From a phage, in NCBI GenBank assembly GCA_014687725.1, contig GCA_014687725.1_4094.1: a stretch of 64,000 bases of DNA, one strand, 5' to 3'. Within the stretch, counting starts at the first letter, position 1, and each line of letters starts with the position of its first letter. The position numbers and the translations under genes are program-made. Under the pieces are notes generated by a model that saw only the letters and a list, made by a program, of their open reading frames with translations, had not been told where the DNA came from and did not search any database. Below are positions 1-64,000 of the stretch, piece after piece.

Positions 1-1
1 A

Positions 2-190
2 GCACTGGTTAAATCTATGCGGGAACATGCCGACAAAATCGGCGTACAAGATCCAGCCGTTTGCTTCTGCGACGAATTGAATGATGATACCCTGGTAATA
101 GCAGAAGTCCAGGACGTTTCTAACTATTCCTCGCGTTACACTGGCGGCGTAGCAAATAAAGGTGACTTCTGTTTATACCTTACAAAATAA
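2..190 (+). CDS. hypothetical protein, C-terminal fragment (5' end outside window)
   Basis: Frame open from window edge to TAA 188-190, followed directly by a terminator hairpin; not in ORF track because no start codon in window. Confidence 0.4.
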   Translation, partial: ALVKSMREHADKIGVQDPAVCFCDELNDDTLVIAEVQDVSNYSSRYTGGVANKGDFCLYLTK

Positions 191-192
191 CA

Positions 193-226
193 ACGCGGGG
201 AGATAATAACTCCCCGTTACTTTTTC
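193..226 (+). terminator. rho-independent terminator
   Basis: GC stem ACGCGGGGAG/CTCCCCGT with 7-nt loop followed by T-run, right after stop codon. Confidence 0.6.
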
Positions 227-356
227 AGTACTGAATCATTTAATAGACGGATCTCGGCACCCGGTGGGTTAGTGACTGTTTCGTCTTGATGTAGTAATTA
301 TGCCAGTACTGGATGCACTTGTCAACAACTATTTTTCAAATACTTTTTATTAAAAT

Positions 357-412
357 ACTTGCAATTAGTTTTTAAACGCGTATAATGTTTTGCATAGGGG
401 GAGCGGTTCCCC
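357..412 (+). promoter_or_regulatory. class I early promoter + 5'UTR stem-loop cassette (PeSL-like)
   Basis: -35-like ACTTGCA 357-363, TATAAT 381-386, conserved TTTTGCAT, hairpin GGGGGAGCGGTTCCCC 397-412, then SD AAGGA. Confidence 0.6.
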
Positions 413-433
413 TGGTAACTAAGGAATAAGAAA

Positions 434-670
434 ATGGTCGAACAAATCAAATCAACGTCTTCGAATGTAACGGGAACGGTAGCACACTTTACTAGTGATG
501 AATCGCGGGGCGTTCCCTATTGTGCTGTACATGTAAACACTGAGGGTAACTACTGGTTTACGGTTTACGGATCATATTCATTTGGACGGCCAGGGCATCA
601 AAAAATTCTGGATAAAGTACAACCAACGGGTAAAAATATCACTGCCGAAATGTTTTATAAAAAATCATAA
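434..670 (+). CDS. hypothetical small protein (78 aa)
   Basis: ATG with SD AAGGA upstream; follows class I cassette. Confidence 0.7.
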   Translation: MVEQIKSTSSNVTGTVAHFTSDESRGVPYCAVHVNTEGNYWFTVYGSYSFGRPGHQKILDKVQPTGKNITAEMFYKKS

Positions 671-673
671 AGT

Positions 674-734
674 ACTTGATAATAGTTTTTAGTACTGTAT
701 AATATTTTACATCGCAAGGGGGAGCGGTTCCCCC
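674..734 (+). promoter_or_regulatory. class I early promoter + 5'UTR stem-loop cassette
   Basis: TTGATA 676-681, TATAAT 698-703, hairpin GGGGGAGCGGTTCCCCC 718-734. Confidence 0.6.
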
Positions 735-754
735 TGGTAACTAAGGATAATCAA

Positions 755-1054
755 ATGAAAATTGCAATCATCGCCCTGGCTTTATCTGTTTCCTCTTTCG
801 CTGTTAATGCGTCATTAGATGTAAGTAGTGAAAAATTCATTCAGTGCACTGTTGCAATGACCGATGAAAGTACTGGCGAGATTGTTTTAAAGGATTTAGA
901 GATCCAGCCAGAAGCATTTAAAAACGGGCCGTTCCATGAAGAAGACGAAAAAGGTAGCACGACAATTTATTACGATGCAAGTACTAAACGCGGTTCGGTC
1001 ACTGTTATGGATACTGAGAAAGTTACATTCACTGGCGTAATTAATTGTTTATAA
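755..1054 (+). CDS. small secreted/periplasmic protein (predicted signal peptide)
   Basis: N-terminus MKIAIIALALSVSSFAVNA = hydrophobic core + AxA-type cleavage motif; SD AAGGA. Confidence 0.7.
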   Translation: MKIAIIALALSVSSFAVNASLDVSSEKFIQCTVAMTDESTGEIVLKDLEIQPEAFKNGPFHEEDEKGSTTIYYDASTKRGSVTVMDTEKVTFTGVINCL

Positions 1055-1071
1055 TATAGTACTGAATCACT

Positions 1072-1100
1072 AGCCCACTATAAGAAGTGGGCTTTTTTTA
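1072..1100 (+). terminator. rho-independent terminator
   Basis: stem AGCCCACT/AGTGGGCT followed by T7 run. Confidence 0.8.
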
Positions 1101-1150
1101 TTGTAGTATTGTAGTACTGGTATACTTTGAAAATAGTTTTAAAAAAGTAG

Positions 1151-1178
1151 TTGACATTACCAGGGAAAAGCGTAGAAT
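1151..1178 (+). promoter_or_regulatory. sigma70-like promoter with ~115-nt leader
   Basis: TTGACA 1151-1156, 16-nt spacer, TAGAAT 1173-1178. Confidence 0.5.
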
Positions 1179-1292
1179 GTATTACATCAAGACGGGGAAC
1201 ACTAAGTAGACCGCCAGTAAGTCGAATGAAAAACTGGACACGTCAAACAAACTTTGATAAACTAACTTAAACTTTAATTGAGGATTTATAAA

Positions 1293-1775
1293 ATGGCTAA
1301 TGTAAAATCATTTCTGAAAGCACTGATTTCTAACGATACTGTTATTGCTGCTGAATTGCTGGCTGACCTGGATAATGATACCATGAAAGCAGTACGCAAC
1401 AATTTTAACATTGCTTACAGTGAAGCGAAAGAACTACAAGCCAAAAAGGTAGCAGAACTGGAAGAACAGAAAAAAGCCCGTGAAGCAGAACTGCAAGCAA
1501 CAATAGAAAGTATTCAGGCGGCGGTGTCTGGTTTAGATCTGGAAGTGGTTATTGAAATGGCACATAAAGCCCTGGCGGTTAAGTACGGTGAAGATAAGCC
1601 GGAATCTAAGCCTAAAAAATGGATTCAAGAACGTGTTACGGTTGTCCTTGATAACGGGGAAGAACATTTGATTCCTGTACGCGGTAACTGCATTGCGGTA
1701 GTACTGGATGCAATCAAAGAAAGCGGTATGACTCGCGAGGAATGGATCGAAGCTCACCGCAAAGTTGAAGCATAA
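1293..1775 (+). CDS. hypothetical protein (160 aa)
   Basis: ATG 1293 with SD GAGGA 8 nt upstream; track ORF began at in-frame TTG 1278. Confidence 0.75.
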   Translation: MANVKSFLKALISNDTVIAAELLADLDNDTMKAVRNNFNIAYSEAKELQAKKVAELEEQKKAREAELQATIESIQAAVSGLDLEVVIEMAHKALAVKYGEDKPESKPKKWIQERVTVVLDNGEEHLIPVRGNCIAVVLDAIKESGMTREEWIEAHRKVEA

Positions 1776-1796
1776 CAATTAAAGTACTGAATCACT

Positions 1797-1823
1797 AGCC
1801 CACTGTATAAGTGGGCTTTTTTG
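1797..1823 (+). terminator. rho-independent terminator
   Basis: stem AGCCCACT/AGTGGGCT + T-run; near-identical to terminator at 1072-1100. Confidence 0.8.
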
Positions 1824-1839
1824 TGTTTATCGTTTACCA

Positions 1840-1912
1840 GGCCACCAGCACCGCCTAGAATCGATTCTAACGCATTAAACTGATTATCTGATGCATCGCC
1901 CTAGCTGGTGGC
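1840..1912. repeat. inverted-repeat element with opposed Chi octamers flanking a perfect 14-bp palindrome
   Basis: CCACCAGC 1842-1849, palindrome TAGAATCGATTCTA 1856-1869, GCTGGTGG 1904-1911. Confidence 0.5.
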
Positions 1913-1975
1913 GTTAAGGTCGTTAGAATGCGATTGAGGACGTTTAAAGTATTTTGCAAAAAGTAATAAAAAGTA

Positions 1976-2036
1976 CTTGCACGATTAAGAGATTAGCGTA
2001 TAATGTTTTACATCGAGAGGGGGAAACGGTTCTCCT
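1976..2036 (+). promoter_or_regulatory. class I early promoter + 5'UTR stem-loop cassette
   Basis: -35-like TTGCAC 1977-1982, TATAAT 1999-2004, GGGGGAAACGGTTCTCC hairpin in leader. Confidence 0.55.
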
Positions 2037-2059
2037 TCCAAATCAAAGGAATCAAAACA

Positions 2060-2287
2060 ATGGCTATCGTAATCGCTTATGTAACTGGTACTACTGGCAC
2101 TTCTTCTACTGTTGCTGTAATTACCAACAAGAAAGGTGCGGAATTACATTCTGCAATGGATACCTGGGCGGTAAATGAGTTCGGTCAGTGGGCAAGTGTA
2201 GCATATGTTGAAACCTATCAAGTGCCAACCATTAGCTTAACGGATCTCGGTGTAGATCGTATCCTTTGCCTGGATGAATTAAATTAA
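2060..2287 (+). CDS. hypothetical small protein (75 aa)
   Basis: ATG 2060 with SD AAAGGA; track ORF start 2003 lies in promoter -10/leader. Confidence 0.7.
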   Translation: MAIVIAYVTGTTGTSSTVAVITNKKGAELHSAMDTWAVNEFGQWASVAYVETYQVPTISLTDLGVDRILCLDELN

Positions 2288-2373
2288 AAAAGTACTTGCA
2301 AAGTAAATCAGATAAAGTATAATACATTACATCAAGGGGAGAAATGGTTCTCCCTGATAATGAGGAAACTAAT

Positions 2374-2517
2374 ATGAAAACTTGTCAATGTGGTAAAAAA
2401 TCTATTACTGGTTTAAAGCGGGGCGTTGCTCTTTGCCAGTACCATTATAATTTACAAGTATGGGGTAAAGAATGGGCCGACCAGGTGGAAGCAGCAAAGA
2501 AAGCAAAAAGTAAGTAA
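2374..2517 (+). CDS. Cys-rich small protein (47 aa)
   Basis: ATG with SD GAGGAA behind class I cassette; C-x-C...C-x2-H pattern; below track size cut-off. Confidence 0.55.
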   Translation: MKTCQCGKKSITGLKRGVALCQYHYNLQVWGKEWADQVEAAKKAKSK

Positions 2518-2528
2518 AATTATTATCA

Positions 2529-2566
2529 CAGTACTATTGACATAGATTGATAGTACTGGCATAATA
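2529..2566 (+). promoter_or_regulatory. class II promoter with palindromic -35 region
   Basis: TTGACA 2537-2542, 17-nt spacer, CATAAT 2560-2565; -35 embedded in near-palindrome CAGTACTATTGA..TGATAGTACTG. Confidence 0.55.
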
Positions 2567-2598
2567 GATTTTATCAAGACAACTAAGAGGAAACAATA

Positions 2599-2811
2599 AT
2601 GGCTATCATCACAAAAATCAAAGTAAACAAATCACTGGTTAAGCTGGAAGAAGTGAAAGAAGGTTATAAAGTATCGTGGTGCGGCATGTATCGGATTTTT
2701 ACAGATGTTGACGATGCAATCAATTACTACACTGACACGGTAAAAAACTTTGTTCGTGCTGATGTGGTTATGGCAGTGGCAACACACAAAGCATCGAAAG
2801 AAAGTAAGTAA
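2599..2811 (+). CDS. hypothetical small protein (70 aa)
   Basis: ATG with SD AGAGGAA. Confidence 0.7.
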   Translation: MAIITKIKVNKSLVKLEEVKEGYKVSWCGMYRIFTDVDDAINYYTDTVKNFVRADVVMAVATHKASKESK

Positions 2812-2822
2812 AAATATTATCA

Positions 2823-2860
2823 CAGTACTATTGACATAGTTTGATAGTACTGGCATAATA
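2823..2860 (+). promoter_or_regulatory. class II promoter (duplicate of 2529-2566 block)
   Basis: TTGACA 2831-2836, CATAAT 2854-2859; ~80-nt block incl. leader nearly identical to 2508-2590. Confidence 0.55.
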
Positions 2861-2892
2861 GATTTTATCAAGACAACTAAGAGGAAATTAAA

Positions 2893-3237
2893 ATGGCTAA
2901 TATCAACACTATCGCAAAACAAAATATCAACCTGTCTTCTGTTGAAGTTGTACATATTGCCGCTCGGCGTTGGTTCCAGGCTTCATATGGTAACACTTAT
3001 TTCTCTTTAAGTGTAGACGTAGAAATTGATGGTAATTTTATTGAAGTAGTAAACGTGCCGTTCCAATATGGATACGGGGATCACTTTGACACTGTAGCAA
3101 TGGAAGAATTTAGCAAGGTTATTAATATGGAAGATAAAGAGTTTTTACGCGGTTCTTATCTTTCCCGTTTTTGCCGTGACAATAATATCACTGTTTACAG
3201 TTCGGTAACTGATGTTAAACGCAAAAAAGATCTTTAA
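2893..3237 (+). CDS. hypothetical protein (114 aa)
   Basis: ATG with SD AGAGGAA. Confidence 0.7.
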   Translation: MANINTIAKQNINLSSVEVVHIAARRWFQASYGNTYFSLSVDVEIDGNFIEVVNVPFQYGYGDHFDTVAMEEFSKVINMEDKEFLRGSYLSRFCRDNNITVYSSVTDVKRKKDL

Positions 3238-3317
3238 TTAGCTTTACTTTATGCAGATACTTTGATATAGTGTCTGCATAGGGGAAAGAAATTAAATTAA
3301 CTTAAGAGGATAGTATA

Positions 3318-3587
3318 ATGAAAAATATCAGTACTTTAATTGATGCAGGTACACATGTTCGGCGGTCTATGGTTGCAACCAGTACTACAAAACAAGTAGC
3401 GAGCGGTTATCTTGTATTTGTGCACGATGGTAAACTCCTGGAACGTTCAATCAATTTTGATGTTAAAAACAATTGCCGTTTTATTATCTTTAAGCGTGAA
3501 CAATATAAAATTGATTTACCAGCGAAGCCCATAAGCGGGGCGTATAACGTCTATTCATTGTTTGAGCGTCAACCATACACCTATTAA
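3318..3587 (+). CDS. hypothetical protein (89 aa)
   Basis: ATG with SD AAGAGGA. Confidence 0.65.
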   Translation: MKNISTLIDAGTHVRRSMVATSTTKQVASGYLVFVHDGKLLERSINFDVKNNCRFIIFKREQYKIDLPAKPISGAYNVYSLFERQPYTY

Positions 3588-3638
3588 TCAAAACATCGTT
3601 AGCGGTCGATTTAGGCCGCTTATATTGGGGATTATACC

Positions 3639-3911
3639 ATGAACGTTAATCAAGTACTGAATGAGATCGAAAGCATCATTAAACCGATGAAGCGTACTGA
3701 TGCTATGTTAACACCGGAAGAATGCCGCCTTTATGAGCGTTACAGCGTCGAACAAGTCCAGGCAATGGCTATGGCTACGCCAGCCGTTAAACCGCCTGAG
3801 AATGCGTTACAGGACGTTACAGGGGATTATATCATCAATCCAGTACTAGGGAAGATGGCTGCAATCACCGAAGATCAACAAGACTACTTAAGCCAGTACT
3901 TAAAAGGTTAA
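3639..3911 (+). CDS. hypothetical protein (90 aa)
   Basis: ATG preceded by G-rich SD-like TTGGGGA; hairpin upstream. Confidence 0.65.
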   Translation: MNVNQVLNEIESIIKPMKRTDAMLTPEECRLYERYSVEQVQAMAMATPAVKPPENALQDVTGDYIINPVLGKMAAITEDQQDYLSQYLKG

Positions 3912-3916
3912 TTAAT

Positions 3917-4126
3917 ATGCTTACTGTACAGGATAAGATCGACATCTTAAAGGTTAATATGTATGTGATTGATGCAGTACCTGGTAAAGTATTTGCATAC
4001 GATGACACCACTGTAAGCGATTTCTACTATAGCCAGGACGTGGGGGATCTTTCTGTACAGTCGGTTATTGAAAACGTAGTTAATGCAGCGTATGAGCATT
4101 TACTTTCAAATAGTACTTGCAATTAG
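3917..4126 (+). CDS. hypothetical protein (69 aa)
   Basis: ATG 6 nt after previous stop, SD AAAAGG. Confidence 0.6.
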   Translation: MLTVQDKIDILKVNMYVIDAVPGKVFAYDDTTVSDFYYSQDVGDLSVQSVIENVVNAAYEHLLSNSTCN

Positions 4127-4176
4127 TTTTTAAACGCGTATAATGTTTTACATGAAGGGGAGAAATGATTCTCCCC
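4116..4176 (+). promoter_or_regulatory. class I early promoter + 5'UTR stem-loop cassette
   Basis: TTGCAA 4117-4122, TATAAT 4139-4144, hairpin GGGGAGAAATGATTCTCCCC 4157-4176. Confidence 0.6.
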
Positions 4177-4195
4177 ACTAATTAAGGAATATGAA

Positions 4196-4342
4196 ATGAA
4201 AGCATCAAAAAAGAGTAATACTAAGAAAGCACGTTCACCTTTCGCTGGGGTATTCCCTTTACGTTTCGTTGATGAAGTGGTTTCCTACCCGCCTGGCCTT
4301 ACTCCTGAGATGGTAGAAAGTTTGCGTAAATCTAAAAAATAA
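4196..4342 (+). CDS. basic small protein (48 aa)
   Basis: ATG with SD AAGGAA; below track size cut-off. Confidence 0.55.
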   Translation: MKASKKSNTKKARSPFAGVFPLRFVDEVVSYPPGLTPEMVESLRKSKK

Positions 4343-4344
4343 TA

Positions 4345-4405
4345 CTTGCAATTAGTTTTTAGTACTGTATAATAGTTTACATGAAGGGGAGAAATAGTTC
4401 TCCCC
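4345..4405 (+). promoter_or_regulatory. class I early promoter + 5'UTR stem-loop cassette
   Basis: TTGCAA 4346-4351, TATAAT 4368-4373, hairpin GGGGAGAAATAGTTCTCCCC 4386-4405. Confidence 0.6.
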
Positions 4406-4423
4406 AATAACAGGAGAAACAAA

Positions 4424-4576
4424 ATGAAACAATATAATGCTCGGATGGATGTAACTATCGGTAACGGCAAAGGTCAATTCTCTTTCAGTACTCGCAAAAG
4501 TTATACAGAAAACTTCCTGCGTAATTGTGCACTGACCGCCGCACAAATTAAACATTACTTTCAGGCTAAAAAATGA
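4424..4576 (+). CDS. hypothetical small protein (50 aa)
   Basis: ATG with SD AGGAGA; below track cut-off. Confidence 0.55.
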   Translation: MKQYNARMDVTIGNGKGQFSFSTRKSYTENFLRNCALTAAQIKHYFQAKK

Positions 4577-4662
4577 AATCATTAGCTTATTACAGTTCGG
4601 CCCTGGTCGGTGCATTGATCGCGGCATTGTTAGTAACCTATCTATTCTTTATGGTGATTTAA
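4573..4662 (+). CDS. 29-aa hydrophobic peptide (one predicted TM helix)
   Basis: ATGA overlap with upstream stop; MKSLAYYSSALVGALIAALLVTYLFFMVI. Confidence 0.4.
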   Translation: MKSLAYYSSALVGALIAALLVTYLFFMVI

Positions 4663-4800
4663 ATGAATCCTAACGGTTTAATTTACAGTACTCCTAAAAC
4701 GAAAGCAGATAAAGCGAAAGCACGTAAAGCGAAAGTAAAGGAGTACATCAAGCAAGGCATGACGCGAAAGGCGGCAATTCTAAAAGCTAAAAATAAATGA
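4663..4800 (+). CDS. lysine-rich small protein (45 aa)
   Basis: ATG directly after upstream TAA; followed by R1 terminator. Confidence 0.45.
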   Translation: MNPNGLIYSTPKTKADKAKARKAKVKEYIKQGMTRKAAILKAKNK

Positions 4801-4808
4801 AAAAAAAA

Positions 4809-4895
4809 GTGGTTGACTTCGGTCAGCCATTTTGCTATTATGTATTCATTGAGAGATAGCTCACTAGCCCACAGGGTGCATAAGTGTATCTATTG
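4809..4895 (+). repeat. R1 terminator-promoter cassette, copy A (divergent)
   Basis: hairpin TGGTTGACTTCGGTCAGCCA 4810-4829 + T-run; TTGACT 4813-4818 inside hairpin, 17-nt spacer, TATTAT 4836-4841; 3' box AGCCCACAGGGTGCATAAGTGTATCTATTG. Confidence 0.55.
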
Positions 4896-4944
4896 TATAA
4901 TGATTGAGTACTGAAAACTATTTTAAAGTATTTGATAAAAAGTA

Positions 4945-5004
4945 CTTGCATACTATCTCAATAGGCGTATAATGTTTTACATCGCAAGGGGAAACGGTTT
5001 CCCC
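4945..5004 (+). promoter_or_regulatory. class I early promoter + 5'UTR stem-loop cassette
   Basis: CTTGCA 4945-4950, TATAAT 4968-4973, hairpin GGGGAAACGGTTTCCCC 4988-5004. Confidence 0.6.
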
Positions 5005-5024
5005 TGGTAATAAGGAAACGAATC

Positions 5025-5366
5025 ATGACTATTGCAATTGCTCAATCTAACTTTGAAAACGAAATCATCGCTCAGGCACTGCGTTTAAATGATGGTCGGG
5101 CCGAAATCAATTACGGTTTCAATAGTGGTGGATGTGAAAAATATCAGTACTTTATAACTGCTGATGGCGGTGTCCTGGGCATCAATACCGTTATTGTAAA
5201 CATTCAGAAAATTAATTTCAATGATCCAGACGATAGCCAGTTTTACATCACGGGCGTAGACGTGAACTATGAGGATGACTCACTAACTGATGATCACACT
5301 GGTGAGAAGTTAGAAAGTGCATACGGTGAAGATGATTATCAGTCCGGTCCAGAAGATTTCGAATAA
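5025..5366 (+). CDS. hypothetical acidic protein (113 aa)
   Basis: ATG with SD AAGGAA. Confidence 0.7.
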   Translation: MTIAIAQSNFENEIIAQALRLNDGRAEINYGFNSGGCEKYQYFITADGGVLGINTVIVNIQKINFNDPDDSQFYITGVDVNYEDDSLTDDHTGEKLESAYGEDDYQSGPEDFE

Positions 5367-5458
5367 TATTAAAAAATAGTTTGACAATAGTTTTTAGTAC
5401 TGTATAATAGTTTACATGAAGGGGAGAAATGATTCTCCCCACTAAGAGGAAAAACAAA

Positions 5459-5671
5459 ATGGCTAATATCCGCACTGTACTGAAAAATGCAAAACAAGTT
5501 TTATTTTCTGATCATGAAAATTTCAACAAGGATATCACAGGTGTTCGGAATATCAAAGATGTAAAAAGTGTTATGGGTATCTATTGCAATATGAAACGTG
5601 TTGGCACGTTCGGCGATAAAGTACTATACCAGGCAGGGGATTACAATTTTACACTGACTATCATTAACTAA
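5459..5671 (+). CDS. hypothetical small protein (70 aa)
   Basis: ATG 5459 with SD AGAGGA; track start 5429 lies inside leader hairpin. Confidence 0.7.
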   Translation: MANIRTVLKNAKQVLFSDHENFNKDITGVRNIKDVKSVMGIYCNMKRVGTFGDKVLYQAGDYNFTLTIIN

Positions 5672-5684
5672 AAATATTATCACA

Positions 5685-5720
5685 GTACTATTGACAACGT
5701 TTGATAGTACTGGCATAATA
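5685..5720 (+). promoter_or_regulatory. class II palindromic promoter
   Basis: TTGACA 5691-5696, CATAAT 5714-5719; CAGTACTATTGACA..TGATAGTACTG. Confidence 0.55.
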
Positions 5721-5762
5721 ACTTTTATCAAGACAACGCATATTAATTTAAGGAATACTAAA

Positions 5763-5942
5763 ATGGCTATTATCGCAAAAACTGAAATCATCGGCCTGGA
5801 TTCTATCATCATGACGTTTGAAGATCAAAAAGGGATGTATGTAGTTTCCTATGGTGATTATGTTCGGGAGTATGAAACGGTAGACGAAGCCTTTGAAAGT
5901 TACATTCGCCAGGTGAATAAAGCATACGACGACTACCGCTAA
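5763..5942 (+). CDS. hypothetical small protein (59 aa)
   Basis: ATG 5763 with SD AAGGAA; track ORF started in promoter. Confidence 0.6.
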   Translation: MAIIAKTEIIGLDSIIMTFEDQKGMYVVSYGDYVREYETVDEAFESYIRQVNKAYDDYR

Positions 5943-5961
5943 AATATATTACCAGTACTAT

Positions 5962-5997
5962 TAAATCTATTGACAATGATTGATAGTACAGTATAAT
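5962..5997 (+). promoter_or_regulatory. class II palindromic promoter
   Basis: TTGACA 5970-5975, TATAAT 5992-5997. Confidence 0.5.
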
Positions 5998-6041
5998 AAG
6001 TTTTATAAACAGTAGTTAACTTAACCTAAGAGAGAAACAAA

Positions 6042-6185
6042 ATGATCGCACTGGATTCATTCATCGACGCAGTACTGGCAAAAACTGGCGAGGATCTGAC
6101 CGCAGAACAATACGCGATGATCGAGCAATGCCAGCAAAACGGTAAATCGGTGAAAGATACTGTTAAGATTATCCGCAAGATGTAA
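6042..6185 (+). CDS. hypothetical small protein (47 aa)
   Basis: ATG with SD AAGAGAGA; below track cut-off. Confidence 0.55.
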   Translation: MIALDSFIDAVLAKTGEDLTAEQYAMIEQCQQNGKSVKDTVKIIRKM

Positions 6186-6191
6186 GAATAT

Positions 6192-6220
6192 AGCCCACTG
6201 GTTAACGCTGGTGGGCTTTA
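6192..6220 (+). terminator. terminator-like hairpin containing a Chi octamer
   Basis: stem AGCCCAC/GTGGGCT with 12-nt loop, weak T-tract; GCTGGTGG 6207-6214. Confidence 0.4.
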
Positions 6221-6290
6221 ATCATTTACCCTATACAATGCCAGTACTAAACCGTTTAACTCGTTAGAATGCATTACAGGACGTTTAACA

Positions 6291-6488
6291 ATGATTAGCA
6301 TGAAATCAGTACAAAAACAAATTGATACATTATCAAAAATTAAACGTAAACAATACTCATTAGAATATACAATCAATGGTAACTATCATCTAATGAAAGA
6401 GAATAATTTCATAGTCATTGATGAATCATTGCAAGTTATTAGTATAGTACTGAAAGCATTAATCAATGACAGAAAAAAGTTAAAATAA
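6291..6488 (+). CDS. hypothetical small protein (65 aa), weak
   Basis: Track ORF; poor SD, very AT-rich. Confidence 0.35.
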   Translation: MISMKSVQKQIDTLSKIKRKQYSLEYTINGNYHLMKENNFIVIDESLQVISIVLKALINDRKKLK

Positions 6489-6492
6489 TCTA

Positions 6493-6521
6493 TTGACAAA
6501 TTATGCCAGTACTGGCATAAT
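6493..6521 (+). promoter_or_regulatory. class II-type promoter
   Basis: TTGACA 6493-6498, 17-nt spacer, CATAAT 6516-6521. Confidence 0.55.
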
Positions 6522-6583
6522 ACTTACATCAAGACGAGAACGTCACTAACCCATAGGGTGCACAAATGTAGCTGTCTAATATT

Positions 6584-6614
6584 GATCAAAAAATGATCTG
6601 ATCAATACTTGATC
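6584..6614. promoter_or_regulatory. GATC cluster within repeated TGATCA motifs (4 GATC in 31 bp)
   Basis: GATC at 6584, 6595, 6600, 6611; sits in a 330-bp gene-free region. Confidence 0.5.
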
Positions 6615-6819
6615 AATTTGCGTAAAGTAGTATAATTCTATGCAGTTGGTTAGACGAAAGGTTATGATTAGTAGTGGAAGTGTATAAAAATTTTCATGGT
6701 GTGGTGATCCGCACATATGGGGATGAATATGTCGTGTCGTATGGATTGGAAAAAGTAAGAACAAGTAATATACTTGTCGCGTTACAGTACTATAGTATTT
6801 TTATAATGAGGTTAAAATA

Positions 6820-7077
6820 ATGGCTGTAGGATTCACGAAAGATGGGGCCGAGCAAGACGAGATTAACGCAGTGATTCAGGCCGCTGTTAACCACGCTAGA
6901 ACGCAAATTAACGCACAAATAGAATCACTGATACATTGCCTCGACTGCGGCGATATAATCCCTGAGAAACGACGCCAGGCCGTTAAGGGATGTAAGTACT
7001 GCATAACTTGCCAGGAGGATCATGATAGTACTTTTAAACGTCCCCCGCGTAATTGTTGGCATAGATCTATGAGATAA
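6820..7077 (+). CDS. DksA/TraR-family C4 zinc-finger protein
   Basis: CLDCGDIIPEKRRQAVKGCKYC matches the TraR/DksA zinc-finger signature (CxxC...GxxIPxxRRxA...CxxC). Confidence 0.75.
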   Translation: MAVGFTKDGAEQDEINAVIQAAVNHARTQINAQIESLIHCLDCGDIIPEKRRQAVKGCKYCITCQEDHDSTFKRPPRNCWHRSMR

Positions 7078-7083
7078 AAAGTA

Positions 7084-7111
7084 TTGACAGTACTGAAAGA
7101 TAGTGTATAAT
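7084..7111 (+). promoter_or_regulatory. sigma70-like promoter
   Basis: TTGACA 7084-7089, 16-nt spacer, TATAAT 7106-7111. Confidence 0.5.
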
Positions 7112-7140
7112 ATTTTATATCTTAACTGAGGATTGAAATC

Positions 7141-7497
7141 ATGGGAATACAACATATCACGCGTACTACTGACAATGGCGAGATCACTGGCTATCAAGTA
7201 CAGGGCAAAGTAGCACAATTGCAGTACTGGTTTGTTAAACGTGGAATCATTGCACCGGATCTTGATTATGACCGTGTAGCGTTTATTGATTCTCTTTATG
7301 TTGATCCTGATAGTCGGGGCAATGGTGAAGGTAACGAATTAATGAATGCCTTTATTGATGCCGCCGATGATTCAGATTGTATCATTTTAGAATGCGATAC
7401 GGGAGAAGATAACGCCTTTAATCTTAAAGAATGGTACGAAGGTTTCGGATTCGAGGTACTGATCGATAGTGAATATCCTATCATGATTTTATCATAG
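7141..7497 (+). CDS. GNAT-family acetyltransferase-like protein (118 aa)
   Basis: VDPDSRGNGEGNELMNAF resembles the acetyl-CoA-binding R/QxxGxG/A loop; family call tentative. Confidence 0.6.
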   Translation: MGIQHITRTTDNGEITGYQVQGKVAQLQYWFVKRGIIAPDLDYDRVAFIDSLYVDPDSRGNGEGNELMNAFIDAADDSDCIILECDTGEDNAFNLKEWYEGFGFEVLIDSEYPIMILS

Positions 7498-7575
7498 TAC
7501 TTGCATTTAGTTTTCAGTACTGTTATAGTACTTACATCAAGGGGAAACATCTTCCCCTACTAAGAGGAAATAAAA

Positions 7576-7764
7576 ATGGAAAACTTATCAAGTATTTTAG
7601 TACAAGATGATTTCGGTAATCCTGGAAGTGCTATCATTGTTCGGGGTAATAAAGCAACATTTGTTATTGCTGGTGGACCTGTACAGCGTAGCATTAAAAA
7701 TAATGCTGTTACCATTAATAATGTACGCTATCGCTTAGATAAAGAATTGATTCATAAACTTTAA
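7576..7764 (+). CDS. hypothetical small protein (62 aa)
   Basis: ATG with SD AAGAGGAA behind class I cassette. Confidence 0.65.
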   Translation: MENLSSILVQDDFGNPGSAIIVRGNKATFVIAGGPVQRSIKNNAVTINNVRYRLDKELIHKL

Positions 7765-7848
7765 AAAGTATTTGACAATAGATTATAGTACTGTATAATA
7801 AGTTACATGAAGGGGTGAAATGATTCTCCCCACTAAGAGGAAAGAAAA

Positions 7849-8061
7849 ATGCAAGGTCAACTAATCGTTCGTAAATGGTCTGATACTAACGAAAAACCGT
7901 GGGATGTACAATACATCGGACCGGATGGGGTATCACGTTATCAGCCTGGCGTAACGCATAGTACTGAGCAATTCGCAAACGCTCACCGCGAACGCCTGTT
8001 AGAATCCATGAAACAGGGATTCTGTGAAAAATTCATTCAAGATCATTGGCTGAAAGATTAA
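7849..8061 (+). CDS. hypothetical small protein (70 aa)
   Basis: ATG with SD AAGAGGAA behind class I cassette. Confidence 0.7.
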   Translation: MQGQLIVRKWSDTNEKPWDVQYIGPDGVSRYQPGVTHSTEQFANAHRERLLESMKQGFCEKFIQDHWLKD

Positions 8062-8078
8062 TATAAGGAGTACAGCTT

Positions 8079-8171
8079 ATGCAAATGAATCCGATGATTA
8101 TTGTTTTAGCTGTACTTATGATCATTCATGCAATAGTAGAAGTATTAACGCAATCAGGAGTAATAAAATGA
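8079..8171 (+). CDS. 30-aa hydrophobic peptide
   Basis: ATG 8 nt after SD AAGGAG; MQMNPMIIVLAVLMIIHAIVEVL...; below track cut-off. Confidence 0.45.
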   Translation: MQMNPMIIVLAVLMIIHAIVEVLTQSGVIK

Positions 8172-8341
8172 TTCAAGTAGAATTATCAGTACTGAAAGAT
8201 CTGTTTTATCGGTTAGGTACTACTGGCGAGTATCCTAAAAGTGATACCGCAAAACTTTTTGTATCACTCGACTTATGGCAACGCGAACAATTAGTAATGT
8301 CCTGGCGTAAAGGTAAAGCAGATAGCGAGGTGAAAGCATGA
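8168..8341 (+). CDS. hypothetical small protein (57 aa)
   Basis: ATGA overlap with upstream stop; below track cut-off. Confidence 0.5.
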   Translation: MIQVELSVLKDLFYRLGTTGEYPKSDTAKLFVSLDLWQREQLVMSWRKGKADSEVKA

Positions 8342-8487
8342 AAGAATTCTTATTCGAAGTAGTGTTTCAAGGTGTCGGTAGTAACCAACTGATTCGCTCA
8401 AGTGGTTACAATGTTAACCAGGCATGGAATAACATTAAACAAATGTACCCGAACGCTATCACCTATCGCAACCCGAAACAAGTTTAA
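8338..8487 (+). CDS. hypothetical small protein (49 aa)
   Basis: ATGA overlap with upstream stop; followed by R1 terminator. Confidence 0.5.
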   Translation: MKEFLFEVVFQGVGSNQLIRSSGYNVNQAWNNIKQMYPNAITYRNPKQV

Positions 8488-8494
8488 AAATAAT

Positions 8495-8585
8495 TGAAAA
8501 AGGGATTGACTCCGGTCAGTCCCTTTGCTATTATATACGCATAGAAACAAATCAGCCCACAGGGTGCATAAATGTATCTATTGTT
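8495..8585 (+). repeat. R1 terminator-promoter cassette, copy B
   Basis: A-run + hairpin GGGATTGACTCCGGTCAGTCCC 8502-8523 + T-run; TTGACT 8506-8511, 17-nt spacer, TATTAT 8529-8534; 3' box ..AGCCCACAGGGTGCATAAATGTATCTATTG. Confidence 0.6.
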
Positions 8586-8812
8586 TGCTGGTGGCTAGTA
8601 CTATCAAGTACTGAAAACTATTTTTAAAAAAGTACTTGCATTGTACTTAGAATCAAGTATAATGTTTTACATCAGGACGGGGAACGAAACAAGTAACCCC
8701 GTTAAGTAGTCCAGGAGTAAGACATAAGAAAACCTCCCCTGATAAAATAGTTTGACAATAGAAAGTAAACGAGTATAATACTTACATCAACCACTGATAA
8801 GGAAACATTAAA

Positions 8813-9088
8813 ATGCGGATTCTACTGACAGCTAACGAAATCGAACAAGTACTGACTACTAACCTGGAAGACTGGAAACGTGAAGCAGATATCCAGGCGG
8901 TTCAACGGCTTAACGATGAGTTAACGCCGGATGACTTAAGCAAGATTGTAGATCCTCAATTCTACGAAGATATCCACGACACCGCGTTAAGCGTCGAGGA
9001 TGTACTAGATAAGCACTACATTGATATTGATTTGCAGGTTTACGGTCGTAAAAACTTTATCACTATTCACGACATTTACAATAATTAA
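8813..9088 (+). CDS. hypothetical protein (91 aa)
   Basis: ATG with SD AAGGAA; two promoters upstream. Confidence 0.7.
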   Translation: MRILLTANEIEQVLTTNLEDWKREADIQAVQRLNDELTPDDLSKIVDPQFYEDIHDTALSVEDVLDKHYIDIDLQVYGRKNFITIHDIYNN

Positions 9089-9174
9089 GTATTGACAAAG
9101 TATCTTAGTACTGTATAATAGTTTACATCGAGAGGGGGAATGGTTCCCCTCCTAACAAAGAGAGAGAAATAAAA

Positions 9175-9357
9175 ATGGCTAAATGCACTATCTGTAAGAA
9201 AGAAATCGTATTAGTTCCAAGTGCCCGTGAACGTGCCGCTCGGTTCGGTGGCAAACCGTCAGACTATACAAAAATGTTTACTGTCCATGCAGCTTGCCAG
9301 GTAGCAAAACGTTCACAAGAAAGCGTAGAATTAATGCGTAAACTTTCCAAAAAATAA
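9175..9357 (+). CDS. hypothetical small protein (60 aa), Cys-containing
   Basis: ATG with SD AGAGAGA behind class I cassette. Confidence 0.7.
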   Translation: MAKCTICKKEIVLVPSARERAARFGGKPSDYTKMFTVHAACQVAKRSQESVELMRKLSKK

Positions 9358-9445
9358 GTATTGACAAAGTATCTTAGTACTGTATAATAGTTTACATCAA
9401 GTGAGGGGAAACGGTTCCCCTCCTAACAAAGAGAGAGAAATAAAA

Positions 9446-9769
9446 ATGGCTATGATCCTTGCCCAGAAAGTAGAACTGAAAATTGTAACCTCCTTTGACA
9501 TTAAAGTTAATCGGTGGACTGATTCACACGGCAATACTTACCACTCTTGCTACGTGTCTGCGTTAATTGGTGATCGTTGGGAAGACCTGGGACATGAAAC
9601 CTTTACATACGGTTACGGCACACAAGGCGAATACACGGGCTTGGAGATCATTAAAGAAACCGTTATAGGTTTCAACCCGAAAGAAACAGTTATTCACCGC
9701 ATCGAGGAAGAGATCAACAAAGAAATAACAGTTCGATACTACGATGTAAAACGTAAGAAAGATATGTAA
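9446..9769 (+). CDS. hypothetical protein (107 aa)
   Basis: ATG 9446; track start 9401 is a GTG inside the leader hairpin; cassette 9355-9445 duplicates 9084-9174. Confidence 0.7.
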   Translation: MAMILAQKVELKIVTSFDIKVNRWTDSHGNTYHSCYVSALIGDRWEDLGHETFTYGYGTQGEYTGLEIIKETVIGFNPKETVIHRIEEEINKEITVRYYDVKRKKDM

Positions 9770-9855
9770 TAGAATCCATTTAAAGTACTATTTGACATTG
9801 CCCAGATAGTACTTTATAATAGACTCTAACTTGTAGTACTAACTCAACTAATAGG

Positions 9856-10260
9856 ATGTATACCATGATTACTAAATTCTACGCTACCCGTGAAGCTGCC
9901 CGTATTGTTGCACGCGAGGAAGGAGCAGCATTTAAAGACATGGGCAAAGATGCACCGAAAGGCCAACGCTGGGCCGTACAGTTCAAAGAGATCTCTGATA
10001 TTGTGAATTCACCTGAGCCAGTACTAACAGCAGCAGAACTAAAACGAGCGGATTTACTGGCGTCAATACTTGATGCACAAGATGAGTTTATCGCTGATTC
10101 TGATATCAAAGTACAGACAAACCATACCGCTTGGACTCACGCGGATCACCTGGCAAACCTGAAGCGTCCAAGTGAACTGGTACGCAACCAGAAAGAGATC
10201 CGACACGACCGTAAGGGTAATCGTGTAACAGTATACAGTAAACGCCGCCAGGTTATCTAA
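9856..10260 (+). CDS. hypothetical protein (134 aa)
   Basis: Track ORF; alternative ATG at 9865; GC-richer than neighbours. Confidence 0.7.
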   Translation: MYTMITKFYATREAARIVAREEGAAFKDMGKDAPKGQRWAVQFKEISDIVNSPEPVLTAAELKRADLLASILDAQDEFIADSDIKVQTNHTAWTHADHLANLKRPSELVRNQKEIRHDRKGNRVTVYSKRRQVI

Positions 10261-10282
10261 TAACTTGCAGTACTAACAACAC

Positions 10283-10308
10283 GGCGGGATCAGTTCCCGC
10301 CTTTTTTA
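10283..10308 (+). terminator. rho-independent terminator
   Basis: stem GGCGGGA/TCCCGCC + T6. Confidence 0.8.
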
Positions 10309-10321
10309 TAGGACAAACAAA

Positions 10322-10576
10322 ATGATTAAGGTTCAACTATATAAAGATAATATCTTGCGGGTACACTATAAAGCCCCTCAGAGAATCATCACAAAGGCCG
10401 TACAGCTTGCTAATGAGTTTATTAATGGTAACCTATTACCAAGGAAGTTAAGCAACGGAAAACTGCGTGTAATCGATGTAGACACTAACAACAGAATAGT
10501 AATTGAGAACACAGGAAAGATAAACCTATATGAACACCAACAATATAATAAGAAAATAAAACTAATATCACGTTGA
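10322..10576 (+). CDS. hypothetical protein (84 aa)
   Basis: ATG with SD AGGA. Confidence 0.6.
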   Translation: MIKVQLYKDNILRVHYKAPQRIITKAVQLANEFINGNLLPRKLSNGKLRVIDVDTNNRIVIENTGKINLYEHQQYNKKIKLISR

Positions 10577-10629
10577 CAGTACTCAATTGTTTTAGTACTA
10601 TGTACATATACCAACACGGGAGAAACAAA

Positions 10630-10848
10630 ATGAAATTATCTAAAATCGAAAAGAAAACTATTGATGAAGCAGTTAAGCACGGTTATACCTTTCGTAATGA
10701 TTCACATTTTACCAATTTTCAACAAGGGTATCGTACTATTAAAAAACTCATTGACAAAGGTTTATTAGTTGAAGTCAATAACGGCAATGGTATTGAGTAT
10801 CAACCAACACAAGACGCATTTTATTTTAAGAAATATAATATTATCTAA
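10630..10848 (+). CDS. hypothetical protein (72 aa)
   Basis: ATG 10630 with SD GGGAGAAA; track start 10573 is the TTG of the promoter -35. Confidence 0.65.
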   Translation: MKLSKIEKKTIDEAVKHGYTFRNDSHFTNFQQGYRTIKKLIDKGLLVEVNNGNGIEYQPTQDAFYFKKYNII

Positions 10849-10905
10849 TTGACAGTACTCAAATGTTTTAGTACTATATGTACATACCAACACGGGGAAA
10901 ACAAA

Positions 10906-11148
10906 ATGATTACTTTAGAAAAACGTATCAAAGAAACTACATCGCTGGTGGAACTGTTAACAGTACTGAAATGCCGTACTACTCGGTTTAGTACACCGGA
11001 CTTTATTAATATGGTTGATGTTAACGGTCGTTATCGCATTGCAGTAGAACAAGGAACAGCGAAAGTATTCAGTACTAAAAACACTAAGGAAGTGATTCAT
11101 GCTGTAAGTGTTAAAAAAGTAGTTGCCATTGATAGTAAAGTACTGTAA
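10906..11148 (+). CDS. hypothetical protein (80 aa)
   Basis: ATG 10906; promoter/leader block 10849-10905 duplicates 10563-10629. Confidence 0.65.
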   Translation: MITLEKRIKETTSLVELLTVLKCRTTRFSTPDFINMVDVNGRYRIAVEQGTAKVFSTKNTKEVIHAVSVKKVVAIDSKVL

Positions 11149-11179
11149 GATAGTTTCATTAACTCAAGGAGAACATGCA

Positions 11180-11764
11180 ATGCGTAATTATACTAAATTC
11201 ATCCGTACCCTGTCAGAAATGGAAACCAACAAAGAGATCCTTTCAGCTTGTCGGTTAGCTGGTCTGGAGATCATCGGTGCGGGTTCTTCCCGTATTGTAT
11301 TCGCTTTAAATGATCGGTTAGTGATCAAGGTCGCGAATTGTGATGCGGGTGTAGAACAAAATGAAACTGAATGTAAGGTATGGAATTTTTTAGATTATGA
11401 CCGCCCTCAATTGAAACAGTACTTTGCAAAGGTGCATATGCATTTATGCGATCCTGATAATATGTTTATCGTTATGGATCGGTTGAGTACTGCAAGTAAA
11501 GGCAGTGTAAAGCACGTAAACGCGTGCAATGAATTAAAGTACAATATTAAACGTAATGCCATTGAACGCCAGCACCGCTTTGCTGATGCACTACAACACG
11601 TTGATGATACATTATCAACACTAACGATAAGAGATATCAGAAAACAGAATATCGGCCAGGATCGTAATGGCCTTATTAAAGTACTTGATTACGGTTTAAC
11701 CCGCAATATCTGGAATCAGTACTATAAAAAGCGTGATGTAGAAGCAAGTAAGGTAACACGATAA
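11180..11764 (+). CDS. protein kinase-like protein (eukaryote-type kinase fold)
   Basis: Gly-rich loop GAGSSRIVF, VIKVA lysine, catalytic-loop-like IRDIRKQN, DFG-like DYG; ATG with SD AAGGAG. Confidence 0.75.
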   Translation: MRNYTKFIRTLSEMETNKEILSACRLAGLEIIGAGSSRIVFALNDRLVIKVANCDAGVEQNETECKVWNFLDYDRPQLKQYFAKVHMHLCDPDNMFIVMDRLSTASKGSVKHVNACNELKYNIKRNAIERQHRFADALQHVDDTLSTLTIRDIRKQNIGQDRNGLIKVLDYGLTRNIWNQYYKKRDVEASKVTR

Positions 11765-11771
11765 AAAAGAT

Positions 11772-11862
11772 TAAAAAAGGGATTGACTCCGGTCAGTCCC
11801 TTTGCTATTATATATTCATTGAGAGATAACTCACTGACCCATAGGGTGCGGAAGTGTATCTA
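11772..11862 (+). repeat. R1 terminator-promoter cassette, copy C
   Basis: hairpin 11779-11800; TTGACT 11783-11788, TATTAT 11806-11811. Confidence 0.6.
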
Positions 11863-11984
11863 TTATATAAGTATTCAGTACTGAAAACTATTTTAAAAAA
11901 GTACTTGCAATGTACTTAGAATCAAGTATAATGTTTTACATAGAGAGGGGGAAATGGTTCTCCCTGGTAATAAGGAATAAAATC

Positions 11985-12206
11985 ATGACTACAATGACTT
12001 GCATTTACGCTTCCAATCTTCTGAATGATGCGGCCTTTAATGTTGATTCAGAATATCAATGTTATCGGGATGAAAATAAAAAAGTTTTTGTAGTTGATAA
12101 TAATGGTTTCCATATTGAATTACAATCCGGTTTCACTGGTGTTGATGGTAAATCAGTGTGGGGCGTACAGGATGATAAAGGCACATATCATTTTAAACGT
12201 AATTAA
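11985..12206 (+). CDS. hypothetical small protein (73 aa)
   Basis: ATG 11985 with SD AAGGAA; track start 11910 is inside promoter/leader. Confidence 0.7.
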   Translation: MTTMTCIYASNLLNDAAFNVDSEYQCYRDENKKVFVVDNNGFHIELQSGFTGVDGKSVWGVQDDKGTYHFKRN

Positions 12207-12290
12207 GTATTGACAAAGTATATCAGTACTGTATAATAGTTTACATCAAGGGGAGAATAGTTCTCCCCGATACTAAAAGGAAACAAAATT

Positions 12291-12563
12291 ATGTCCAGCT
12301 ACTCCGCTACTATGATCATTAAAGATATGAACGGTAATCCTACTTCTGCTGGTGGATCATTTGGAAACATTAATTTAGATGGTCGGTTATCCATGCAATC
12401 AGCCATCGATGCAGCGAAAGAAGTTTTTAAGAATGAATGTACTGTTAGTAAGCTGGATTATATGGGATTCGCTATCGAGAAAACTAATCGTTTTGTGAAC
12501 TACAAAAATCCACTGATGATTGATACTAACCTGAAAGCTAACGAAGTGGGGTACTTATTATGA
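12291..12563 (+). CDS. hypothetical protein (90 aa)
   Basis: ATG with SD AAAGGAA behind class I cassette. Confidence 0.7.
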   Translation: MSSYSATMIIKDMNGNPTSAGGSFGNINLDGRLSMQSAIDAAKEVFKNECTVSKLDYMGFAIEKTNRFVNYKNPLMIDTNLKANEVGYLL

Positions 12564-12751
12564 CAGTAGAAGAAGTTAAAAAAGTACTGGCAGTACTACG
12601 CTATCATAATCATTGCAAGGTGAAGAATGATCCTGATTATGTTGATTCATCCCTGGAGGAAGACACATTAAACGCAATAAGCCATATGCAAACATTAGCA
12701 AAGCGTATGACCGAAAAGAATAGACCGGACTATATCGGAAATAAAATTTAA
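12560..12751 (+). CDS. hypothetical small protein (63 aa)
   Basis: ATGA overlap with upstream stop. Confidence 0.6.
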   Translation: MTVEEVKKVLAVLRYHNHCKVKNDPDYVDSSLEEDTLNAISHMQTLAKRMTEKNRPDYIGNKI

Positions 12752-12837
12752 AAAGTACTTGCATTGTAGTTAGATTAACGTATAATGTTTTACATAGAGC
12801 GGGGGAACTATTCCCCCGCCAGTCCAGGAGATACACC

Positions 12838-13101
12838 ATGAACACTATCGAAATCACTATCAATGCACACGTATACGACAACGTAGTACTGCAAACTACT
12901 ATGACCGCTAATGATACCAGTACTTTGCGGAATACTGTTATTAGTGCCGTATGTGCCGCTATCGGTGATGTCGCCCTGGAAAATGCAGAACACATCAACA
13001 ACGGTTTCACTATGTGCAAACGTGATAACGCAAAACATATCATCGTAGAAGGTTACGGCGGTGTAGAATATAATCTTTATATGAAAAAAGTACTTGCATA
13101 A
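12838..13101 (+). CDS. hypothetical protein (87 aa)
   Basis: ATG with SD AGGAGA behind class I cassette. Confidence 0.7.
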   Translation: MNTIEITINAHVYDNVVLQTTMTANDTSTLRNTVISAVCAAIGDVALENAEHINNGFTMCKRDNAKHIIVEGYGGVEYNLYMKKVLA

Positions 13102-13168
13102 TAACTAAAACAAAGTATAATGTTTTGCATAGGGGGAGATATCCTCCCCCACTAAAAGGAGTAATAAA

Positions 13169-13393
13169 ATGGCTAACTTTGATGAACTGATGCGGGAAGT
13201 AGCTAACCTGGCAGAAGAGAAGAAATCATTCGATTCTATCTATAACACCGCTCACCGTGATTCAGTACTGGCATGTACTCAGGATCAAAAAGATGAACTA
13301 ATCGCCACATATCATGAAGCATGGAAGTACTACCGCCAATGGGAGAAAGAAGAAAGCGAGTCTACCATCAACGGCATCAATAATCTAATCTAA
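13169..13393 (+). CDS. hypothetical small protein (74 aa)
   Basis: ATG with SD AAAGGAG behind class I cassette. Confidence 0.7.
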   Translation: MANFDELMREVANLAEEKKSFDSIYNTAHRDSVLACTQDQKDELIATYHEAWKYYRQWEKEESESTINGINNLI

Positions 13394-13469
13394 AAGTTTT
13401 ATTTCAGTACTATTGACATAGCTTGATAGTACTGATGTAATAACTTTACTAACTACAAGGGGAAACATA

Positions 13470-13727
13470 ATGGAACAGTTCACACAATATCGGGTAAATC
13501 CTCAAGCTATGGCCTACGTAGAAGACCATAAAACGTTACCAGTACTAACACCAATTAAAGGCCATATCTATCGTGCAATGTCATGGAATACGGCCCAGGA
13601 TGGATATACTACCGCTGGCGTGGGTATGTATTGCGGGAATGGTGAATGGTTTGATCCAAATAATCCGGTAGCCATTGACAGTACTGAAAAAATGAAATGG
13701 GCCGACTACATCGAAGATATTTCATAA
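13470..13727 (+). CDS. hypothetical protein (85 aa)
   Basis: ATG with SD AAGGGGAA behind class II promoter (TTGACA 13413-13418). Confidence 0.7.
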   Translation: MEQFTQYRVNPQAMAYVEDHKTLPVLTPIKGHIYRAMSWNTAQDGYTTAGVGMYCGNGEWFDPNNPVAIDSTEKMKWADYIEDIS

Positions 13728-13816
13728 AACTATTTGACAGTACTAACCAGTAATGTATAATGTTTTACATAGAGCGGGGGAATAGTTCTCCCGCCAATAG
13801 TTTGGAGTAAAACATT

Positions 13817-14017
13817 ATGTCTATCGCTATCGCCCTGGTTGAAGTACTGAAAGAAGCTAAAGCCAACCTTATCGATGTACAGATTAAGGAATTACAAAAT
13901 GGTTTAATCGGCTGTACTTGTACCGCTGGTGGAGCGGCAGACTATCGGGAATTCGAATCACTTGAATCGATGGTCCGTTATCTTACCATGATCGTAGAAG
14001 ATTGGAGAATCATCTAA
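13817..14017 (+). CDS. hypothetical small protein (66 aa)
   Basis: ATG with SD TTGGAG behind class I cassette. Confidence 0.7.
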   Translation: MSIAIALVEVLKEAKANLIDVQIKELQNGLIGCTCTAGGAADYREFESLESMVRYLTMIVEDWRII

Positions 14018-14028
14018 CAAAAAAGAAT

Positions 14029-14115
14029 AAAAAAAGGGATTGACTCCGGTCAGTCCCTTTGCTATTATATACGCATAGACAAAAACTAGCCCACTGGGTG
14101 CAGGAGTGTATCTAA
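14029..14115 (+). repeat. R1 terminator-promoter cassette, copy D
   Basis: hairpin 14036-14057; TTGACT 14040-14045, TATTAT 14063-14068. Confidence 0.6.
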
Positions 14116-14263
14116 AATATATAGTTAATAACGGTGAGTAACTATCTGCTGGTGGGGTGAAAACTATTAATAAAAAAAGTATTGACAAAGTATATCAGTA
14201 CTGCAATAATGTATCTCGTAGGGCGGCAATGGTGCGACGGCCCACAAAGTTAGGAGATTCAAA

Positions 14264-14596
14264 ATGAGTACTTCAATCGCTATCGTTAAAGCTTTCATCC
14301 GTACCAATGTTTCATCTGTATTCATCGACGGTCTGGATCGGGAAGTAGAATACTCAATCATTATCGCACAGACTGCAAACGGTGCTCGGTATATCCTTAA
14401 TGATAGTGAAGCAAATCACTACTACTTCACTAAAGCTACTGGCTTTAAACGCATCGATGCTGACGTAGTATACACTAAGATGAATAAGCTGGTAGACAAG
14501 ATTAACGCGAAAGGTACTATCGATTTACAGTACTGGACCGAAACCGATCCAGAATATGGATCTCACCGCTACCTGAATCCAGGTATTAAAATGTAA
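14264..14596 (+). CDS. hypothetical protein (110 aa)
   Basis: ATG with SD TAGGAGA. Confidence 0.7.
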   Translation: MSTSIAIVKAFIRTNVSSVFIDGLDREVEYSIIIAQTANGARYILNDSEANHYYFTKATGFKRIDADVVYTKMNKLVDKINAKGTIDLQYWTETDPEYGSHRYLNPGIKM

Positions 14597-14685
14597 AAAG
14601 TACTTGCATAGTACTTAGAATCAAGTATAATGTTTTACATAGAGAGGGGGAAATGGTTCTCCCTCCTAAATTAAGGAGTTTTATC

Positions 14686-15087
14686 ATGACCTTCTCAATC
14701 AATTCCTTCGCTGACGTTTTAGTACTGGCTCGGACTTTCGGTAAAGATGCACTGGAGTACGCTGTAAGTAATGGTACTATCCAACCGGAACAGTGCCGCA
14801 TCATTGGAAACTGCAAACGTTGGGCGGTATCCAATACTATTGCACTGGAAAACTTCCACGATGGCAACAATGAATATTCTGTTGATGTAGTATTCGAAGC
14901 CGTTGATCTCGGCGGTATCTATAATACTAACCTGAATGATGTGCGTATCGTTCGCACGGGGTTCGGTGCTTATGATGTATCTATTCGTGAAGCTATGAAC
15001 ACCGGATACATTAGCAAGGACTTACTTGCTCACATCATGCAGCTGTGTACGGAACGTAACGAAGCACGCACTATCTTAGGACTGTAA
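14686..15087 (+). CDS. hypothetical protein (133 aa)
   Basis: ATG 14686 with SD AAGGAG; track start 14653 lies in leader hairpin. Confidence 0.7.
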   Translation: MTFSINSFADVLVLARTFGKDALEYAVSNGTIQPEQCRIIGNCKRWAVSNTIALENFHDGNNEYSVDVVFEAVDLGGIYNTNLNDVRIVRTGFGAYDVSIREAMNTGYISKDLLAHIMQLCTERNEARTILGL

Positions 15088-15155
15088 GCGTTACACATCA
15101 CCAAACATCATAGGCCGCCTTGTAGCGGCCTTAACTATATCAGGAGGGCATACAT

Positions 15156-15365
15156 ATGTTCTATACAGTATACAGCGTTCTAGGTACTATTGCAGGCGTA
15201 CATGATAACGTCAATGATGCTATGCGTACAGTACTGCAACAGGTTCCACTAAAGCCTAAGACCATTAAGCAGATGACAGCACGACTAACCAGGGCGACCG
15301 ATGGCGTGGAAGTATGGCAGGACTACGGGGATACACAGATAATCGTTAGCGTAACGAAGGATTAA
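15156..15365 (+). CDS. hypothetical small protein (69 aa)
   Basis: ATG with SD AGGAGGG. Confidence 0.65.
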   Translation: MFYTVYSVLGTIAGVHDNVNDAMRTVLQQVPLKPKTIKQMTARLTRATDGVEVWQDYGDTQIIVSVTKD

Positions 15366-15393
15366 TGCGTAAAGGGATCTAGTACTGATTCAG

Positions 15394-15459
15394 AAAAAAG
15401 TCAAGGCGTTTTTAAAATTATGCGTTAAAAAAATGCATAGGTAATCCCTTGACTTTTTT
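15394..15459. repeat. 13-bp perfect inverted repeat flanking a 40-nt AT-rich core
   Basis: AAAAAAGTCAAGG 15394-15406 / CCTTGACTTTTTT 15447-15459; in the 250-bp gene-free region before the array. Confidence 0.5.
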
Positions 15460-15556
15460 GAAATAAAAGGGATTGGACTATGGCAAAATGCGTAGGGGGC
15501 TAAAGGGCGGGTAACCTTAGCGACTTCGATAAAGGGGTATTACGAATAAAATGTTA

Positions 15557-15585
15557 TTGACTTTTTATATGAATCGTATAAAATA
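15557..15585 (+). promoter_or_regulatory. promoter at head of paralog array
   Basis: TTGACT 15557-15562, ~16-nt spacer, TAAAAT -10; then SD AAGGGAG. Confidence 0.5.
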
Positions 15586-15614
15586 TGATTGATATTAATT
15601 TTAAGGGAGTCCCT

Positions 15615-15812
15615 ATGCGTATTTTAACTAAAGAACAGCACCACGAAAGACTTATCAATAACATGGCTATGATAATGTATAAGTCCCATGACCGTGGTAT
15701 TGCCTATAAGCGTGAATTAATTATGGCACTATTCATTGGAACTAACTTTCAGGAAAGGTATGTCAACGATTGGATTTGGTATTTAATTGAAGATATAACG
15801 AGTAAACTATGA
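15615..15812 (+). CDS. family A paralog (LGTNYQ-motif small protein)
   Basis: motif FIGTNFQER; ATG 15615 with SD AAGGGAG (track start 15585). Confidence 0.65.
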   Translation: MRILTKEQHHERLINNMAMIMYKSHDRGIAYKRELIMALFIGTNFQERYVNDWIWYLIEDITSKL

Positions 15813-16009
15813 AAATGCGTATTTTAAATAAAGAAGAATATCAATCACTGTTACGTAAAAACTTCACAAAGATTTATAATACAGACACACACGTAGAACG
15901 AATGGAGTTATACCTTTTGATTACATTGGGAACAAACTATCAGGGTAGATGGGTGTGGCAATATATGGATACATTGAAAAATAAAATATTGTCCACGAGG
16001 AAACAATGA
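15809..16009 (+). CDS. family A paralog
   Basis: motif LGTNYQGR; ATGA stop/start overlap. Confidence 0.65.
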   Translation: MKMRILNKEEYQSLLRKNFTKIYNTDTHVERMELYLLITLGTNYQGRWVWQYMDTLKNKILSTRKQ

Positions 16010-16215
16010 AAACTATAACACGAACCCAATCATACGGTCTTATCTTGAAATACATGGACTTAATGGTGGATATCAGCAAAGACCTGCCTAAAACTGAAAT
16101 TGAAGTTGCAAGAGCAGAGATCCGCATGTTGGCTGTACTGAACACAAACCATCAGGAAGATTATGTTGAAGAATGGATTCGATTTTTAATAGAAGATATT
16201 AAGAGTAAACTATGA
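16006..16215 (+). CDS. family A paralog
   Basis: motif LNTNHQED; ATGA overlap. Confidence 0.65.
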   Translation: MKTITRTQSYGLILKYMDLMVDISKDLPKTEIEVARAEIRMLAVLNTNHQEDYVEEWIRFLIEDIKSKL

Positions 16216-16427
16216 TTATTATAGAAAACTCATATCAATATACTAAACGCATCGCTGCCAGACAACTTGAAATCCTCATAATATACGAAGAGACTTCTGA
16301 TTTAAACTTAGCCGAGGTATTGGAAAATGAAATACTTTTGGGTGCATTCTTGGGAACAGACTATCAGGAGTATTATGAGGAAAAGTATTTGTCATCTCTA
16401 GAGAAATACATCAGGAGCAAATTATGA
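16212..16427 (+). CDS. family A paralog
   Basis: motif LGTDYQEY; ATGA overlap. Confidence 0.65.
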   Translation: MIIIENSYQYTKRIAARQLEILIIYEETSDLNLAEVLENEILLGAFLGTDYQEYYEEKYLSSLEKYIRSKL

Positions 16428-16636
16428 TTATATTAACACCAGAAGAATATAAGAAACGTTTCAATTCTGTCCAGACTGAAATATTACTTATATACCTTTC
16501 AAATGCAGACCTTAACTTATCAAGGGCAATGGAGAAGGATTTACTTATGGGTGCATTTTTGGATACAGACTTTCAGGAGTATTATGTAGGGAAATACTTA
16601 ATTGAACTTCAGAACTACATTAAGAGTAAACTATGA
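16424..16636 (+). CDS. family A paralog
   Basis: motif LDTDFQEY; ATGA overlap. Confidence 0.65.
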   Translation: MIILTPEEYKKRFNSVQTEILLIYLSNADLNLSRAMEKDLLMGAFLDTDFQEYYVGKYLIELQNYIKSKL

Positions 16637-16860
16637 AACATTTAAGTAATATTGAGAAGATGAGAATTATCATTGATGCATTAAACAAATACGATACCCT
16701 TTTACAAATAAAAGGTTTAACTCGATTGGAACACAAGATAAACACCACCGATGTACGCATGTTGGCTGTACTGGGGACGAACTTTCAGGAAGAGTATGTT
16801 GTTGCACACATAGTTGCACTCACTAATTACATAATGGACAAATGTAATGAACATCATTAA
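16633..16860 (+). CDS. family A paralog
   Basis: motif LGTNFQEE; ATGA overlap. Confidence 0.65.
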   Translation: MKHLSNIEKMRIIIDALNKYDTLLQIKGLTRLEHKINTTDVRMLAVLGTNFQEEYVVAHIVALTNYIMDKCNEHH

Positions 16861-17071
16861 TAACTTTGAATACGAGGCCCGTGCTAAGAGTGCCAGAAAA
16901 AAAGAGAACACCATTTACTTCACTATGATGTACTTACAATGGACTGAAATTGAAGAAAAGGTTGCTGAAGTATGGATGTTGGAATTCATGGGGACGCAGT
17001 ATCAGAATAGGTTTGCGGGTGAGTATATCAATGTTCTTATGAAACAAATAGAAAGAAAGGAAAAGAACTAA
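16847..17071 (+). CDS. family A paralog
   Basis: motif MGTQYQNR. Confidence 0.65.
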   Translation: MNIINNFEYEARAKSARKKENTIYFTMMYLQWTEIEEKVAEVWMLEFMGTQYQNRFAGEYINVLMKQIERKEKN

Positions 17072-17229
17072 TGGTTTTCATTAACATATCTGACCAACTC
17101 GATACTAAACTAGAAGTCGAGCAGAGTGAGGGATGGATGCTGTACTTTCTTGGAACTTCTCATCAGAATTTTTATATCCATGAACACATAGTTGCACTCA
17201 AGAATTACATTATGGACAAATGCAAATGA
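17071..17229 (+). CDS. family A paralog, N-terminally shortened copy (52 aa)
   Basis: motif LGTSHQNF; C-terminus HIVALKNYIMDKC repeats that of the 16633-16860 copy; TAATG overlap; below track cut-off. Confidence 0.4.
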   Translation: MVFINISDQLDTKLEVEQSEGWMLYFLGTSHQNFYIHEHIVALKNYIMDKCK

Positions 17230-17483
17230 AATACTTAACACAAGATGAATATTCACTTAGAATTCGAAAGCTCACCCCAGAAGCAAGAGTAATCTACGAT
17301 GACCCCACCCTTACATGGAACCAAATGCGAGCTAAAGTTAATGAGCTATGGTTGCTGTACTTTATGGGGACTCAATATCAAGATAAGTTTTGCAAAGAAT
17401 TTGTCGATCAATTAATGAATGTTATACAGGATAAACTAGATGAATATTGGCTCGCAAAACATGAAGACTTTATCAGGAGTTGA
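17220..17483 (+). CDS. family A paralog
   Basis: motif MGTQYQDK. Confidence 0.65.
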   Translation: MQMKYLTQDEYSLRIRKLTPEARVIYDDPTLTWNQMRAKVNELWLLYFMGTQYQDKFCKEFVDQLMNVIQDKLDEYWLAKHEDFIRS

Positions 17484-17712
17484 GTATCAAACTGCCCTCT
17501 TCTCTCTTATTAACACCCTTAGAAAAAACAATGCATTACATGGTGCACCTGAAGTGGATGTTATCAACGGTGATGTTTATCTTATGAAATTCATTGGAAC
17601 AAACTATCAAGATCTGTTCATTCAACGATACTTGGCAGCATTAAGAAACCAAATCCAATATAAAACCCGTCAAGCCCAAAGAGAATGGAAGAGACAATGC
17701 GACAAAGACTAA
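17461..17712 (+). CDS. family A paralog
   Basis: motif IGTNYQDL; start uncertain (track 17440). Confidence 0.6.
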   Translation: MKTLSGVEYQTALFSLINTLRKNNALHGAPEVDVINGDVYLMKFIGTNYQDLFIQRYLAALRNQIQYKTRQAQREWKRQCDKD

Positions 17713-17945
17713 ATCACAAAATGTATTGTAAACTATTACAAACACTGGCACAGAAACACTATGACACCGTATCTGAAATATTACCCTATGATATCATGCG
17801 TTTAATTCATAGTGAGGCCGAGATGCTTGTACTGATGAGAGGGACTGATAAAACAGCAATAGCCAGATCGATTGAGCAATATATTGATGCACACTGCCAA
17901 CACATGAGAACCGAAATCTGGAGGAAAGAGAATGATAATCCTTAA
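17685..17945 (+). CDS. family A paralog (divergent)
   Basis: motif region MRGTDKTA; tandem position. Confidence 0.55.
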   Translation: MEETMRQRLNHKMYCKLLQTLAQKHYDTVSEILPYDIMRLIHSEAEMLVLMRGTDKTAIARSIEQYIDAHCQHMRTEIWRKENDNP

Positions 17946-18147
17946 TGAGTATCAGTATCATTGGAGGTTACAAACTATCAAATCAAAAGTGTATAGTATT
18001 GTGTTAAACAAATCTATTGCACAAGAGGACAAATGTGTTATAATAGCTGAAATGAAGTTGGGTGTATTCGTAGGGACAAACTATCAAAACATCTACACTG
18101 ACGTATTATTAAGTTCCTTACGTAACAAGGTGGTATCCAAAATATGA
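17932..18147 (+). CDS. family A paralog
   Basis: motif VGTNYQNI. Confidence 0.65.
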   Translation: MIILNEYQYHWRLQTIKSKVYSIVLNKSIAQEDKCVIIAEMKLGVFVGTNYQNIYTDVLLSSLRNKVVSKI

Positions 18148-18362
18148 GAAATTTACAAGGCTTTGAATACATCAGACTCCTGAAAACATGTGGAAGCAGA
18201 AGGAGAATGATATCAAGCGATAAGAGCATCCAAGCTAACCTTAAGCACGCACTAGTAACTGAACTCTATGTAGGTGCACTCTTAGGCACAAACTATCAAC
18301 AAATGTATGTAGATCTATGGATTGACGCTCTACAGAAAGAGGTTAAAAGTAAATGCAAATGA
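18144..18362 (+). CDS. family A paralog
   Basis: motif LGTNYQQM; ATGA overlap. Confidence 0.65.
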   Translation: MRNLQGFEYIRLLKTCGSRRRMISSDKSIQANLKHALVTELYVGALLGTNYQQMYVDLWIDALQKEVKSKCK

Positions 18363-18571
18363 TTAATTTAAGTAAAGACGAATTTTATGTTATACTGGCG
18401 AAAACTTATCCAGCACGTAAGGCCGTTTATGATAGTCACATTATTGAACCCTCAAAGAAGTTGATTTTAGTAAATGAGATAAAGATGCTTTCAGTCTTAG
18501 GAACAAACTATCAAGAGAATGCTGTACTGATGTTAATTGATGCCCTCCAGCGAGAGGTTAAACGTAAATGA
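18353..18571 (+). CDS. family A paralog
   Basis: motif LGTNYQEN. Confidence 0.65.
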   Translation: MQMINLSKDEFYVILAKTYPARKAVYDSHIIEPSKKLILVNEIKMLSVLGTNYQENAVLMLIDALQREVKRK

Positions 18572-18798
18572 AAATGATTCATTTAACTTACCATGAATAT
18601 CAAAAACGTTTAAATGCATCCAGAGATATAAGGATTCAAATATTCAATAACAAAAGATTGAAGCCTGATATCAGAAAAATCAAAATTATAGAAGCAGAGT
18701 TATGCAACTTTCTAGGGACCAACTATCAGGCAGGTAAGGTAAAAAACTATCTTAGAGAACTAATGAATAGTATTGAAAATAAATGTAAGGGTAATTAA
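18568..18798 (+). CDS. family A paralog
   Basis: motif LGTNYQAG; ATGA overlap. Confidence 0.65.
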   Translation: MKMIHLTYHEYQKRLNASRDIRIQIFNNKRLKPDIRKIKIIEAELCNFLGTNYQAGKVKNYLRELMNSIENKCKGN

Positions 18799-18799
18799 C

Positions 18800-19039
18800 A
18801 TGAAAATGATTAAATTATCTCAAGCAAAATATAAAGAACGCCTGGTGAAAATTGCACCTGGACTTAATGAAATCCATCACGGAGAAGTCATTAAACACGG
18901 AAATAAGATGATTATGAAACTTGAGTTAAAGGTGGGTGCATTCATAGGAACAAACTATCAGGAGTATTATGTAGATGAATACATAATCGCACTTAAGAGA
19001 TACATTGGAAGAAAACTATATCTACAAACTAAAGAATAG
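18800..19039 (+). CDS. family A paralog
   Basis: motif IGTNYQEY; ATG 18800 right after upstream TAA (track TTG 18773). Confidence 0.6.
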   Translation: MKMIKLSQAKYKERLVKIAPGLNEIHHGEVIKHGNKMIMKLELKVGAFIGTNYQEYYVDEYIIALKRYIGRKLYLQTKE

Positions 19040-19068
19040 TATTGAAAATAAATGTGAGGTTGATGAAC

Positions 19069-19332
19069 ATGCAAATGATCAATTTAAGTAAAGATGAATA
19101 TACCGAGCGTATGACAAAAATTACGCACAAACGTAATACAATCTATCACAACCCAGAAATTCAACACAGTAAGAAAATGATTATGATGCGTGAGTTAAAG
19201 ATGGGTGTATTCTTAGGAACAAACTATCAAGATACAGAAGTAAATCGCTTAATCGCGGAGTTACTACTGGAAATCAGAGGTAAGCTGTACTTTCATCAAA
19301 TGACCCAACCACTGAGGTGTACTAAGAAATGA
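19069..19332 (+). CDS. family A paralog
   Basis: motif LGTNYQDT; start uncertain (track TTG 19042). Confidence 0.6.
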   Translation: MQMINLSKDEYTERMTKITHKRNTIYHNPEIQHSKKMIMMRELKMGVFLGTNYQDTEVNRLIAELLLEIRGKLYFHQMTQPLRCTKK

Positions 19333-19544
19333 TCAACATCACATTGCAAGAAAGATTCATCCGAATCAACTATGCAATTACCAAATTAGATGCTACTATA
19401 GGATTCCAAAGTCTACCATACAAAACCAGATTGTTATTAGAGTGTGAAGCTAAGTTGGGTGTACTGTTAGGGACGCAACACCAACAACGATATGTGGAAA
19501 TCTGGATTGACCTTTTAACCCAAAATATATATGAGAGAATGTAA
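19329..19544 (+). CDS. family A paralog
   Basis: motif LGTQHQQR; ATGA overlap. Confidence 0.65.
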   Translation: MINITLQERFIRINYAITKLDATIGFQSLPYKTRLLLECEAKLGVLLGTQHQQRYVEIWIDLLTQNIYERM

Positions 19545-19775
19545 ATGCAAAATGAAATGATATACTTAACGAATGAAGAATTTCAAGAGAAGATGTTAAA
19601 AACCAAAAACATTACTCTTAAGTTCGTTCCAAATCAATCAATATCTGAAGTATCTGCAAATGTATTGTTTCAGAAGCTACCATACGTTCTTGGAACTGAT
19701 AAACAAGAATTTATGGTTCAAAATATGATTGAACATCTTATAATGAGTATTAAGGAAAAAGTTAATGCAAAATGA
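19545..19775 (+). CDS. family A paralog (long-N variant)
   Basis: motif LGTDKQEF. Confidence 0.65.
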   Translation: MQNEMIYLTNEEFQEKMLKTKNITLKFVPNQSISEVSANVLFQKLPYVLGTDKQEFMVQNMIEHLIMSIKEKVNAK

Positions 19776-20019
19776 AATGATATACTTAACCTATAATGAA
19801 TACGTCGAGAGATTAGTTCGTGCCAAGAGATATACCAATAAACGTCCAATTGACCTAAACCAAACCCCAGCAGAAAGGAGTGCAGAAGTATTATTCCAAT
19901 CACTACCATATCTTCTGGGAACTGATAGACAAGAGGAATATGTTGCACGTATGATTAGATATCTTAAAATCACTATTAAGGAAAAAGTAAATGCAAATGA
20001 AATACTTAACAGACGATGA
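19765..20019 (+). CDS. family A paralog (long-N variant)
   Basis: motif LGTDRQEE; first 33 nt identical to the 19545 copy. Confidence 0.65.
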   Translation: MQNEMIYLTYNEYVERLVRAKRYTNKRPIDLNQTPAERSAEVLFQSLPYLLGTDRQEEYVARMIRYLKITIKEKVNANEILNRR

Positions 20020-20242
20020 GTTAAAAGAACGACTAATTAAATCAAGAAAACATACAAATCAACTTCCAAACGACACAAACAAGTCTCCAGCGGAAAGGAG
20101 TGCAGAAGTTTTATACATTCAACTCATGTACTTTCTTGGCACTGACAGACAAGAGTATTACATTGAAAGTATGCTTCGATATCTTAAATTCTCTATAAAG
20201 GAAAAGATACATGATCAAGTATTTAAAAATCCTAACAGTTAA
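19991..20242 (+). CDS. family A paralog (long-N variant)
   Basis: motif LGTDRQEY. Confidence 0.65.
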   Translation: MQMKYLTDDELKERLIKSRKHTNQLPNDTNKSPAERSAEVLYIQLMYFLGTDRQEYYIESMLRYLKFSIKEKIHDQVFKNPNS

Positions 20243-20453
20243 TGAATATCATAAGATTGTAATGAAAACTAATAGTGCTTACGCTAAAAAATCAAACCCA
20301 AAGTACATACTGGAACACACATTTGAAGAACGTCAATTAGCTTTAGTTGAAGCAAAACTTCTTGCACTATTAGGAACAAACTATCAGGAAGAATACAATA
20401 GAAAACTAATATACCTTTTAACTAAACATATAAGAAAAAGAAAAAATGCATGA
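20211..20453 (+). CDS. family A paralog
   Basis: motif LGTNYQEE. Confidence 0.65.
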   Translation: MIKYLKILTVNEYHKIVMKTNSAYAKKSNPKYILEHTFEERQLALVEAKLLALLGTNYQEEYNRKLIYLLTKHIRKRKNA

Positions 20454-20680
20454 AACACTTGACAGATGATGAACATGGGCTTATAGTAATGGATGTAATC
20501 AACATCGAATACAAAAAGTTGATACGCTATCGTTGTTATGAAGATAAGCAACTCGTTCTAGCAGAACAGAAGTTGTTTCGACTCTTAAACACAAACTACC
20601 AAGCACAATACGAAGAATCGTATATGTACCTTTTGGCGAGGAAAGCAAAAAGAGATTATGAAAATTTTAAGCAAAGGTGA
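20450..20680 (+). CDS. family A paralog
   Basis: motif LNTNYQAQ; ATGA overlap. Confidence 0.65.
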   Translation: MKHLTDDEHGLIVMDVINIEYKKLIRYRCYEDKQLVLAEQKLFRLLNTNYQAQYEESYMYLLARKAKRDYENFKQR

Positions 20681-20879
20681 TTCAGTAATATTACTTATAG
20701 AGAGTTCAAGTAAATTCTTAAACATAACACTGTCTGATATAGATGAAGATGACAAAGAAGTACTGAGAGCAGATTTAAGAGTACTGTTACATATCGGAAC
20801 AAACCTACAAGAAGAATATGTAGAGTGCTACATCAATGAACTTAAAGAATCAGTACTGAGAAAATGCAAATGCAAATGA
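20658..20879 (+). CDS. family A paralog
   Basis: motif IGTNLQEE. Confidence 0.65.
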   Translation: MKILSKGDSVILLIESSSKFLNITLSDIDEDDKEVLRADLRVLLHIGTNLQEEYVECYINELKESVLRKCKCK

Positions 20880-21097
20880 AAATCATTACCGATGTAGAAT
20901 ACCTAACAATCATAAATGGACTGTTTTTGAAGCTCTTCGTCATTAACACATCAGATATACCAGATATGGATAAAATTATTAAGAGAAATGAAGTCTATGT
21001 TCTAGCTACCCTTGGAACGAACTATCAAGAACACGACATTAAAGATTATATTAATACACTTAAACGAGCTATTGAACTAAAATGCCAAAACCACTAG
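20864..21097 (+). CDS. family A paralog
   Basis: motif LGTNYQEH. Confidence 0.65.
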   Translation: MQMQMKIITDVEYLTIINGLFLKLFVINTSDIPDMDKIIKRNEVYVLATLGTNYQEHDIKDYINTLKRAIELKCQNH

Positions 21098-21297
21098 GAA
21101 CAGCAGAATACATTGAACTCATGGGATTACACTTCTCATCCTTTCAGAAACTTATGCGAGAATCAAAGAATGATTTAGAATATACCATCAGAGGTTCCGA
21201 TTTAAGAATGCTTCTCACCCTAGACACAGATTCCCAAGAGCGATTTGTCAATGAGCATATTAGAGCACTTTTAATGGAAATTAAAAGTAAACTATGA
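21082..21297 (+). CDS. family A paralog
   Basis: motif LDTDSQER. Confidence 0.65.
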   Translation: MPKPLGTAEYIELMGLHFSSFQKLMRESKNDLEYTIRGSDLRMLLTLDTDSQERFVNEHIRALLMEIKSKL

Positions 21298-21509
21298 AGA
21301 TAATATCAAACCAAGAGTACTTGGCACTATTCAGGAAGAATAATCACAAATATATGGCACTTGATTCAAGAACTGATATAAGTGAACTTGAAAAAAATCT
21401 TTTGCGTTCAGATATGATAGTACTGACACTCTTAGGAACACAGCATCAAGAGAGAACTGTTAATTCATACATAGGTATTCTTATACAGATAGTACAGGAA
21501 AAGATATGA
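21294..21509 (+). CDS. family A paralog
   Basis: motif LGTQHQER; ATGA overlap. Confidence 0.65.
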   Translation: MKIISNQEYLALFRKNNHKYMALDSRTDISELEKNLLRSDMIVLTLLGTQHQERTVNSYIGILIQIVQEKI

Positions 21510-21727
21510 GAATCATAACACAACAAGATATTCTTAAGTTCACAAGGGTTCATGCATCTGAATTTGATGCTATATTATCAAAAAGTTACAATGACCCTTA
21601 TACACAAGATGTACATTACAGTGAATTATGGATGTATATACTTTTAGGTACAAATAAGCAAGAGCAAGCCGTACAGAAGTATTTGACAGCTTTACGTGAT
21701 GCTACTGCTAATGGAGTATGTGTTTAA
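21506..21727 (+). CDS. family A paralog
   Basis: motif LGTNKQEQ; ATGA overlap. Confidence 0.65.
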   Translation: MRIITQQDILKFTRVHASEFDAILSKSYNDPYTQDVHYSELWMYILLGTNKQEQAVQKYLTALRDATANGVCV

Positions 21728-21728
21728 T

Positions 21729-21971
21729 ATGAAAGTACTGACAGAACTAGAAATGTATCATAGATTTAATAAGTACTATCATTTACTTAAGCCTATACAG
21801 AGGATTAAATGTCCATTTGAAGAGAAACAGGTTTTAATCTATGAGCACAAGTTCTTTGTATCATTAGGTACAGATCAACAAGAGTACTATTTGACGTTGT
21901 ACTTGATTACATTAATAGATTTAATTCACTATAAAACCAAACAAGCTAATAAAGAGAAATATGAAAACTAA
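21729..21971 (+). CDS. family A paralog
   Basis: motif LGTDQQEY; ATG 21729 just after upstream TAA (track 21696). Confidence 0.6.
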   Translation: MKVLTELEMYHRFNKYYHLLKPIQRIKCPFEEKQVLIYEHKFFVSLGTDQQEYYLTLYLITLIDLIHYKTKQANKEKYEN

Positions 21972-22305
21972 TATACAACTCAAGGTATATAAATCATTTG
22001 AACATACATATATCAAAAGTAGTCTATGTAGAGATGTAATGGATTACAAGGGTAAGCCATTCACAATTACCTATGATTCTTATGTTAGTGATTTATATAT
22101 ATCATTTGTTAATTACGAAAATAAAATATACAAGCACGTTGATATTAAAGATTTAAGTACTTTATCACCAGAGGAATACTTTCAGGAATCATTAGTATGG
22201 GATTTAGAGTTTCCTATGCCATTAGTACATAAGATGATAGTACTAATGAAAGAATCTAAACAGGAGCCTAATGGTGATTATGAAGAACACACAGTTGAGT
22301 ATTAA
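21961..22305 (+). CDS. family B paralog (EEYFQ-motif protein)
   Basis: motif LSPEEYFQESLVWD. Confidence 0.65.
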   Translation: MKTNIQLKVYKSFEHTYIKSSLCRDVMDYKGKPFTITYDSYVSDLYISFVNYENKIYKHVDIKDLSTLSPEEYFQESLVWDLEFPMPLVHKMIVLMKESKQEPNGDYEEHTVEY

Positions 22306-22675
22306 AAGTACTGATAATACTAAGAGTTATACAAGCTCAAGTACTGTGACAATCGAAGTGAATTCTATTAATGCTGGTAATGCAGTAGATAAGTTCTTTA
22401 TTGCTCAAGGGTACAGGAAAGATATTCATCAATATTGTTCAGTATATGGGGAGTACAATTCTACTGAAGATATAATTTATTGGTCAACACATCAAGATTA
22501 TATAACTAAAATTGGCGTTCCAGATGTTAGTACTTTATCTGAAGAAGAATACTTTCAGTACAGCTTAGTACATGATGTACCTATACCTTTAGGGTTAATC
22601 AAGGGTATGCAGGAAGAGGTTCATAAGCTTAAATCCATGAGTTCAGGTACTTTCATTAGAACAGTGCAATACTAG
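22271..22675 (+). CDS. family B paralog
   Basis: motif LSEEEYFQYSLVHD; start uncertain (alt ATG 22280). Confidence 0.6.
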   Translation: MVIMKNTQLSIKSTDNTKSYTSSSTVTIEVNSINAGNAVDKFFIAQGYRKDIHQYCSVYGEYNSTEDIIYWSTHQDYITKIGVPDVSTLSEEEYFQYSLVHDVPIPLGLIKGMQEEVHKLKSMSSGTFIRTVQY

Positions 22676-22676
22676 C

Positions 22677-22705
22677 TTGACAGTACTTTTCATTACTGAT
22701 ATAGT
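22677..22705 (+). promoter_or_regulatory. sigma70-like promoter inside array
   Basis: TTGACA 22677-22682, 17-nt spacer, TATAGT 22700-22705. Confidence 0.55.
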
Positions 22706-22734
22706 ACACTAACGTTAATCATAGGGTAAAAATT

Positions 22735-22980
22735 ATGTTAAATTTTTTAAATTTCCTTATCGTTTTGTGTATTGTTCTTGGGATTGCACCATTTGTATTG
22801 TATTTCATGGATTCAGATGAAATGCAGAAGATGAATTGCACAAGGACAGGACAGAGTAGAGAAGAGACGATTCTTATGCCTGTTACGGTTATTGTTAACA
22901 ACATGCCCATTACAAACATGGTCCCTACCCTAACGACAACGTACCAGTACTCTTGTGCTGACGGAGAGAGGTGGAGATGA
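22735..22980 (+). CDS. hypothetical small membrane protein (81 aa)
   Basis: N-terminal hydrophobic helix MLNFLNFLIVLCIVLGIAPFVLYF; own promoter. Confidence 0.55.
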   Translation: MLNFLNFLIVLCIVLGIAPFVLYFMDSDEMQKMNCTRTGQSREETILMPVTVIVNNMPITNMVPTLTTTYQYSCADGERWR

Positions 22981-23297
22981 AATTTAATATAGCAAAAACA
23001 TCGAGTATATGTATTTTTGGTTATGCAGAAGAGTTAGGTGATATTGACATTCTTTTGTACAAAAAGGATGGTGTTATGCATTTCAAGTACCAGGATGAAG
23101 AGGCAGACAATTATCCTTTACCTAATTTAGTACAAATGCAGGAAGATGAATTATTCCAGTACAGCTTAATATACGACATTGATATTTGCACGATGCCAGT
23201 ACTAATTAGTATTCAAAAAGTGATGCTCGATATGTATGATAAGCTAATACAAGGTACATCAGGGAGAATCATTGAAATCGATATACAAGACAATTAA
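22977..23297 (+). CDS. family B paralog
   Basis: motif MQEDELFQYSLIYD; ATG 22977 in ATGA overlap (track GTG 22971). Confidence 0.6.
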   Translation: MKFNIAKTSSICIFGYAEELGDIDILLYKKDGVMHFKYQDEEADNYPLPNLVQMQEDELFQYSLIYDIDICTMPVLISIQKVMLDMYDKLIQGTSGRIIEIDIQDN

Positions 23298-23490
23298 TCA
23301 AGAATGGAAGACCCAAAAGTACAGGGAATTCAACAGGAATTTTACAAAAGATGCATTGAATTTAAAAACAACAGAGTTTGATATGTTTATTTTTCTTGGA
23401 ACACGTTCACAAGAACAATTTGTTCATTATTATATAAATTCGTTGCGAACGGAGATAGTATGCAAAACACAGGGTATTATAAAAAGGTAA
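23272..23490 (+). CDS. family A paralog (island inside family B block)
   Basis: motif LGTRSQEQ; TTG start with SD GGGAGA. Confidence 0.55.
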   Translation: MKSIYKTINQEWKTQKYREFNRNFTKDALNLKTTEFDMFIFLGTRSQEQFVHYYINSLRTEIVCKTQGIIKR

Positions 23491-23726
23491 ACCAATATTT
23501 GTACGCTACAAAGTACAGGGATTTTTGTTTAAAGGGTGGTGATGAAGATTTTTCTTTGCGATTATCAGAATTTAATCTGTTATTTTATCTTGGTACAAAA
23601 GAACAAGAAGAAATGGCACAGAAATTTATCAAGCACCTTGTACAAAAAATTAATATGCAAATTTTGATGCTTAAGATACAGAATGAGATAAATGAATATG
23701 AATCCAGAAATAGTTCAGGATCTTAA
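23460..23726 (+). CDS. family A paralog (island)
   Basis: motif LGTKEQEE; ATG with SD GGAG. Confidence 0.6.
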   Translation: MQNTGYYKKVNQYLYATKYRDFCLKGGDEDFSLRLSEFNLLFYLGTKEQEEMAQKFIKHLVQKINMQILMLKIQNEINEYESRNSSGS

Positions 23727-24084
23727 AAAAGTAATATTTCTTTTGAATACCAGAAGTGAATTGTATACAGAGTTAAAAGAGATTAATGCATTTTATCAGA
23801 ATTTTGTAATCCAAGAGATCAGTGATTTAATTACAGATGCATTATTTGAATTATCGGAGAAATACAAAGGTTCAGAGTTCAGTGTTAAGAATGTTATTCG
23901 TCCAAGTGCAAGGAAAATTATATTATCACATTTTACATTTGACAATAAAGATTTATTCAGTCATAATCCAAGTACAGCTTTATATTTTATTCCTGATTCA
24001 GACAAAAATCATCCTATTCATTACGGATGGATTTTGTCATATATAGTACAAGGAAAGGAGTATCCTATTAAATGGAAAGATTAG
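23692..24084 (+). CDS. hypothetical protein (130 aa) with family A-like N-terminal segment
   Basis: FLLNTRSELYTELKEI resembles family A core; longer C-terminal extension. Confidence 0.55.
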   Translation: MNMNPEIVQDLKKVIFLLNTRSELYTELKEINAFYQNFVIQEISDLITDALFELSEKYKGSEFSVKNVIRPSARKIILSHFTFDNKDLFSHNPSTALYFIPDSDKNHPIHYGWILSYIVQGKEYPIKWKD

Positions 24085-24232
24085 GGCGATTAGATTATTA
24101 CACAATTAATACAAATTATTTGTTGCGTAATATAAAATCCGATTACAAAATATGGATAAAGAACAGAGATAGCATGTGTTATGAATTTTATTTAGATTAT
24201 GCTATCAAACGATTTTTAAGAGAAGAACATTA

Positions 24233-24436
24233 ATGCAAAAGATTAATACGATAACATTAAATGCATTACAGGATTCATTATTAGATAGTATTAAGATGTA
24301 TTACAATATACATTTGAAGGGTGGTATTGATAATTACGATTATTATTTGAGTTTAATTACATTTGAGCACCTTTCAGTACAGGACAGGATTTTACATCCT
24401 ACAAATCCTAGGTATCCATCGATAGGTAAATTATGA
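24233..24436 (+). CDS. hypothetical small protein (67 aa)
   Basis: Track ORF after 148-bp gap. Confidence 0.5.
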   Translation: MQKINTITLNALQDSLLDSIKMYYNIHLKGGIDNYDYYLSLITFEHLSVQDRILHPTNPRYPSIGKL

Positions 24437-24981
24437 ATGAGATAGAGTTATTAGCACACAAGATAAGTACAATAATGCTTATCCTCAATAACAACCATCC
24501 TATATCGCATATAGATGGAATCCTGAGTCAGAGGACAGGTGGTAGTTTATATTTGTCCATAAACGCAGATATCGCAAGGAAATACATTGATATTGATGTT
24601 GAAATCGAATATGATACAACGGGGATTGTTGATGTAGGTGCATTAATCAGTTCAAATCCAGTATCAGCATCCCCATTGACCAAAGATGTTAGTACAGGAT
24701 TCGAAGGATATTTGTGGTACAATACCAATGATGATTATTTTATATATCAGCATTCCAATACAAATTATGATGAAGACAAATTTCAGTTCATAGACCCTTA
24801 TGATGAAGCTGGCGTATTCCAACAATCATTAATCACAAAACCGCATGAGATGATGTATCTAATGTTATTCAGTACAATGCATTTGAATCCATTAATTAAA
24901 GGTTTAAAATTTTATATTCAATTAAATTTAGTCCATGTAGTTTATGATTTATTAATGCAAGGATATAGTTATGAAGTATAA
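24433..24981 (+). CDS. family B paralog (divergent)
   Basis: motif DEAGVFQQSLITK; ATGA overlap. Confidence 0.6.
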   Translation: MNEIELLAHKISTIMLILNNNHPISHIDGILSQRTGGSLYLSINADIARKYIDIDVEIEYDTTGIVDVGALISSNPVSASPLTKDVSTGFEGYLWYNTNDDYFIYQHSNTNYDEDKFQFIDPYDEAGVFQQSLITKPHEMMYLMLFSTMHLNPLIKGLKFYIQLNLVHVVYDLLMQGYSYEV

Positions 24982-25282
24982 AATGATGTATACCCCAGAT
25001 ATGATTTATGTTGAATTAGAAGATGATGACGATGGGTGGAATTTGATTTATTCAAGAAGTTCAGGTTGGTACATGGCACATTTAAATGATTCGATAGTTA
25101 CAGATTATTTTGTAGATTTCAATACATTATCCGATGAAGAATTGTTCCAACAGCAATTAGTGATTGACACGGGTGGTTATGATGTCTTATTATTAAAAAA
25201 GATACAGAAAGCTGTTATTGATTTTAAGCCCATGATATGGCAAAGGAAATATTATGACCTCGAAGTACCGTACCAGCAATGA
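24971..25282 (+). CDS. family B paralog
   Basis: motif LSDEELFQQQLVID. Confidence 0.65.
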   Translation: MKYKMMYTPDMIYVELEDDDDGWNLIYSRSSGWYMAHLNDSIVTDYFVDFNTLSDEELFQQQLVIDTGGYDVLLLKKIQKAVIDFKPMIWQRKYYDLEVPYQQ

Positions 25283-25820
25283 AATTCAGTACACCTACGC
25301 TAATGCAATCCTTATGGGACAAAAGTTAGCTTGTATTGTTGCAGCCTTATATAATGCCCAGAAATATCACAAGCGTCATTTCCACAAATGTATTGGTATT
25401 ATTCCATCGAAGTACAATACATATATTGCGTGCACGAGTCATTTTGATAAACGATTCAATACACCTGATACCCCAAATTCCCGTAGTGTTATTGGTCTTT
25501 TGGATTTCGCACCTGGTGCTGTTATTGGAAAGAATGATTTAGAGTACGCATGGTATAATAAAAATGCCCCATTAGTAATGGTAACATATGATAAAGAAAC
25601 GAACAAAACAATAGAGTACAATACATATAAATCAGAGGAAGAATTTTTCCAAGGTTCAATGCTTGTACCAGTGCGTTTGTTATTTTATAATGTCATAATG
25701 AGTACAGTACACAATAGTCCATTACACAAGAATCACAAAATTAATTTCAATTTTTGTGCTTATGCGATTGATGGTGTGTATGAGTGTTTAATGGAGGTAT
25801 TGAGTTATGAAGCTGAATAA
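25254..25820 (+). CDS. family B paralog
   Basis: motif KSEEEFFQGSMLV. Confidence 0.65.
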   Translation: MTSKYRTSNEIQYTYANAILMGQKLACIVAALYNAQKYHKRHFHKCIGIIPSKYNTYIACTSHFDKRFNTPDTPNSRSVIGLLDFAPGAVIGKNDLEYAWYNKNAPLVMVTYDKETNKTIEYNTYKSEEEFFQGSMLVPVRLLFYNVIMSTVHNSPLHKNHKINFNFCAYAIDGVYECLMEVLSYEAE

Positions 25821-26148
25821 TACATTTGATATTAATAAGTTAAGAGAATGGTTTTATAGTATTGAAATTGAAGCCATCCCGTATCATAGATATGAACAAT
25901 ATAATTTAACCAGTATTGATATCAGTGAGTTGTACGCGTATTATCAAAGTGCATTAGAGATGCATAAGTTATTTTTGAGTACAGATTTTGTTCTAAATTA
26001 CAATTTTGAGGAATTTAAAAATTATAATTTAGTACAGAAATATGTAGTAGCAAAGTACATGTACCTTCAAGGAATTACAAGTATAGTGGAATTCAATACA
26101 GTCCTTGCTTTAGTTGAGGTAATTTTATGCAGTACATGTATGATTTAG
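25807..26148 (+). CDS. hypothetical protein (113 aa), array member
   Basis: Track ORF; no clear family motif. Confidence 0.5.
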   Translation: MKLNNTFDINKLREWFYSIEIEAIPYHRYEQYNLTSIDISELYAYYQSALEMHKLFLSTDFVLNYNFEEFKNYNLVQKYVVAKYMYLQGITSIVEFNTVLALVEVILCSTCMI

Positions 26149-26633
26149 AGTTCAGCTTAGATGCTGCATTTAAATATGTTCACAAGATAGAAACAATATA
26201 CAGTACATTATGTGCAATAAAATCAGTAACAGAAGAGCTTGATGTTGGTGAAAAATATCAGGTATGGAATAATACATTTTTAAATAAAGAACGTTGCTCT
26301 ACGGGGTTTAATATTTTAACATTTAATCCCAGCAATTGTTACCCAGAGAAGCATGAACGTTATCCGAATGACGACATGTGGTTTGAGTACAAAGAAGATT
26401 GTGATATGTCGTTCATTGAAGTTCCTGATGATTTTAATGCACAAGATTTAACAGACGAGTGGTGGTTCCAGCAGAATTTAGTCCACGATGATATTGATTT
26501 ATTTTTTTATGTAGTATTTAAAATGCTTTATCACAACAATATAGTACAAGATAGTGTGTTTTTTTCATGTCTATATATTGATGATTTGTACAATGAAATT
26601 CAAATCAACATGCCCAGCACGCCTGTATCGTAA
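26127..26633 (+). CDS. family B paralog
   Basis: motif LTDEWWFQQNLVHD. Confidence 0.65.
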   Translation: MQYMYDLEFSLDAAFKYVHKIETIYSTLCAIKSVTEELDVGEKYQVWNNTFLNKERCSTGFNILTFNPSNCYPEKHERYPNDDMWFEYKEDCDMSFIEVPDDFNAQDLTDEWWFQQNLVHDDIDLFFYVVFKMLYHNNIVQDSVFFSCLYIDDLYNEIQINMPSTPVS

Positions 26634-26649
26634 GATATGGGCTTTTTTC
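26612..26649 (+). terminator. terminator-like hairpin + T-run
   Basis: 5-bp stem GCCCA/TGGGC with long loop, then T6. Confidence 0.4.
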
Positions 26650-26658
26650 GTTTTGGTA

Positions 26659-26687
26659 TTGACAAAGAAGTGCAAAGCTGTTATCAT
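26659..26687 (+). promoter_or_regulatory. sigma70-like promoter inside array
   Basis: TTGACA 26659-26664, 17-nt spacer, TATCAT 26682-26687. Confidence 0.5.
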
Positions 26688-26715
26688 GTGTAATCATTTT
26701 AAAGGAGAACATATA

Positions 26716-27228
26716 GTGAGTTTCATAATCCCAAGTACATACGAAGATGCATCAAGTGCAGTTCATAAGATTCATTATATTTTTAATTTAATTATTAGAT
26801 CTGCAAAAATTAAAATGTATGCACCTCTTGTGACAAATAATCGAAATGAAGAAATTTTTATTAGCACAGACAAAATTATTTTTCCATATTTCAATGAAGA
26901 TAGATTGTGGTTCATACATTTAGCTGCATTACAAAAATATAAGATGTCAATTCGTAATAATTTGGTTATACCGTTATATCATCCAGATATTGGAGAGGAT
27001 GAGTATTTTCAGTACAGTACAGTGCATCGCCATGAAGATATCTTTGTTGCTATGCTTATTGCTAAATTGAACACCGTTGATTTGGAGTACCACAAATACA
27101 ATAATAAATCATGTAAGATCATAATCCCTGCATTCATAGCTCTTTATGATTATGTGGTGCATAACAAAAAAGATGATACATATGCTTTCAATGAAGAGTA
27201 TTTGGATTTTTTTAAGGATAACATATGA
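26716..27228 (+). CDS. family B paralog
   Basis: motif IGEDEYFQYSTVH; GTG 26716 with SD AAAGGAG (track ORF began upstream at 26554; alt ATG 26683). Confidence 0.55.
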   Translation: MSFIIPSTYEDASSAVHKIHYIFNLIIRSAKIKMYAPLVTNNRNEEIFISTDKIIFPYFNEDRLWFIHLAALQKYKMSIRNNLVIPLYHPDIGEDEYFQYSTVHRHEDIFVAMLIAKLNTVDLEYHKYNNKSCKIIIPAFIALYDYVVHNKKDDTYAFNEEYLDFFKDNI

Positions 27229-27764
27229 GCAGTACAACAGTATCAAAAGTACAGAAAGCAATGTCATTCAATGAAATTGGTACATTTAAAGATAAGATCA
27301 TTGATTGCCTTGAATACATGATTTGTAGTAATATCGAAAGTATCGAGATATTTAACAAGACAAATCGCTCTTACCATATGATGTACATTGCAAACAATAA
27401 TGGTATCATTCCATTTATTTCGGATAGTACAATATGGTACGCATGTGATACGAAAAAATACACAGCAGGTTCGTATAGCTTAGGGTCACATACGGAATTG
27501 ATTATTCCTGAGCATTGTATGAAAGAAGAAGAATATTTTCAAATGCAATGTATACATTCACCATTAGTGTTGTTTAGTTTATATATTATACCTTATATCA
27601 CCAAATGTGTTCATGAGAATAAAGCTCCGTGGAATCATGAATTTGTATCGTTGAAGTTATTGTATAATGTATTAGTAGAATATTATGATTACAGGCACAA
27701 TGGTACAATCAGTGATGTATGGGATTTTGAATCGCTAAGGGTGAAAACATACACAGGTGAATGA
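27225..27764 (+). CDS. family B paralog
   Basis: motif MKEEEYFQMQCIH; ATGA overlap. Confidence 0.65.
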   Translation: MSSTTVSKVQKAMSFNEIGTFKDKIIDCLEYMICSNIESIEIFNKTNRSYHMMYIANNNGIIPFISDSTIWYACDTKKYTAGSYSLGSHTELIIPEHCMKEEEYFQMQCIHSPLVLFSLYIIPYITKCVHENKAPWNHEFVSLKLLYNVLVEYYDYRHNGTISDVWDFESLRVKTYTGE

Positions 27765-27765
27765 T

Positions 27766-28380
27766 ATGACCAGAATTAAAATGTATGATTTGATGCAGTA
27801 CAGTAAAATTGCCATTCCAGTGCTTAATAAAGTGCTGGATGCATTCATTGCCAAATACCCTGAGAATTCAGTGTTATGTATTCCATTTAGTGTTCCAGAT
27901 AAAGATGATATATTCCAAGTGAATGTCAGTACACGTGGTATTACATTACAGCAGAAATACATGGATACGGAATATTATGGAATAAAGTTGGATTCAGTAC
28001 AGGGTTCAAAATCAGCCTATGATTTTTTTGTTCCTAATAATATAGAGTCATGGGAAACAAACATTTCAAAGAAAGATGAAAATGATGTTCCTATTAGTGG
28101 TGTGTTCAACAATAAAGTTTTTTATTATTACGAAACCGACAAATTCCCTGAAGAGTTATATTACAATTCAGAAATGAATGAAGATGTAGATGCATTCATG
28201 TTTCAATTATCTTTAGTACATGATATCATTGATGTTCAAGAGTTAAGAGCAGAAATCAATTTAGCTAAAGAGTTATCGGACATGCTGCCACCGTTTAGTA
28301 TGCTTTTTTGTGAAGGTGGTTATTTTTCAAAAGAAGTGTTTGAACATTTCGTAGATGTTGTAAAAGGGTTGGATATATAG
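27766..28380 (+). CDS. family B paralog
   Basis: motif DVDAFMFQLSLVHD; ATG 27766 with SD AGGTGA (track GTG 27757). Confidence 0.6.
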   Translation: MTRIKMYDLMQYSKIAIPVLNKVLDAFIAKYPENSVLCIPFSVPDKDDIFQVNVSTRGITLQQKYMDTEYYGIKLDSVQGSKSAYDFFVPNNIESWETNISKKDENDVPISGVFNNKVFYYYETDKFPEELYYNSEMNEDVDAFMFQLSLVHDIIDVQELRAEINLAKELSDMLPPFSMLFCEGGYFSKEVFEHFVDVVKGLDI

Positions 28381-28381
28381 T

Positions 28382-28576
28382 ATGCTTACAGTTGATGTTA
28401 AACAAAAATACCGTAAGTTTGATTGGTTCACCGACAGTTTCCAGCTTGAATTATTACATTTGAATATCTGTGAAACATTATGTGCAGAAACACAAGATGA
28501 ATTTGATGATAGAGTGATGAACATAGTAATGCTTTCTTGCTTTAAACATTTTGGTTATTTTTTCGGACAGAATTGA
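28382..28576 (+). CDS. hypothetical small protein (64 aa)
   Basis: Track ORF. Confidence 0.5.
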   Translation: MLTVDVKQKYRKFDWFTDSFQLELLHLNICETLCAETQDEFDDRVMNIVMLSCFKHFGYFFGQN

Positions 28577-28584
28577 GGTAAAAA

Positions 28585-29100
28585 ATGCATCAACACAAGC
28601 ATCATTCATATGATTTTGCAATTAACATTATGAAGTTCATTCGAGCGTTGGAGGATGGGAAGCTTAGTCATAAGTACACCAAAGTGGGTGACAATTGGTT
28701 CAGAAATGATGATGAGTTCAGAAGTCATAAGATTGTTTACAGCAATAATTACAGTGCCAATTACCTACAAGATGTAGTGATGTGTTTTGAATACGTGTTG
28801 CAGTTCAGGGGTTCAATCCAGGATGAGTTGATGGAGCACATGTACATCCGATACCTTCCAATGCTCAAAGATGAAAATGTATTATTAAATTCAATATACC
28901 AACGAGTTCGTGAAATTGAGTGCAGGGATATATTAGATACAGAAGAATCGTATTTCCAGCAATCCCTGATTTATGCACCTGATTTATTACAGGTACATAA
29001 TTTGTTTAATACATTACGTCAAAACATCAGTACAGACATATTTTTGTCATTATCGGATTATGATACATTTGTCAAAGATTTAGAGGAAATAGGTTTATGA
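28585..29100 (+). CDS. family B paralog
   Basis: motif TEESYFQQSLIY; SD GAGG. Confidence 0.65.
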   Translation: MHQHKHHSYDFAINIMKFIRALEDGKLSHKYTKVGDNWFRNDDEFRSHKIVYSNNYSANYLQDVVMCFEYVLQFRGSIQDELMEHMYIRYLPMLKDENVLLNSIYQRVREIECRDILDTEESYFQQSLIYAPDLLQVHNLFNTLRQNISTDIFLSLSDYDTFVKDLEEIGL

Positions 29101-29441
29101 GTCGATTTTCGGTTTATATAGTAAACGTCAGTAAAGATGGTAGTTTAATTGAATTTGATGTAGTTGATAACAATGATAATTCATATGGTATTAAGGTACA
29201 GGACAATGATGTACAGTTCAGTACAAGGACAAATTTTGAGAATCCAGTCCAAGTTCCGAATTTCATAGAAGATGAAGCTGCACGATTCCAATACGAAACG
29301 GCATATGACAATGTACATATGCATATTATTATGCAAACGAGTTTAGTTCAATTAGTTCCTTTGTTCAGACAAAATATATATGTACATGAAGTGTCGATTA
29401 ATGGCATTCAAAGTTCCGTTTTGTTCGGTACAAATATGTAA
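29097..29441 (+). CDS. family B paralog (divergent)
   Basis: motif EDEAARFQYETAYD; ATGA overlap. Confidence 0.6.
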   Translation: MSRFSVYIVNVSKDGSLIEFDVVDNNDNSYGIKVQDNDVQFSTRTNFENPVQVPNFIEDEAARFQYETAYDNVHMHIIMQTSLVQLVPLFRQNIYVHEVSINGIQSSVLFGTNM

Positions 29442-29451
29442 GGAAAGTACA

Positions 29452-30003
29452 ATGAGTTCAATGAGTTTATTAGATACATTAGAAAAAGACAGAAGTGCAA
29501 TTAAGCGTTTAAAAGAGCAAGTACAAAAGATTGTATACAACGTTGATAAGTTTGAAGTCCCAGGAAGATTTGGTGATATTTCCCATACGGAGATCAAATC
29601 CCTTAAGTCAGATTTGTTGATTAAAAATAAAAATGGGTTGATTTTAGTTTTGAGTTCAGATATGATGGGGGCAACACATAGTTATAATGCAGTATCGGTG
29701 CGTTCAGAGTGTGAAGGTATATATCTATCACAGGGTTTCAATAGCGAGACACAGGTTTGTTTTTGTGATGCAGTACATGACCCTATGAAGTTCACGAGAA
29801 GTGAAGCCCAAGCGTTATTAGAGCTATCAGACGAGAGTTTGTTTCAGTACAGTACAATGTATGACAATGATAAGCTTCGTTGTATGTACGCTGTAAAGCA
29901 TTATACACAGGAGTTTTCTGGATTTGCATACCTTTTAGTTAGAACCAATACCAGATATATTGATATGTTAGAAGATTACATCGATAAAGTTGTTAATGTA
30001 TGA
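29452..30003 (+). CDS. family B paralog
   Basis: motif SDESLFQYSTMYD; ATG 29452 with SD AAGGAAAG (track 29380 overlaps upstream gene). Confidence 0.65.
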   Translation: MSSMSLLDTLEKDRSAIKRLKEQVQKIVYNVDKFEVPGRFGDISHTEIKSLKSDLLIKNKNGLILVLSSDMMGATHSYNAVSVRSECEGIYLSQGFNSETQVCFCDAVHDPMKFTRSEAQALLELSDESLFQYSTMYDNDKLRCMYAVKHYTQEFSGFAYLLVRTNTRYIDMLEDYIDKVVNV

Positions 30004-30185
30004 TGTATGATTATGTGATGGTATAATGCTGATGAAAGAGTTATTTGAAGATCAGTTCAATACATATGTGGATAATATTCTTTATTCCAGCCGTGCTAGT
30101 CAACGAGGAAATCGTGCTTACAATATAGATTACCTATTAGTGGTGCTGAGTTCACAGTACACCTACGCTGTACAGAGGACATATT

Positions 30186-30389
30186 ATGAATAATTTTAGA
30201 GATGTTGCTAAGGAGAAGTTCAAGTGCAGTTTAGATTTTGGGTTAAATGATTTTCTGACATGCACAATGTACAGGAATGATGATTATGAGCAATCCGTAA
30301 TTTCGTTGCACAGATATTTCGAAATAATTTACGCAAGATATCTTAGAAGGTTAGAGGGAATAGGGGATTGGAATTATGATTACGTTTGA
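30186..30389 (+). CDS. hypothetical small protein (67 aa)
   Basis: Track ORF after 180-bp gap with extended -10 TGGTATAAT 30020-30028. Confidence 0.5.
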   Translation: MNNFRDVAKEKFKCSLDFGLNDFLTCTMYRNDDYEQSVISLHRYFEIIYARYLRRLEGIGDWNYDYV

Positions 30390-30600
30390 AGAGCCGGAAG
30401 TGGCATATTGCTTTAGTGTGAAAGGTTTTGAATTCATGATGGATTCTATTTTGAAGGATACATATTTGGTTCAGATTGCAGTTGCAGATAATACAGATAA
30501 TGCATTACAGCGAGTATTGAATATATACGAGAGGACGAGTCGAAGGCTTTGTGCAATGAAAAGGATTGAAGAAATCAAGGTTTCTAGGCTGAATAAATAG
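30376..30600 (+). CDS. hypothetical small protein (74 aa)
   Basis: Track ORF. Confidence 0.5.
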   Translation: MITFEEPEVAYCFSVKGFEFMMDSILKDTYLVQIAVADNTDNALQRVLNIYERTSRRLCAMKRIEEIKVSRLNK

Positions 30601-30798
30601 AGACGTTTCATTTTGACAGGCCGCAGGGGGGGGTCAAAAAAATTTCCGCTGAAAAACATGCTAAGGTATATGTTTAATATAAAGTTTTATATTGTGTTTT
30701 TCAGAGTACAGTTCATGTTTCCTGAAACAAAAAATACCCCGCCGCCGAACGTTCTCCTTATATTGGAGTTTACCTTATTAATTATAGTAGAGATTAAG

Positions 30799-31176
30799 AT
30801 GGAAATAAAATATAATGAATTTTGTGCAAGGACATGGATGTACACTGGTGAGTTAGTTACGCACTCTAACTTATACAAGGGTGATTTAAACTACGCTAGG
30901 GACAAGATTTTAAAGTACTGGAATGCTGACTTTTATTTGATGGATTTTAGTACTGGGTTTAGGGGTAAAGCAACCGAGATGTTGGACTATACAGTACTTG
31001 ATGATGCTGCACTGTTTCAGGCGGCATTAGTATTTGATAAGAAGTACATCTGTACATTAGAAGAGATGATTGAATTACAGCGTAGAATTAAATGTATTCA
31101 CAGGGAATGTATAGATATCTGGTGCAGTACTGGTGAAGATGATTTTTGTAATCATTTCAATCTAGGGGAAGTGTGA
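30799..31176 (+). CDS. family B paralog
   Basis: motif LDDAALFQAALVFD; ATG 30799; track start 30613 (TTG) runs through a G8 tract and non-coding-looking sequence. Confidence 0.55.
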   Translation: MEIKYNEFCARTWMYTGELVTHSNLYKGDLNYARDKILKYWNADFYLMDFSTGFRGKATEMLDYTVLDDAALFQAALVFDKKYICTLEEMIELQRRIKCIHRECIDIWCSTGEDDFCNHFNLGEV

Positions 31177-31337
31177 TGGAATTTGATTTTTTAATATCAG
31201 TACATTCTTTTAAGCACAGTTATCAGTACTTTTGTAATTTAAACAAAGGTGATTTGATTATGGATACAGATACAGAGGCTGTATACAGTTCTAATATTCT
31301 GTACAAATTCAGTACTAATCTGAAGGAGATTTTATGA
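31176..31337 (+). CDS. family B paralog, truncated N-terminal duplicate (53 aa)
   Basis: first 27 codons near-identical to gene 31705-32061 (MEFDFLISVH(S/T)FKHSYQYFCNLNKGDL); likely recombination remnant. Confidence 0.4.
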   Translation: MEFDFLISVHSFKHSYQYFCNLNKGDLIMDTDTEAVYSSNILYKFSTNLKEIL

Positions 31338-31705
31338 AAAAAGAAATTAGAATTCAATTCGGTATGAGGAAAAAAGAGGTCATCTGTACACTGAATCATG
31401 CGGTCGTGGAAAGCCTTGGTGGTGCATTACAAAAATTCTCCCATTTTGTTCTTGTACTATATGAAAATGGGTCTTTTAAAATCTTCACATATGATGATTC
31501 AAAAAATTACCGTAATGATTTTGTAAATCTGACAGTACTGTCAGAAGAGGAATTCTTTCAGGAAAGTACTGTCTGGAATTTACCAGGAGCACCAATTGAA
31601 TACGTCCGTGCTACACAGGCAGAAATGATCAAAGTAATGCAGAACTATCCAGAAGATTATATGACTAAGTTTCCTGAATCTATTTATGTAGAGGTTGAGT
31701 ACTGA
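31334..31705 (+). CDS. family B paralog
   Basis: motif LSEEEFFQESTVW; ATGA overlap. Confidence 0.65.
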   Translation: MKKEIRIQFGMRKKEVICTLNHAVVESLGGALQKFSHFVLVLYENGSFKIFTYDDSKNYRNDFVNLTVLSEEEFFQESTVWNLPGAPIEYVRATQAEMIKVMQNYPEDYMTKFPESIYVEVEY

Positions 31706-32061
31706 TGGAATTTGATTTTTTAATATCAGTACATACTTTCAAGCACAGTTATCAGTACTTTTGTAATTTAAACAAAGGTGATTTAATGCACAGTGCAAAT
31801 GAGTATATTCATTACACTCAGGGTAAATTTACATTCATTGATTACAGTTCATTACAGTATCCACACCAAGATATGCCGGACTATACATTAATGGATACCG
31901 CAGAACTATTCCAAGAATCATTAGTATTTGATAAGAAGTACTTGTGTACATTTGAAGAAGTTATTGCAATACAAAATGAAATGAAAGAGTATGCTGCTTT
32001 GCATAAACCCAATGCAAGTATTAATCAAGAATACAAATTCAATTTAGGAATTCAAGAATGA
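31705..32061 (+). CDS. family B paralog
   Basis: motif MDTAELFQESLVFD. Confidence 0.65.
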   Translation: MEFDFLISVHTFKHSYQYFCNLNKGDLMHSANEYIHYTQGKFTFIDYSSLQYPHQDMPDYTLMDTAELFQESLVFDKKYLCTFEEVIAIQNEMKEYAALHKPNASINQEYKFNLGIQE

Positions 32062-32417
32062 CATATGATTATTCTATGTACTATTATAAGTTACCTAAAG
32101 GATGGGACTTGTGCTGTAATCTTATTAAGGGCGACTCGGAACATGAGTTGAGTTTATATATGCATTACAAAGATTCTTGTTTTAAATTTATTCATGTATC
32201 ACATGACGACTATGACTATGAATCTGAGAGTCTTATAGATTATACAGTACTGGACGATGGTGAACTATTTCAGGCTGCATTAGTGTTTGATAAGAATAAG
32301 TACTCCTGTACATTTGAAGAAATGGTTTCTTTGCAAAATGAAATGAAGAGATTTGAAAAAGAAAACGTATTTAATCCATCCCCATCAAGAACGAATAATT
32401 ATTATTTCAATATATGA
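32058..32417 (+). CDS. family B paralog
   Basis: motif LDDGELFQAALVFD; ATGA overlap. Confidence 0.65.
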   Translation: MTYDYSMYYYKLPKGWDLCCNLIKGDSEHELSLYMHYKDSCFKFIHVSHDDYDYESESLIDYTVLDDGELFQAALVFDKNKYSCTFEEMVSLQNEMKRFEKENVFNPSPSRTNNYYFNI

Positions 32418-32426
32418 GATTATAAA

Positions 32427-32918
32427 ATGACATTACAGAGTTCATTGGAAAAAGCAAAGAAGATTCATGAGTACATGAATATGGCAAAAGAAGGTTCAGT
32501 TTACGGTGTTTTCAAAGACACAAGTACTCAATATTATGTACCGGATAACCTCCTTTATAATGACTGCTCAGATACAGAAACGTGCGTACTGGATACAGAA
32601 ACGTGCATACTAGATACCGACCCTAATGATTATGAATGCTTCATTAATATGCATAATGAGTACATGGTCTATATTAATGATACAGATACCATCAACAGTA
32701 CTGACAGCGATTCCAATGACATTATAATTCCGAGTGAAGTACTGGAAGGTCCGTGGGATAGTGAAGAGTATTACTTCCAACAAAGTACTGTATATGATAA
32801 TGAAGTACTTGATGTTATTATAATTATGTGGTACTTTAAAAGTATTGGTTCTGGGAACTTCTATTTCGATTACAAATACGTAAAGAAAACTGTAGATAAC
32901 GGTATTAACAGGGGTTGA
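32427..32918 (+). CDS. family B paralog (WDSEEYYFQ subgroup)
   Basis: motif WDSEEYYFQQSTVYD; contains in-frame 21-bp tandem repeat 32571-32621. Confidence 0.65.
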   Translation: MTLQSSLEKAKKIHEYMNMAKEGSVYGVFKDTSTQYYVPDNLLYNDCSDTETCVLDTETCILDTDPNDYECFINMHNEYMVYINDTDTINSTDSDSNDIIIPSEVLEGPWDSEEYYFQQSTVYDNEVLDVIIIMWYFKSIGSGNFYFDYKYVKKTVDNGINRG

Positions 32919-32919
32919 A

Positions 32920-33390
32920 ATGAGTTTAGAAAGAGCATTAGAGATTGCGAAGTTAATTGATTTATGCAGCAAAGAAATTGTAGCAAATTGTCTTAATGGA
33001 TATCTATTCAAGGAAGGTAAATCATATTGTCGAATGAGATACGATGACAGTAGTGAGTACATTCACATGTATGAAGAAAACTTAGATTCTTCTGAAACAA
33101 CACTCAATGGGTGTGATGTTAATTTGGAAGATAATTACATGTACTTCTGTCGTGATGCTGATATTTTAATACAAGATTCTGACATTATATCTGGTGCAGC
33201 AGAGAAACATCTTCCGTATTCAGTACTGGATAATGACTGGGGAAGTGAAGAGTACTACTTCCAGCAGAATACTATCTACGAGGAAGATGTACTTGACAAG
33301 CTTGTCATTCTGTGGTACTTTAATAATACAGATTGTCCTAGCTTCTATTTGGACTTGGATCTACTACGAGTTATTAAAGAGGATATATGA
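32920..33390 (+). CDS. family B paralog (WDSEEYYFQ subgroup)
   Basis: motif WGSEEYYFQQNTIYE. Confidence 0.65.
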   Translation: MSLERALEIAKLIDLCSKEIVANCLNGYLFKEGKSYCRMRYDDSSEYIHMYEENLDSSETTLNGCDVNLEDNYMYFCRDADILIQDSDIISGAAEKHLPYSVLDNDWGSEEYYFQQNTIYEEDVLDKLVILWYFNNTDCPSFYLDLDLLRVIKEDI

Positions 33391-33830
33391 GTTTAGCAAG
33401 TGCACTTGAACTAGCACACAGAATACATCACTTCCACGATAACATAAAAAGTGGTTTCTATGGTGATAAAGTAAGTGCATTTGGTAATGAGTATTATCTA
33501 TCAGGTATAAAGACATACTCTGATGATATTTTACTTATGGGACAGGATAAAGACAATACTATACAGTACTCTTCATGTAGTCAATATACTAATTTTTTTG
33601 TATATATTCCAGGTACTAAGATTACTTTTGACACAACAAATACACCTGTTGACTTCGGGGTACTTGATGGCCCGTGGGGTACTGAAGAGTATTACTTCCA
33701 ACAGAGTCTCATTTTTAACCAAGAAATTCTTGATTCCTTGGTTGTGTTGTGGTACTTTAAGGAATTGAATTTTGAACCATTCTTTCTTGACTGGGGAGCA
33801 TGTGAATATTTAAGTACAGGGGATTTGTAA
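33387..33830 (+). CDS. family B paralog (WDSEEYYFQ subgroup)
   Basis: motif WGTEEYYFQQSLIFN; ATGA overlap. Confidence 0.65.
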   Translation: MSLASALELAHRIHHFHDNIKSGFYGDKVSAFGNEYYLSGIKTYSDDILLMGQDKDNTIQYSSCSQYTNFFVYIPGTKITFDTTNTPVDFGVLDGPWGTEEYYFQQSLIFNQEILDSLVVLWYFKELNFEPFFLDWGACEYLSTGDL

Positions 33831-34318
33831 TGTCATTACAAAGTGCATTGAAAGAAGCAAAGAAGATTCATGAGTACATGATTATGGTACAGGAAGGTTC
33901 AGTACCAGGTGTATATAAAACATCTGATACTGAATTTTTTGTAAAAGACCGTGACGATTATGACGAGTCCGAGATATGTGCAGAAACATTAGTACTGCAC
34001 ACTGATACTGGTGACAGTGATAACTGTGAATATCATATGTACAATCAGTACATTAGTTATTGCCGTAATGAAGATATTACCATCTACAACACAGATAGTG
34101 ATGCTGATGACACTATCATTCCTTATTCAGTACTGGAAGGACCGTGGGATAGTGAAGAATATTACTTCCAGAATAGTACGTTGTACAATGAAGAAGAATT
34201 AGATGTTATTGTAATTATGTGGTATTTCAAAAGTATTGACTCCAGTAGTTTCTATTTTGATTATGAATATGTAGAGAATACTGTAGGAGAAGGTAATGTC
34301 ATTACAAAGTGCTCTTGA
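33830..34318 (+). CDS. family B paralog (WDSEEYYFQ subgroup)
   Basis: motif WDSEEYYFQNSTLYN. Confidence 0.65.
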   Translation: MSLQSALKEAKKIHEYMIMVQEGSVPGVYKTSDTEFFVKDRDDYDESEICAETLVLHTDTGDSDNCEYHMYNQYISYCRNEDITIYNTDSDADDTIIPYSVLEGPWDSEEYYFQNSTLYNEEELDVIVIMWYFKSIDSSSFYFDYEYVENTVGEGNVITKCS

Positions 34319-34748
34319 AAAAGCAAAAGAACTACATGGATACTTTGACGATATAAAGGCAGGAAAGTTCAAAGAAGTGTACAAAGCCGAGAACGGCAAC
34401 TACTACAAGGATGAAATGTATAATAACTCCGTTGGTGTAAGGGTTATTCTTGGGTTGAATTCCAATAGTCCTATATCGTTTTCTGAATACAATAGAGATG
34501 CAGAATTTATTAGTTATGTTGAAAATGGTAGCATTCGTTTTATTAATCGCAAAAAACCATTAATTTTGAATTATGAAGTACTGGAAGGTCCGTGGGATAG
34601 TGAAGAGTATTACTTCCAAAACAGTACTGTTTACGATGATGAAGTACTTGAAGCATTAGTTATTATGTGGTACTTAAAGAGTGTTAACTGTCCTCGATTT
34701 TATTTGGATTTCGAAGAACTTCGTAAAGATCCAGAAGGTATAGAATGA
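34296..34748 (+). CDS. family B paralog (WDSEEYYFQ subgroup)
   Basis: motif WDSEEYYFQNSTVYD. Confidence 0.65.
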   Translation: MSLQSALEKAKELHGYFDDIKAGKFKEVYKAENGNYYKDEMYNNSVGVRVILGLNSNSPISFSEYNRDAEFISYVENGSIRFINRKKPLILNYEVLEGPWDSEEYYFQNSTVYDDEVLEALVIMWYLKSVNCPRFYLDFEELRKDPEGIE

Positions 34749-35059
34749 AAAACTTATTCAGTGTTCAGTACGTCCCTGGTGAAATTAGTTTATTGTATCT
34801 GTTTGATCATGATAATTCATTATTACTAGTAGTAAAGAAATGCCAAGCTAGTTCGTTTGTTGAATACATTCACGATAGTGAATATATACCTGATTTTTTA
34901 GAGTGTGATTATTACGATGAACATGAATCATTTATTTTCCAGGAATCTCTCGTATGGGATAAATCGATCAACTTCTTTACGTTAATTGAATTACAAAAGC
35001 AGGTGAAGTATCATTGGGATTATTTAATCACACAGGATTACATTGAGATAGAAATATAA
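34745..35059 (+). CDS. family B paralog
   Basis: motif DEHESFIFQESLVWD; ATGA overlap. Confidence 0.65.
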   Translation: MKNLFSVQYVPGEISLLYLFDHDNSLLLVVKKCQASSFVEYIHDSEYIPDFLECDYYDEHESFIFQESLVWDKSINFFTLIELQKQVKYHWDYLITQDYIEIEI

Positions 35060-35367
35060 TGACTAAAAATGAATTTGATTCACTTTGTACGGTTTATAAT
35101 TCATTGACAGAAATACCTGACTTTATTAATTACATTTCAGCTTTAAATCAAATTATGCATAGTTTTGAACAATCGTTTGAAGAGAAATATGCTGGTAGAA
35201 AAGTTCTATGTCATATGTCAATGTACTTAGGAGATGGTGAGCCTTACACTACAAGTACTACATGTGAAATAAAAAAATATAATATATTATTGGGGACAAT
35301 AGAATTCACAGTATCCAATGGTGGTAGTTATATGTACTTTAGAGATGGAGTGGTTGAATTATTATGA
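35059..35367 (+). CDS. hypothetical protein (102 aa), array member
   Basis: Track ORF; no clear motif. Confidence 0.5.
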   Translation: MTKNEFDSLCTVYNSLTEIPDFINYISALNQIMHSFEQSFEEKYAGRKVLCHMSMYLGDGEPYTTSTTCEIKKYNILLGTIEFTVSNGGSYMYFRDGVVELL

Positions 35368-35813
35368 GTTACGAAAGTGCAATCAAGAAAGCAAATGATA
35401 TTCTACGCGTCGTTAAATTCTTCAAAGAAAATCCTGAATACTTAGCTGATGAAAACCATGATCACGATGAGAGATTGAGACGAAAAATTGTCGCTTTATT
35501 TGACACTAATGCGGATAATTATAGTCTAATTGAGTTAGCATACGATTATATTTCATTGAACCGAAACGGCAATATAGTTAATATAGAAAGACATGCAACT
35601 GAAGAATCTTTTAAAATTTCAGATATTTTATCCCTGAGTACTGAAGAAGGGTACTTCCAGGGTAGTACTGTTTATGAACAAGGAACACTTGACAATCTAT
35701 GCACATTCAGTGTAATATATCAGAAATCTGTATTAGATGTATTTTATCTTGACACTGCTGAACTGGATACACTAACCAATTTTGTTACTACTGAAGAGGC
35801 TACATTCGAGTGA
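35364..35813 (+). CDS. family B paralog
   Basis: motif LSTEEGYFQGSTVYE; ATGA overlap. Confidence 0.65.
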   Translation: MSYESAIKKANDILRVVKFFKENPEYLADENHDHDERLRRKIVALFDTNADNYSLIELAYDYISLNRNGNIVNIERHATEESFKISDILSLSTEEGYFQGSTVYEQGTLDNLCTFSVIYQKSVLDVFYLDTAELDTLTNFVTTEEATFE

Positions 35814-36346
35814 TGAAAGTTAACATCAATGACTTTGATGCATTACAAGATTTATCAAAAAAGATTCGCACCATTGTACCAGTACTCAAAAAATGCAGTA
35901 CTGGTTTAATCGATCCTAGTACTGTTGTTAATGAGAAGTACAATTTTCATTATGTATTACAGGGTACTGGGGCATTCCAGAAGTGTGAGGTGCGTGAGAC
36001 ACACGTAATTGATACATCATTGTTTTCTATTGGTGCACCTGTGTCGAATAATACTATTTTCCTAGACAACGCTGGAAATATTCAACAATTAACATTTAAG
36101 AAAAGGAAAAAGAACAATAACATTGGTGTGTATGCGATGAAGTGGGGTCAACCTGATTTGAAGCGTGAAATTCACATCCCTAAGTACAATTACAATGCAT
36201 TTGACGAACAGTGTTTTCAACTATCGTGTACTGACCCTGACTATGCTATCATTCAGTTCTATATGGAATTGCAGATAGCATTTAACAGTAATTTGTATAT
36301 TAACTTATTGGCGATTAACATTGATGAAGTATTCAAAAACATTTAA
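35813..36346 (+). CDS. family B paralog (divergent)
   Basis: motif FDEQCFQLSCTD; ATG 35813 (track GTG 35810). Confidence 0.55.
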   Translation: MKVNINDFDALQDLSKKIRTIVPVLKKCSTGLIDPSTVVNEKYNFHYVLQGTGAFQKCEVRETHVIDTSLFSIGAPVSNNTIFLDNAGNIQQLTFKKRKKNNNIGVYAMKWGQPDLKREIHIPKYNYNAFDEQCFQLSCTDPDYAIIQFYMELQIAFNSNLYINLLAINIDEVFKNI

Positions 36347-36542
36347 TCGAATTGAATACATGAGAACTGTGAGTGCAGTGTGGGACATATGGTTCACTAC
36401 TAAACCAAAAATGGATTACCATGACTTTAAGCTCTTGTTCTTCGTTGGCTCTAACAAACAGGATGTTGCAATGAAGGGTTATATTCAGCACTTACAGGAA
36501 CTAATCCAGAAGAGAATATATGAAAATAATAGACCAAAATGA
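36324..36542 (+). CDS. family A paralog (island inside family B block)
   Basis: motif FFVGSNKQDV; ATG 36324 (track TTG 36321). Confidence 0.55.
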   Translation: MKYSKTFNRIEYMRTVSAVWDIWFTTKPKMDYHDFKLLFFVGSNKQDVAMKGYIQHLQELIQKRIYENNRPK

Positions 36543-36711
36543 CATTGCTAAACTATTCAATATATATTCTACTAGAATGATGCAAACAGACTCATATAGT
36601 ACTGAATTCAAAGAGTTGAAAGTCCTGATGTACTTGGGAACCCAATATCAGGAACAAGTTATTTTGGAATATATTAATTCGCTGAAGAAGGATATCCGTT
36701 ATGTACGATGA
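36520..36711 (+). CDS. family A paralog (island)
   Basis: motif LGTQYQEQ. Confidence 0.6.
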   Translation: MKIIDQNDIAKLFNIYSTRMMQTDSYSTEFKELKVLMYLGTQYQEQVILEYINSLKKDIRYVR

Positions 36712-37261
36712 TTTAGATATTGCGTTTGAACGTATGGTAATTTTAATGCAATGTGCAGAAATGCATGAAACAATCCGTCGCACCAAAGGGATTGAATATA
36801 CAAGTAAACTATTCTCATACGAAAGTCGTCGAGGGATGGATCATTTTTACTGCACTGATTGTTCAAAGTTTTCAGTACTGAAATATTATCATCCTACTGT
36901 TTCCAATAATAGTTTAATATCCACATATGACGGTGATCTGTTTAGTGTAATGTATGACACATTACATCCATCAATTTCAATCTATAAAGATTGCGATAGT
37001 AGTTTATCGTATATAATTGAAGATTACTTATCTCCTAATACTGAAGAGAATATTTTTCAGAACAGTGTGTTGCATGATGAATTAAGTATAAAATGCATCT
37101 ATATGTTCAATAAGTTAAAAGAGTACGCCGATAATAATTACTTAATTGATAAGTTAGCAGTATTGTCTGTTTCCGTTTTTAATACAAATGACATTGATAT
37201 GAAATACTATAATGAGATTTGTAAAGTACATCATATGTATAAGGAACTATTATGTCAATAA
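36701..37261 (+). CDS. family B paralog
   Basis: motif NTEENIFQNSVLHD. Confidence 0.65.
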   Translation: MYDDLDIAFERMVILMQCAEMHETIRRTKGIEYTSKLFSYESRRGMDHFYCTDCSKFSVLKYYHPTVSNNSLISTYDGDLFSVMYDTLHPSISIYKDCDSSLSYIIEDYLSPNTEENIFQNSVLHDELSIKCIYMFNKLKEYADNNYLIDKLAVLSVSVFNTNDIDMKYYNEICKVHHMYKELLCQ

Positions 37262-37854
37262 ATGCAAATAAATGTTGTAGTGCAGATGTGCATTTGTTTT
37301 TTAAGAAATTAGCAAATGATATTATATATATGCAGGAAATGATTTATCACAAACGAGCGGATTTAGAAAAAGCATTAGTACAGTTCTCATTTATGCTTGA
37401 TGGTGATATATTTCTAGAGAGTGATGCATTGCGAATAGTATTAGACAAAAATGCTAAAAGATTTTTATTTCATATAGATAATAAATTATGTTCCTCCGTA
37501 TGTCGTACTTTTTATAATCGTGATTCGGACTTATATCAATTCCTTTATTCTAAAGGTGCAGTAGAAGCATCATATGGTGATGGTTATGCCCTAGGAAAGA
37601 GTATTCCATTTATGAAATCATTTAAAATAGAACACATCAGTACTGATGAAGATGCAATGTTCACAAATGATATAACTATGGGACGTGAAGATGCAATGCG
37701 ATATATTACAAATTCTATGCATACATTCTTTCAACGAACAGAATTTGATAATGTATATATATCAAATGTAAATATTTTCAATGACCTGTGTCAGTACTTG
37801 AGAAGTGTTTGTGATTTTGATGAAAGCTATTGTAAGCTTTATACTGAGGTATAA
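37252..37854 (+). CDS. hypothetical protein (200 aa), array member
   Basis: Track ORF; no clear motif. Confidence 0.55.
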   Translation: MSINANKCCSADVHLFFKKLANDIIYMQEMIYHKRADLEKALVQFSFMLDGDIFLESDALRIVLDKNAKRFLFHIDNKLCSSVCRTFYNRDSDLYQFLYSKGAVEASYGDGYALGKSIPFMKSFKIEHISTDEDAMFTNDITMGREDAMRYITNSMHTFFQRTEFDNVYISNVNIFNDLCQYLRSVCDFDESYCKLYTEV

Positions 37855-37859
37855 AACAA

Positions 37860-38222
37860 ATGAACACATTAAGTATTACATACTATACAACTAAAAAATT
37901 AGTTACTTGTTTAATATCATTGAAGACAAACCATGATGATATGTTTGATATGGCTGCATATGAATTAGAATTATCAGAAGATGGCTTCAAGAGCTATGAA
38001 GTATATAGCTATGTTCGTGAAGATGTAATTGACACTACACTAATGCAAGAGGATGAGTTATTCCAAGAAAGTTTAGTATGGGATAATAAGTACGATTGTA
38101 ACTTTGATTTCTTATGTTTAATCCAGAAAGAAATGAAAAGAATCTTTGATAATTATCCAGTGAAGAGATTGAGTACTGGACCGGAGCAGTACAGGAGAAT
38201 TTTATTCCGTTATGAAGACTGA
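37860..38222 (+). CDS. family B paralog
   Basis: motif MQEDELFQESLVWD. Confidence 0.65.
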   Translation: MNTLSITYYTTKKLVTCLISLKTNHDDMFDMAAYELELSEDGFKSYEVYSYVREDVIDTTLMQEDELFQESLVWDNKYDCNFDFLCLIQKEMKRIFDNYPVKRLSTGPEQYRRILFRYED

Positions 38223-38547
38223 ATTAGTTAAAGTAATGTACGCTACTCATATTAAACTACTACTTGTTAAATTTGATTATAATAAAAAACATAATGATTT
38301 CTATACTTTAATTCGTGATGAAAATACATTCTCCTTGCGATGCAACAATATACCCTTGAAGATAAATGATTTTACTTCACTTGACGAGGGGGAATTATTT
38401 CAAGAATCATTAGTTTTTAATAGTAATATAAAAATTGATATAGAAGTTATTAAAAAATACCAGATTCTATTGAACAAAATTATGAATTGTTATCCATGTG
38501 AAATAGGTGGTCATATGCAGTTCAAATCAAAAATGTATGAATTATGA
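38212..38547 (+). CDS. family B paralog
   Basis: motif LDEGELFQESLVFN. Confidence 0.65.
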   Translation: MKTELVKVMYATHIKLLLVKFDYNKKHNDFYTLIRDENTFSLRCNNIPLKINDFTSLDEGELFQESLVFNSNIKIDIEVIKKYQILLNKIMNCYPCEIGGHMQFKSKMYEL

Positions 38548-38554
38548 GGTTTAT

Positions 38555-39091
38555 ATGTTAGATAAAAAAATGAACTCTGGAACCCAATATAATCATCTTA
38601 AGTTGGATACATTCGAATCAGCTATCAGTACAGCACAAGATATAATTGATATTATCAAGTTCATTAAAGAAGATAAGTTCAAATGTTTGAAAATACTAAA
38701 TCGTTCAATGTACCGTGATAAAAATATTCATGTATCAGTACGTAGACCGAAAGATCAAGAAAGTGGGAGAGATTTCTATAACAACAGTGAGCAGTTCGAA
38801 TGTGAATATGATCCAGAATTTAGAGGTGGTTTCATGTGTTACAGTATGAAGGATACCTCACACATTGAGATACGTTCATCGAAAGGTGGCATACGTACAT
38901 TAGAGTTTATTGATATAGTTTTAAATCAGGAATACTACTTTCAACTATCATTATTGTTTCCTGCATACGATTTAGGAGTTCTATTCATGTATAAGTACTT
39001 TCATGAGCACTGGAATGAAGACTTCTATCTGGACTTAGAAGATTACCAATTAGTTTGGGAAGAAATGGTAGAACTTCGCAACCACTCTTGA
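38555..39091 (+). CDS. family B paralog
   Basis: motif LNQEYYFQLSLLF; ATG 38555 with SD GAGG (track GTG 38507 overlaps upstream gene). Confidence 0.6.
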   Translation: MLDKKMNSGTQYNHLKLDTFESAISTAQDIIDIIKFIKEDKFKCLKILNRSMYRDKNIHVSVRRPKDQESGRDFYNNSEQFECEYDPEFRGGFMCYSMKDTSHIEIRSSKGGIRTLEFIDIVLNQEYYFQLSLLFPAYDLGVLFMYKYFHEHWNEDFYLDLEDYQLVWEEMVELRNHS

Positions 39092-39117
39092 CACCCACCG
39101 ATTTTTTGTGATATAAT
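39088..39117 (+). promoter_or_regulatory. sigma70-like promoter with extended -10, inside array
   Basis: TTGACA 39088-39093 (overlaps upstream stop), TG-n-TATAAT ending 39117; hairpin CCCTTTA..TAAAGGG downstream. Confidence 0.55.
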
Positions 39118-39150
39118 CCCTTTATATTAATTGTAAAGGGTTATAACACA

Positions 39151-39627
39151 ATGTCCAAAGACCTATCATTTAGCAATGCACAAAAAATAGCAAAAGACAT
39201 TATCAGGGTTTATAAATTCCTTGCGAATGTTACTGAAGATTTTTTAATTGATAAAAATAAAGTTATTAAACGAAATGGATATCTTTCCTTTATGGATGGG
39301 TTACTCTATAGCTCAGATGAATCAACTTGTAGTATTAGAGTGCTTGATGAAGTACCAAGTGGTGATTTTATTTCATACCATTTCCCAAGTTCAGATAATT
39401 TCAAATACTACAATCATCTTCTTATAAATGAAGCATTTGATACGATTGTAATTAACACTGAAGAAGAGTTCTTCCAGTACAGTACTGTGTATCCAGAGAG
39501 GATTGTTTTCAGTTCAGTGATTTTAACAGCCCTTAAAAATGAACTAAATTCCGATAGTGATCATTTCTACTTGGACCTGAACAATGTCGATTGTATTATT
39601 GAGTACCTGGAGAAAAATGGTTTATGA
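39151..39627 (+). CDS. family B paralog
   Basis: motif NTEEEFFQYSTVY. Confidence 0.65.
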   Translation: MSKDLSFSNAQKIAKDIIRVYKFLANVTEDFLIDKNKVIKRNGYLSFMDGLLYSSDESTCSIRVLDEVPSGDFISYHFPSSDNFKYYNHLLINEAFDTIVINTEEEFFQYSTVYPERIVFSSVILTALKNELNSDSDHFYLDLNNVDCIIEYLEKNGL

Positions 39628-40094
39628 TTACTACAGAATATGATTACGATGGTGTTTTAGAATTTGCAGAAAATATCTATCGCATTGCAAAGGAGTTCAG
39701 AAGTCCTAAACCTTTTGGTGGTATGTTTCAATACGATGAGTTCAGTTCATCTAAAGGAAGACTAGCATTTACTAATGGTAGAGGTAATCAAATCTACGCG
39801 GAGTACTTTGATGATAATGACTTTCATTACAAAGCAGAATACATTTCATATTGCCCTGGGTCTGATTTGAAGATTAATATTGATACATTTAGAGAAGCAG
39901 TACAAGTTCCATATAATGATTTAGTATTCATGTCAGAGGAAATGTACTTTCAGAAATCATTGATTAATGATACAAAAGTACTTAATGCTATGTTATTTTA
40001 TGGTGCACTACTTAATCATTACAAATACAATCAACGATTCTTTTTAGATTTAGCAGTATACTATAAATGCGTGGATTATTTGAATGCAAAATAA
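39624..40094 (+). CDS. family B paralog
   Basis: motif MSEEMYFQKSLIND; ATGA overlap. Confidence 0.65.
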   Translation: MITTEYDYDGVLEFAENIYRIAKEFRSPKPFGGMFQYDEFSSSKGRLAFTNGRGNQIYAEYFDDNDFHYKAEYISYCPGSDLKINIDTFREAVQVPYNDLVFMSEEMYFQKSLINDTKVLNAMLFYGALLNHYKYNQRFFLDLAVYYKCVDYLNAK

Positions 40095-40446
40095 GAAAAC
40101 AATTCAGTACATGACTGATGGTTCTGAATACTTTGTTTCAAGATATGTAATCAACTACAACCATTATGTAACCTATATTCCAGAGTACAATCAATTTTAT
40201 ATTCAGATTTATCAAAATAATGGAAAGATAAATGATATATATTCAGAAATAAAAATCCCTGATTATAGTACTTTATCAGAAGAGGAATTGTTTCAGGAGA
40301 ACACTATAAGTACTGAAGATGTGTACGAAATAATGGAATACCAGAAGGTACTTAAACATTTTCATGAAGCAAATGATATACAAATAGATATTGTTAAACC
40401 GTGGTGTTACAATACATATGAGGTAAATTATGTTAGAAATGATTAA
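40084..40446 (+). CDS. family B paralog
   Basis: motif LSEEELFQENTIS. Confidence 0.65.
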   Translation: MQNKKTIQYMTDGSEYFVSRYVINYNHYVTYIPEYNQFYIQIYQNNGKINDIYSEIKIPDYSTLSEEELFQENTISTEDVYEIMEYQKVLKHFHEANDIQIDIVKPWCYNTYEVNYVRND

Positions 40447-40843
40447 AATTATGCAACGCTGTCTTGTTGATCAACACGGGGTATATGGATATCGTTTAAG
40501 TGCTCCTATTGACAAAAATAAAACAACCTATGTAAGCTATAATGCTGTACATGGATTTGATATATTCATTGATGCCAACAATAAAATCAAACAAGCTAAG
40601 GATGTGTCTATAATGACCCCTGATGAGTTATTCCAGTACAGCTTAGTTCTTCCTACATGTATCGATTTACAACGTCTAGGAGCGATACAGAAGGTTTTAC
40701 GCGAACATAAAGTACAACCCAATAAAGTCACACACATTCCAGAAACAATCTTCAAAACCATAGAAGTAGAAACTCCTGATTATATGTTAAGTGATGATGA
40801 GTACTACGAAAAACACTTCCCTGGTAAAGTTTGGAGAGACTAA
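40430..40843 (+). CDS. family B paralog
   Basis: motif MTPDELFQYSLVL. Confidence 0.65.
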   Translation: MLEMIKIMQRCLVDQHGVYGYRLSAPIDKNKTTYVSYNAVHGFDIFIDANNKIKQAKDVSIMTPDELFQYSLVLPTCIDLQRLGAIQKVLREHKVQPNKVTHIPETIFKTIEVETPDYMLSDDEYYEKHFPGKVWRD

Positions 40844-41334
40844 TGAACCGAAAGTACAGAGAAACTATGAAGTTCGCTAAGGAGTGTTTAGAAGTGTTTG
40901 AGTTCATCAATGCTCATAAAGATTTACTCCATAGATACATTGCAATCAGTGAGACAGATGACCATAGGTACATATGTTCTCGAATTCAAGATAAGATATA
41001 TAAGATTGTGTTCTCGGAAACATACACAGATACATCTAATTCACTATATGATTTTGCACGTACTGATTACGTTTCATACAAATCTTGGTCTGATAGTATT
41101 AAAATTGTGCACAAGCAAAATACATTTTATTCTTTTCTTACGGACATTTCCGAAGAAAGTTACTTTCAAAACAGTTTAATTTATACAGAAAAAGAACTCA
41201 AAATGTTATTCATAATGTCGTACTTTAAAAAGTACTGCAAATTTAATACATTATCTTTTGAGATTTCTGCAATGAAAGTATTCATTAAAAATGTAAAAGA
41301 ATTAAAGAGGGCTTTTAATGTACATAGAAAATGA
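40843..41334 (+). CDS. family B paralog
   Basis: motif ISEESYFQNSLIY; ATG 40843 (track TTG 40831). Confidence 0.6.
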   Translation: MNRKYRETMKFAKECLEVFEFINAHKDLLHRYIAISETDDHRYICSRIQDKIYKIVFSETYTDTSNSLYDFARTDYVSYKSWSDSIKIVHKQNTFYSFLTDISEESYFQNSLIYTEKELKMLFIMSYFKKYCKFNTLSFEISAMKVFIKNVKELKRAFNVHRK

Positions 41335-41860
41335 GAATGTAAAATGCATTACTGACATTTGTATAAAATTAATGAAAATTTTCATTAACCCAAAATACAA
41401 GACTCGTTCTTTACGTCATAATATTGATGAGCATTGTACCATTAATATACTAGGTAGTATTCTTGATGTAAAATATGATGGTAAAATGTTATTCGGTATA
41501 AGAGAAGAGAAGATAGATGATGCATTCTTTTCTTCTAAAGATAAATTTGAACCTTCTGATTATAAAGTGATTATTCGTGATGATAGCATCTATATTAGTA
41601 GTGATTATTCAAATTACTTCGATAAAATATACACTGAAAACGTTGACTACCATTATGAAATGATTGATTTACCAGTAACAGACATTGATATGGAGAGAAT
41701 CAAATTTTCATTATCAGATAATGAGTACTTAGGTATACAAACATATTATTCACTACAAGGAAAGATTCCACCTGCTATGTATATAAGGATTGAGATTGGT
41801 AATGTATTCAATGATAAGGTTATATCAATTGCTGATAAAATATTGGGGGTTGAATTATGA
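41318..41860 (+). CDS. hypothetical protein (180 aa), array member
   Basis: Track ORF; no clear motif. Confidence 0.55.
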   Translation: MYIENENVKCITDICIKLMKIFINPKYKTRSLRHNIDEHCTINILGSILDVKYDGKMLFGIREEKIDDAFFSSKDKFEPSDYKVIIRDDSIYISSDYSNYFDKIYTENVDYHYEMIDLPVTDIDMERIKFSLSDNEYLGIQTYYSLQGKIPPAMYIRIEIGNVFNDKVISIADKILGVEL

Positions 41861-42420
41861 ATATCAATGATTACCAATTTCATAGGCTTGAATTTCGTCA
41901 TTGTGTTGCATTTGCAAAAACATTGATGTGCATCATTGACACTCTTTCATCCAAACAATTTCGTAAGGATAATGATTTATTTCTGAAAAAAGGTCGTGTA
42001 ACATCATCCGATATCTGTGTTGAACTATTTGTTGATATCAGTGTTGATACCGGAGACAGTACAAGGGTTGGTTGTATAGGTCATATTGGTACACATTGCT
42101 TCACATGGAATCCAAATACAAGTCAAGTACGAATTGATTATAGAAATTCACGTTGGGTTGATCTTAGTACTGAATCAGATTTAGAATCAGCTATGTTCCA
42201 GCTAAGTTTAATTCACAATCCTAATGAACTTCTTTACATTATTACTTTCAGTTATCTGTTACAAAACTACGATAAACCATCAGGGTTTTTCATAGAATCG
42301 GATATAGAAGAAATTATGGAAGAGTTTCCTAGTTTAAAGGATATTCTGGTAGAAAAAGATTTCTATGAAGACTTCAGAGATTTATACGACATGCACTTGG
42401 AGTTATTTAAGAATGGATAA
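41857..42420 (+). CDS. family B paralog
   Basis: motif SDLESAMFQLSLIHN; ATGA overlap. Confidence 0.65.
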   Translation: MNINDYQFHRLEFRHCVAFAKTLMCIIDTLSSKQFRKDNDLFLKKGRVTSSDICVELFVDISVDTGDSTRVGCIGHIGTHCFTWNPNTSQVRIDYRNSRWVDLSTESDLESAMFQLSLIHNPNELLYIITFSYLLQNYDKPSGFFIESDIEEIMEEFPSLKDILVEKDFYEDFRDLYDMHLELFKNG

Positions 42421-42931
42421 AGATGATATTCTAATTAGACTAATCAACAGTCTGTTAAATTTCGTGAATAGTGCCAGTGATACACACAATATAGGTGACA
42501 TTGAATTCAAATCATTTGGAATGTACGGTGAGGAAAAAACATATTATGCATCAATGAAATTCCAAGATTATTATGAAATGTTAGTTTCATTATCATACGA
42601 AGATGTGGACCCAAGATGGAGTTCCAGTATTTCACTATCGAGAATGGTAATTCGTAGTAAACATCGTTACATTTCGTCAAAGAATACTCCCAACTTGTTT
42701 GATATTGTTTTAAATGAAAATACCAATCCTATATCTAAACATGATATCGTACCTTTAACTGATGAAGTACTTTTTCAATTAAGTACCATTTGTGATGAAG
42801 ATGTGATATCATGTATGAAAATTTATGAGAAGGTTGGGAGTGATATTCCCATGAACTATTACCTAACGATAGATGGAACATACCTCAGAGATGAAGCTCT
42901 AGCGTACATTGACAGTGTTTTACCAAAATAA
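42413..42931 (+). CDS. family B paralog
   Basis: motif LTDEVLFQLSTICD; ATG 42413 (track 42365 overlaps upstream gene). Confidence 0.6.
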   Translation: MDKDDILIRLINSLLNFVNSASDTHNIGDIEFKSFGMYGEEKTYYASMKFQDYYEMLVSLSYEDVDPRWSSSISLSRMVIRSKHRYISSKNTPNLFDIVLNENTNPISKHDIVPLTDEVLFQLSTICDEDVISCMKIYEKVGSDIPMNYYLTIDGTYLRDEALAYIDSVLPK

Positions 42932-42953
42932 AGACCCGTATTGGGTCTTTTTG
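42932..42953 (+). terminator. rho-independent terminator
   Basis: stem AGACCC/GGGTCT, 5-nt loop, T-run. Confidence 0.7.
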
Positions 42954-42963
42954 TGTTTACGTC

Positions 42964-42992
42964 TTTACAGTAGCATTCAGATGTGTTATAAT
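42964..42992 (+). promoter_or_regulatory. promoter with extended -10
   Basis: TTTACA 42964-42969, 14-nt spacer, TG-n-TATAAT 42984-42992. Confidence 0.5.
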
Positions 42993-43019
42993 CGCTTTTA
43001 ATAGAGTACAGGAGAAGAT

Positions 43020-43586
43020 ATGAGTACTGAATTAATTAAAGAAGTTACCTTACTTCTGAAGCATTGTTTTAAGTTCATTCCTGATACTGGTTCACGCCAG
43101 TACATTAAAGTTAATGAGAAATATAACATCAATATCCTTGTATCTGAAACTGCGAGCAGTTATGCTAACATTGAGTTGGATTCTGAAGAAAAATATACAG
43201 TATTACAAATCATAGCAGATGTACAACGTAAACAAGATTATCGTTCTTCATTTTACAACGATTATCTGTGTGTTTGCTCAAACTTCAGTGAGAATAAAAT
43301 TGTGTATAAGAATTTATACACACATGAAGTGATTGATACATATAATTATAAAATTTCATCTGATGAATACAATGTGCTAATGTTCAACGCAAACCTTTTG
43401 TATGATACCAGTACTGTACGCTGTTTAGAGTTAGCATATAAAATTCCAAAGATCATGGAAAGAAAAGATTTGATTCACTTTAAAACTATTTTAAAATACA
43501 GTACAAAAGAATTAGAGGATTTAGTACAGGCTCTTAAGAATTTCATTAATGAACATGTACCTGTTAAATTCGAGGATGCACAATGA
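43020..43586 (+). CDS. hypothetical protein (188 aa), possibly very divergent family B
   Basis: weak motif-like segment VLMFNANLLYD; SD AGGAGAAG. Confidence 0.6.
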   Translation: MSTELIKEVTLLLKHCFKFIPDTGSRQYIKVNEKYNINILVSETASSYANIELDSEEKYTVLQIIADVQRKQDYRSSFYNDYLCVCSNFSENKIVYKNLYTHEVIDTYNYKISSDEYNVLMFNANLLYDTSTVRCLELAYKIPKIMERKDLIHFKTILKYSTKELEDLVQALKNFINEHVPVKFEDAQ

Positions 43587-44167
43587 ACCATATCAGAACT
43601 AAAATTTTGAGACTCATGCATGACATTGCAGAACTTTCAGAGATTCATGACATTACAGAAATTGTTGAATTTGGTGATTATCGACTGAAAATTGAAAACA
43701 AATCCAAACATCGTTTTGGTTCAGTTCAGTTGGATGTATATAAAACTTATGAATTTTCTAAAAAAATTAAAAGTTCATGGGATACGATTACTATGTACAT
43801 TCGCACATCCAGAAATCGTGAACGTATTGGTTCTATTTCTTCTAATATGGTATTTGCGAATGCATTACATGAAAAAATGAATAAAATTGTAGAATCTGAT
43901 TTCAGTGAAGATGATGGTTTTATTGGGTTGGATGTTCCACCAGAATTAGACCAAAGTGAAGATATTCGAGATGCATTCATTTTCCAGAAATCATTGTTGG
44001 ACAATTACAAAGAATTCGAGTACTTAATGCTTTGTTACGATACTGCAAAAGTTCTTGATTGTGGTGAACTAGTTATGTACAATGATTTTATCAATTACAA
44101 GACTGATGTTCTGAATACACTACTTCAAAATATAGAATCGGTTAAGGAAAAATATGAACGCTTATAG
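43583..44167 (+). CDS. family B paralog
   Basis: motif IRDAFIFQKSLLDN; ATGA overlap. Confidence 0.65.
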   Translation: MNHIRTKILRLMHDIAELSEIHDITEIVEFGDYRLKIENKSKHRFGSVQLDVYKTYEFSKKIKSSWDTITMYIRTSRNRERIGSISSNMVFANALHEKMNKIVESDFSEDDGFIGLDVPPELDQSEDIRDAFIFQKSLLDNYKEFEYLMLCYDTAKVLDCGELVMYNDFINYKTDVLNTLLQNIESVKEKYERL

Positions 44168-44732
44168 TTATATGACAGAACGCCATCAGTTATTATATGA
44201 TATCAGTACAAAAATGTTATCAATTGTTAGTAGTGCAAAAGAAATTGAAAAACAATACCTCATCCGTGATGTAGCAATTTCATCTAAATGTTGGTCCAAT
44301 GAATATTACGATCACGGTATTCTTACTATTTCTGGGGCTAGAAATATTTGTATTGTAAAAAATAAAAATAAAAGTAATGAAGAGTGTGAGATTAGAACCG
44401 ATATACAAATTAAGGATGATGGGAGTTTTTCACACCACCCATTCCATATTAGTACTATTAGTGTTTTATATAATATTAAAGTACTATTCGGTGATGAAGA
44501 GTATGTGTTAAAAGCTATCAATCCAGAATCAAGTACAGTTGAAGAAGAACTGTTCCAGATGAGCACTGTTATACATGAAGAGGTTCTTAGTACTGTTATT
44601 TTTTGTAGTTTAATTTATCATGAATACAAAAAGTTCCAGTTCGATTTCCACATGTTAGGAACATACATCTTCAATAATTTGAATGTAGATCGTTTAAAAG
44701 CATTAAATGCAGCAATGGATAAGGTGCTATAA
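44154..44732 (+). CDS. family B paralog
   Basis: motif VEEELFQMSTVIHE. Confidence 0.65.
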   Translation: MNAYSYMTERHQLLYDISTKMLSIVSSAKEIEKQYLIRDVAISSKCWSNEYYDHGILTISGARNICIVKNKNKSNEECEIRTDIQIKDDGSFSHHPFHISTISVLYNIKVLFGDEEYVLKAINPESSTVEEELFQMSTVIHEEVLSTVIFCSLIYHEYKKFQFDFHMLGTYIFNNLNVDRLKALNAAMDKVL

Positions 44733-45160
44733 TGACAAGAGATGATTGTTTGTACATATGGGATATAATTGAAACTACACTTTCAAATCCAGAAAATTAT
44801 AAAACAAAAAAAAGACAACGACACAAAATATGGATAGATTTGTTCGTTGAGGGCATACACGCAGTGACTATTTGGCATTCACCAAGGGCATCAGCATCTA
44901 CTCTATTGGACAATGAATGCATTGATTGCATTAATTCCACTTTTCATCTCCACGGTACTACAATTTTCGGTACATTTCTGGATATTGAAAGTAAAGATGA
45001 TATTGATTCACTTGCGTTACAATACCAAGTACTATATAATACTAAATTAATTTACGATTTAGTACTAGCTTCTTATGTGTATAAATTAATGATGAAATAT
45101 AATCATATTTCTGTTTCAGTTTATACTAAGGATATTCTTTCATTAAGAGACAAAACATGA
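44732..45160 (+). CDS. hypothetical protein (142 aa), array member
   Basis: Track ORF. Confidence 0.55.
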   Translation: MTRDDCLYIWDIIETTLSNPENYKTKKRQRHKIWIDLFVEGIHAVTIWHSPRASASTLLDNECIDCINSTFHLHGTTIFGTFLDIESKDDIDSLALQYQVLYNTKLIYDLVLASYVYKLMMKYNHISVSVYTKDILSLRDKT

Positions 45161-45666
45161 GTTTATTAAATGCACGAGAATTAGTTGAGATGTATGAGAT
45201 CTTATCTTCATATAAAAATTCTCCAAAAGATGTAATTCTAAACAAAAAGTTCCATGTCAGTGTTGAACATATAACAAATATAGATATGATTTCTTTGGTG
45301 GAAAGTAATAAGTCAGGTCTGGAGCGTGATATCATGCGTTTGATTTATATTCCTAAACCATCATATACTAATGATAGTACTATTAGCAATGAGACATTCA
45401 TGTATAGTCCTGGTACGGATTCTACTATAGTATCGCTGTCCAATAAATCAATGGATACTTTACAATTCATCAATACCAGTACTGATAACATTGAAGAAAT
45501 TGAATTTCAAAACAATACATTAAGTCCATGTAGTAGTGTTATAACCTTTATGTCATATCTATGGTCAACTAAAACAAGTGCTGTTGTATATAGTTCAAAT
45601 TATACACAAGATAGTATTGTTGAATCATATAAAGTTCTAAAGGAATACTATGAAAATAACAAATGA
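45157..45666 (+). CDS. family B paralog (divergent)
   Basis: motif NIEEIEFQNNTLS; ATGA overlap. Confidence 0.55.
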   Translation: MSLLNARELVEMYEILSSYKNSPKDVILNKKFHVSVEHITNIDMISLVESNKSGLERDIMRLIYIPKPSYTNDSTISNETFMYSPGTDSTIVSLSNKSMDTLQFINTSTDNIEEIEFQNNTLSPCSSVITFMSYLWSTKTSAVVYSSNYTQDSIVESYKVLKEYYENNK

Positions 45667-46231
45667 TTTTATTAAAAGTGTAGTACACCCTATGCTTAGT
45701 ATTATGAAAAAAATACAGAATCTACCGGAAGATAACGATTACAAGTTTAATCGTTTTGATTCAGATGTGTTTTGTATTGAAATTGAAATTAATAACAATC
45801 GTAATTTACATTTAAAATTCAAAGAATCTTCGAGTCCGTACTACAACTTTGATATGAATTTTAAAATAGATACTGACATTGAAGAAAACATAATATCAAA
45901 TCATACTAGCAAAAATGGTTTTATGCATAGAACTACTATGTACAATAATAAAAATAGTATTATATCTAAATGGAATCAACAATTCACTAAAATTTGTGAA
46001 ATTGAATATAATGATTTTGGTGAAGAACATTACTTTCAGTTAAGTACAATTCATGAACTTCCACCATATGATTATGTTAAAACATGGTTTGATATTCATA
46101 ATATAATTGATGATGCAATCAAACTTCCATTTGGTGTGTCAATATCATATACTGCTCCTAAAACATTTGTTTTTACTGAAGATATGATTATGAAAAAGAT
46201 ATGGGCAATCATCCCACTTATGATGGATTAA
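45650..46231 (+). CDS. family B paralog
   Basis: motif FGEEHYFQLSTIHE. Confidence 0.65.
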   Translation: MKITNDFIKSVVHPMLSIMKKIQNLPEDNDYKFNRFDSDVFCIEIEINNNRNLHLKFKESSSPYYNFDMNFKIDTDIEENIISNHTSKNGFMHRTTMYNNKNSIISKWNQQFTKICEIEYNDFGEEHYFQLSTIHELPPYDYVKTWFDIHNIIDDAIKLPFGVSISYTAPKTFVFTEDMIMKKIWAIIPLMMD

Positions 46232-46237
46232 ATTTGT

Positions 46238-46263
46238 ACCAGGGGTTGACTCTGGTTTTTTTG
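46238..46263 (+). terminator. rho-independent terminator (contains TTGACT)
   Basis: stem ACCAG/CTGGT, loop GGGTTGACT, T7 run. Confidence 0.65.
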
Positions 46264-46292
46264 TATGATACATTGTTCTCAAGGAGAATTTT

Positions 46293-46844
46293 ATGAACTA
46301 CAATCATGATCTTTTTACATTATGTGCATCCAAATGTGTTGAAGGATGGGCAGATAAAATCAATACCATAATTCATCGATATCTCGTCTTTAGTTCCCGT
46401 GCACGAAGTGAGGGGGCTATGGATTTCAAATATACACTATCTATTGATGGTGTAACTATCCATGCAGACGAAGAACGTCTGAACATTAATTTGTATGATT
46501 CCTGTGTATTTGCTATTCACCAAAAGATGGGGAAAGGATGGGGTTGTAATAACATTAACTCCAAAGCTATCTTTTGGGTTGGTCACCATCAGACAGTACT
46601 TGATCCTTCAATCAAATCTAATCTTTTATCCGATAATATGGTTTATGATTTATTGTACTCCGAAGAACAACATTTTCAGTTAAGTACATTGCATGTTCTG
46701 GCACAGTACGAGGATTGTTACAAAACATTAGAACTATGCCATTCCCTTGAACTTAAAGATAAATTAATACAAGTTTACCCTTCATTCTTTCATGAAGAAG
46801 TCCAAAGTACACTAGATCATATTTTATATGGATACGATAAATGA
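46293..46844 (+). CDS. family B paralog
   Basis: motif SEEQHFQLSTLHV; SD AAGGAGAA. Confidence 0.65.
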   Translation: MNYNHDLFTLCASKCVEGWADKINTIIHRYLVFSSRARSEGAMDFKYTLSIDGVTIHADEERLNINLYDSCVFAIHQKMGKGWGCNNINSKAIFWVGHHQTVLDPSIKSNLLSDNMVYDLLYSEEQHFQLSTLHVLAQYEDCYKTLELCHSLELKDKLIQVYPSFFHEEVQSTLDHILYGYDK

Positions 46845-47443
46845 GAAAAAGTTATCAAGAAGCTATTGACTTAATTCGTGAAGTTATCAAGGTGGCTCCT
46901 GCTGCTATTGAGTTCAAGAAGTCCATATACAAGAAGTATGGGTCAATGTCGAGTATGTGCTTTCAAAAGAAACGTAGAGCATTCACTACCCAGTACTGGA
47001 ATGATTCTATCATCCTGAGCAATGAGACTCAGCGTATTTTAACACTAGAATCTGAACCTAATGAGTACGGGGAAGGGAACATTTGTGTACCTGATTATGA
47101 TGAAATTAACTTCAACTGCGGTGATTTTGAAACAACATTATTACTTCATGAGGGTTATCCAGAAGGTGATGTATTAGCTGAGTACAATCCAAAAACTAAA
47201 ATTCTCAAAAGAGGAATCCAGTTCACTATTAATAACAAAGATGATGTTCAAGCAGCACTGATGCAACTGAGTACAAGTGAACCTATCACTATTAGTGTAG
47301 AAGAGTTATGGGGAATTATTTCAGTACTCAATGAGTGCTACAAAGTAAAATCATTGCGTAAACACAGCATTATATTACATACCAATATGGCAAATATAAA
47401 ATGTAAGCACATTCAAGAAATGGTGGTTCCAGATGGACTTTAA
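46841..47443 (+). CDS. hypothetical protein (200 aa), weakly family B-like
   Basis: segment AALMQLSTSEP; ATGA overlap. Confidence 0.55.
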   Translation: MRKSYQEAIDLIREVIKVAPAAIEFKKSIYKKYGSMSSMCFQKKRRAFTTQYWNDSIILSNETQRILTLESEPNEYGEGNICVPDYDEINFNCGDFETTLLLHEGYPEGDVLAEYNPKTKILKRGIQFTINNKDDVQAALMQLSTSEPITISVEELWGIISVLNECYKVKSLRKHSIILHTNMANIKCKHIQEMVVPDGL

Positions 47444-48017
47444 AGAAATTGAAAGTAAATTAAAGTACTTCAAAGATATCAAACTTCTTTGGAAAAAGTA
47501 TAAAGTTGATTACAATTTCAGTGATGATGAGACAATAAAATACATTGAGATTAATATCAAAATCAAGTTCAAGAATAATAATTATGGTGAAGTAACCTTA
47601 AATCATACTGGTATATCACTCAAGGACTATGATGGTACAACACTCGCATATTTTGACTTCACACCAGAACCAGGTGAAACACTACTTAGTGAGATAAATT
47701 CCTATGACATGGAAGTGTTCGGCGGGAATCCGTTACTGTTCCGACTTTCTGAAGAGTGGAGTGAAGAGTACTACACTTACAAAGATGGTGTAGTACTTGA
47801 TATTCATGGAGAAGTTGTGAATGACTTGGAAGAACGTTTGTTCCAAGAATTGTGTGTTTCAAATACTTCATATGCATACAATCATATCCTTGACATGTTT
47901 GATTTATATAGTAAAATAGATGCTGAAATGAAGGCACATGGTATTCATTACCTTACAATTAACGACTATGCTCAACTCGAAACCGCTGTGAAAGCATTGA
48001 CTAAAGTACTGAAATAG
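47433..48017 (+). CDS. family B paralog (divergent)
   Basis: motif LEERLFQELCVSN. Confidence 0.55.
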   Translation: MDFKEIESKLKYFKDIKLLWKKYKVDYNFSDDETIKYIEINIKIKFKNNNYGEVTLNHTGISLKDYDGTTLAYFDFTPEPGETLLSEINSYDMEVFGGNPLLFRLSEEWSEEYYTYKDGVVLDIHGEVVNDLEERLFQELCVSNTSYAYNHILDMFDLYSKIDAEMKAHGIHYLTINDYAQLETAVKALTKVLK

Positions 48018-48026
48018 GAATGAAAT

Positions 48027-48440
48027 ATGAAACTGTATCATGCGAGTACTGTAAAAATTGATAACTTTTATATCCCGTATGGTGGTCTTCATATGGGAGG
48101 TAAACACAGTGCTTTGGAAGCTGCATTACGCAAGCTGAGAAGCCCACTGAACGTAGTAGACGCATGTACAGTATACTTGCATACCTTAGAAGTTGATGTT
48201 GATAACGTGCTTCTGTGTGAAGATTTAGGCAGTGATGATGAGTGGCGTTCACTTATTGAGAATTGCACTGCTCAAGGTTATGATGCTGTTCAGTACAAAA
48301 ATGATTACGAGCCAGACAATGTTCCTAGCTTTATGATTTGGGATGCATCTAAAGTTCGCATCATTGAAGTTGATGCTATGCATATGGATGAAGCTGAAAT
48401 GATTATCGAAGATTTTCTTGATGAATATGAAGGTGTATAA
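48027..48440 (+). CDS. hypothetical protein (137 aa)
   Basis: Track ORF; distinct from families A/B. Confidence 0.6.
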   Translation: MKLYHASTVKIDNFYIPYGGLHMGGKHSALEAALRKLRSPLNVVDACTVYLHTLEVDVDNVLLCEDLGSDDEWRSLIENCTAQGYDAVQYKNDYEPDNVPSFMIWDASKVRIIEVDAMHMDEAEMIIEDFLDEYEGV

Positions 48441-48976
48441 TGTCTGAACCGATGGTAGCACTGGCACGTACAAAATTACTATTAAAGATTGGTGAGATTT
48501 TTACGGTTCTTCTGTCCAATAATATTGATATCACTGAGCTAGATATTAAGCAACCGTGGGAAGTGACTATGTTCTCGGCGTTCCACCGATTGTCATATAA
48601 AGGTGAAAGTGTTCTTGATTTTAACCCTAAAGCAAAATTCATAGATTATGCTGCGTTGTACAGAGAGTTGCACAGAAATATTTATTCCGGTTGTATAACC
48701 AATAACTTCAAAGAAATTAAAGTTCAAACTGCATCACATGAGTTCAATGATTTACTTTATCCAGAATTTAATCTAACGGAAGAATTACTCTTTCAGTACT
48801 CGTTAATTCTCACAAATCTCGAAACGCTAGAGTACTACAAAGAGTTAGTAGATATTTTTATGAATACACGACTTTCAAAAGATATTGTGATATTCTGGTA
48901 TACAGAGCATGTTACGGAGGAATTGCTTACTGAATTTCTTCTAAATATGACAGCTATAAAGGAGAAGTTATGTTAG
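48440..48976 (+). CDS. family B paralog
   Basis: motif LTEELLFQYSLIL; TAATG overlap. Confidence 0.65.
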   Translation: MSEPMVALARTKLLLKIGEIFTVLLSNNIDITELDIKQPWEVTMFSAFHRLSYKGESVLDFNPKAKFIDYAALYRELHRNIYSGCITNNFKEIKVQTASHEFNDLLYPEFNLTEELLFQYSLILTNLETLEYYKELVDIFMNTRLSKDIVIFWYTEHVTEELLTEFLLNMTAIKEKLC

Positions 48977-49443
48977 ATATTTTAGGAAACATCGATACTG
49001 CAAATTATTTTATCCAGGACGCACTGTTCAATACAGTTCAACAAGGATTAGAAGTTCGTCATAACGTTTACCAAGGTGATGGTTATTTCGTTGATATTGT
49101 TGAGGCACGAAAGAATACGTTTAATGTTAACATTACAACACTGGGTAGACAGAACATTGCACGAATTTTAGTAAGTAAAGATGAAATTGTATTGAGATAC
49201 AGTGCTAAGTTTATGTTGACTTATAAGAAAAAAACTGATATGTTCAGTACTAATTTATTTGATGAACCATTTGACCTTGATGATATTGAAGCTACTTTCT
49301 TTACTCAAAGTACTATGGTAAAATACACTGATGTTCAATTTTCTGCTGATGTAATGTCAGAAACATTACAAATGATCAAGGTATTATTTTATGCATTTGA
49401 GCAATTTAGAGAAGAAAGAAACAAGGTTAACAACCACAGATGA
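48970..49443 (+). CDS. hypothetical protein (157 aa), weakly family B-like
   Basis: segment IEATFFTQSTMV. Confidence 0.55.
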   Translation: MLDILGNIDTANYFIQDALFNTVQQGLEVRHNVYQGDGYFVDIVEARKNTFNVNITTLGRQNIARILVSKDEIVLRYSAKFMLTYKKKTDMFSTNLFDEPFDLDDIEATFFTQSTMVKYTDVQFSADVMSETLQMIKVLFYAFEQFREERNKVNNHR

Positions 49444-49804
49444 ACTAATAGAGGCGATCACTAAGGAGTCAAAATACCACAAAGGGATTCGTCTATATTT
49501 TATAGATATTGGTTCAATGGAAGGCATATACATTTATGGTTCACAATCTTTATCTTATGATGTAATGCCAAAAAAACATGTAAAAATCTTTTTAGGTTCA
49601 AATAAAAAAACTTTCTTGACAATTAATGATAAAAACGTTATTATGAATTCGTTGGGTCATGATAAGGTGGAAATTGATCTAAACACACTGGAGGATATTG
49701 ATTTTTTTCAATACGAGTGTTTAGGTGTTGACTTACATGGCATTAGTAGCGATATGATAAAATCATTAATCAAATATTTCGAAGGTGTTCATAAATGTAT
49801 CTAA
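49391..49804 (+). CDS. family B paralog (divergent)
   Basis: motif LEDIDFFQYECLG; 53-nt overlap with upstream gene, start uncertain. Confidence 0.5.
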   Translation: MHLSNLEKKETRLTTTDELIEAITKESKYHKGIRLYFIDIGSMEGIYIYGSQSLSYDVMPKKHVKIFLGSNKKTFLTINDKNVIMNSLGHDKVEIDLNTLEDIDFFQYECLGVDLHGISSDMIKSLIKYFEGVHKCI

Positions 49805-50292
49805 CTAAATCAATGAAAAATTCATTTGATAAAATCAAGAGTTGTCTTGATGGGGAAAATATTACAAGTGTTACACAAACTGCTGACCAAATTCAAAGCA
49901 GTTCAAGTGATTGTACTGTTATTTTAGGTTTACATAGTCTACGTTTATCAATAGTAAATAATATTGACAACACTGCTATTGTAATCACACCATGCCATAT
50001 TCAAAATGAGAATGGTGTATATCTTCATCACATGGGAACAGTATTTCATATTTTCAATACAAACGAAAACATTGTTAAGGAATACAAATCTCTTAATATT
50101 GATTCAGGTGAATTATTTCAAATGAGTACTTTGTACTCATGTAATTTTACAGATACTTCATGTATTTTGCCATTTTTCTTGGAAATTATTAAGAAAATGG
50201 AAAATTTAAAACGTGAATACAATAAAGAAATGGTTCCTGAAGCTATATTAAATATTACTAATGCTATAGAGAAGTATAATGCAGTGACTTAA
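49795..50292 (+). CDS. family B paralog
   Basis: motif DSGELFQMSTLYS. Confidence 0.65.
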   Translation: MYLTKSMKNSFDKIKSCLDGENITSVTQTADQIQSSSSDCTVILGLHSLRLSIVNNIDNTAIVITPCHIQNENGVYLHHMGTVFHIFNTNENIVKEYKSLNIDSGELFQMSTLYSCNFTDTSCILPFFLEIIKKMENLKREYNKEMVPEAILNITNAIEKYNAVT

Positions 50293-50334
50293 TAAAAACG
50301 CACATGGAGTGCATTAGAAGATCAAGGATAGATC

Positions 50335-50808
50335 ATGGAGATTAAAACTGTTGAAAATGGGAAAATTGATGACATTTTAGAGTTGGACGCATTCAAAGTT
50401 CATGATATAATGTTTAATGTGAAGGACATTATTCAATGTCTATTTTTGTGTAGCAAGACAATGCATGATTTTTTTCACAACCCAAATACTAACGTTTTTA
50501 TACTAACAATCAGTACTGAAAACTCGTTTATCATGGGTATGCCTATGAGTACAAATGAACAATATATTGATTGTGTTATTCGTAATAACGATAGTATTAC
50601 GCCACAATCTGAAGTACGTAAAAAGAAAAACACCTACACAATCAAAGATGATAAAATTATGATGTGCTGTAGTAAAGGGTTTATATTAGATAATTTTATC
50701 GTCAAAGACAGTTATCACGACTTTAAAGTGTCTGAAAATCAATCCAATGTAGTTCTTTATGCGAGTGACATAGAAAGTCTAACAGTTAAAGATCCCAGTT
50801 TGGAGTAA
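50335..50808 (+). CDS. hypothetical protein (157 aa)
   Basis: Track ORF; SD AAGGA. Confidence 0.6.
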   Translation: MEIKTVENGKIDDILELDAFKVHDIMFNVKDIIQCLFLCSKTMHDFFHNPNTNVFILTISTENSFIMGMPMSTNEQYIDCVIRNNDSITPQSEVRKKKNTYTIKDDKIMMCCSKGFILDNFIVKDSYHDFKVSENQSNVVLYASDIESLTVKDPSLE

Positions 50809-50810
50809 GT

Positions 50811-50942
50811 ATGGCTAAGAAAGTAAACAATTTCGTACAGAAACACATGAATGAGTTTAACAAGCCTCAGACACATGTGGATCGTAAAAAAGAAATGAAA
50901 AATGGTAAAGTAAAACACAAGTCGAGATTTATTCTCGACTAA
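50811..50942 (+). CDS. basic small protein (43 aa)
   Basis: ATG with SD GGAG 7 nt upstream; MAKKVNNFVQKHMNEFNKPQTHVDRKKEMKNGKVKHKSRFILD; below track cut-off. Confidence 0.45.
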   Translation: MAKKVNNFVQKHMNEFNKPQTHVDRKKEMKNGKVKHKSRFILD

Positions 50943-50971
50943 TTTTTTGTCTAAATTTATGAGGATTGTAT

Positions 50972-51820
50972 ATGTTAGATATTTCAGATTTTCTTAATTT
51001 TAAAAAGTATTCAGTACTTGAACATATCAACGAATTTCTGAATTCTACTACACCATTTGGTATCAGTACATCAGATGCATACGATGGATATACAATCTTC
51101 CCATACAATGACTTTCAAATTTCCGTCAAAAAAGGTTTTACAAAAGAAGTTGCAATTCGTGATGTAGTAATGTATAGCGATTCTTCTATTTCTTACTGTC
51201 ATGACGTGAACAAGTTTGAATCTCTTTCAACACCTAATTGTTCATACTACAAATCCCATGACACGATGATGTATAAAGAACAACATATCAATGGTGTTTC
51301 GTTCTATAAAACTAGCAGTGATAAATCATATACATCTAGAGATGATTTTGGAAAATACACATGTACTATGCACACGGATAATGAAAAAACAAATTACACT
51401 CATTCATTCGAGTCCAAATTCCAAGAGAGTGAAGTTTCAAATATCACTATACAAGAACAGGTTTCAGAAGGCATTGTATATCGTAGTACTGCATTCTTTC
51501 GCATGAAAGATATTGCCACAGGCAGACCAATGATGTACAATATTGACATATACATGAAAGGTGATATATCCGAAGTAGTGATTAGTACTGGTTATCGTGA
51601 AAAATATACAGTTACAATGGAATCACCAGATGCATCATTAGTTCACCTCTTTAACAATTTATATACATTCCAATTCGAACTTAGTTTCGATCCAAATGAA
51701 TATCAAATATTTGATATATTAAAAAGTAATATTATTAATAAGTTAGAATATTACTACAAGTTAGGTGGTAAGATGTGCATAGTTAATACTATGTTACATA
51801 ACATAAAAGAAACATTATAA
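50972..51820 (+). CDS. hypothetical protein (282 aa)
   Basis: ATG 50972 with SD GAGGA (track TTG 50966). Confidence 0.7.
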   Translation: MLDISDFLNFKKYSVLEHINEFLNSTTPFGISTSDAYDGYTIFPYNDFQISVKKGFTKEVAIRDVVMYSDSSISYCHDVNKFESLSTPNCSYYKSHDTMMYKEQHINGVSFYKTSSDKSYTSRDDFGKYTCTMHTDNEKTNYTHSFESKFQESEVSNITIQEQVSEGIVYRSTAFFRMKDIATGRPMMYNIDIYMKGDISEVVISTGYREKYTVTMESPDASLVHLFNNLYTFQFELSFDPNEYQIFDILKSNIINKLEYYYKLGGKMCIVNTMLHNIKETL

Positions 51821-51836
51821 ATCTGGAGGATTTGGT

Positions 51837-52130
51837 ATGGATACTAAATTCAAAATTATTTTTAAAACTAAGCCGTATATTCCACATACAGCAGAACGTT
51901 TTATACCACATGGTGCTGAGGAAATTATTCACCAAGATGGTACTAAGTTATACCTTGTTCCTTGTTCTTATGAACGTGCAGTAGAAATGTTACTAATGAA
52001 TGCTAGACTATGCAAAAACAAGTACATTAGTTACCTATACAATGAACATATTTTAGATTTCAATGATGAAAATATGTTCATTCTAGCAATTGAGGATTTT
52101 GATAACTGGTACAATATTATTAAAATCTAA
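51837..52130 (+). CDS. hypothetical protein (97 aa)
   Basis: ATG with SD GGAGGA. Confidence 0.65.
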   Translation: MDTKFKIIFKTKPYIPHTAERFIPHGAEEIIHQDGTKLYLVPCSYERAVEMLLMNARLCKNKYISYLYNEHILDFNDENMFILAIEDFDNWYNIIKI

Positions 52131-52140
52131 TGAAAATAAT

Positions 52141-52175
52141 GTGAACATATTAGATTCTTGTGATATAATGTTCAC
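52141..52175 (+). promoter_or_regulatory. extended -10 promoter bracketed by 8-bp inverted repeat (operator-like)
   Basis: GTGAACAT 52141-52148 / ATGTTCAC 52168-52175 flank TG-n-TATAAT 52161-52169. Confidence 0.45.
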
Positions 52176-52201
52176 ATCTTTTTTTGATAACGGAGATATA
52201 G

Positions 52202-52588
52202 ATGAATACAAGTTCAGTCCTAAAAGCAATTGGTGGTGTTTTACTCATTGAAGTAAAAGGTGAGCCAAAGCTATGCTGTTTAGAAGATATGAAGAATACA
52301 AAACACTTCAGTACTGGTCAGATTTTCAATGCCATTCGTATTCTAAATGACAAATCCATTGCTGATTATGGAAAAGTTTGGCCTGTATATCAAAATGCTG
52401 ATGGTGATATCAGTACTGATTGGAAAACAATTGAGGCGGTACGACAAAGTTGTGAGAGTGATTGGGACTTCATTGTTGAAGTTTGTGATCAACTACAAGA
52501 AGATGTTCCAGAAATTGTTGAACGAAAAGAAGTTCTAGCACGACTTGAAAAATTCCGTCACGGAACACTACAGTATGACACAATCTAA
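52202..52588 (+). CDS. hypothetical protein (128 aa)
   Basis: ATG with SD GGAGA. Confidence 0.65.
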   Translation: MNTSSVLKAIGGVLLIEVKGEPKLCCLEDMKNTKHFSTGQIFNAIRILNDKSIADYGKVWPVYQNADGDISTDWKTIEAVRQSCESDWDFIVEVCDQLQEDVPEIVERKEVLARLEKFRHGTLQYDTI

Positions 52589-52637
52589 TCTGCTTATTAA
52601 AAATATCTAATTAACATTATATAAAAGGAATTTAAAA

Positions 52638-52943
52638 ATGGAAGACAATGGAATGAAATTTGATATGTTTGAAGGTGTACCAGAGTTCGATTTCAACAAA
52701 CTTGAAGAAGGTGAGGAATCAGAACTAGTTAGTGTTACACTTAAAGCAGATTCTAAAAAGAAATATTCATCATCAGTACGTTCACGTTCACAAGAAGAAT
52801 ACGAAACATTTATTGAAAGTATTCATTATGAAACATTCCATCACGCAGATGGAACTCCATATGAAGTACGTGTAACAGTACTGAAGCCTGAAGTAAATCC
52901 AATGGAAAATCTACGTCCTGTTTACTGCTGGGCAAGTCACTAA
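52638..52943 (+). CDS. hypothetical acidic protein (101 aa)
   Basis: ATG with SD AAAGGAA. Confidence 0.65.
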   Translation: MEDNGMKFDMFEGVPEFDFNKLEEGEESELVSVTLKADSKKKYSSSVRSRSQEEYETFIESIHYETFHHADGTPYEVRVTVLKPEVNPMENLRPVYCWASH

Positions 52944-52951
52944 TAAACCAA

Positions 52952-52983
52952 AGGACGGGATTTGTTATCTCGTCCTTTTTTTG
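52952..52983 (+). terminator. rho-independent terminator
   Basis: ~10-bp stem AGGACGGGAT/ATCTCGTCCT + T7. Confidence 0.75.
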
Positions 52984-52994
52984 TCTGGAGATGT

Positions 52995-53849
52995 ATGAAA
53001 CTTTATCTAATCGTTGACTACAATAAGGATTATGCTGGTAACTTCACCGAAGATTCGGATGGATATTGCACATCGACTAATGTCAATGTACGTAGCAGTA
53101 GTGCTCATGAACATGAATCTTGTAAAAATCTAAAAGATTTTATCGCATACCGAGCATTTGAAAAGAACTTCTGCCGCAGTAGATATTCGAAGTTTGAGTA
53201 CCCGTTAATTGATGTTCCTGATGATTTAATGTTCCAGTTAATGCTGACTGGAGTTCAAGATTATGATTACATAGCGTATAATCATATTACTAAGAAAATT
53301 TATATTGGTACATCATCACATGACACTTCTATGTATGCATCATGCCCAGATGATCGAATGAATGATAGAAAATCATACTATAGTGGGTCAGTTGGTTTAA
53401 ATGATTCATTAAATAAAAATTCATTCTTTGAGTATGTTTATGATTACCATCATGAGAAAAAAGAACGTGAAGATTACTGTATAGCAATTGATAGTACTAA
53501 TGGTTATGAAGACGTGAAAGAAGCACTTATGCCGTACATTATTGAAAAGTACTACAAAGATTTTCAGTACTGTAGTAATTTTCTAATCAGAAATTCTATT
53601 ATAATCGGTCGCCAATCTAGTGCATACTCTCAGTACTATAATGATTCACCAGTAGCATCGGCAAATGAAATGTGTGATATTTTACAAATTCCACGTGAAG
53701 ATATGGCATTCATTTTTACATCTTTTATTGAAGATGATGAGTTGTATATTAAAAATAAACACCGTTTCATGCCAAGCAAGATTGAGGTTATTCGAAGTTT
53801 TAGTGTTGATATACTAACAAATTTCACAGAAAAAACCGAATATAACTGA
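52995..53849 (+). CDS. hypothetical protein (284 aa), weakly family B-like
   Basis: ATG 52995 with SD GGAG (track 52962 overlaps terminator); segment DDLMFQLMLTG. Confidence 0.65.
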   Translation: MKLYLIVDYNKDYAGNFTEDSDGYCTSTNVNVRSSSAHEHESCKNLKDFIAYRAFEKNFCRSRYSKFEYPLIDVPDDLMFQLMLTGVQDYDYIAYNHITKKIYIGTSSHDTSMYASCPDDRMNDRKSYYSGSVGLNDSLNKNSFFEYVYDYHHEKKEREDYCIAIDSTNGYEDVKEALMPYIIEKYYKDFQYCSNFLIRNSIIIGRQSSAYSQYYNDSPVASANEMCDILQIPREDMAFIFTSFIEDDELYIKNKHRFMPSKIEVIRSFSVDILTNFTEKTEYN

Positions 53850-53878
53850 GACAAATGATAAGTTAATGATATAATATA

Positions 53879-53912
53879 AGGTGACAACATAATATGTTGG
53901 TCACCTTTTTTA
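53879..53912 (+). terminator. rho-independent terminator
   Basis: 12-bp stem AGGTGACAACAT/ATGTTGGTCACCT + T6. Confidence 0.8.
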
Positions 53913-53913
53913 A

Positions 53914-54527
53914 TCCTGAAAGGTTCCCATAAGGAAATGATTAAAAGCCTAATCCACTCGAAAATGTAGAGGGTAGATGAGTAGTCCTTTCAGTACGAAC
54001 AGCAGATGAAACCCGTTAGATGATGGCATAGTTTGAACCACTCACGGCAATGCGGCTGTATAAAGAACTCCAATAGGATAAAGAGAGTTCCTCGATAGAC
54101 ATATAAGGATCGCACCTTACCAATTATCTAAGGGAGATTTCATAAGAAATATGCGGTCGGAATTATACAATATAGTTGCGTCCAAATTTTGTGAAATCAA
54201 ATACAAGTACTGGTCATATGGTATTTGTATTATGTGTCGGGATGTTTAAGACCGACGACCGTTGCTACAAGAACCGCGATAGAGAGAAACAGAGCAACCC
54301 GCTTTCGTCTCGTAAGAGAATTCGTGATATGAACTATGTGAAGGCCACCAGCGTCAAATTTTTTTGTTCTTTCCCCTGCGGGGGGGATGAAATATGCTCA
54401 AGCAAACCCCGTCAATATTAATTAAAAGAAAATAGTACTTGTAGAATTAGACATGCGTAGCATGATAATTCTACTGATGTTGATGCAATCAACGTCACGT
54501 ATATTCATTGATGTTTCCATAGGAATA
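53914..54527. other. ORF-poor, GC-richer intergenic region (candidate structured RNA / origin-type element)
   Basis: ~600 bp with no convincing ORF on either strand; multiple short hairpins; G7 tract 54380-54386; minus-strand Chi 54345-54352. Confidence 0.4.
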
Positions 54528-55073
54528 ATGATGGCATTTATTAGAAAAGAAAAAACTGTTACTTATAAAACTTTGAATTTTGATGATTGCATTAATCAAT
54601 CACAAGACGAAGATATCTTTACTGGATATGTGGTTATTAAAGAAAAAGGATGCATTTCTTATATAAAGGAATTACAAAATGGAATTGAAGTGACTTCAGT
54701 TAAATTACTTCCTACTCAAAAACCAACAATATCAAAAGCCCAGTATGGTAATTATTTTGAAGAAAGATATAGTAATAATTCAATAAGTGTTAAGGCTCAT
54801 ATTATTAAAGGAGAACTAGAAGGAGAATATAGAAAATACAACCCACAAGGAAAATGTGTTTGGGTTAAATACTTCAATTCAGGATATGATGTAACATCTG
54901 AAATTATAGAATTCTTGGGTTTAAAATGTACCCCTGAGACTATTCATGATTACAAGTTCAATACTGAAGAAGAGTTTAATCTGATGATGCGTTACGGTTC
55001 ACATTTTAAATTTTTATATGAATATAACATTGACAGTAGTACTTTTGATAAGATAGTACACAACTGTCTCTAA
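54528..55073 (+). CDS. hypothetical protein (181 aa)
   Basis: ATG 54528 with SD AGGAA (track start 54453 upstream); repeated G-x-Y/W-x-Y-N-x-G-like units, weakly MORN-like. Confidence 0.6.
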   Translation: MMAFIRKEKTVTYKTLNFDDCINQSQDEDIFTGYVVIKEKGCISYIKELQNGIEVTSVKLLPTQKPTISKAQYGNYFEERYSNNSISVKAHIIKGELEGEYRKYNPQGKCVWVKYFNSGYDVTSEIIEFLGLKCTPETIHDYKFNTEEEFNLMMRYGSHFKFLYEYNIDSSTFDKIVHNCL

Positions 55074-55089
55074 CAAAAGGAATTATATA

Positions 55090-55611
55090 ATGTCGAAGAA
55101 GGATGCTTCGAAAAAACATTCAGTACATTTCAGTACTGGAAAGGACAACTGGACAACTCCCAAAGATTTCTTTGAAGATTTGGATGAGTTATGGGGATTT
55201 ACACTTGATGCTGCTTGTGTTGATGAGACTGCATTGTGTGATAACTATTTTACACCTGATGATAATTCTCTTGAACAAGACTGGGGAAAAAATATTGTTT
55301 GGTTAAATCCCCCATATAGTGATTTAAAAACTTGGTTAGCCAAGGCAGTAGATGCGTATAATAAAGGTGCTACAGTACTGATTCTAGTACCATCCAGGAC
55401 TGATACAATAGCATTTCAGGAATATGCAGCCAAAATATGTGATTGTATTTGTTTTATCAAAGGTAGATTACGTTTTGGTATTCCAGAAGAACCTGATAAG
55501 AAAACAGATTCAGCACCATTTCCTTCGTGTCTTATAGTCCTTGATAAGTACCTCACTACTGCTAAAATTAATTATCTTAAATCTCTCGGATTGGTGATGA
55601 AGAATCTATGA
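55090..55611 (+). CDS. DNA N6-adenine methyltransferase (phage Dam-type, NPPY family)
   Basis: WTTPKDFF, LNPPYS, VPSRTDT, GRLRFG blocks; SD AAAGGA. Confidence 0.85.
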   Translation: MSKKDASKKHSVHFSTGKDNWTTPKDFFEDLDELWGFTLDAACVDETALCDNYFTPDDNSLEQDWGKNIVWLNPPYSDLKTWLAKAVDAYNKGATVLILVPSRTDTIAFQEYAAKICDCICFIKGRLRFGIPEEPDKKTDSAPFPSCLIVLDKYLTTAKINYLKSLGLVMKNL

Positions 55612-56141
55612 AAGAAACATGTGTATTAACGTTTGGTCGTATTAATCCTGTACATCGTGGACATGGTTTAGTTTTTGAAAAGGCCAAAACATTACAAGAA
55701 CAGTACAATGCTGATTTAAAAATATATCTAAGCACCAGTACTGACAATATAAAAAACCCACTCCCACCTGAACTAAAAATGTATTATACAGAGGGATTCT
55801 ATCCTTCAGTGCAAGAGAACATCTACACAGAAGACAATCTATTTGATATAATGAGAGAACTGGATGGAAAGTACTTAGATGTTCTTTTCATTTGTGGTTC
55901 TGACCGTATTGATTCTTTTCAAAAAACTCTTGACATGTACAATGGTAAGTTGTATAATTTTTGTAGTATAAAAGCAATTCAGGCAGGTATTGACCGTAAT
56001 GTAAGTCAATATAGCTCAACACAAATGCGTAACTTCGCAAAAAATGAAGATTTTGATAGTTTTCGTGAGTTTTTACCTGGAAATGACGAGGACTTAAAAA
56101 TACAATTATTTGAAGACGTTATAAAATACATGAGGAAATAA
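55608..56141 (+). CDS. HxGH-motif nucleotidyltransferase (cytidylyl/adenylyltransferase superfamily, NMN adenylyltransferase-like)
   Basis: N-terminal TFGRINPVHRGH = (T/H)xGH signature; ATGA overlap with methyltransferase gene. Confidence 0.7.
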   Translation: MKETCVLTFGRINPVHRGHGLVFEKAKTLQEQYNADLKIYLSTSTDNIKNPLPPELKMYYTEGFYPSVQENIYTEDNLFDIMRELDGKYLDVLFICGSDRIDSFQKTLDMYNGKLYNFCSIKAIQAGIDRNVSQYSSTQMRNFAKNEDFDSFREFLPGNDEDLKIQLFEDVIKYMRK

Positions 56142-56143
56142 TT

Positions 56144-56437
56144 ATGTCAGTACTGTTCAAAACCAATCCAGTACTTTGGGTTCAAAATGAGCAATCAGGA
56201 TTTCGTTCCATCCATGTTGAATACAAAGGTAATACTGTAGTTGCAATTATTGCTAACAAAACTCTAGGAAACTGGACTGCACAGGTTGTTCCTATGGGAT
56301 ATTCTTACACATCTGATGAGGTACAATTCCTGGCTGAACTATATCGCCAAGTGCCGTTTATCATTAATGTACTAGAAGGTAATGATACATTATCACATGC
56401 AGATGTGATTAATTTTCTTGGAAACTTGCATGTGTGA
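56144..56437 (+). CDS. hypothetical protein (97 aa)
   Basis: ATG with SD GAGGAA. Confidence 0.65.
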   Translation: MSVLFKTNPVLWVQNEQSGFRSIHVEYKGNTVVAIIANKTLGNWTAQVVPMGYSYTSDEVQFLAELYRQVPFIINVLEGNDTLSHADVINFLGNLHV

Positions 56438-56717
56438 TGAAATAAATCTTACAGGATATTTTTTACAAGAATCAATGATTAAATTTAGTGAAAAATTTTC
56501 AGTACTGGATGGTATCGAAATGTGGCATGTCAAACCACTGTTCCACACTTTCAGTAAAGAGCACAAAATGTTATTGACTGAAGCGAGTAAATCAAATAAC
56601 ATATGTGAAATCAAAATTGGTGTAAATGTCTATAAAGGGATGGTTATCTTTTTTGACAATAACAGCAACTACTTTTATATTGTTAAGGAGCATTACGTTG
56701 ACAAATACAAATACTAA
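56430..56717 (+). CDS. hypothetical protein (95 aa)
   Basis: ATG 56430 (track TTG 56418). Confidence 0.55.
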   Translation: MCDEINLTGYFLQESMIKFSEKFSVLDGIEMWHVKPLFHTFSKEHKMLLTEASKSNNICEIKIGVNVYKGMVIFFDNNSNYFYIVKEHYVDKYKY

Positions 56718-57312
56718 TACATACTTCCGTTATCTTCGCTTAGGTCTTTCCCTACGTCCGATCCGTGGAAAGTGCGATTCACTCGCTGACCTTGACTATG
56801 CATATGCATTACATCATGAAGGTGTACAGTATGTATTGGGTGATTATGGTGAATTTGAAGAAACAAATGACAGTACTGGAATTAATGCTGGTGTAGAAAA
56901 TCTTAACAACATTGCTAACAGTTCTCGCCATGACATTGTGTTACAGATTCAAAACTTTATTGAGCAGCACACAGGTAAACGTGTTTGGTGCTATGTCGGC
57001 ACTGATGCACAAATGTCAATTTCATTCGGTAACGATGAAGGATATGTTGCACAGCTTATTATGGATTTTGAATCTGAAGAGAAGTTTTTAGAATTCAAAG
57101 AAAAGATTATTCAGTCACTTGTTGATATGGGTATCCCCGAAGATAAAATGCCAGAAGTTCAAAACATTGATGAATTTGTTTTGATTCCATCTGATGAGAA
57201 ATATGATGCAATGTTTACTGCTCTTAATATTCCAGGAGTTATTGTGGAGTACTTTGATGATGGTGATGATAGTATCTATATCGATCTAGATGACGATGAC
57301 GACGATGAATAA
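56698..57312 (+). CDS. hypothetical protein with poly-Asp C-terminus (204 aa)
   Basis: TTG 56698 with SD AAGGAG 7 nt upstream (track ATG 56626 would overlap upstream gene by 90 nt); tail DLDDDDDDE. Confidence 0.55.
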   Translation: MTNTNTNTYFRYLRLGLSLRPIRGKCDSLADLDYAYALHHEGVQYVLGDYGEFEETNDSTGINAGVENLNNIANSSRHDIVLQIQNFIEQHTGKRVWCYVGTDAQMSISFGNDEGYVAQLIMDFESEEKFLEFKEKIIQSLVDMGIPEDKMPEVQNIDEFVLIPSDEKYDAMFTALNIPGVIVEYFDDGDDSIYIDLDDDDDDE

Positions 57313-57318
57313 TGTACA

Positions 57319-57347
57319 TAGCCCGACATAAGTTCGGGCTATTTTTG
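57319..57347 (+). terminator. rho-independent terminator
   Basis: stem TAGCCCGA/TCGGGCTA + T5. Confidence 0.8.
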
Positions 57348-57358
57348 TAAGGGGATAT

Positions 57359-57634
57359 ATGAATTATAAAGTTCTACAATATACATACAGTGTTTTGTTT
57401 GATTTACATCACAATGGAAGATATCTCAATACAATACGAGAAAACACATTCACTCATACTATCTGGATTAATCACTTAATAATGATACGTGAATATTTTG
57501 TTAATAGTGAGATAATCATTCGTGGTAAAAAACAGAAGATAGAACAAGTTAATAGTTTTGGTGGTAAATTAGTGCTATCATTTATAGATAGTAATACTAA
57601 TGAAAGATATAGTATAGATTTGGTGGACATATGA
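57359..57634 (+). CDS. family C paralog
   Basis: N-terminus MNYKVLQYTYSVLFDL; SD GGGGA. Confidence 0.65.
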   Translation: MNYKVLQYTYSVLFDLHHNGRYLNTIRENTFTHTIWINHLIMIREYFVNSEIIIRGKKQKIEQVNSFGGKLVLSFIDSNTNERYSIDLVDI

Positions 57635-57897
57635 ATTATAAAGATTTCCTACTAACATACAAGATTATTCAAGATTTAGCACACGACAATGATAGCCCTA
57701 GTCTAGAAGACACATGCACTGAAATGATTCATACGATTCGTGGTAAGATTAAAAAAAAATTCAGTACTGTTATTATTGGTGATGACCATGCAGAATTTTC
57801 TGATATAATCATTAGACGTGATGGTAAAGTTGAGGTTCAGTACTACACTGATTTTGGATTTACCAGTATTCCGTTGGAGATATTCCCTTGGGATTAA
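57631..57897 (+). CDS. family C paralog
   Basis: N-terminus MNYKDFLLTYKIIQDL; ATGA overlap. Confidence 0.65.
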   Translation: MNYKDFLLTYKIIQDLAHDNDSPSLEDTCTEMIHTIRGKIKKKFSTVIIGDDHAEFSDIIIRRDGKVEVQYYTDFGFTSIPLEIFPWD

Positions 57898-58199
57898 ATT
57901 TAAATGATATACAATTCACTTATAAGATCCTATATGATTTGTATGATGTATACCTTGTTAGTAACAACATAGGTTCACATAACCGATCCAAAGAACAACC
58001 ATTTATTGATTTATATATTGAGTACTTAGATTCAGTAGGTGAATATATAAAAAAGAATTACAGTACTTTTATCGATGGAAATGATAAATTCGATTTCTAT
58101 GGTGTGCAATCATATAATGGTATAATCCATGTTCAATTTCAGGAAATAACCGATAGGGGATTTATCGAGATTAAAGTTGTGAAGTTGGTGAATTTATAA
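57888..58199 (+). CDS. family C paralog
   Basis: LNDIQFTYKILYDLYD; TTG start with SD GGAGA, no in-frame ATG nearby. Confidence 0.5.
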   Translation: MGLNLNDIQFTYKILYDLYDVYLVSNNIGSHNRSKEQPFIDLYIEYLDSVGEYIKKNYSTFIDGNDKFDFYGVQSYNGIIHVQFQEITDRGFIEIKVVKLVNL

Positions 58200-58209
58200 G
58201 AGGTTACAT

Positions 58210-58521
58210 ATGTTATTAAATGATATACAATTCACATACAAATTTTTGTATATCCAATACGCTACGGTTGATGCTGGAGAATATCTCTACAGTGAAATCT
58301 ATCGTTCGGTATGGATAAAGTTTTTGGATGAATTACATGAATATTACCATGATTTGTGTATAGTTCGTGATAATAAAATATACAAATTCCGCGATATTGT
58401 TAGTCATAGCGGTAAGCTACGATTGGAATTAAGTACTGATAGTGATGTTGATTGGATTGGTGTAAATTTACTGGAGTTGGAGAATGAAAAACAACTTAAA
58501 GGAAATACAAGTATTTTATAA
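58210..58521 (+). CDS. family C paralog
   Basis: MLLNDIQFTYKFLYIQY; SD AAGAGG. Confidence 0.65.
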   Translation: MLLNDIQFTYKFLYIQYATVDAGEYLYSEIYRSVWIKFLDELHEYYHDLCIVRDNKIYKFRDIVSHSGKLRLELSTDSDVDWIGVNLLELENEKQLKGNTSIL

Positions 58522-58768
58522 ATTCTTATACTTATCATATGTAAAAGATGAGTACTATGAAAGTGTGTATTATTTTTTATGGCAACATTACCGTACTATA
58601 GTAAGAGATTTATATATAGGAAAATCTATCATATACAATGGTGAAAAATGTATATGTACTGATGTCGTTAGTTTTAATGGTTCTTTAACACTGTGTTTCA
58701 GATGCGATAATAATAGTGGGTCATTTTCATTAAACGTATATCAGTTAGAAGGAATAAATTTTGAATAA
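58484..58768 (+). CDS. family C paralog
   Basis: LKEIQVFYKFLYLSY; 38-nt overlap with upstream gene. Confidence 0.55.
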   Translation: MKNNLKEIQVFYKFLYLSYVKDEYYESVYYFLWQHYRTIVRDLYIGKSIIYNGEKCICTDVVSFNGSLTLCFRCDNNSGSFSLNVYQLEGINFE

Positions 58769-58961
58769 ATGTCCATATTGTAACAGTACTCAATTAGCTC
58801 GTTTCCGTTTAGATTCAGACTGGGCGACTGGTGCTGGTGATTTCTTCCCTATTAATGATGATGCGGAATACACCGAAGAACAGCACAAAGATTTTGATAA
58901 ATCATGGCGACCTGACATTGAGTGCATTTATTGCCTTAATTGTGAGCGTGTTCATGACTAA
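58761..58961 (+). CDS. zinc-ribbon small protein (66 aa)
   Basis: CPYC...CLNC pattern; TTG start with SD AAGGA. Confidence 0.5.
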   Translation: MNKCPYCNSTQLARFRLDSDWATGAGDFFPINDDAEYTEEQHKDFDKSWRPDIECIYCLNCERVHD

Positions 58962-59217
58962 AGCTGAACTAATAGTTCATACATATAAAATGATATCAAG
59001 TACTGAGTTATCATATAGTGCAGATAATCCAGTACTGGATTATTTTGTTGAATTATTGAAAGAGCATTATATTGGTAAATCACTGAATATTAATAATATT
59101 AATTTCACTATAACGGATGTGGGACCAGGAAAAAACGTACTAATTGTATGTATTACTTCAACTGGTAACCCATTATACCCAATATCAGTAATTTTTGAGG
59201 TATTAGGTGATTTATGA
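58954..59217 (+). CDS. family C paralog
   Basis: ATG 58954 (track 58831 is out-of-frame overlap of zinc-ribbon gene); shares layout with 59214 copy. Confidence 0.55.
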   Translation: MTKAELIVHTYKMISSTELSYSADNPVLDYFVELLKEHYIGKSLNINNINFTITDVGPGKNVLIVCITSTGNPLYPISVIFEVLGDL

Positions 59218-59504
59218 ATATCATATTAATACAAAAAACATATACTCTACTGATGAAAGAATATACTAATACTTATGATGAAAAGTGCAGTGCAAATCAT
59301 AATATGTATGAATTCATTACTCAAGAGTACAGGGATTATATATATGCTGTGTTAGTTGGTAGATATTTCAGTACTAGAAAATACCCAAAACTTCAAATAG
59401 TTGATGTTTCTTTTTATTTCAATGGTCATATTACTATTCATAGTTTAGACCAAGATTCAACAACGTACTTAAACTTTTCATTTGATGAGGTAATATTTTT
59501 ATGA
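59214..59504 (+). CDS. family C paralog
   Basis: MNIILIQKTYTLLMKEY; ATGA overlap. Confidence 0.65.
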   Translation: MNIILIQKTYTLLMKEYTNTYDEKCSANHNMYEFITQEYRDYIYAVLVGRYFSTRKYPKLQIVDVSFYFNGHITIHSLDQDSTTYLNFSFDEVIFL

Positions 59505-59677
59505 GAACAGTATTTTTTATCTGGAGTCTTTTTTCATTGGCAGTACTGACAGTATGTGGGATTTGTTTCCTTTCATCAATTAATACTTGGTATATCAATT
59601 TACTATTTCCATTTGTCGGTGTTGGTTTAGGGTTTACTTTGCATAGTGTATGTAAGGATTACAATGAGAACAAATGA
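59501..59677 (+). CDS. small membrane protein (58 aa, two predicted TM helices)
   Basis: ATGA overlap; FFIWSLFSLAVLTVCGICFL and INLLFPFVGVGLGFTL segments; below track cut-off. Confidence 0.45.
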   Translation: MRTVFFIWSLFSLAVLTVCGICFLSSINTWYINLLFPFVGVGLGFTLHSVCKDYNENK

Positions 59678-59942
59678 AGTACTTATTGCTGAAACAATGA
59701 AGATGATTTACAATATCACGTCAGCACAGAATATGCCCTATCCAACTAAGTCTTTATTGAGGACTGTGTATCTGGGGATAGTACAGGAGTACTACAAATC
59801 CAAGCACCGAAGCATTATTAGTGTTTATCGTGATTATGAAAGGATTCGTATTTTATTCTGGAACAAGAATCGAGTACGTTCTGAATGTGACCTAGTGGAC
59901 TTTAAATTAGAGAATCTTTATTGCTATAAACAGGGACAATAG
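59664..59942 (+). CDS. hypothetical protein (92 aa)
   Basis: ATG 59664 with SD AAGGA (track GTG 59646). Confidence 0.55.
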   Translation: MRTNEVLIAETMKMIYNITSAQNMPYPTKSLLRTVYLGIVQEYYKSKHRSIISVYRDYERIRILFWNKNRVRSECDLVDFKLENLYCYKQGQ

Positions 59943-60000
59943 TTTAATTCATGATATAATAATGGGTAAGGAACAATAATTAACACAAGGAGTGTGTGAA

Positions 60001-60729
60001 ATGCTTGACCGTATCCGTTTCGCTACAGAGATGGCGAATGAATTAAACATGGCAAATTTCCAAATGTTAACATCAGTAATGGCTGAACATGCATGTGCTT
60101 ATTCTGTAAGTGGTGTGCAGTGTGGTCAGGAGAATATGTTAGCAGATGTTTATAGTGAAGTGCAAAGTAAGCAATATAGTGTAAAGACATATAAGGATAA
60201 GTTTGTTAGTCTTTATATGAACGAAGATATTGCCGAAGACCGTAAATTCACTGATTTTATTATTGAACGCCGAGTATCAGGTGTATCTAATCCTAATGCA
60301 TCAAGCGAGGAAGTTTTTGCAGAAGTACTGAAAGATATATACGAAAATGAATTAAAAAGTAAGAATCATTACAATGTACGTGAAACGAACACAGTGCTCT
60401 TGGGATATGATGAAGACGAAGAATACTATTATTTTCGTATGACTGAAGTTCCTTTTGAATACAAATCTCCATATACAACTACAGTGAAAGAATTTACTGA
60501 AAAAAGTAAAAACTTCATGAAGCATGAAGGAAATCGTTGTAGTATAAATGGTTATGACGAAAATGGCATTCACATTTATGAATGGGTTCACCCAAATTGT
60601 CAGACATACACTCGTTGCTTGAAAAAACGTTATAATTTAGAAGAGCATGAATCATTCTATTTTAAAGTTAAGAAGCAAGGTTATACTCGCCCCGCCGATT
60701 CTGAATTGATGGGTATGATATATTTCTAA
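60001..60729 (+). CDS. hypothetical protein (242 aa)
   Basis: ATG 60001 with SD AAGGAG (track GTG 59992). Confidence 0.7.
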   Translation: MLDRIRFATEMANELNMANFQMLTSVMAEHACAYSVSGVQCGQENMLADVYSEVQSKQYSVKTYKDKFVSLYMNEDIAEDRKFTDFIIERRVSGVSNPNASSEEVFAEVLKDIYENELKSKNHYNVRETNTVLLGYDEDEEYYYFRMTEVPFEYKSPYTTTVKEFTEKSKNFMKHEGNRCSINGYDENGIHIYEWVHPNCQTYTRCLKKRYNLEEHESFYFKVKKQGYTRPADSELMGMIYF

Positions 60730-60739
60730 GGAAACTTCT

Positions 60740-61021
60740 ATGGATTTTTATCTACACACATGGACATACGAACAATATATTACATTATATCTTGAAATTA
60801 TTAACACAGAACCTAGGTGTGGTTGTAGGTTCGCAGATATCATAAAAGAGTATGCTGACGAGTTCGAGTTTGTGTATCTTGGGTCTGATATATTTGTAAA
60901 AAGTGTAGGTAAAACCGGACGAATCACTGATATAGATTACGACACTGTTAGTGTGAATTTCTATGTTGATTTTCCTGATGCTGGCGTTGATGGTGTATAT
61001 TGTCTTTATGAAATAATTTAA
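60740..61021 (+). CDS. hypothetical protein (93 aa)
   Basis: Track ORF; followed by terminator. Confidence 0.65.
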   Translation: MDFYLHTWTYEQYITLYLEIINTEPRCGCRFADIIKEYADEFEFVYLGSDIFVKSVGKTGRITDIDYDTVSVNFYVDFPDAGVDGVYCLYEII

Positions 61022-61027
61022 ATTCTT

Positions 61028-61053
61028 AGGCCAGCGTTTGCTGGTCTTTTTTC
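61028..61053 (+). terminator. rho-independent terminator
   Basis: stem AGGCCAGC/GCTGGTCT + T6. Confidence 0.75.
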
Positions 61054-61065
61054 GCAGGTACAAAG

Positions 61066-61368
61066 ATGTTCAGTATAGATTTAATTAACAGTACTATCAA
61101 AATGTTGGCTGATTTGGTGAGACAATCCAATGGAACTTTATATCCATCAATGTATAAAATGTTTGACCGATACATCAAGGATTGTAACATATCATTATAT
61201 GGACTTGCTGTTGATATAGACGATTACTATGGAATTAATACTTCATATAAAACAGGAATTTTAATTGGTATTAATATAAAGATGGGGTATTTACCTTATT
61301 ACTGTATAGGATTACCAGATAATACTTTTGTAGAATATCCAGCCAGTACTATTAAATTAAGAGGATAA
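61066..61368 (+). CDS. hypothetical protein (100 aa)
   Basis: Track ORF. Confidence 0.6.
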   Translation: MFSIDLINSTIKMLADLVRQSNGTLYPSMYKMFDRYIKDCNISLYGLAVDIDDYYGINTSYKTGILIGINIKMGYLPYYCIGLPDNTFVEYPASTIKLRG

Positions 61369-61375
61369 AACTAAA

Positions 61376-61954
61376 ATGAATGTATTAGAATTAAGTACTA
61401 AGCTGATTAGTATGCGTAATGAGTGGTACGATTGGTTTTATAATGGTACTGATATGGATTTTTCAAAATATCCATTTATGGAATCAGGATGTGATGCAAG
61501 ATACCGCTGGTTGAGCAAAGATTGTTCTGGTTTACATATTCTAGTTGACGATAGTGGTCAGGGAATTATAAAAGATTTACTTCAAGTTGAACAACTCGTC
61601 CATGATAATTGGTGTGATAACGATCCATACCTTGGAAATATGATTTATGTAAGTGAAGATGATTGCATATTCGTTATCCAGCGTCATGGTAATTCTATGT
61701 TTTATGTAGCAGATAGCAGTACTCCAGAAGGTGCAGCAGCCGATGGACTTATGCCTAAGATTGATATATTGGAATTTGGATTACCTGAGCACTTCCAGAT
61801 TAGTACTTTATACGATATTCCACCACTTGAGTTCTTTGAAGAATTTAAATTGTACTACAATGATCTTCAAAAATTGAGTACTGATCGACGCATTGAAATA
61901 ACTGTTAAGTACATGGACGGAACGAAATTAACTGATACGGGGATAGAATTTTGA
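61376..61954 (+). CDS. family B paralog (outlier copy)
   Basis: motif GLPEHFQISTLYD. Confidence 0.6.
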   Translation: MNVLELSTKLISMRNEWYDWFYNGTDMDFSKYPFMESGCDARYRWLSKDCSGLHILVDDSGQGIIKDLLQVEQLVHDNWCDNDPYLGNMIYVSEDDCIFVIQRHGNSMFYVADSSTPEGAAADGLMPKIDILEFGLPEHFQISTLYDIPPLEFFEEFKLYYNDLQKLSTDRRIEITVKYMDGTKLTDTGIEF

Positions 61955-62640
61955 TTAAAGATTTAGATAGAATTTTATATGTACTAAGGGGTGTAATTAC
62001 ATTACATCCACAAATCAATCGAATTGAAAGTACATTTCAGTTGGAGTCAAGAGAAACTCCATATTCACATATATCAAATGTAGTTGGTTCACTCAGTACT
62101 GAAGACTCGTCTTACGATATTTGTGTATGTGAAGTACAACCAAGTTCGGATCTTGGATTTGCTATTTTTGATAAAGATCAAAATCTCATTAGTATGTTTC
62201 AGTGCAATAATCCTTTTTGGAAAACATGCCTGTATCCAGAGTGGGCTATGCTTGATCCAACCAAGAGTACCATTAAAGTTTATGACTCTAAAAATGATGA
62301 AGTCGTTATTGATTTGGATGAGTCAATGTCAGAGGAAGAACACTTTCAGCTAATGATGATGCGTGCTATGCCGGAATACAATGCAATGATTAACACTGTG
62401 CAATACATTAAGGATACCATGCCAGCGTTGCGTACACATGAGTTTTGTCATCCGGTATTGTATGAACATCTAGATTTAGACTTCAGTACTATTAAATTTA
62501 AAGATAGTGTTAAAAAATATATTCAAGAGAATGTTAAATTTGATTTTATTAGTACTATGAACAATAATCCAAAAACTAATTTTAGGCATCAGTACAATGA
62601 ATCTTTGTCTAATGGACGTGATACAAGTTGGTGGAAATAA
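61951..62640 (+). CDS. family B-like paralog (outlier copy)
   Basis: motif MSEEEHFQLMMMRAM; TTG start with SD GGGGA. Confidence 0.5.
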   Translation: MIKDLDRILYVLRGVITLHPQINRIESTFQLESRETPYSHISNVVGSLSTEDSSYDICVCEVQPSSDLGFAIFDKDQNLISMFQCNNPFWKTCLYPEWAMLDPTKSTIKVYDSKNDEVVIDLDESMSEEEHFQLMMMRAMPEYNAMINTVQYIKDTMPALRTHEFCHPVLYEHLDLDFSTIKFKDSVKKYIQENVKFDFISTMNNNPKTNFRHQYNESLSNGRDTSWWK

Positions 62641-62641
62641 T

Positions 62642-62905
62642 ATGAATATTAAAGATAGATTACAATTACTATACACTATTGAACAGGCTGCTTATGATCT
62701 TGTTCGAAAAATCTCAGATGAACTACCTAAAGGAACTAAAGTTCGTGTACGTGAGATGAATTATTTTTCTGGAAAATTTGAAGAACAAGTACTAACAGTG
62801 AATAAAGTAACATACTATGAATCTGAGTTGTCTATTCAGTGTGAATCTGATCATGGATTAATATCATATTATGGAACTGATGTAGATATAGAGGTAATAA
62901 AATGA
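62642..62905 (+). CDS. hypothetical small protein (87 aa)
   Basis: ATG 62642 just after upstream TAA (track 62597). Confidence 0.55.
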   Translation: MNIKDRLQLLYTIEQAAYDLVRKISDELPKGTKVRVREMNYFSGKFEEQVLTVNKVTYYESELSIQCESDHGLISYYGTDVDIEVIK

Positions 62906-64000
62906 CCCTTTTGCAAATATATGAAGATTTAATGCACTTATGTAATACAAACGATGCATTCTTTTATGTGGATCATAAAAGCCCTGCTGGTGGCACGTAT
63001 CGTGTATTCAGTTATCGTCTAGCATCATACACTGATTTCATGCAACCAAATGCGTTGGAAACCCGTGGCTCTATGTGGGAAATTGATGAAGAAGGTGAAA
63101 TGATACGTTGTGCAGCACGTACAATGAAAAAGTTCTTCAATGCTTACGAGAATCCTGCTACAATGTTCCCTGCTAACACCACATTCGATGACATTGCGGT
63201 AGTGATGCCTAAGTTGGATGGTTCGATTATCAGTACTTACCGTGATAATGATGGTGAGATTCGTTGTAAATCACATACTGCATTGTATTCTGACCATGCG
63301 ATTAACAGTACTCGACTTATTAACGAGAACCAGAATTTGTATCAGTACATCGACGAAGCGGAACGTTTAGGTTACACAGTTAATATGGAGTATACAAGCC
63401 CAGAGTACCGAATTGTATTACCATATCAGGTAGAACAACTGTTTGTACTGAACGTTCGTCATCGTGTGAGTGGTGAGTTGCTATGTGGTAAAGCACTACG
63501 TGATAAGTTTCCATGTCTTGCACAGTACAGTACTAATATGACTGGAAAAGATATTCATCACACTTTTCCGGTACGAAATACCTTCCGTGAAAGCGTGGAG
63601 GAAGTTCATAAAATGCTTGATATTGAGGGTTTTGTGTGCATCCTAAATAATGGGACAATGTGTAAAATAAAGACTGACTGGTACAGTTCATTACATCTTA
63701 CAAAAGATAGTATTATTATTGATTCTCATTTATATGAAGCAGTATTAAATGGTTCAAGTGATGATTTAAAACAATTGTTCAGTACTGATGAATATGCTAT
63801 GCAAAAGATATTAAGAATGGAACAATTGGTATTTTCGTGCTATAATGCATTACAAGATGAAGTAGAAAGCTTCGTCAAGGAACACAAGCACTTGGAGCGA
63901 AAGGAATTCGCAATGAAGGTTCAGGAGTGTTTAACTAATGAACTGAATCGTCAGGGCTTGGCCTTTGCAATGTATAACAATAAGAAAGTTGATTACAAAG
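62902..64000 (+). CDS. rnlA: RNA ligase 1 (T4 gp63/Rnl1-like), 3'-truncated by window end
   Basis: ATGA overlap start; blocks TYRVFSYRLASYTDF, ALETRGSMWEID, nucleotidyl-lysine motif KLDGS, IEGFVCILNNG..KIKTDWYSSLH parallel T4 Rnl1; not in track (no stop in window). Confidence 0.9.
   Translation, partial: MTLLQIYEDLMHLCNTNDAFFYVDHKSPAGGTYRVFSYRLASYTDFMQPNALETRGSMWEIDEEGEMIRCAARTMKKFFNAYENPATMFPANTTFDDIAVVMPKLDGSIISTYRDNDGEIRCKSHTALYSDHAINSTRLINENQNLYQYIDEAERLGYTVNMEYTSPEYRIVLPYQVEQLFVLNVRHRVSGELLCGKALRDKFPCLAQYSTNMTGKDIHHTFPVRNTFRESVEEVHKMLDIEGFVCILNNGTMCKIKTDWYSSLHLTKDSIIIDSHLYEAVLNGSSDDLKQLFSTDEYAMQKILRMEQLVFSCYNALQDEVESFVKEHKHLERKEFAMKVQECLTNELNRQGLAFAMYNNKKVDYK

What the first reader, a model, noticed from the sequence alone, without database searches (positions are those of the whole stretch)
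17071..31790. Fossil recombination junctions and truncated paralog copies inside the array
(a) 17071-17229 is a 52-aa copy whose C-terminus HIVALKNYIMDKC repeats that of the copy at 16633-16860. (b) 31176-31337 (53 aa) duplicates the first 27 codons of gene 31705-32061 almost exactly, then diverges to a stop. (c) The junction sequence ATTGAAAATAAATGT..ATGAAAATGAT at 18770-18808 recurs at 19040-19078. (d) The start regions of 19545 and 19765 share an identical ~33-nt stretch (ATGCAAAATGAAATGATATACTTAAC). These look like footprints of unequal crossing-over or template switching that expands and contracts the array.
Basis: seen in the sequence. Interest (0 to 1): 0.6.

Follow-up and report, generated by a model that had tools for sequence, protein, structure and literature searches.

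The report
Recombination scars in jumbo-phage gene arrays
The four repeated stretches are real and sit at the crossover points where related giant E. coli phages have gained or lost whole genes from two long tandem gene families, an ordinary evolutionary process seen here in unusually clear detail.

Summary
The window comes from an Asteriusvirus jumbo coliphage (98.6% identical to vB_EcoM_G17 over 15-35 kb). All four observations are in the sequence and exceed chance:
- (a) 44/50 nt
- (b) 82/85 nt
- (c) a 269-nt tandem unit with 22 exact nt at the junction

In 11 related genomes each site is a length polymorphism. Some relatives carry a single hybrid copy, and its switch from copy-1-like to copy-2-like sequence falls inside the flagged repeat:
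- (a) 16805-16823
- (c) 18796-18803
- (d) 19543-19571
- (b) inside the 85-nt repeat

The 70-aa family ranges from 23 to 31 copies between genomes. Site (c) keeps a frame-shifted relic of the upstream gene's C-terminus, the expected product of an unequal crossover that duplicated a gene. UB has since lost one copy. At (a) and (b) the repeats were also homogenised by short exchange tracts, and the truncated copies carry further internal deletions.

Long and short states occur in all four combinations across genomes, so they are reassorting polymorphisms rather than dead fossils.

Site (b) lies in a second, unrelated array. Both families are orphans of unknown function. The kind of process is well known; these arrays seem undescribed.

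The parts
15585..21971 (+). Tandem array of about 70-aa paralogs (motif LGTNYQE; PHROG 4148). It holds 29 genes plus one relic fragment, mostly with overlapping stop/start codons.
   Evidence: ORFs and translations. A family HMM finds 30 domains. PHROG 4148, E about 1e-23. Alignment A1.
16803..16851 (+). Repeat (a), copy 1: the C-terminal tail of gene 16633-16860 (HIVALTNYIMDKC).
   Evidence: 88% over 50 nt to 17181-17230. In five relatives the alignment blocks end or begin here with a 50-nt overlap.
17071..17229 (+). Truncated 52-aa paralog. Repeat (a), copy 2, is at 17181-17230.
   Evidence: PHROG 4148 positions 27-72 only. A gap of about 23 columns in A1. Further decayed in UE-S1 (HMM positions 56-73 only). 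Absent from SHEFM2K, EC22.5-2, ECO103, UB and BF17. The same ORF family is seen on dozens of public contigs.
17200..17799 (+). Hyper-divergent mosaic patch that starts at junction (a).
   Evidence: 112 of the 283 window-vs-G17 differences in 20 kb fall here. The nearest relative changes every 100-200 nt.
18743..19011 (+). Unit 1 of the 269-nt tandem duplication (c): the tail of gene 18568-18798 plus most of gene 18800-19039.
   Evidence: Self-BLAST, 75% over 222 nt to 19012-19232. 121Q, TH47 and UB have one unit.
19012..19280 (+). Unit 2 of duplication (c). It includes a non-coding or frame-shifted relic of the upstream gene's C-terminus at 19008-19058, followed by gene 19069-19332.
   Evidence: The family HMM hits 19008-19058 at profile positions 57-73 in a frame different from that of the surrounding genes. 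Sequence. UB's crossover maps to 18796-18803.
19544..19570 (+). Repeat (d), copy 1: 27-nt exact repeat across the start of gene 19545-19775.
   Evidence: PBECO4 and BF17 hybrids switch parent between 19543 and 19571.
19764..19790 (+). Repeat (d), copy 2, across the start of gene 19765-20019. Genes 19545, 19765 and 19991 form a three-copy sub-cluster.
   Evidence: Relatives lack 220 nt (PBECO4, BF17), 226 nt (UE-S1) or 440 nt (121Q) here.
21961..34318 (+). Verified part of a second tandem family (motif EEYFQxSLV; PHROGs 13866, 15629, 9317, 19795 and others), interrupted by two family-1 genes at 23272-23726. Motif-bearing ORFs continue to about 49 kb.
31174..31258 (+). Repeat (b), copy 1: the first 27 codons of the truncated paralog.
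   Evidence: 82/85 nt identical to 31703-31787.
31176..31337 (+). Truncated 53-aa paralog of gene 31705-32061. Its N-terminus and a C-terminal remnant are kept and the middle is deleted.
   Evidence: Translation and alignment. 121Q has a 74-aa version. The window version lacks 63 nt that lie between TAATRTTCTGT direct repeats. SHEFM2K annotates it as PHROG 15629.
31334..31705 (+). Intact family-2 gene (PHROG 13866) lying between the two 85-nt repeats. It is lost together with the fragment in PBECO4, UB, UE-S1 and TH47.
31703..31787 (+). Repeat (b), copy 2: the start of the full-length gene 31705-32061.

Best explanation
The region holds two long tandem families of small orphan genes in an Asteriusvirus jumbo phage. 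The first family starts 68 nt inside the terminal-repeat boundary.

The arrays evolve by birth and death. Homologous exchange occurs between misaligned neighbouring paralogs, either within one replicating concatemer or between co-infecting relatives. The exchange uses short identical stretches of 17-85 nt at the gene-to-gene junctions: the C-terminal tail of one gene, the overlapping stop/start, and the first codons of the next gene. One product gains a whole gene unit and the reciprocal product loses it. Downstream genes stay intact because each unit carries its own start codon.

The four flagged sites are such junctions.
- (c) is a preserved duplication scar.
- (a), (b) and (d) are repeats across which relatives have a single hybrid copy.
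- The truncated copies at (a) and (b) are decaying paralogs that have suffered additional internal deletions.
- Short conversion or exchange tracts have re-homogenised the repeats at (a) and (b).

Shown: the repeats, the copy-number polymorphism, the crossover positions, the relic, and the mosaicism.
Inferred: the molecular route (crossing-over versus template switching), the direction of some events, and any selective reason for the turnover.
For: Identity of the genome: 98.6% to G17 over 20 kb; 36 Asteriusvirus records match.

The repeats are confirmed.

Indels in relatives have overlapping alignment blocks:
- (a) 378 nt missing in SHEFM2K, EC22.5-2, ECO103, UB and BF17
- (c) 269 nt missing in 121Q, TH47 and UB
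- (d) 220 nt missing in PBECO4 and BF17
- (b) about 529 nt missing in PBECO4, UB, UE-S1 and TH47

Crossovers map inside the repeats: (a) 16805-16823, (c) 18796-18803, (d) 19543-19571.

Five of the six adjacent self-similar pairs in the array coincide with a deletion in at least one relative.

The main array has 23-31 copies and spans 5.0-6.55 kb.

A relic of the upstream C-terminus sits at 19008-19058. The 121Q and TH47 single copies look like mixed outgroups, whereas UB is 80 copy-2-like to 1 copy-1-like at the informative sites after the switch. This indicates both a gain and a later loss at the same site.

Homogenisation: in 121Q the two (b) repeats differ much more than in the window, and the window's copy 1 resembles 121Q's copy 2. 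In G17, PBECO4 and slurp01 the two (a) tails share only HIVAL.

A 63-nt deletion between 11-nt direct repeats lies inside fragment (b).

All four long/short combinations exist for site pairs a/b, a/d and b/d.

Both the truncated copy and the hybrid short-state protein occur on many independent public contigs.

Precedent: T4 amplifies and deletes segments by recombination at short homologies (PMC9391042).
Against: No reads or population data are available, so ongoing expansion and contraction is not shown directly.

For (a), (b) and (d), the direction (deletion in relatives versus insertion in this lineage) rests on parsimony and on informative-site patterns, not on a rooted phylogeny. At (b) only three informative sites exist, and they are themselves polymorphic.

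Some relatives are 'UNVERIFIED' short-read assemblies (TH47, EC22.5-2, ECO103).

Across all paralogs, average DNA conservation is highest at the central GTNYQ motif, not at the junctions. The junction preference therefore rests on only six or seven mapped events.
Confidence: 0.85

Rival explanations
1. The repeats are conserved because of function, not recombination. Possible functions are a shared protein terminus or a translational-coupling or ribosome-binding signal at gene junctions.
For: N-terminal M-K-x-I/L and C-terminal I-x-x-K residues are conserved family-wide. Most genes overlap by ATGA-type junctions.
Against: Only specific pairs share 17 nt or more at junctions; the median longest shared word between copies is 9 nt. 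Identity includes synonymous positions. Relatives have deletions whose endpoints fall in exactly these repeats. The 13-aa tail identity at (a) is absent from G17, PBECO4 and slurp01.
Confidence: 0.05
2. The length differences are assembly artefacts: repeat collapse or mis-joins in this genome or in the relatives.
For: Several relatives are short-read assemblies. The Sharanji record carries a 77-nt terminal overlap inside fragment (b), typical of an assembler k-mer.
Against: The repeats are 17-85 nt and imperfect, shorter than reads. The same states recur in independently assembled genomes from different laboratories and on many Logan/ENA contigs. The hybrid ORFs are intact and annotated.
Confidence: 0.03
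3. There is no intragenomic unequal exchange. The states are old alleles that are merely reshuffled by ordinary, aligned homologous recombination between co-infecting relatives, and the repeats only mark mosaic block borders.
For: All four long/short combinations exist. A fine mosaic with about 100-nt blocks and alleles differing by more than 25% begins at junction (a).
Against: Aligned exchange cannot create the states in the first place. The relic at 19008-19058 and the hybrid copies require a misaligned exchange at least once per site. This rival is best seen as a second layer acting on top of the main explanation.
Confidence: 0.07
4. Site (b) is the insertion of a mobile gene cassette with a target duplication, for example a homing-type or transposon-like event.
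For: An intact gene plus a fragment is flanked by 85-nt direct repeats and is absent from four relatives.
Against: The inserted gene is an ordinary member of the local family (PHROG 13866), with no nuclease or transposase hit in Pfam, PHROGs or NCBIfam. 85 nt is far longer than a target-site duplication. The fragment has its own decayed C-terminal remnant and a longer 74-aa form in 121Q, so it was once a full paralog.
Confidence: 0.02

Closest known systems
Segmental amplification and deletion in phage T4 by recombination at short homologies (dmd-tifA locus; Srikant et al. 2022, PMC9391042; see also PMC13096335)
   Same: In a large lytic dsDNA coliphage, tandem gain and loss of gene units occurs by exchange between short direct repeats, and one repeat copy remains at the junction.
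   Different: In T4 the events were watched in the laboratory, use 2-10 bp microhomologies, and make identical copies of a known anti-defence gene. Here they are inferred from natural isolates, use 17-85-nt homologies between old diverged paralogs, and the gene function is unknown.
Poxvirus 'genomic accordions' and gene-array homogenisation (K3L; PMC6115191)
   Same: Recombination-driven copy-number change and homogenisation occur within tandem arrays of a large dsDNA virus.
   Different: Poxvirus arrays are recent, near-identical copies under acute selection. These arrays have 23-31 long-diverged members (15-33% aa identity to the reference copy in A1) kept as a standing family.
Staphylococcus aureus lpl tandem paralog cluster (Tsuru and Kobayashi 2008, PMC2568036)
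   Same: Multi-genome comparison of a tandem paralog cluster shows recombination at conserved stretches that shuffles, deletes and duplicates units. The 3' end of one gene plus the 5' end of the next behaves as a unit.
   Different: In lpl the exchange site is a central conserved region inside each ORF. Here the mapped crossovers lie at the gene junctions or tails, although a central conserved GTNYQ-coding stretch exists.
PeSL promoter-terminator cassettes that mediate modular shuffling in T4-type hyperplastic regions (PMC2839356, PMC4122927)
   Same: Short repeated sequences at gene boundaries serve as portable homology for insertion, deletion and replacement between close relatives.
   Different: PeSLs are non-coding promoter/stem-loop motifs. 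The junction repeats here are coding and have no hairpin or promoter signal. A PeSL-like hairpin-promoter does occur upstream at 14033-14068, outside the finding.

Membership tests
Tandem paralog array evolving by unequal homologous recombination (birth-and-death with gene conversion) | Head-to-tail same-strand paralogs. | tested here: met
   29 consecutive family-1 genes at 15585-21971, and at least 19 family-2 ORFs from 22 to 49 kb, all on the + strand.
Tandem paralog array evolving by unequal homologous recombination (birth-and-death with gene conversion) | Copy-number differences between close relatives, in whole-unit steps. | tested here: met
   23-31 copies. Indels of 206-226, 269, 378 and 440 nt.
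Tandem paralog array evolving by unequal homologous recombination (birth-and-death with gene conversion) | Breakpoints lie in sequence shared by the two units and leave a hybrid copy. | tested here: met
   Overlapping alignment blocks of 50, 85, 221-226 and 240 nt. Parent switches inside the repeats.
Tandem paralog array evolving by unequal homologous recombination (birth-and-death with gene conversion) | Homogenisation (conversion) tracts between paralogs. | tested here: inconclusive
   The patterns at (a) and (b) fit conversion. They could also be allelic patches imported from other phages.
Tandem paralog array evolving by unequal homologous recombination (birth-and-death with gene conversion) | Copy-number heterogeneity within a single population. 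| not testable with these tools
   No reads are available.
Genomic accordion in the poxvirus sense | Recent, near-identical tandem copies that rise and fall under selection. | tested here: not met
   Neighbouring copies are 70-78% identical in DNA at best. Only short junction stretches are near-identical.
PeSL-type regulatory cassette | The repeat contains an early promoter plus a terminator stem-loop. | tested here: not met
   No terminator-like hairpin lies at any of the four junctions. Promoter-like sites are not enriched (98 found vs 104 expected).
PHROG 4148 (70-aa family) | Significant full-length match to the profile. | tested here: met
   E 1e-22 to 1e-23 for full copies. The 52-aa copy matches positions 27-72 only.
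Programmed diversification system (DGR, invertible or cassette-switching locus) | An associated reverse transcriptase or site-specific recombinase, with template/variable repeat pairs. | not tested
   No such gene was seen among the ORFs inspected at 14-34 kb. The rest of the genome was not examined.

The most novel reading that the evidence does not exclude
The arrays may be a selected diversification device rather than passive duplicates. In this reading, conserved junction homologies are maintained so that whole-gene cassettes and hybrid proteins are generated at high frequency right next to the genome terminus. This would give the phage population a rapidly changing library of small early proteins aimed at host defences or host takeover, comparable to antigenic-variation gene families.
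Probability: 0.12. Interest if true: 0.7.

Novelty: new member of a known kind. Interest (0 to 1): 0.4.

Why it matters
Jumbo phages carry hundreds of orphan genes, and how that gene content is made and turned over is poorly documented.

These two arrays give a compact natural record of gene gain, loss, hybrid formation, decay and fine-scale mosaicism. It is readable at single-crossover resolution across about a dozen isolates.

Because both states of each junction are common, simple PCR or long-read assays could measure array dynamics. The same assays could test whether host defences select for particular copies.

The finding does not change what is known about how tandem families evolve.

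Tried and rejected
Searches for function led nowhere.
- Pfam and NCBIfam gave no hits, and PHROGs gave only 'unknown function' families.
- A PDB sequence profile search was empty.
- The afdb50 library was unavailable.
- An exhaustive profile search of 1.84 billion representatives found only 84 small proteins. The word-index search found only hits on roughly 350-kb E. coli-phage-like contigs. The family is therefore narrow.

Other checks.
- The promoter/terminator scan showed no enrichment and nothing at the junctions.
- There are no tRNAs and no Rfam matches.
- Recurrent 'breakpoints' at query 3744 and 19686 in the search table come from how that tool joins pieces. Direct alignment shows colinearity there.
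- The apparent start of the Sharanji record at the end of repeat (b) is an artefact of the same kind. That record is cut at window 31212-31288 with a 77-nt overlap and has the long state.
- The idea that PBECO4's single (b) copy is a clean copy-1/copy-2 chimera was dropped, because the diagnostic bases are polymorphic in 121Q and TH47.
- Literature searches found no description of these arrays in papers on CBB, Sharanji, UE-S1 or related phages.

Full report
WHAT THE WINDOW IS

The 15-35 kb stretch is 98.6% identical and colinear with Escherichia phage vB_EcoM_G17. It matches 36 Asteriusvirus records in the PBECO4/121Q group, which are jumbo phages of about 350 kb.

Position 1 of the linear G17 record corresponds to window 15517. 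This implies a terminal repeat of 20,668 bp in G17, the same length reported for Sharanji (PMC11895373). Window 1-15517 therefore lies in the direct terminal repeat, and the first array gene starts 68 nt beyond it.

THE TWO ARRAYS

- Family 1 occupies 15585-21971. It has 29 consecutive genes of about 70 aa on the + strand, mostly with overlapping stop/start codons. They share M-K-x-L at the N-terminus, a central LGTNYQE motif and I-x-x-K at the C-terminus, at 15-33% pairwise aa identity to the reference copy.
- Family 2 carries an EEYFQxSLV motif. It runs from 21961 to at least 34 kb, with motif-bearing ORFs out to about 49 kb.
- Items (a), (c) and (d) of the finding lie in family 1. Item (b) lies in family 2.

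CHECK OF THE OBSERVATION

All four items are real.
- (a) 16803-16851 vs 17181-17230: 44/50 nt, with a 17-nt exact core; 12/13 residues match.
- (b) 31174-31258 vs 31703-31787: 82/85 nt; 26/27 residues match.
- (c) 22 exact nt at 18765/19034, within a 269-nt period block that is 75% identical over 222 nt.

Shuffled arrays give longest exact repeats of 13.3 nt on average, with a maximum of 17. The median longest shared word between copies is 9 nt.

The 52-aa copy matches only profile positions 27-72 of PHROG 4148. In the alignment it lacks about 23 residues after a normal start.

The 53-aa fragment keeps the N-terminus and a C-terminal remnant (YKFSTNL vs YKFNLG) of its full-length neighbour.

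COMPARATIVE TEST

I aligned window 15-35 kb to 11 relatives: G17, SHEFM2K, EC22.5-2, ECO103 4-12-1, TH47, 121Q, PBECO4, slurp01, UB, UE-S1 and BF17. I then chained the alignments.

Every flagged site is a length polymorphism whose flanking alignment blocks overlap by the repeat. In other words, the relative has one copy of the repeat where the window has two.
- (a) 378 nt absent from SHEFM2K, EC22.5-2, ECO103, UB and BF17 (50-nt overlap); TH47 is similar.
- (c) 269 nt absent from 121Q, TH47 and UB (221-226-nt overlap).
- (d) 220 nt absent from PBECO4 and BF17; 226 nt absent from UE-S1 and 440 nt from 121Q, using neighbouring copies.
- (b) about 529 nt absent from PBECO4, UB, UE-S1 and TH47 (85-nt overlap). 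This removes the fragment and gene 31334-31705, so genes 30799-31176 and 31705-32061 become adjacent.

The window is itself the short state at two other sites.
- 20869-21064 is duplicated in PBECO4, slurp01, BF17 and UB.
- 24856-25028 flanks an extra gene in slurp01, BF17, EC22.5-2, ECO103 and TH47.

Main-array copy number ranges from 23 (121Q) to 31 (slurp01), and the window has 30. Five of the six adjacent self-similar pairs in the window's own dot-plot coincide with a unit deletion in some relative.

WHERE THE CROSSOVERS ARE

I took the positions where the two copies of the long state differ and scored which copy each relative's single copy resembles.
- (a) The switch lies between 16805 and 16823, inside ACACATAGTTGCACTCA.
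- (c) In UB the switch lies between 18796 and 18803. The gene body after it scores 80 copy-2-like to 1 copy-1-like at informative sites.
- (d) In PBECO4 and BF17 the switch lies between 19543 and 19571, which is the 27-nt repeat. Overall the copy scores 91 copy-2-like to 23 copy-1-like, almost all of the latter before the switch.
Both are at gene junctions.

All mapped exchanges therefore fall within about 45 nt of a start codon. Across the family, however, the best-conserved DNA is the central GTNYQ-coding stretch. The exchanges appear to use the particular long identities that neighbouring, recently related units share at their junctions.

DIRECTION OF EVENTS

Site (c) is a preserved duplication scar. 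The family HMM detects a C-terminal fragment (profile positions 57-73) at 19008-19058, in a frame different from that of the surrounding genes. This is a copy of the tail of gene 18568-18798, now sitting between the two duplicated genes.

That arrangement is the expected product of an exchange between the tail of gene 18800-19039 in one molecule and the tail of the upstream gene in another. A later frameshift gave gene 18800-19039 its odd ...YLQTKE ending.

The single copies in 121Q and TH47 resemble both window copies in a mixed pattern, as an outgroup would. UB's copy is purely copy-2-like, which indicates a secondary loss. So the same site shows both a gain and a loss.

For (a), (b) and (d), the hybrid patterns favour deletion in the relatives, but this is inference.

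DECAY AND HOMOGENISATION

- The (a) truncated copy is further reduced to a C-terminal remnant in UE-S1.
- The (b) fragment is 74 aa in 121Q. In the window it has lost 63 nt that lie between TAATRTTCTGT direct repeats.
- In 121Q the two (b) repeats differ at about ten positions, and the window's copy 1 resembles 121Q's copy 2 rather than its positional counterpart.
- In G17, PBECO4 and slurp01 the two (a) tails share only HIVAL.
- That lineage-specific identity coincides with the left edge of a 600-nt patch (17200-17799) holding 112 of the 283 differences from G17. Within the patch the nearest relative changes every 100-200 nt.

These features indicate short exchange or conversion tracts. Whether the donors were paralogs in the same genome or alleles in other phages is not resolved.

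POPULATION PICTURE

Long and short states occur in all four combinations for site pairs a/b, a/d and b/d. For example, across the a/b pair the window is L/L, PBECO4 L/S, SHEFM2K S/L and UB S/S. The states are therefore reassorted or recurrent.

The truncated 52-aa protein and the 72-aa hybrid short-state protein each occur on dozens of independent public contigs. This argues against assembly artefacts.

FUNCTION

Function is unknown for both families.
- Pfam, NCBIfam and PDB-sequence searches were empty, and the PHROG families are unannotated.
- The family-1 model (pLDDT 96) and the family-2 model (pLDDT 83) have no specific structural neighbour.
- Family 1 has only 84 cluster representatives among 1.84 billion proteins, all of them small.

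The arrays sit next to the terminal repeat, are co-oriented and have operon-like packing. From this I infer, without a test, that they are early genes for host takeover or counter-defence.

COMPARISON WITH KNOWN SYSTEMS

The mechanism matches several well-known cases:
- T4 segmental amplification and deletion at short homologies (PMC9391042).
- Poxvirus gene-array dynamics (PMC6115191).
- The S. aureus lpl tandem cluster (PMC2568036).
- Functionally, the PeSL-mediated shuffling of T4-type phages (PMC2839356).

It differs from each in detail: old diverged copies, coding junction homologies, and no promoter/hairpin motif.

I found no paper describing these arrays.

VERDICT

- Observation: confirmed.
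- Interpretation: supported.
- Novelty: a new, well-resolved example of a known process.

Noticed in passing
window 15517 (and 1-15517): Position 1 of the linear G17 record maps to window 15517. This implies a 20,668-bp direct terminal repeat, the same length published for Sharanji. The 70-aa array therefore starts 68 nt inside the terminal-repeat boundary, just after a promoter-like TTGACT...TAAAAT at 15557-15584.
   Followed up: partly
window 1-15000, e.g. 2493-2611/2790-2905, 9075-9181/9344-9452, 8486-8580/14020-14114, 11896-11989/14595-14690: A dispersed family of 60-230-nt repeats at 75-93% identity lies between small genes in the terminal-repeat part. At 14033-14068 a 12-bp hairpin contains a TTGACT box and is followed by TATTAT. 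This is reminiscent of T4-type PeSL promoter-terminator cassettes.
   Followed up: no
window 20869-21064 and 24856-25028: At these two sites the window is the short state. PBECO4, slurp01, BF17 and UB carry an extra 206-220-nt family-1 copy at the first site. slurp01, BF17, EC22.5-2, ECO103 and TH47 carry an extra gene of about 575 nt (PSLUR01_00252) at the second site, flanked by a 173-nt repeat.
   Followed up: partly
window 32403-34748: Five tandem PHROG 9317 genes show long blocks of 70-88% identity and a 46-nt exact repeat (32735/34574) encoding EVLEGPWDSEEYYFQ.
   Followed up: no
window 17218-17240 and 19989-20011: A 23-nt exact repeat (AAATGCAAATGAAATACTTAACA) links two non-adjacent gene junctions 2.8 kb apart. 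The copy at 17218 is exact only in this genome among the 12 compared, which suggests a recent short conversion or imported patch.
   Followed up: partly
L012/L013 (Sharanji OR545507 ends) = window 31212-31288: The Sharanji record begins and ends with the same 77 nt, a typical assembler k-mer overlap of a circularised contig. The record is cut inside the truncated fragment gene. It is 99.9% identical to the window there and has the long state.
   Followed up: yes
L010 15253-15981 (UE-S1), equivalent to window 30799-32061 minus the 529-nt unit: In UE-S1 the two neighbouring family-2 genes are annotated as one 242-aa fusion ORF, because the stop codon of the upstream gene is lost at the short-state junction.
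   Followed up: partly
window 22978: UB carries a 1,238-nt insertion and TH47 a 341-nt insertion at this point, without junction homology. In UB the stretch includes an 810-nt CDS. The content was not examined.
   Followed up: no
window 23272-23726: Two divergent family-1 members (HMM positions about 19-72) sit apart from the main array, embedded in the family-2 array.
   Followed up: no

What the first reader, a model, noticed from the sequence alone, without database searches (positions are those of the whole stretch)
21961..50292. ~28-kb block of ~50 tandem 'EEYFQ-motif' (family B) paralogous genes
Dozens of consecutive plus-strand ORFs of 100-200 aa share one core, [LWM]-[ST]-x-E-E-[YLF]-[YF]-Q-x-S-[LT]-[VI]-[YHWF]-[DN], about two-thirds of the way along, followed by a hydrophobic helical stretch, while their N-terminal halves are highly divergent. 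Subgroups are visible, for example five consecutive WDSEEYYFQ(Q/N)ST copies at 32427-34748. Many members are visibly rich in D/E and aromatic residues. I do not recognise the family. Devoting this much of a size-limited phage genome to one diversifying family suggests an arms-race function such as anti-defence, host takeover or a decoy/mimic arsenal; that is hypothesis, not observation.
Basis: seen in the sequence. Interest (0 to 1): 0.9.

Follow-up and report, generated by a model that had tools for sequence, protein, structure and literature searches.

The report
Giant paralog family in jumbo coliphage
About 28 kb of a 350-kb E. coli jumbo phage genome is packed with 41 to 50 old, diverged copies of one small, mostly acidic protein with no recognisable relatives, probably made before the late phase of infection to bind host proteins, and the family has not been described as such.

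Summary
The window comes from an Asteriusvirus (Rak2-like, about 350 kb) jumbo coliphage, not a T4-type phage. An HMM built on the motif finds 41 firm members among the 67 tiled plus-strand ORFs between 21961 and 50292. It finds one more at 61376-61954 and no shuffled or reversed decoy out of 1815. About 8 further ORFs in the array carry degenerate motifs. The core is D-x3-L-[ST]-E-E-x-[LY]-F-Q-x-S-[LT]-[VI]-[YHF]-D, at 0.67 of protein length, and it is conserved at the protein level rather than the DNA level.

AlphaFold models are confident (pLDDT 85-87). They show a meander beta-sheet packed by helices. No solved structure, Pfam, NCBIfam or PADLOC family matches. Relatives occur only in Rak2-like jumbo phages of Enterobacterales; RaK2 has a partly collinear array.

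The block starts about 6.5 kb after the terminal repeat. It has sigma-70-like promoters in its few gaps, no T4-type late promoter motif, and no member in the phAPEC6 virion proteome. Orthologues are under purifying selection (omega about 0.3, equal in both protein halves), although they diverge faster than neighbouring genes.

Best reading, by inference only: a non-enzymatic binding scaffold diversified into many host-directed early proteins. The function is untested.

The parts
21961..22305 (+). member (short type, 114 aa), motif SPEEYFQESL
   Evidence: HMM E 1.8e-14; motif
22271..22675 (+). member (134 aa), SEEEYFQYSL
   Evidence: HMM E 3.4e-14
22677..22705 (+). sigma-70-like promoter in a 59-nt gap (TTGACA-17-TATAGT, TG)
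22971..23297 (+). member (108 aa), EDELFQYSL
   Evidence: HMM E 2.4e-14
24433..24981 (+). member (long type, 182 aa), EAGVFQQSL
   Evidence: HMM E 2.7e-12
24971..25282 (+). member (103 aa), SDEELFQQQL
   Evidence: HMM E 1e-14
25254..25820 (+). member (188 aa), SEEEFFQGSM; no orthologue in ph0011
   Evidence: HMM E 6.3e-12
26127..26633 (+). member (168 aa), TDEWWFQQNL
   Evidence: HMM E 3.3e-13
26621..26687 (+). terminator-like hairpin (26621-26642) followed by a sigma-70-like promoter (26659-26687, TTGACA-17-TATCAT, TG)
   Evidence: this is a real gap if the next gene starts at 26716, as the phAPEC6 CDS length implies
26554..27228 (+). member, GEDEYFQYST; probable true start 26716 (GTG)
   Evidence: HMM E 5.1e-11
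27225..27764 (+). member (179 aa), KEEEYFQMQC; no orthologue in ph0011
   Evidence: HMM E 1.1e-12
27757..28380 (+). member (207 aa), VDAFMFQLSL
   Evidence: HMM E 3.4e-10
28585..29100 (+). member (171 aa), TEESYFQQSL
   Evidence: HMM E 1.2e-11
29097..29441 (+). member (114 aa), DEAARFQYET
   Evidence: HMM E 6.7e-11
29380..30003 (+). member, SDESLFQYST; probable start 29452
   Evidence: HMM E 2.1e-14
30613..31176 (+). member, DDAALFQAAL; probable start 30799
   Evidence: HMM E 2.6e-11
31173..31337 (+). truncated copy of the 5' end of member 31705-32061 (85 nt, 96% identical); insertion footprint
   Evidence: D14
31334..31705 (+). member (123 aa), SEEEFFQEST; absent at this place in ph0011
   Evidence: HMM E 1.4e-14
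31705..32061 (+). member (118 aa), DTAELFQESL; modelled short-type representative
   Evidence: HMM E 1.5e-17; AF2 pLDDT 87.1, pTM 0.82
32058..32417 (+). member (119 aa), DDGELFQAAL
   Evidence: HMM E 1.2e-13
32427..32918 (+). member (163 aa), WDSEEYYFQQST; net charge -20
   Evidence: HMM E 1.8e-20
32920..33390 (+). member (156 aa), WGSEEYYFQQNT
   Evidence: HMM E 1.1e-17
33387..33830 (+). member (147 aa), WGTEEYYFQQSL
   Evidence: HMM E 3.5e-16
33830..34318 (+). member (162 aa), WDSEEYYFQNST; net charge -26
   Evidence: HMM E 1.9e-18
34296..34748 (+). member (150 aa), WDSEEYYFQNST
   Evidence: HMM E 7.1e-19
34745..35059 (+). member (104 aa), HESFIFQESL
   Evidence: HMM E 4.4e-11
35364..35813 (+). 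member (149 aa), TEEGYFQGST
   Evidence: HMM E 3.8e-13
35810..36346 (+). possible divergent member (178 aa), FDEQCFQLSC
   Evidence: motif remnant; hhalign matches only the N-terminal helix, P 0.005; below HMM threshold
36701..37261 (+). member (186 aa), TEENIFQNSV
   Evidence: HMM E 3.4e-11
37860..38222 (+). member (120 aa), EDELFQESL
   Evidence: HMM E 7.7e-16
38212..38547 (+). member (111 aa), DEGELFQESL
   Evidence: HMM E 1.3e-16
38507..39091 (+). member, NQEYYFQLSL; probable start 38537
   Evidence: HMM E 6.4e-14
39088..39117 (+). sigma-70 consensus promoter (TTGACA-18-TATAAT, 12/12, TG) at a 59-nt gap
39151..39627 (+). member (158 aa), TEEEFFQYST; reciprocal best hit to RaK2 L001 18943-19479
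   Evidence: HMM E 1.4e-16
39624..40094 (+). member (156 aa), SEEMYFQKSL; modelled long-type representative; reciprocal best hit to RaK2 ORF419
   Evidence: HMM E 4.8e-17; AF2 pLDDT 84.5, pTM 0.82
40084..40446 (+). member (120 aa), SEEELFQENT
   Evidence: HMM E 6.5e-15
40430..40843 (+). member (137 aa), TPDELFQYSL
   Evidence: HMM E 4.9e-11
40831..41334 (+). member (167 aa), SEESYFQNSL
   Evidence: HMM E 6.9e-15
41857..42420 (+). member (187 aa), LESAMFQLSL
   Evidence: HMM E 2.3e-13
42365..42931 (+). member, TDEVLFQLST; probable start 42413
   Evidence: HMM E 2.5e-15
42930..42992 (+). terminator-like hairpin (42930-42950) followed by a sigma-70-like promoter (42964-42992, TTTACA-17-TATAAT, TG) in an 88-nt gap
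43020..43586 (+). possible divergent member (188 aa), degenerate motif
   Evidence: hhalign in register but weak, P 0.13; position in the array
43583..44167 (+). member (194 aa), RDAFIFQKSL
   Evidence: HMM E 6.6e-6; recovered by profile search (P0008)
44154..44732 (+). member (192 aa), VEEELFQMST
   Evidence: HMM E 2.6e-12
44732..45160 (+). possible divergent member (142 aa)
   Evidence: hhalign in register, P 0.02
45157..45666 (+). probable divergent member (169 aa), IEEIEFQNNT
   Evidence: hhalign probability 86%, P 4.7e-6; long-type HMM 13.8 bits
45650..46231 (+). member (193 aa), GEEHYFQLST
   Evidence: HMM E 8.8e-13
46238..46256 (+). terminator-like hairpin in a 61-nt gap
46293..46844 (+). 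probable member (183 aa), SEEQHFQLST
   Evidence: long-type HMM 17.2 bits, above the top decoy at 14.9; hhalign 48%
46841..47443 (+). member (200 aa), VQAALMQLST
   Evidence: HMM E 1.5e-9
47433..48017 (+). possible divergent member (194 aa), LEERLFQELC
   Evidence: hhalign in register, P 0.011
48440..48976 (+). member (178 aa), TEELLFQYSL
   Evidence: HMM E 4e-10
48970..49443 (+). possible divergent member (157 aa), DIEATFFTQST
   Evidence: hhalign in register, P 0.0036
49391..49804 (+). possible divergent member (137 aa), EDIDFFQYEC
   Evidence: motif remnant; hhalign weak, P 0.075
49795..50292 (+). member (165 aa), DSGELFQMST; last of the block
   Evidence: HMM E 1.8e-9
61376..61954 (+). outlying member (192 aa), GLPEHFQIST, 11 kb downstream of the block
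   Evidence: HMM E 2.5e-8, matching only the post-motif part of the model; conserved in ph0011 at 88.5%

Best explanation
The block is an ancient, lineage-specific multigene family of Rak2-like jumbo phages. One small, non-enzymatic alpha/beta scaffold has been duplicated about 45-50 times: a meander beta-sheet packed by two to four helices, in a short form of 100-135 aa and a long form of 145-210 aa with an extra N-terminal helix. The copies have diversified on the sheet, its loops and their insertions.

The conserved [ST]-E-E-x-[LY]-F-Q-x-S-[LT]-[VI]-x-D motif most likely holds the fold together. It would provide a helix N-cap with acidic first turns, core F/L/V residues, and an Asp that caps the next helix. 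It is less likely to be an active site.

The genes are probably transcribed by host sigma-70 RNA polymerase in a few long, translationally coupled operons just inside the left terminal repeat, so the proteins would appear early and are not packaged. Each paralogue is inferred to bind a different host target (defence, takeover or competitor-exclusion targets), and this would keep each one under purifying selection.

Shown here: the family, the predicted fold, the lack of relatives, the position, the selection regime and the absence from virions. Inferred: early timing, binding and host targets.
For: - **Family and extent:**
- **No conserved catalytic-type residues:** only F, Q and S are near-invariant, and the other conserved positions are hydrophobic, aromatic or capping residues.
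- **Motif geometry:** the variable motif positions -2 and +2 are spaced i/i+4, as expected for the single exposed face of the predicted helix 105-112.
- **Models:** both are confident, pLDDT 84.5 and 87.1, pTM 0.82.
- **Distribution:** 132 clusters at 50% identity in 1.84 billion proteins. The named ones looked up come only from phages of about 350 kb. BFVD structural relatives occur only in Rak2-like phages of E. coli, Klebsiella, Cronobacter, Yersinia and Serratia. RaK2 has at least 30 members, and the distal half of its array is collinear with this one.
- **Real, maintained genes:** omega is 0.28-0.31 against 0.20 for the flanks.
- **Faster long-term divergence than embedded non-family genes**, and gain and loss between strains.
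- **Timing:** the terminal repeat ends near window position 15.5 kb. All genes are on the plus strand. 54 of 66 junctions overlap. Consensus sigma-70 promoters sit in the few gaps. TATAAATA occurs 0 times against 14.8 expected. In a related phage, its only two copies in a 49.5-kb structural region lie about 40 nt upstream of the start of a plus-strand gene cluster (g221-g223, which includes a virion structural protein gene) and of the baseplate operon.
- **Relatives:** genes in the terminal repeat of the related phage PA5oct are early and depend on host RNA polymerase (PMC7318152). CBB's equivalent region was predicted to be early (PMC5259590).
- **Not in virions:** none of phAPEC6 gp404c-gp466c is among the 62 virion proteins (PMC7247149 Table 1).
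- **Charge:** mostly acidic.
Against: - There are no expression data for any Asteriusvirus, and no binding partner or phenotype for any member.
- Promoter-like sites overall are no more frequent than in shuffled sequence (104 against 108; 130 against 128). Only their placement in the gaps is suggestive.
- There is no gene-wide positive selection and no N-terminal excess of dN/dS.
- The array is old and partly collinear across genera, which fits conserved targets better than a fast arms race.
- There is no similarity to any known anti-defence protein.
- About a quarter of members are not acidic.
- The invariant Q is unusual for a purely structural residue.
Confidence: 0.45

Rival explanations
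1. Common-handle adaptor family. The invariant F-Q-x-S helix is a shared docking surface for one host or phage hub, such as a protease, RNA polymerase or clamp-like machine. The variable sheet recruits different substrates to it, as eukaryotic-virus F-box/PRANC or BTB adaptor families do.
For: Q is invariant in 42/42 members and F in 39/42, in a family whose members share only about 20% identity. The motif is kept in nearly all of the 132 remote clusters. The rest of the protein is highly variable.
Against: The conserved positions fit helix capping plus core packing, and the variable positions -2 and +2 form the likely exposed face. No hub has been identified. The resemblance to the clamp-binding QL[SD]LF motif is loose, with T at the Leu position in 16/42 members. 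The motif lies in a confidently folded segment, not a disordered peptide.
Confidence: 0.15
2. Nucleic-acid mimics or anti-restriction decoys. The strongly acidic members imitate DNA or RNA and titrate host nucleic-acid-binding defence proteins, as Ocr, ArdA and Arn do.
For: Median pI is 4.9. Several members carry net charge of -20 to -26, with D/E-rich insertions (sequences). The genes probably sit in an early region.
Against: No fold similarity to any solved protein, DNA mimics included. Most members carry only -5 to -13. Roughly a quarter are near-neutral or basic, with pI up to 9.1. Fifty different mimics are hard to rationalise.
Confidence: 0.1
3. Phage-internal role. The proteins serve the phage's own replication, DNA organisation or assembly, for example as chaperones or scaffolds that are not packaged, rather than acting on the host.
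For: Each paralogue is under purifying selection, and the array is collinear between E. coli and Klebsiella phages. This would fit conserved phage partners.
Against: Members differ in presence between closely related strains. They diverge much faster than the surrounding genes. They sit among small unknown genes next to the terminal repeat, not among replication or morphogenesis genes. None is in the virion.
Confidence: 0.1
4. Packaged internal or ejected proteins, or substrates of a protease that cuts at the E-x-x-Y-x-Q/S-like motif (it resembles the TEV protease site).
For: Jumbo phages package paralogous internal proteins. The motif superficially resembles ENLYFQ/S.
Against: None of gp404c-gp466c is among the 62 phAPEC6 virion proteins. 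The register of E and Y varies between members. The motif is in a confidently predicted helix. No cognate protease is known.
Confidence: 0.02
5. Functionless duplicated filler or chance recurrence of a common peptide.
For: All members are annotated 'hypothetical'. The genome is AT-rich and full of small ORFs.
Against: 0 of 1815 decoys hit. Omega is about 0.3. Orthologues are kept across phage genera. Fold predictions are confident.
Confidence: 0.02

Closest known systems
Terminal multigene families of large eukaryotic DNA viruses (ASFV MGF360/505; poxvirus Bcl-2-like and ankyrin/PRANC families). This comparison rests on my own knowledge.
   Same: Tandem arrays of tens of diverged paralogues close to a genome end. 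They share a fold core with a variable surface, copy content differs between strains, and the proteins are non-structural.
   Different: The folds and hosts are unrelated. Immune-evasion roles of those families are shown experimentally, whereas nothing has been tested here. This array is old and partly collinear across genera rather than visibly expanding and contracting.
Lineage-specific expansion of a Zn-ribbon protein (about 35 copies) in Bacillus jumbo phage G (Iyer et al. 2021, PMC7824862)
   Same: A very large expansion of a single small-protein family inside a jumbo phage. Its function is unknown or only inferred.
   Different: That family is a cysteine-based Zn-ribbon proposed to bind DNA. 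The present family has no conserved Cys or His and a different alpha/beta fold. It has more copies (41-50) and is shared by several phage genera. That comparative survey does not mention it.
Host-takeover and pre-early gene clusters next to or inside terminal repeats (T5 pre-early region and SPO1 host-takeover module, from my own knowledge; PA5oct terminal-repeat genes, PMC7318152)
   Same: Small, often acidic, non-structural proteins encoded at the end of a terminally redundant genome and transcribed by host RNA polymerase.
   Different: Those clusters are collections of unrelated genes, not one paralogous family. Early timing is measured there and only inferred here.
DNA-mimic anti-restriction proteins (Ocr, ArdA, Arn)
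   Same: Small, acidic, early proteins without enzymatic motifs.
PHROG families phrog_9317, 12674, 13866, 15629, 34600, 35776, 30243 and 38467 (all 'unknown function')
   Same: These are the same proteins. Individual members match their own PHROG at E 1e-56 to 1e-142 and cross-hit the others weakly.
   Different: PHROGs keeps them as separate, unannotated families. The unifying superfamily, its fold and its genomic organisation are not recorded there.

Membership tests
Any curated protein family (Pfam-A, NCBIfam, PADLOC) | Score at or above the curated cut-off of a family model | tested here: not met
   Pfam: 0 families or sub-threshold noise for 8 members. NCBIfam and PADLOC: 40 sequences scanned, only scattered hits by one or two members each.
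Viral multigene family (operational definition) | Many paralogues in tandem sharing a statistically supported common core | tested here: met
   41 firm members in 28 kb, 0 of 1815 decoys.
Viral multigene family (operational definition) | Copy content varies between related genomes | tested here: met
   41 firm members in the block here (42 in the window), 39 in the ph0011 locus, 43 in the 121Q locus, and at least 30 in the RaK2 locus. Four window members lack a ph0011 orthologue and two ph0011 members lack a window orthologue. There is an insertion footprint at 31173-31787.
Viral multigene family (operational definition) | Role in host interaction or immune evasion | not testable with these tools
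   No experimental data found.
Early / host-takeover genes | Transcription early in infection by host RNA polymerase | tested here: inconclusive
   Consensus sigma-70 promoters lie in the gaps at 22677, 26659, 39088 and 42964. TATAAATA is absent. The block starts about 6.5 kb after the terminal repeat. No transcriptome exists for this phage. The total count of promoter-like sites is not above shuffles.
Virion-internal / ejected proteins | Detected in purified particles | tested here: not met
   The phAPEC6 structural proteome (62 proteins) contains no gp404c-gp466c (PMC7247149 Table 1).
DNA-mimic anti-restriction proteins (Ocr/ArdA type) | Fold related to a known mimic | tested here: not met
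DNA-mimic anti-restriction proteins (Ocr/ArdA type) | Surface array of carboxylates imitating the DNA backbone | not testable with these tools
   Only bulk charge is available: median -9, extremes -20 to -26, and some members basic.
Genes under diversifying (arms-race) selection | dN/dS above 1, gene-wide or in the variable half | tested here: not met
   Pooled omega is 0.26-0.32 in both halves. Against 121Q only 2 of 41 genes exceed 0.6, and none exceeds 1. Site-level tests were not run.

The most novel reading that the evidence does not exclude
Rak2-like jumbo phages carry a genetically hard-wired repertoire of about 50 binders built on a previously unseen alpha/beta fold. Each paralogue would neutralise or redirect a different host defence or housekeeping protein. 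A variant reading has all of them docking through the invariant F-Q helix onto one host machine to feed it different targets. Either way it would be a bacterial-virus counterpart of the poxvirus and ASFV multigene families. To my knowledge it would also be the largest single-family expansion reported in a phage.
Probability: 0.3. Interest if true: 0.85.

Novelty: new variant of a known kind. Interest (0 to 1): 0.62.

Why it matters
Most of a jumbo phage genome is still unannotated. Here, 8% of a 350-kb genome reduces to a single protein family that has been conserved across phages of E. coli, Klebsiella, Salmonella, Cronobacter, Yersinia and Serratia.

If the members are host-directed binders, the array is a ready-made library of about 50 natural inhibitors or modulators per phage, and more than 130 sequence clusters overall. 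These could be screened against bacterial defence systems and essential machines. They might also help explain the host range of phages being developed for therapy, such as phAPEC6, PBECO4 and the RaK2/K64-1 group.

The family also gives a tractable model for how multigene families evolve in bacterial viruses. Defining it turns dozens of 'hypothetical proteins' per genome into one testable unit.

Tried and rejected
- **DNA-level repeat or regulatory element:** rejected. Synonymous codons are mixed, and DNA repeats are only 60-90% identical and confined to the motif.
- **TEV-like protease site (E-x-x-Y-x-Q/S):** rejected as coincidence. The register varies, the motif lies in a confidently predicted helix, and no member is in virions.
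- **Beta-clamp-binding motif QL[SD]LF:** only a loose resemblance recalled from memory, with T at the Leu position in 16/42 members. Not pursued.
- **Natural deletion mutants:** the Salmonella phage SD-1_S14 record has dozens of 30-900-nt gaps across all genes, dam and flanking genes included. That is an assembly artefact, so it says nothing about dispensability.
- **'Phi92_gp213' note on the ph0011 orthologue of 38507-39091:** tblastn finds no phi92 hit.
- **'Putative ADP-ribosyl transferase' label on the ph0011 orthologue of the embedded non-member 48027-48440:** no Pfam or PDB support.
- **Synteny-guided search for the array in Yersinia phage fHe-Yen9-04:** failed, because the region fetched is structural genes. 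Presence of the family there rests on Foldseek only.
- **AFDB50 fold search:** the library was unavailable.
- **Recent duplications:** even the closest paralogues are 29-58% identical, so post-duplication dN/dS is uninformative because dS is saturated.
- **Literature:** genome papers on phAPEC6, 121Q/PBECO4 relatives, RaK2, CBB, Sharanji and UE-S1, and the jumbo-phage survey, do not describe the family. RaK2's paper only notes that nearly 10% of its products are paralogues.

Full report
**Source and layout.** The window is 98-99% identical to Escherichia phages phAPEC6, G17, SHEFM2K and 121Q. These are Asteriusvirus, the Rak2-like group of roughly 350-kb jumbo myoviruses, so this is not a T4-type phage. 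In phage vB_Ec-M-J the direct terminal repeat is annotated as positions 1-21525. That places the end of the repeat at about window position 15.4-15.6 kb. From the left genome end the order is:
- the terminal repeat, with small genes that each have their own spacer;
- a tight array of about 72-aa 'LGT..QE' genes at 15585-21971;
- the block under study at 21961-50292.

Every gene is on the plus strand, and GC skew is positive throughout.

**Checking the observation.** I tiled the plus-strand ORFs of at least 50 aa and seeded an alignment on the motif. I then iterated an HMM against the window's ORFs plus 1815 shuffled or reversed decoys.
- 41 ORFs between 21961 and 50292, and one at 61376-61954, scored E below 1e-4 (most 1e-9 to 1e-20). 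No decoy hit, and the scores are bimodal.
- Firm members are 41 of the 67 tiled ORFs and cover 68% of the block. The block is 98.8% coding, and 54 of 66 gene junctions overlap.
- The consensus is D-x3-L-[ST]-E-E-x-[LY]-F-Q-x-S-[LT]-[VI]-[YHF]-D-x3-L. Q is present in 42/42, F in 39/42 and S in 34/42. F lies at 0.67 +/- 0.07 of protein length.
- Codons at these positions are freely synonymous, including both serine codon families. DNA repeats are weak and confined to the motif. The constraint is therefore on the protein.
- About eight further ORFs in the array keep motif remnants in the right register. Profile-profile support is decent for 45157 (86%) and 46293, and weak for the rest.
Those five copies are old, at 29-58% identity with saturated dS.
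- The acidic and aromatic bias is real but moderate.

**Anatomy.** There are two architectures.
- Short members (100-135 aa) have five beta-strands, the motif helix, a long helix and a C-terminal strand.
- Long members (145-210 aa) add an amphipathic N-terminal helix (pattern A..A..I..[VI]..F), more strands with variable and often D/E-rich insertions, an F-[YF]-L-D strand and a C-terminal helix.

AlphaFold2, run on paralogue and orthologue alignments, gave confident models: pLDDT 84.5 with pTM 0.82 for 39624-40094, and pLDDT 87.1 with pTM 0.82 for 31705-32061.

The motif forms a short helix (residues 105-112 in the long model) followed by a turn and a second helix. [ST] sits at the N-cap position, with E-E in the first turn. 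F, L and V/I are hydrophobic, and the trailing D is positioned to cap the next helix. The two variable motif positions (-2 and +2) are spaced i/i+4, as expected for the one exposed face. No Cys, His, Lys or Arg is conserved. I read the motif as fold-determining and the family as non-enzymatic. This is an inference from sequence pattern and predicted secondary structure, because I could not inspect coordinates.

**Relatives.**
- Pfam, NCBIfam, PADLOC and a profile search of all PDB sequences give nothing.
- PHROGs holds each member in its own 'unknown function' family, with weak cross-hits.
- An exhaustive profile search of 1.84 billion representatives found 132 clusters at E of 1e-3 or better. 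Most are full-length, and nearly all carry [ST]EE..FQ.S. Of the ten I looked up, the only named one is from Salmonella phages Munch and SE_PL. The contigs are phage-sized, up to about 350 kb.
- Word-indexed searches with the long and short profiles returned only Asteriusvirus-like contigs.
- Foldseek against BFVD found structural relatives only in Rak2-like jumbo phages: SP27, 121Q, RaK2, Cronobacter GAP32, Yersinia fHe-Yen9-03/04 and Serratia BF.
- A 40-kb RaK2 locus contains at least 30 HMM hits.
- From 39151 onward the window array is collinear with the RaK2 array. Family orthologues there are only 21-40% identical. Three non-family genes embedded in or adjoining the block are 41-64% identical (48970-49443, 48027-48440 and 50335-50808), and flanking genes are mostly 47-61%.

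**Evolution.**
- Against ph0011 (about 85-88% nucleotide identity), members range from 41 to 95% amino-acid identity. Four window members lack an orthologue and ph0011 has two extra.
- dS varies from 0.1 to above 2 between adjacent genes. This suggests a mosaic created by recombination (my inference).
- Pooled Nei-Gojobori omega against ph0011 is 0.28: N-terminal part 0.29 and core 0.26. Flanking genes give 0.20.
- Against 121Q, where dS is unsaturated, omega is 0.30 and 0.32 against 0.20. dN is 0.033 against 0.013. Only two genes exceed 0.6 and none exceeds 1.
- An 85-nt, 96%-identical repeat shows that ORF 31173-31337 is a truncated copy of the 5' end of member 31705-32061. The two copies flank member 31334-31705, which is missing at that site in ph0011. 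This is a footprint of a recent insertion.
- Overall, each paralogue is maintained by purifying selection, the family drifts faster than its neighbours, and content changes slowly by insertion and loss. The proposal of diversifying selection on the N-terminal half is not supported at the gene or half-gene level.

**Expression and location of the products.**
- The block has only a handful of intergenic gaps. They carry the best sigma-70 matches in the region: TTGACA-17-TATAGT at 22677; a terminator then TTGACA-17-TATCAT at 26621-26687; a 12/12 consensus with an extended -10 at 39088; a terminator then TTTACA-17-TATAAT at 42930-42992; and a terminator at 46238.
- The overall number of promoter-like sites is not above shuffled expectation, so this evidence is positional only.
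- The T4-type late promoter octamer TATAAATA is absent from both strands of all 64 kb, against 14.8 +/- 3.8 expected. Its core TAAATA is about eight-fold depleted.
- In the 49.5-kb structural region of Yersinia phage fHe-Yen9-04, the only two TATAAATA copies lie about 40 nt upstream of two gene starts: g221, which opens a plus-strand cluster containing a virion structural protein gene, and the baseplate operon. That phage encodes a 'sigma factor for late transcription'. I infer that the block has no late promoters.
- In the relative PA5oct, terminal-repeat genes are the early class and infection is rifampicin-sensitive (PMC7318152). CBB's equivalent region was predicted to be early (PMC5259590).
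- The phAPEC6 equivalents (gp404c-gp466c) are absent from the 62-protein virion proteome (PMC7247149).

**Interpretation.** The best-supported reading is a clade-specific multigene family of small, mostly acidic, non-catalytic scaffold proteins. They are probably made before the late phase and are not packaged. Each is kept for its own function, most plausibly binding of distinct host proteins for takeover, anti-defence or exclusion.

The binding step and the targets are inference. I give this reading 0.45. The rivals are:
- a shared-handle adaptor family that uses the invariant F-Q face (0.15);
- nucleic-acid mimicry by the most acidic members (0.10);
- a phage-internal, non-virion role (0.10);
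- packaged or protease-substrate proteins (0.02);
- non-functional filler (0.02).

The last two are largely excluded by the data above.

**Comparison and novelty.** Functionally, the nearest analogues are the terminal multigene families of ASFV and poxviruses, and the roughly 35-copy Zn-ribbon expansion of Bacillus phage G (PMC7824862). Positionally, the nearest analogues are the pre-early and host-takeover clusters of T5, SPO1 and PA5oct. The family belongs to none of these by sequence or fold.

The literature I could search does not describe it. RaK2's paper only remarks that nearly 10% of its products are paralogues. I class it as a new variant of a known kind: a viral lineage-specific multigene family built on a fold with no solved or curated relative.

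I score interest at 0.62. The family is large, conserved across genera, experimentally tractable and relevant to therapeutic jumbo phages. Its function is unknown, however, and paralogue-rich jumbo genomes are not surprising in themselves.

Noticed in passing
window 53935-54405 (+): A non-coding element of about 460 nt just upstream of the dam-methylase gene cluster. It lies partly under a doubtful TTG ORF at 54176-54421. It is conserved at 72-78% nucleotide identity in Erwinia, Yersinia, Serratia and Xanthomonas jumbo phages. A four-genus alignment shows long invariant blocks. RNAalifold predicts 96 pairs, 32 of them with compensatory double changes. There is no Rfam family at gathering score or at E<=1, and no tRNA or tmRNA. 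In fHe-Yen9-04 it also precedes an adenine methyltransferase. It is likely an undescribed structured phage RNA.
   Followed up: partly
29 are contiguous immediately after the terminal repeat, and 4 are interspersed in the family B block. Omega is about 0.34-0.37.
   Followed up: partly
whole window, both strands: TATAAATA (the T4-type late promoter) is absent, against 14.8 +/- 3.8 expected. Its core TAAATA occurs 11 and 12 times per strand against about 96 expected from base composition. In a related Yersinia phage, the only two TATAAATA copies in a 49.5-kb structural region sit about 40 nt upstream of the start of a plus-strand gene cluster and of the baseplate operon. This suggests genome-wide purging of the late-promoter word.
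   Followed up: partly
window 31174-31258 and 31703-31787: An 85-nt direct repeat, 96% identical. ORF 31173-31337 is a truncated duplicate of the start of member 31705-32061. The two copies bracket member 31334-31705, which is absent at this site in ph0011. This is a footprint of a recent gene insertion.
   Followed up: yes
window ~15366-15584: A 219-nt gap that corresponds to the inner end of the 21.5-kb direct terminal repeat annotated in vB_Ec-M-J. Upstream genes are individually spaced by about 60-90 nt, often with promoter- and terminator-like sites. Downstream genes are tightly packed and overlapping.
   Followed up: partly
window 48027-48440 (+): A non-family gene embedded in the array and unusually well conserved: 60% identity to RaK2 and 90% to ph0011. 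It is annotated 'putative ADP-ribosyl transferase' in ph0011, but nothing in Pfam or the PDB supports that label. The N-terminus reads KLYHAST.
   Followed up: partly
window 22735-22980 (+): An 81-aa ORF with a hydrophobic N-terminal half (a likely membrane protein), placed right after the promoter at 22677 and 95% conserved in ph0011.
   Followed up: no
locus L005 (Salmonella phage SD-1_S14, OR699183): This 310-kb 'complete genome' differs from the window by dozens of 30-900-nt gaps spread over all genes, dam and RNA-ligase flanks included. It looks like assembly drop-out rather than biology, so it should not be used for gene-content comparisons.
   Followed up: yes
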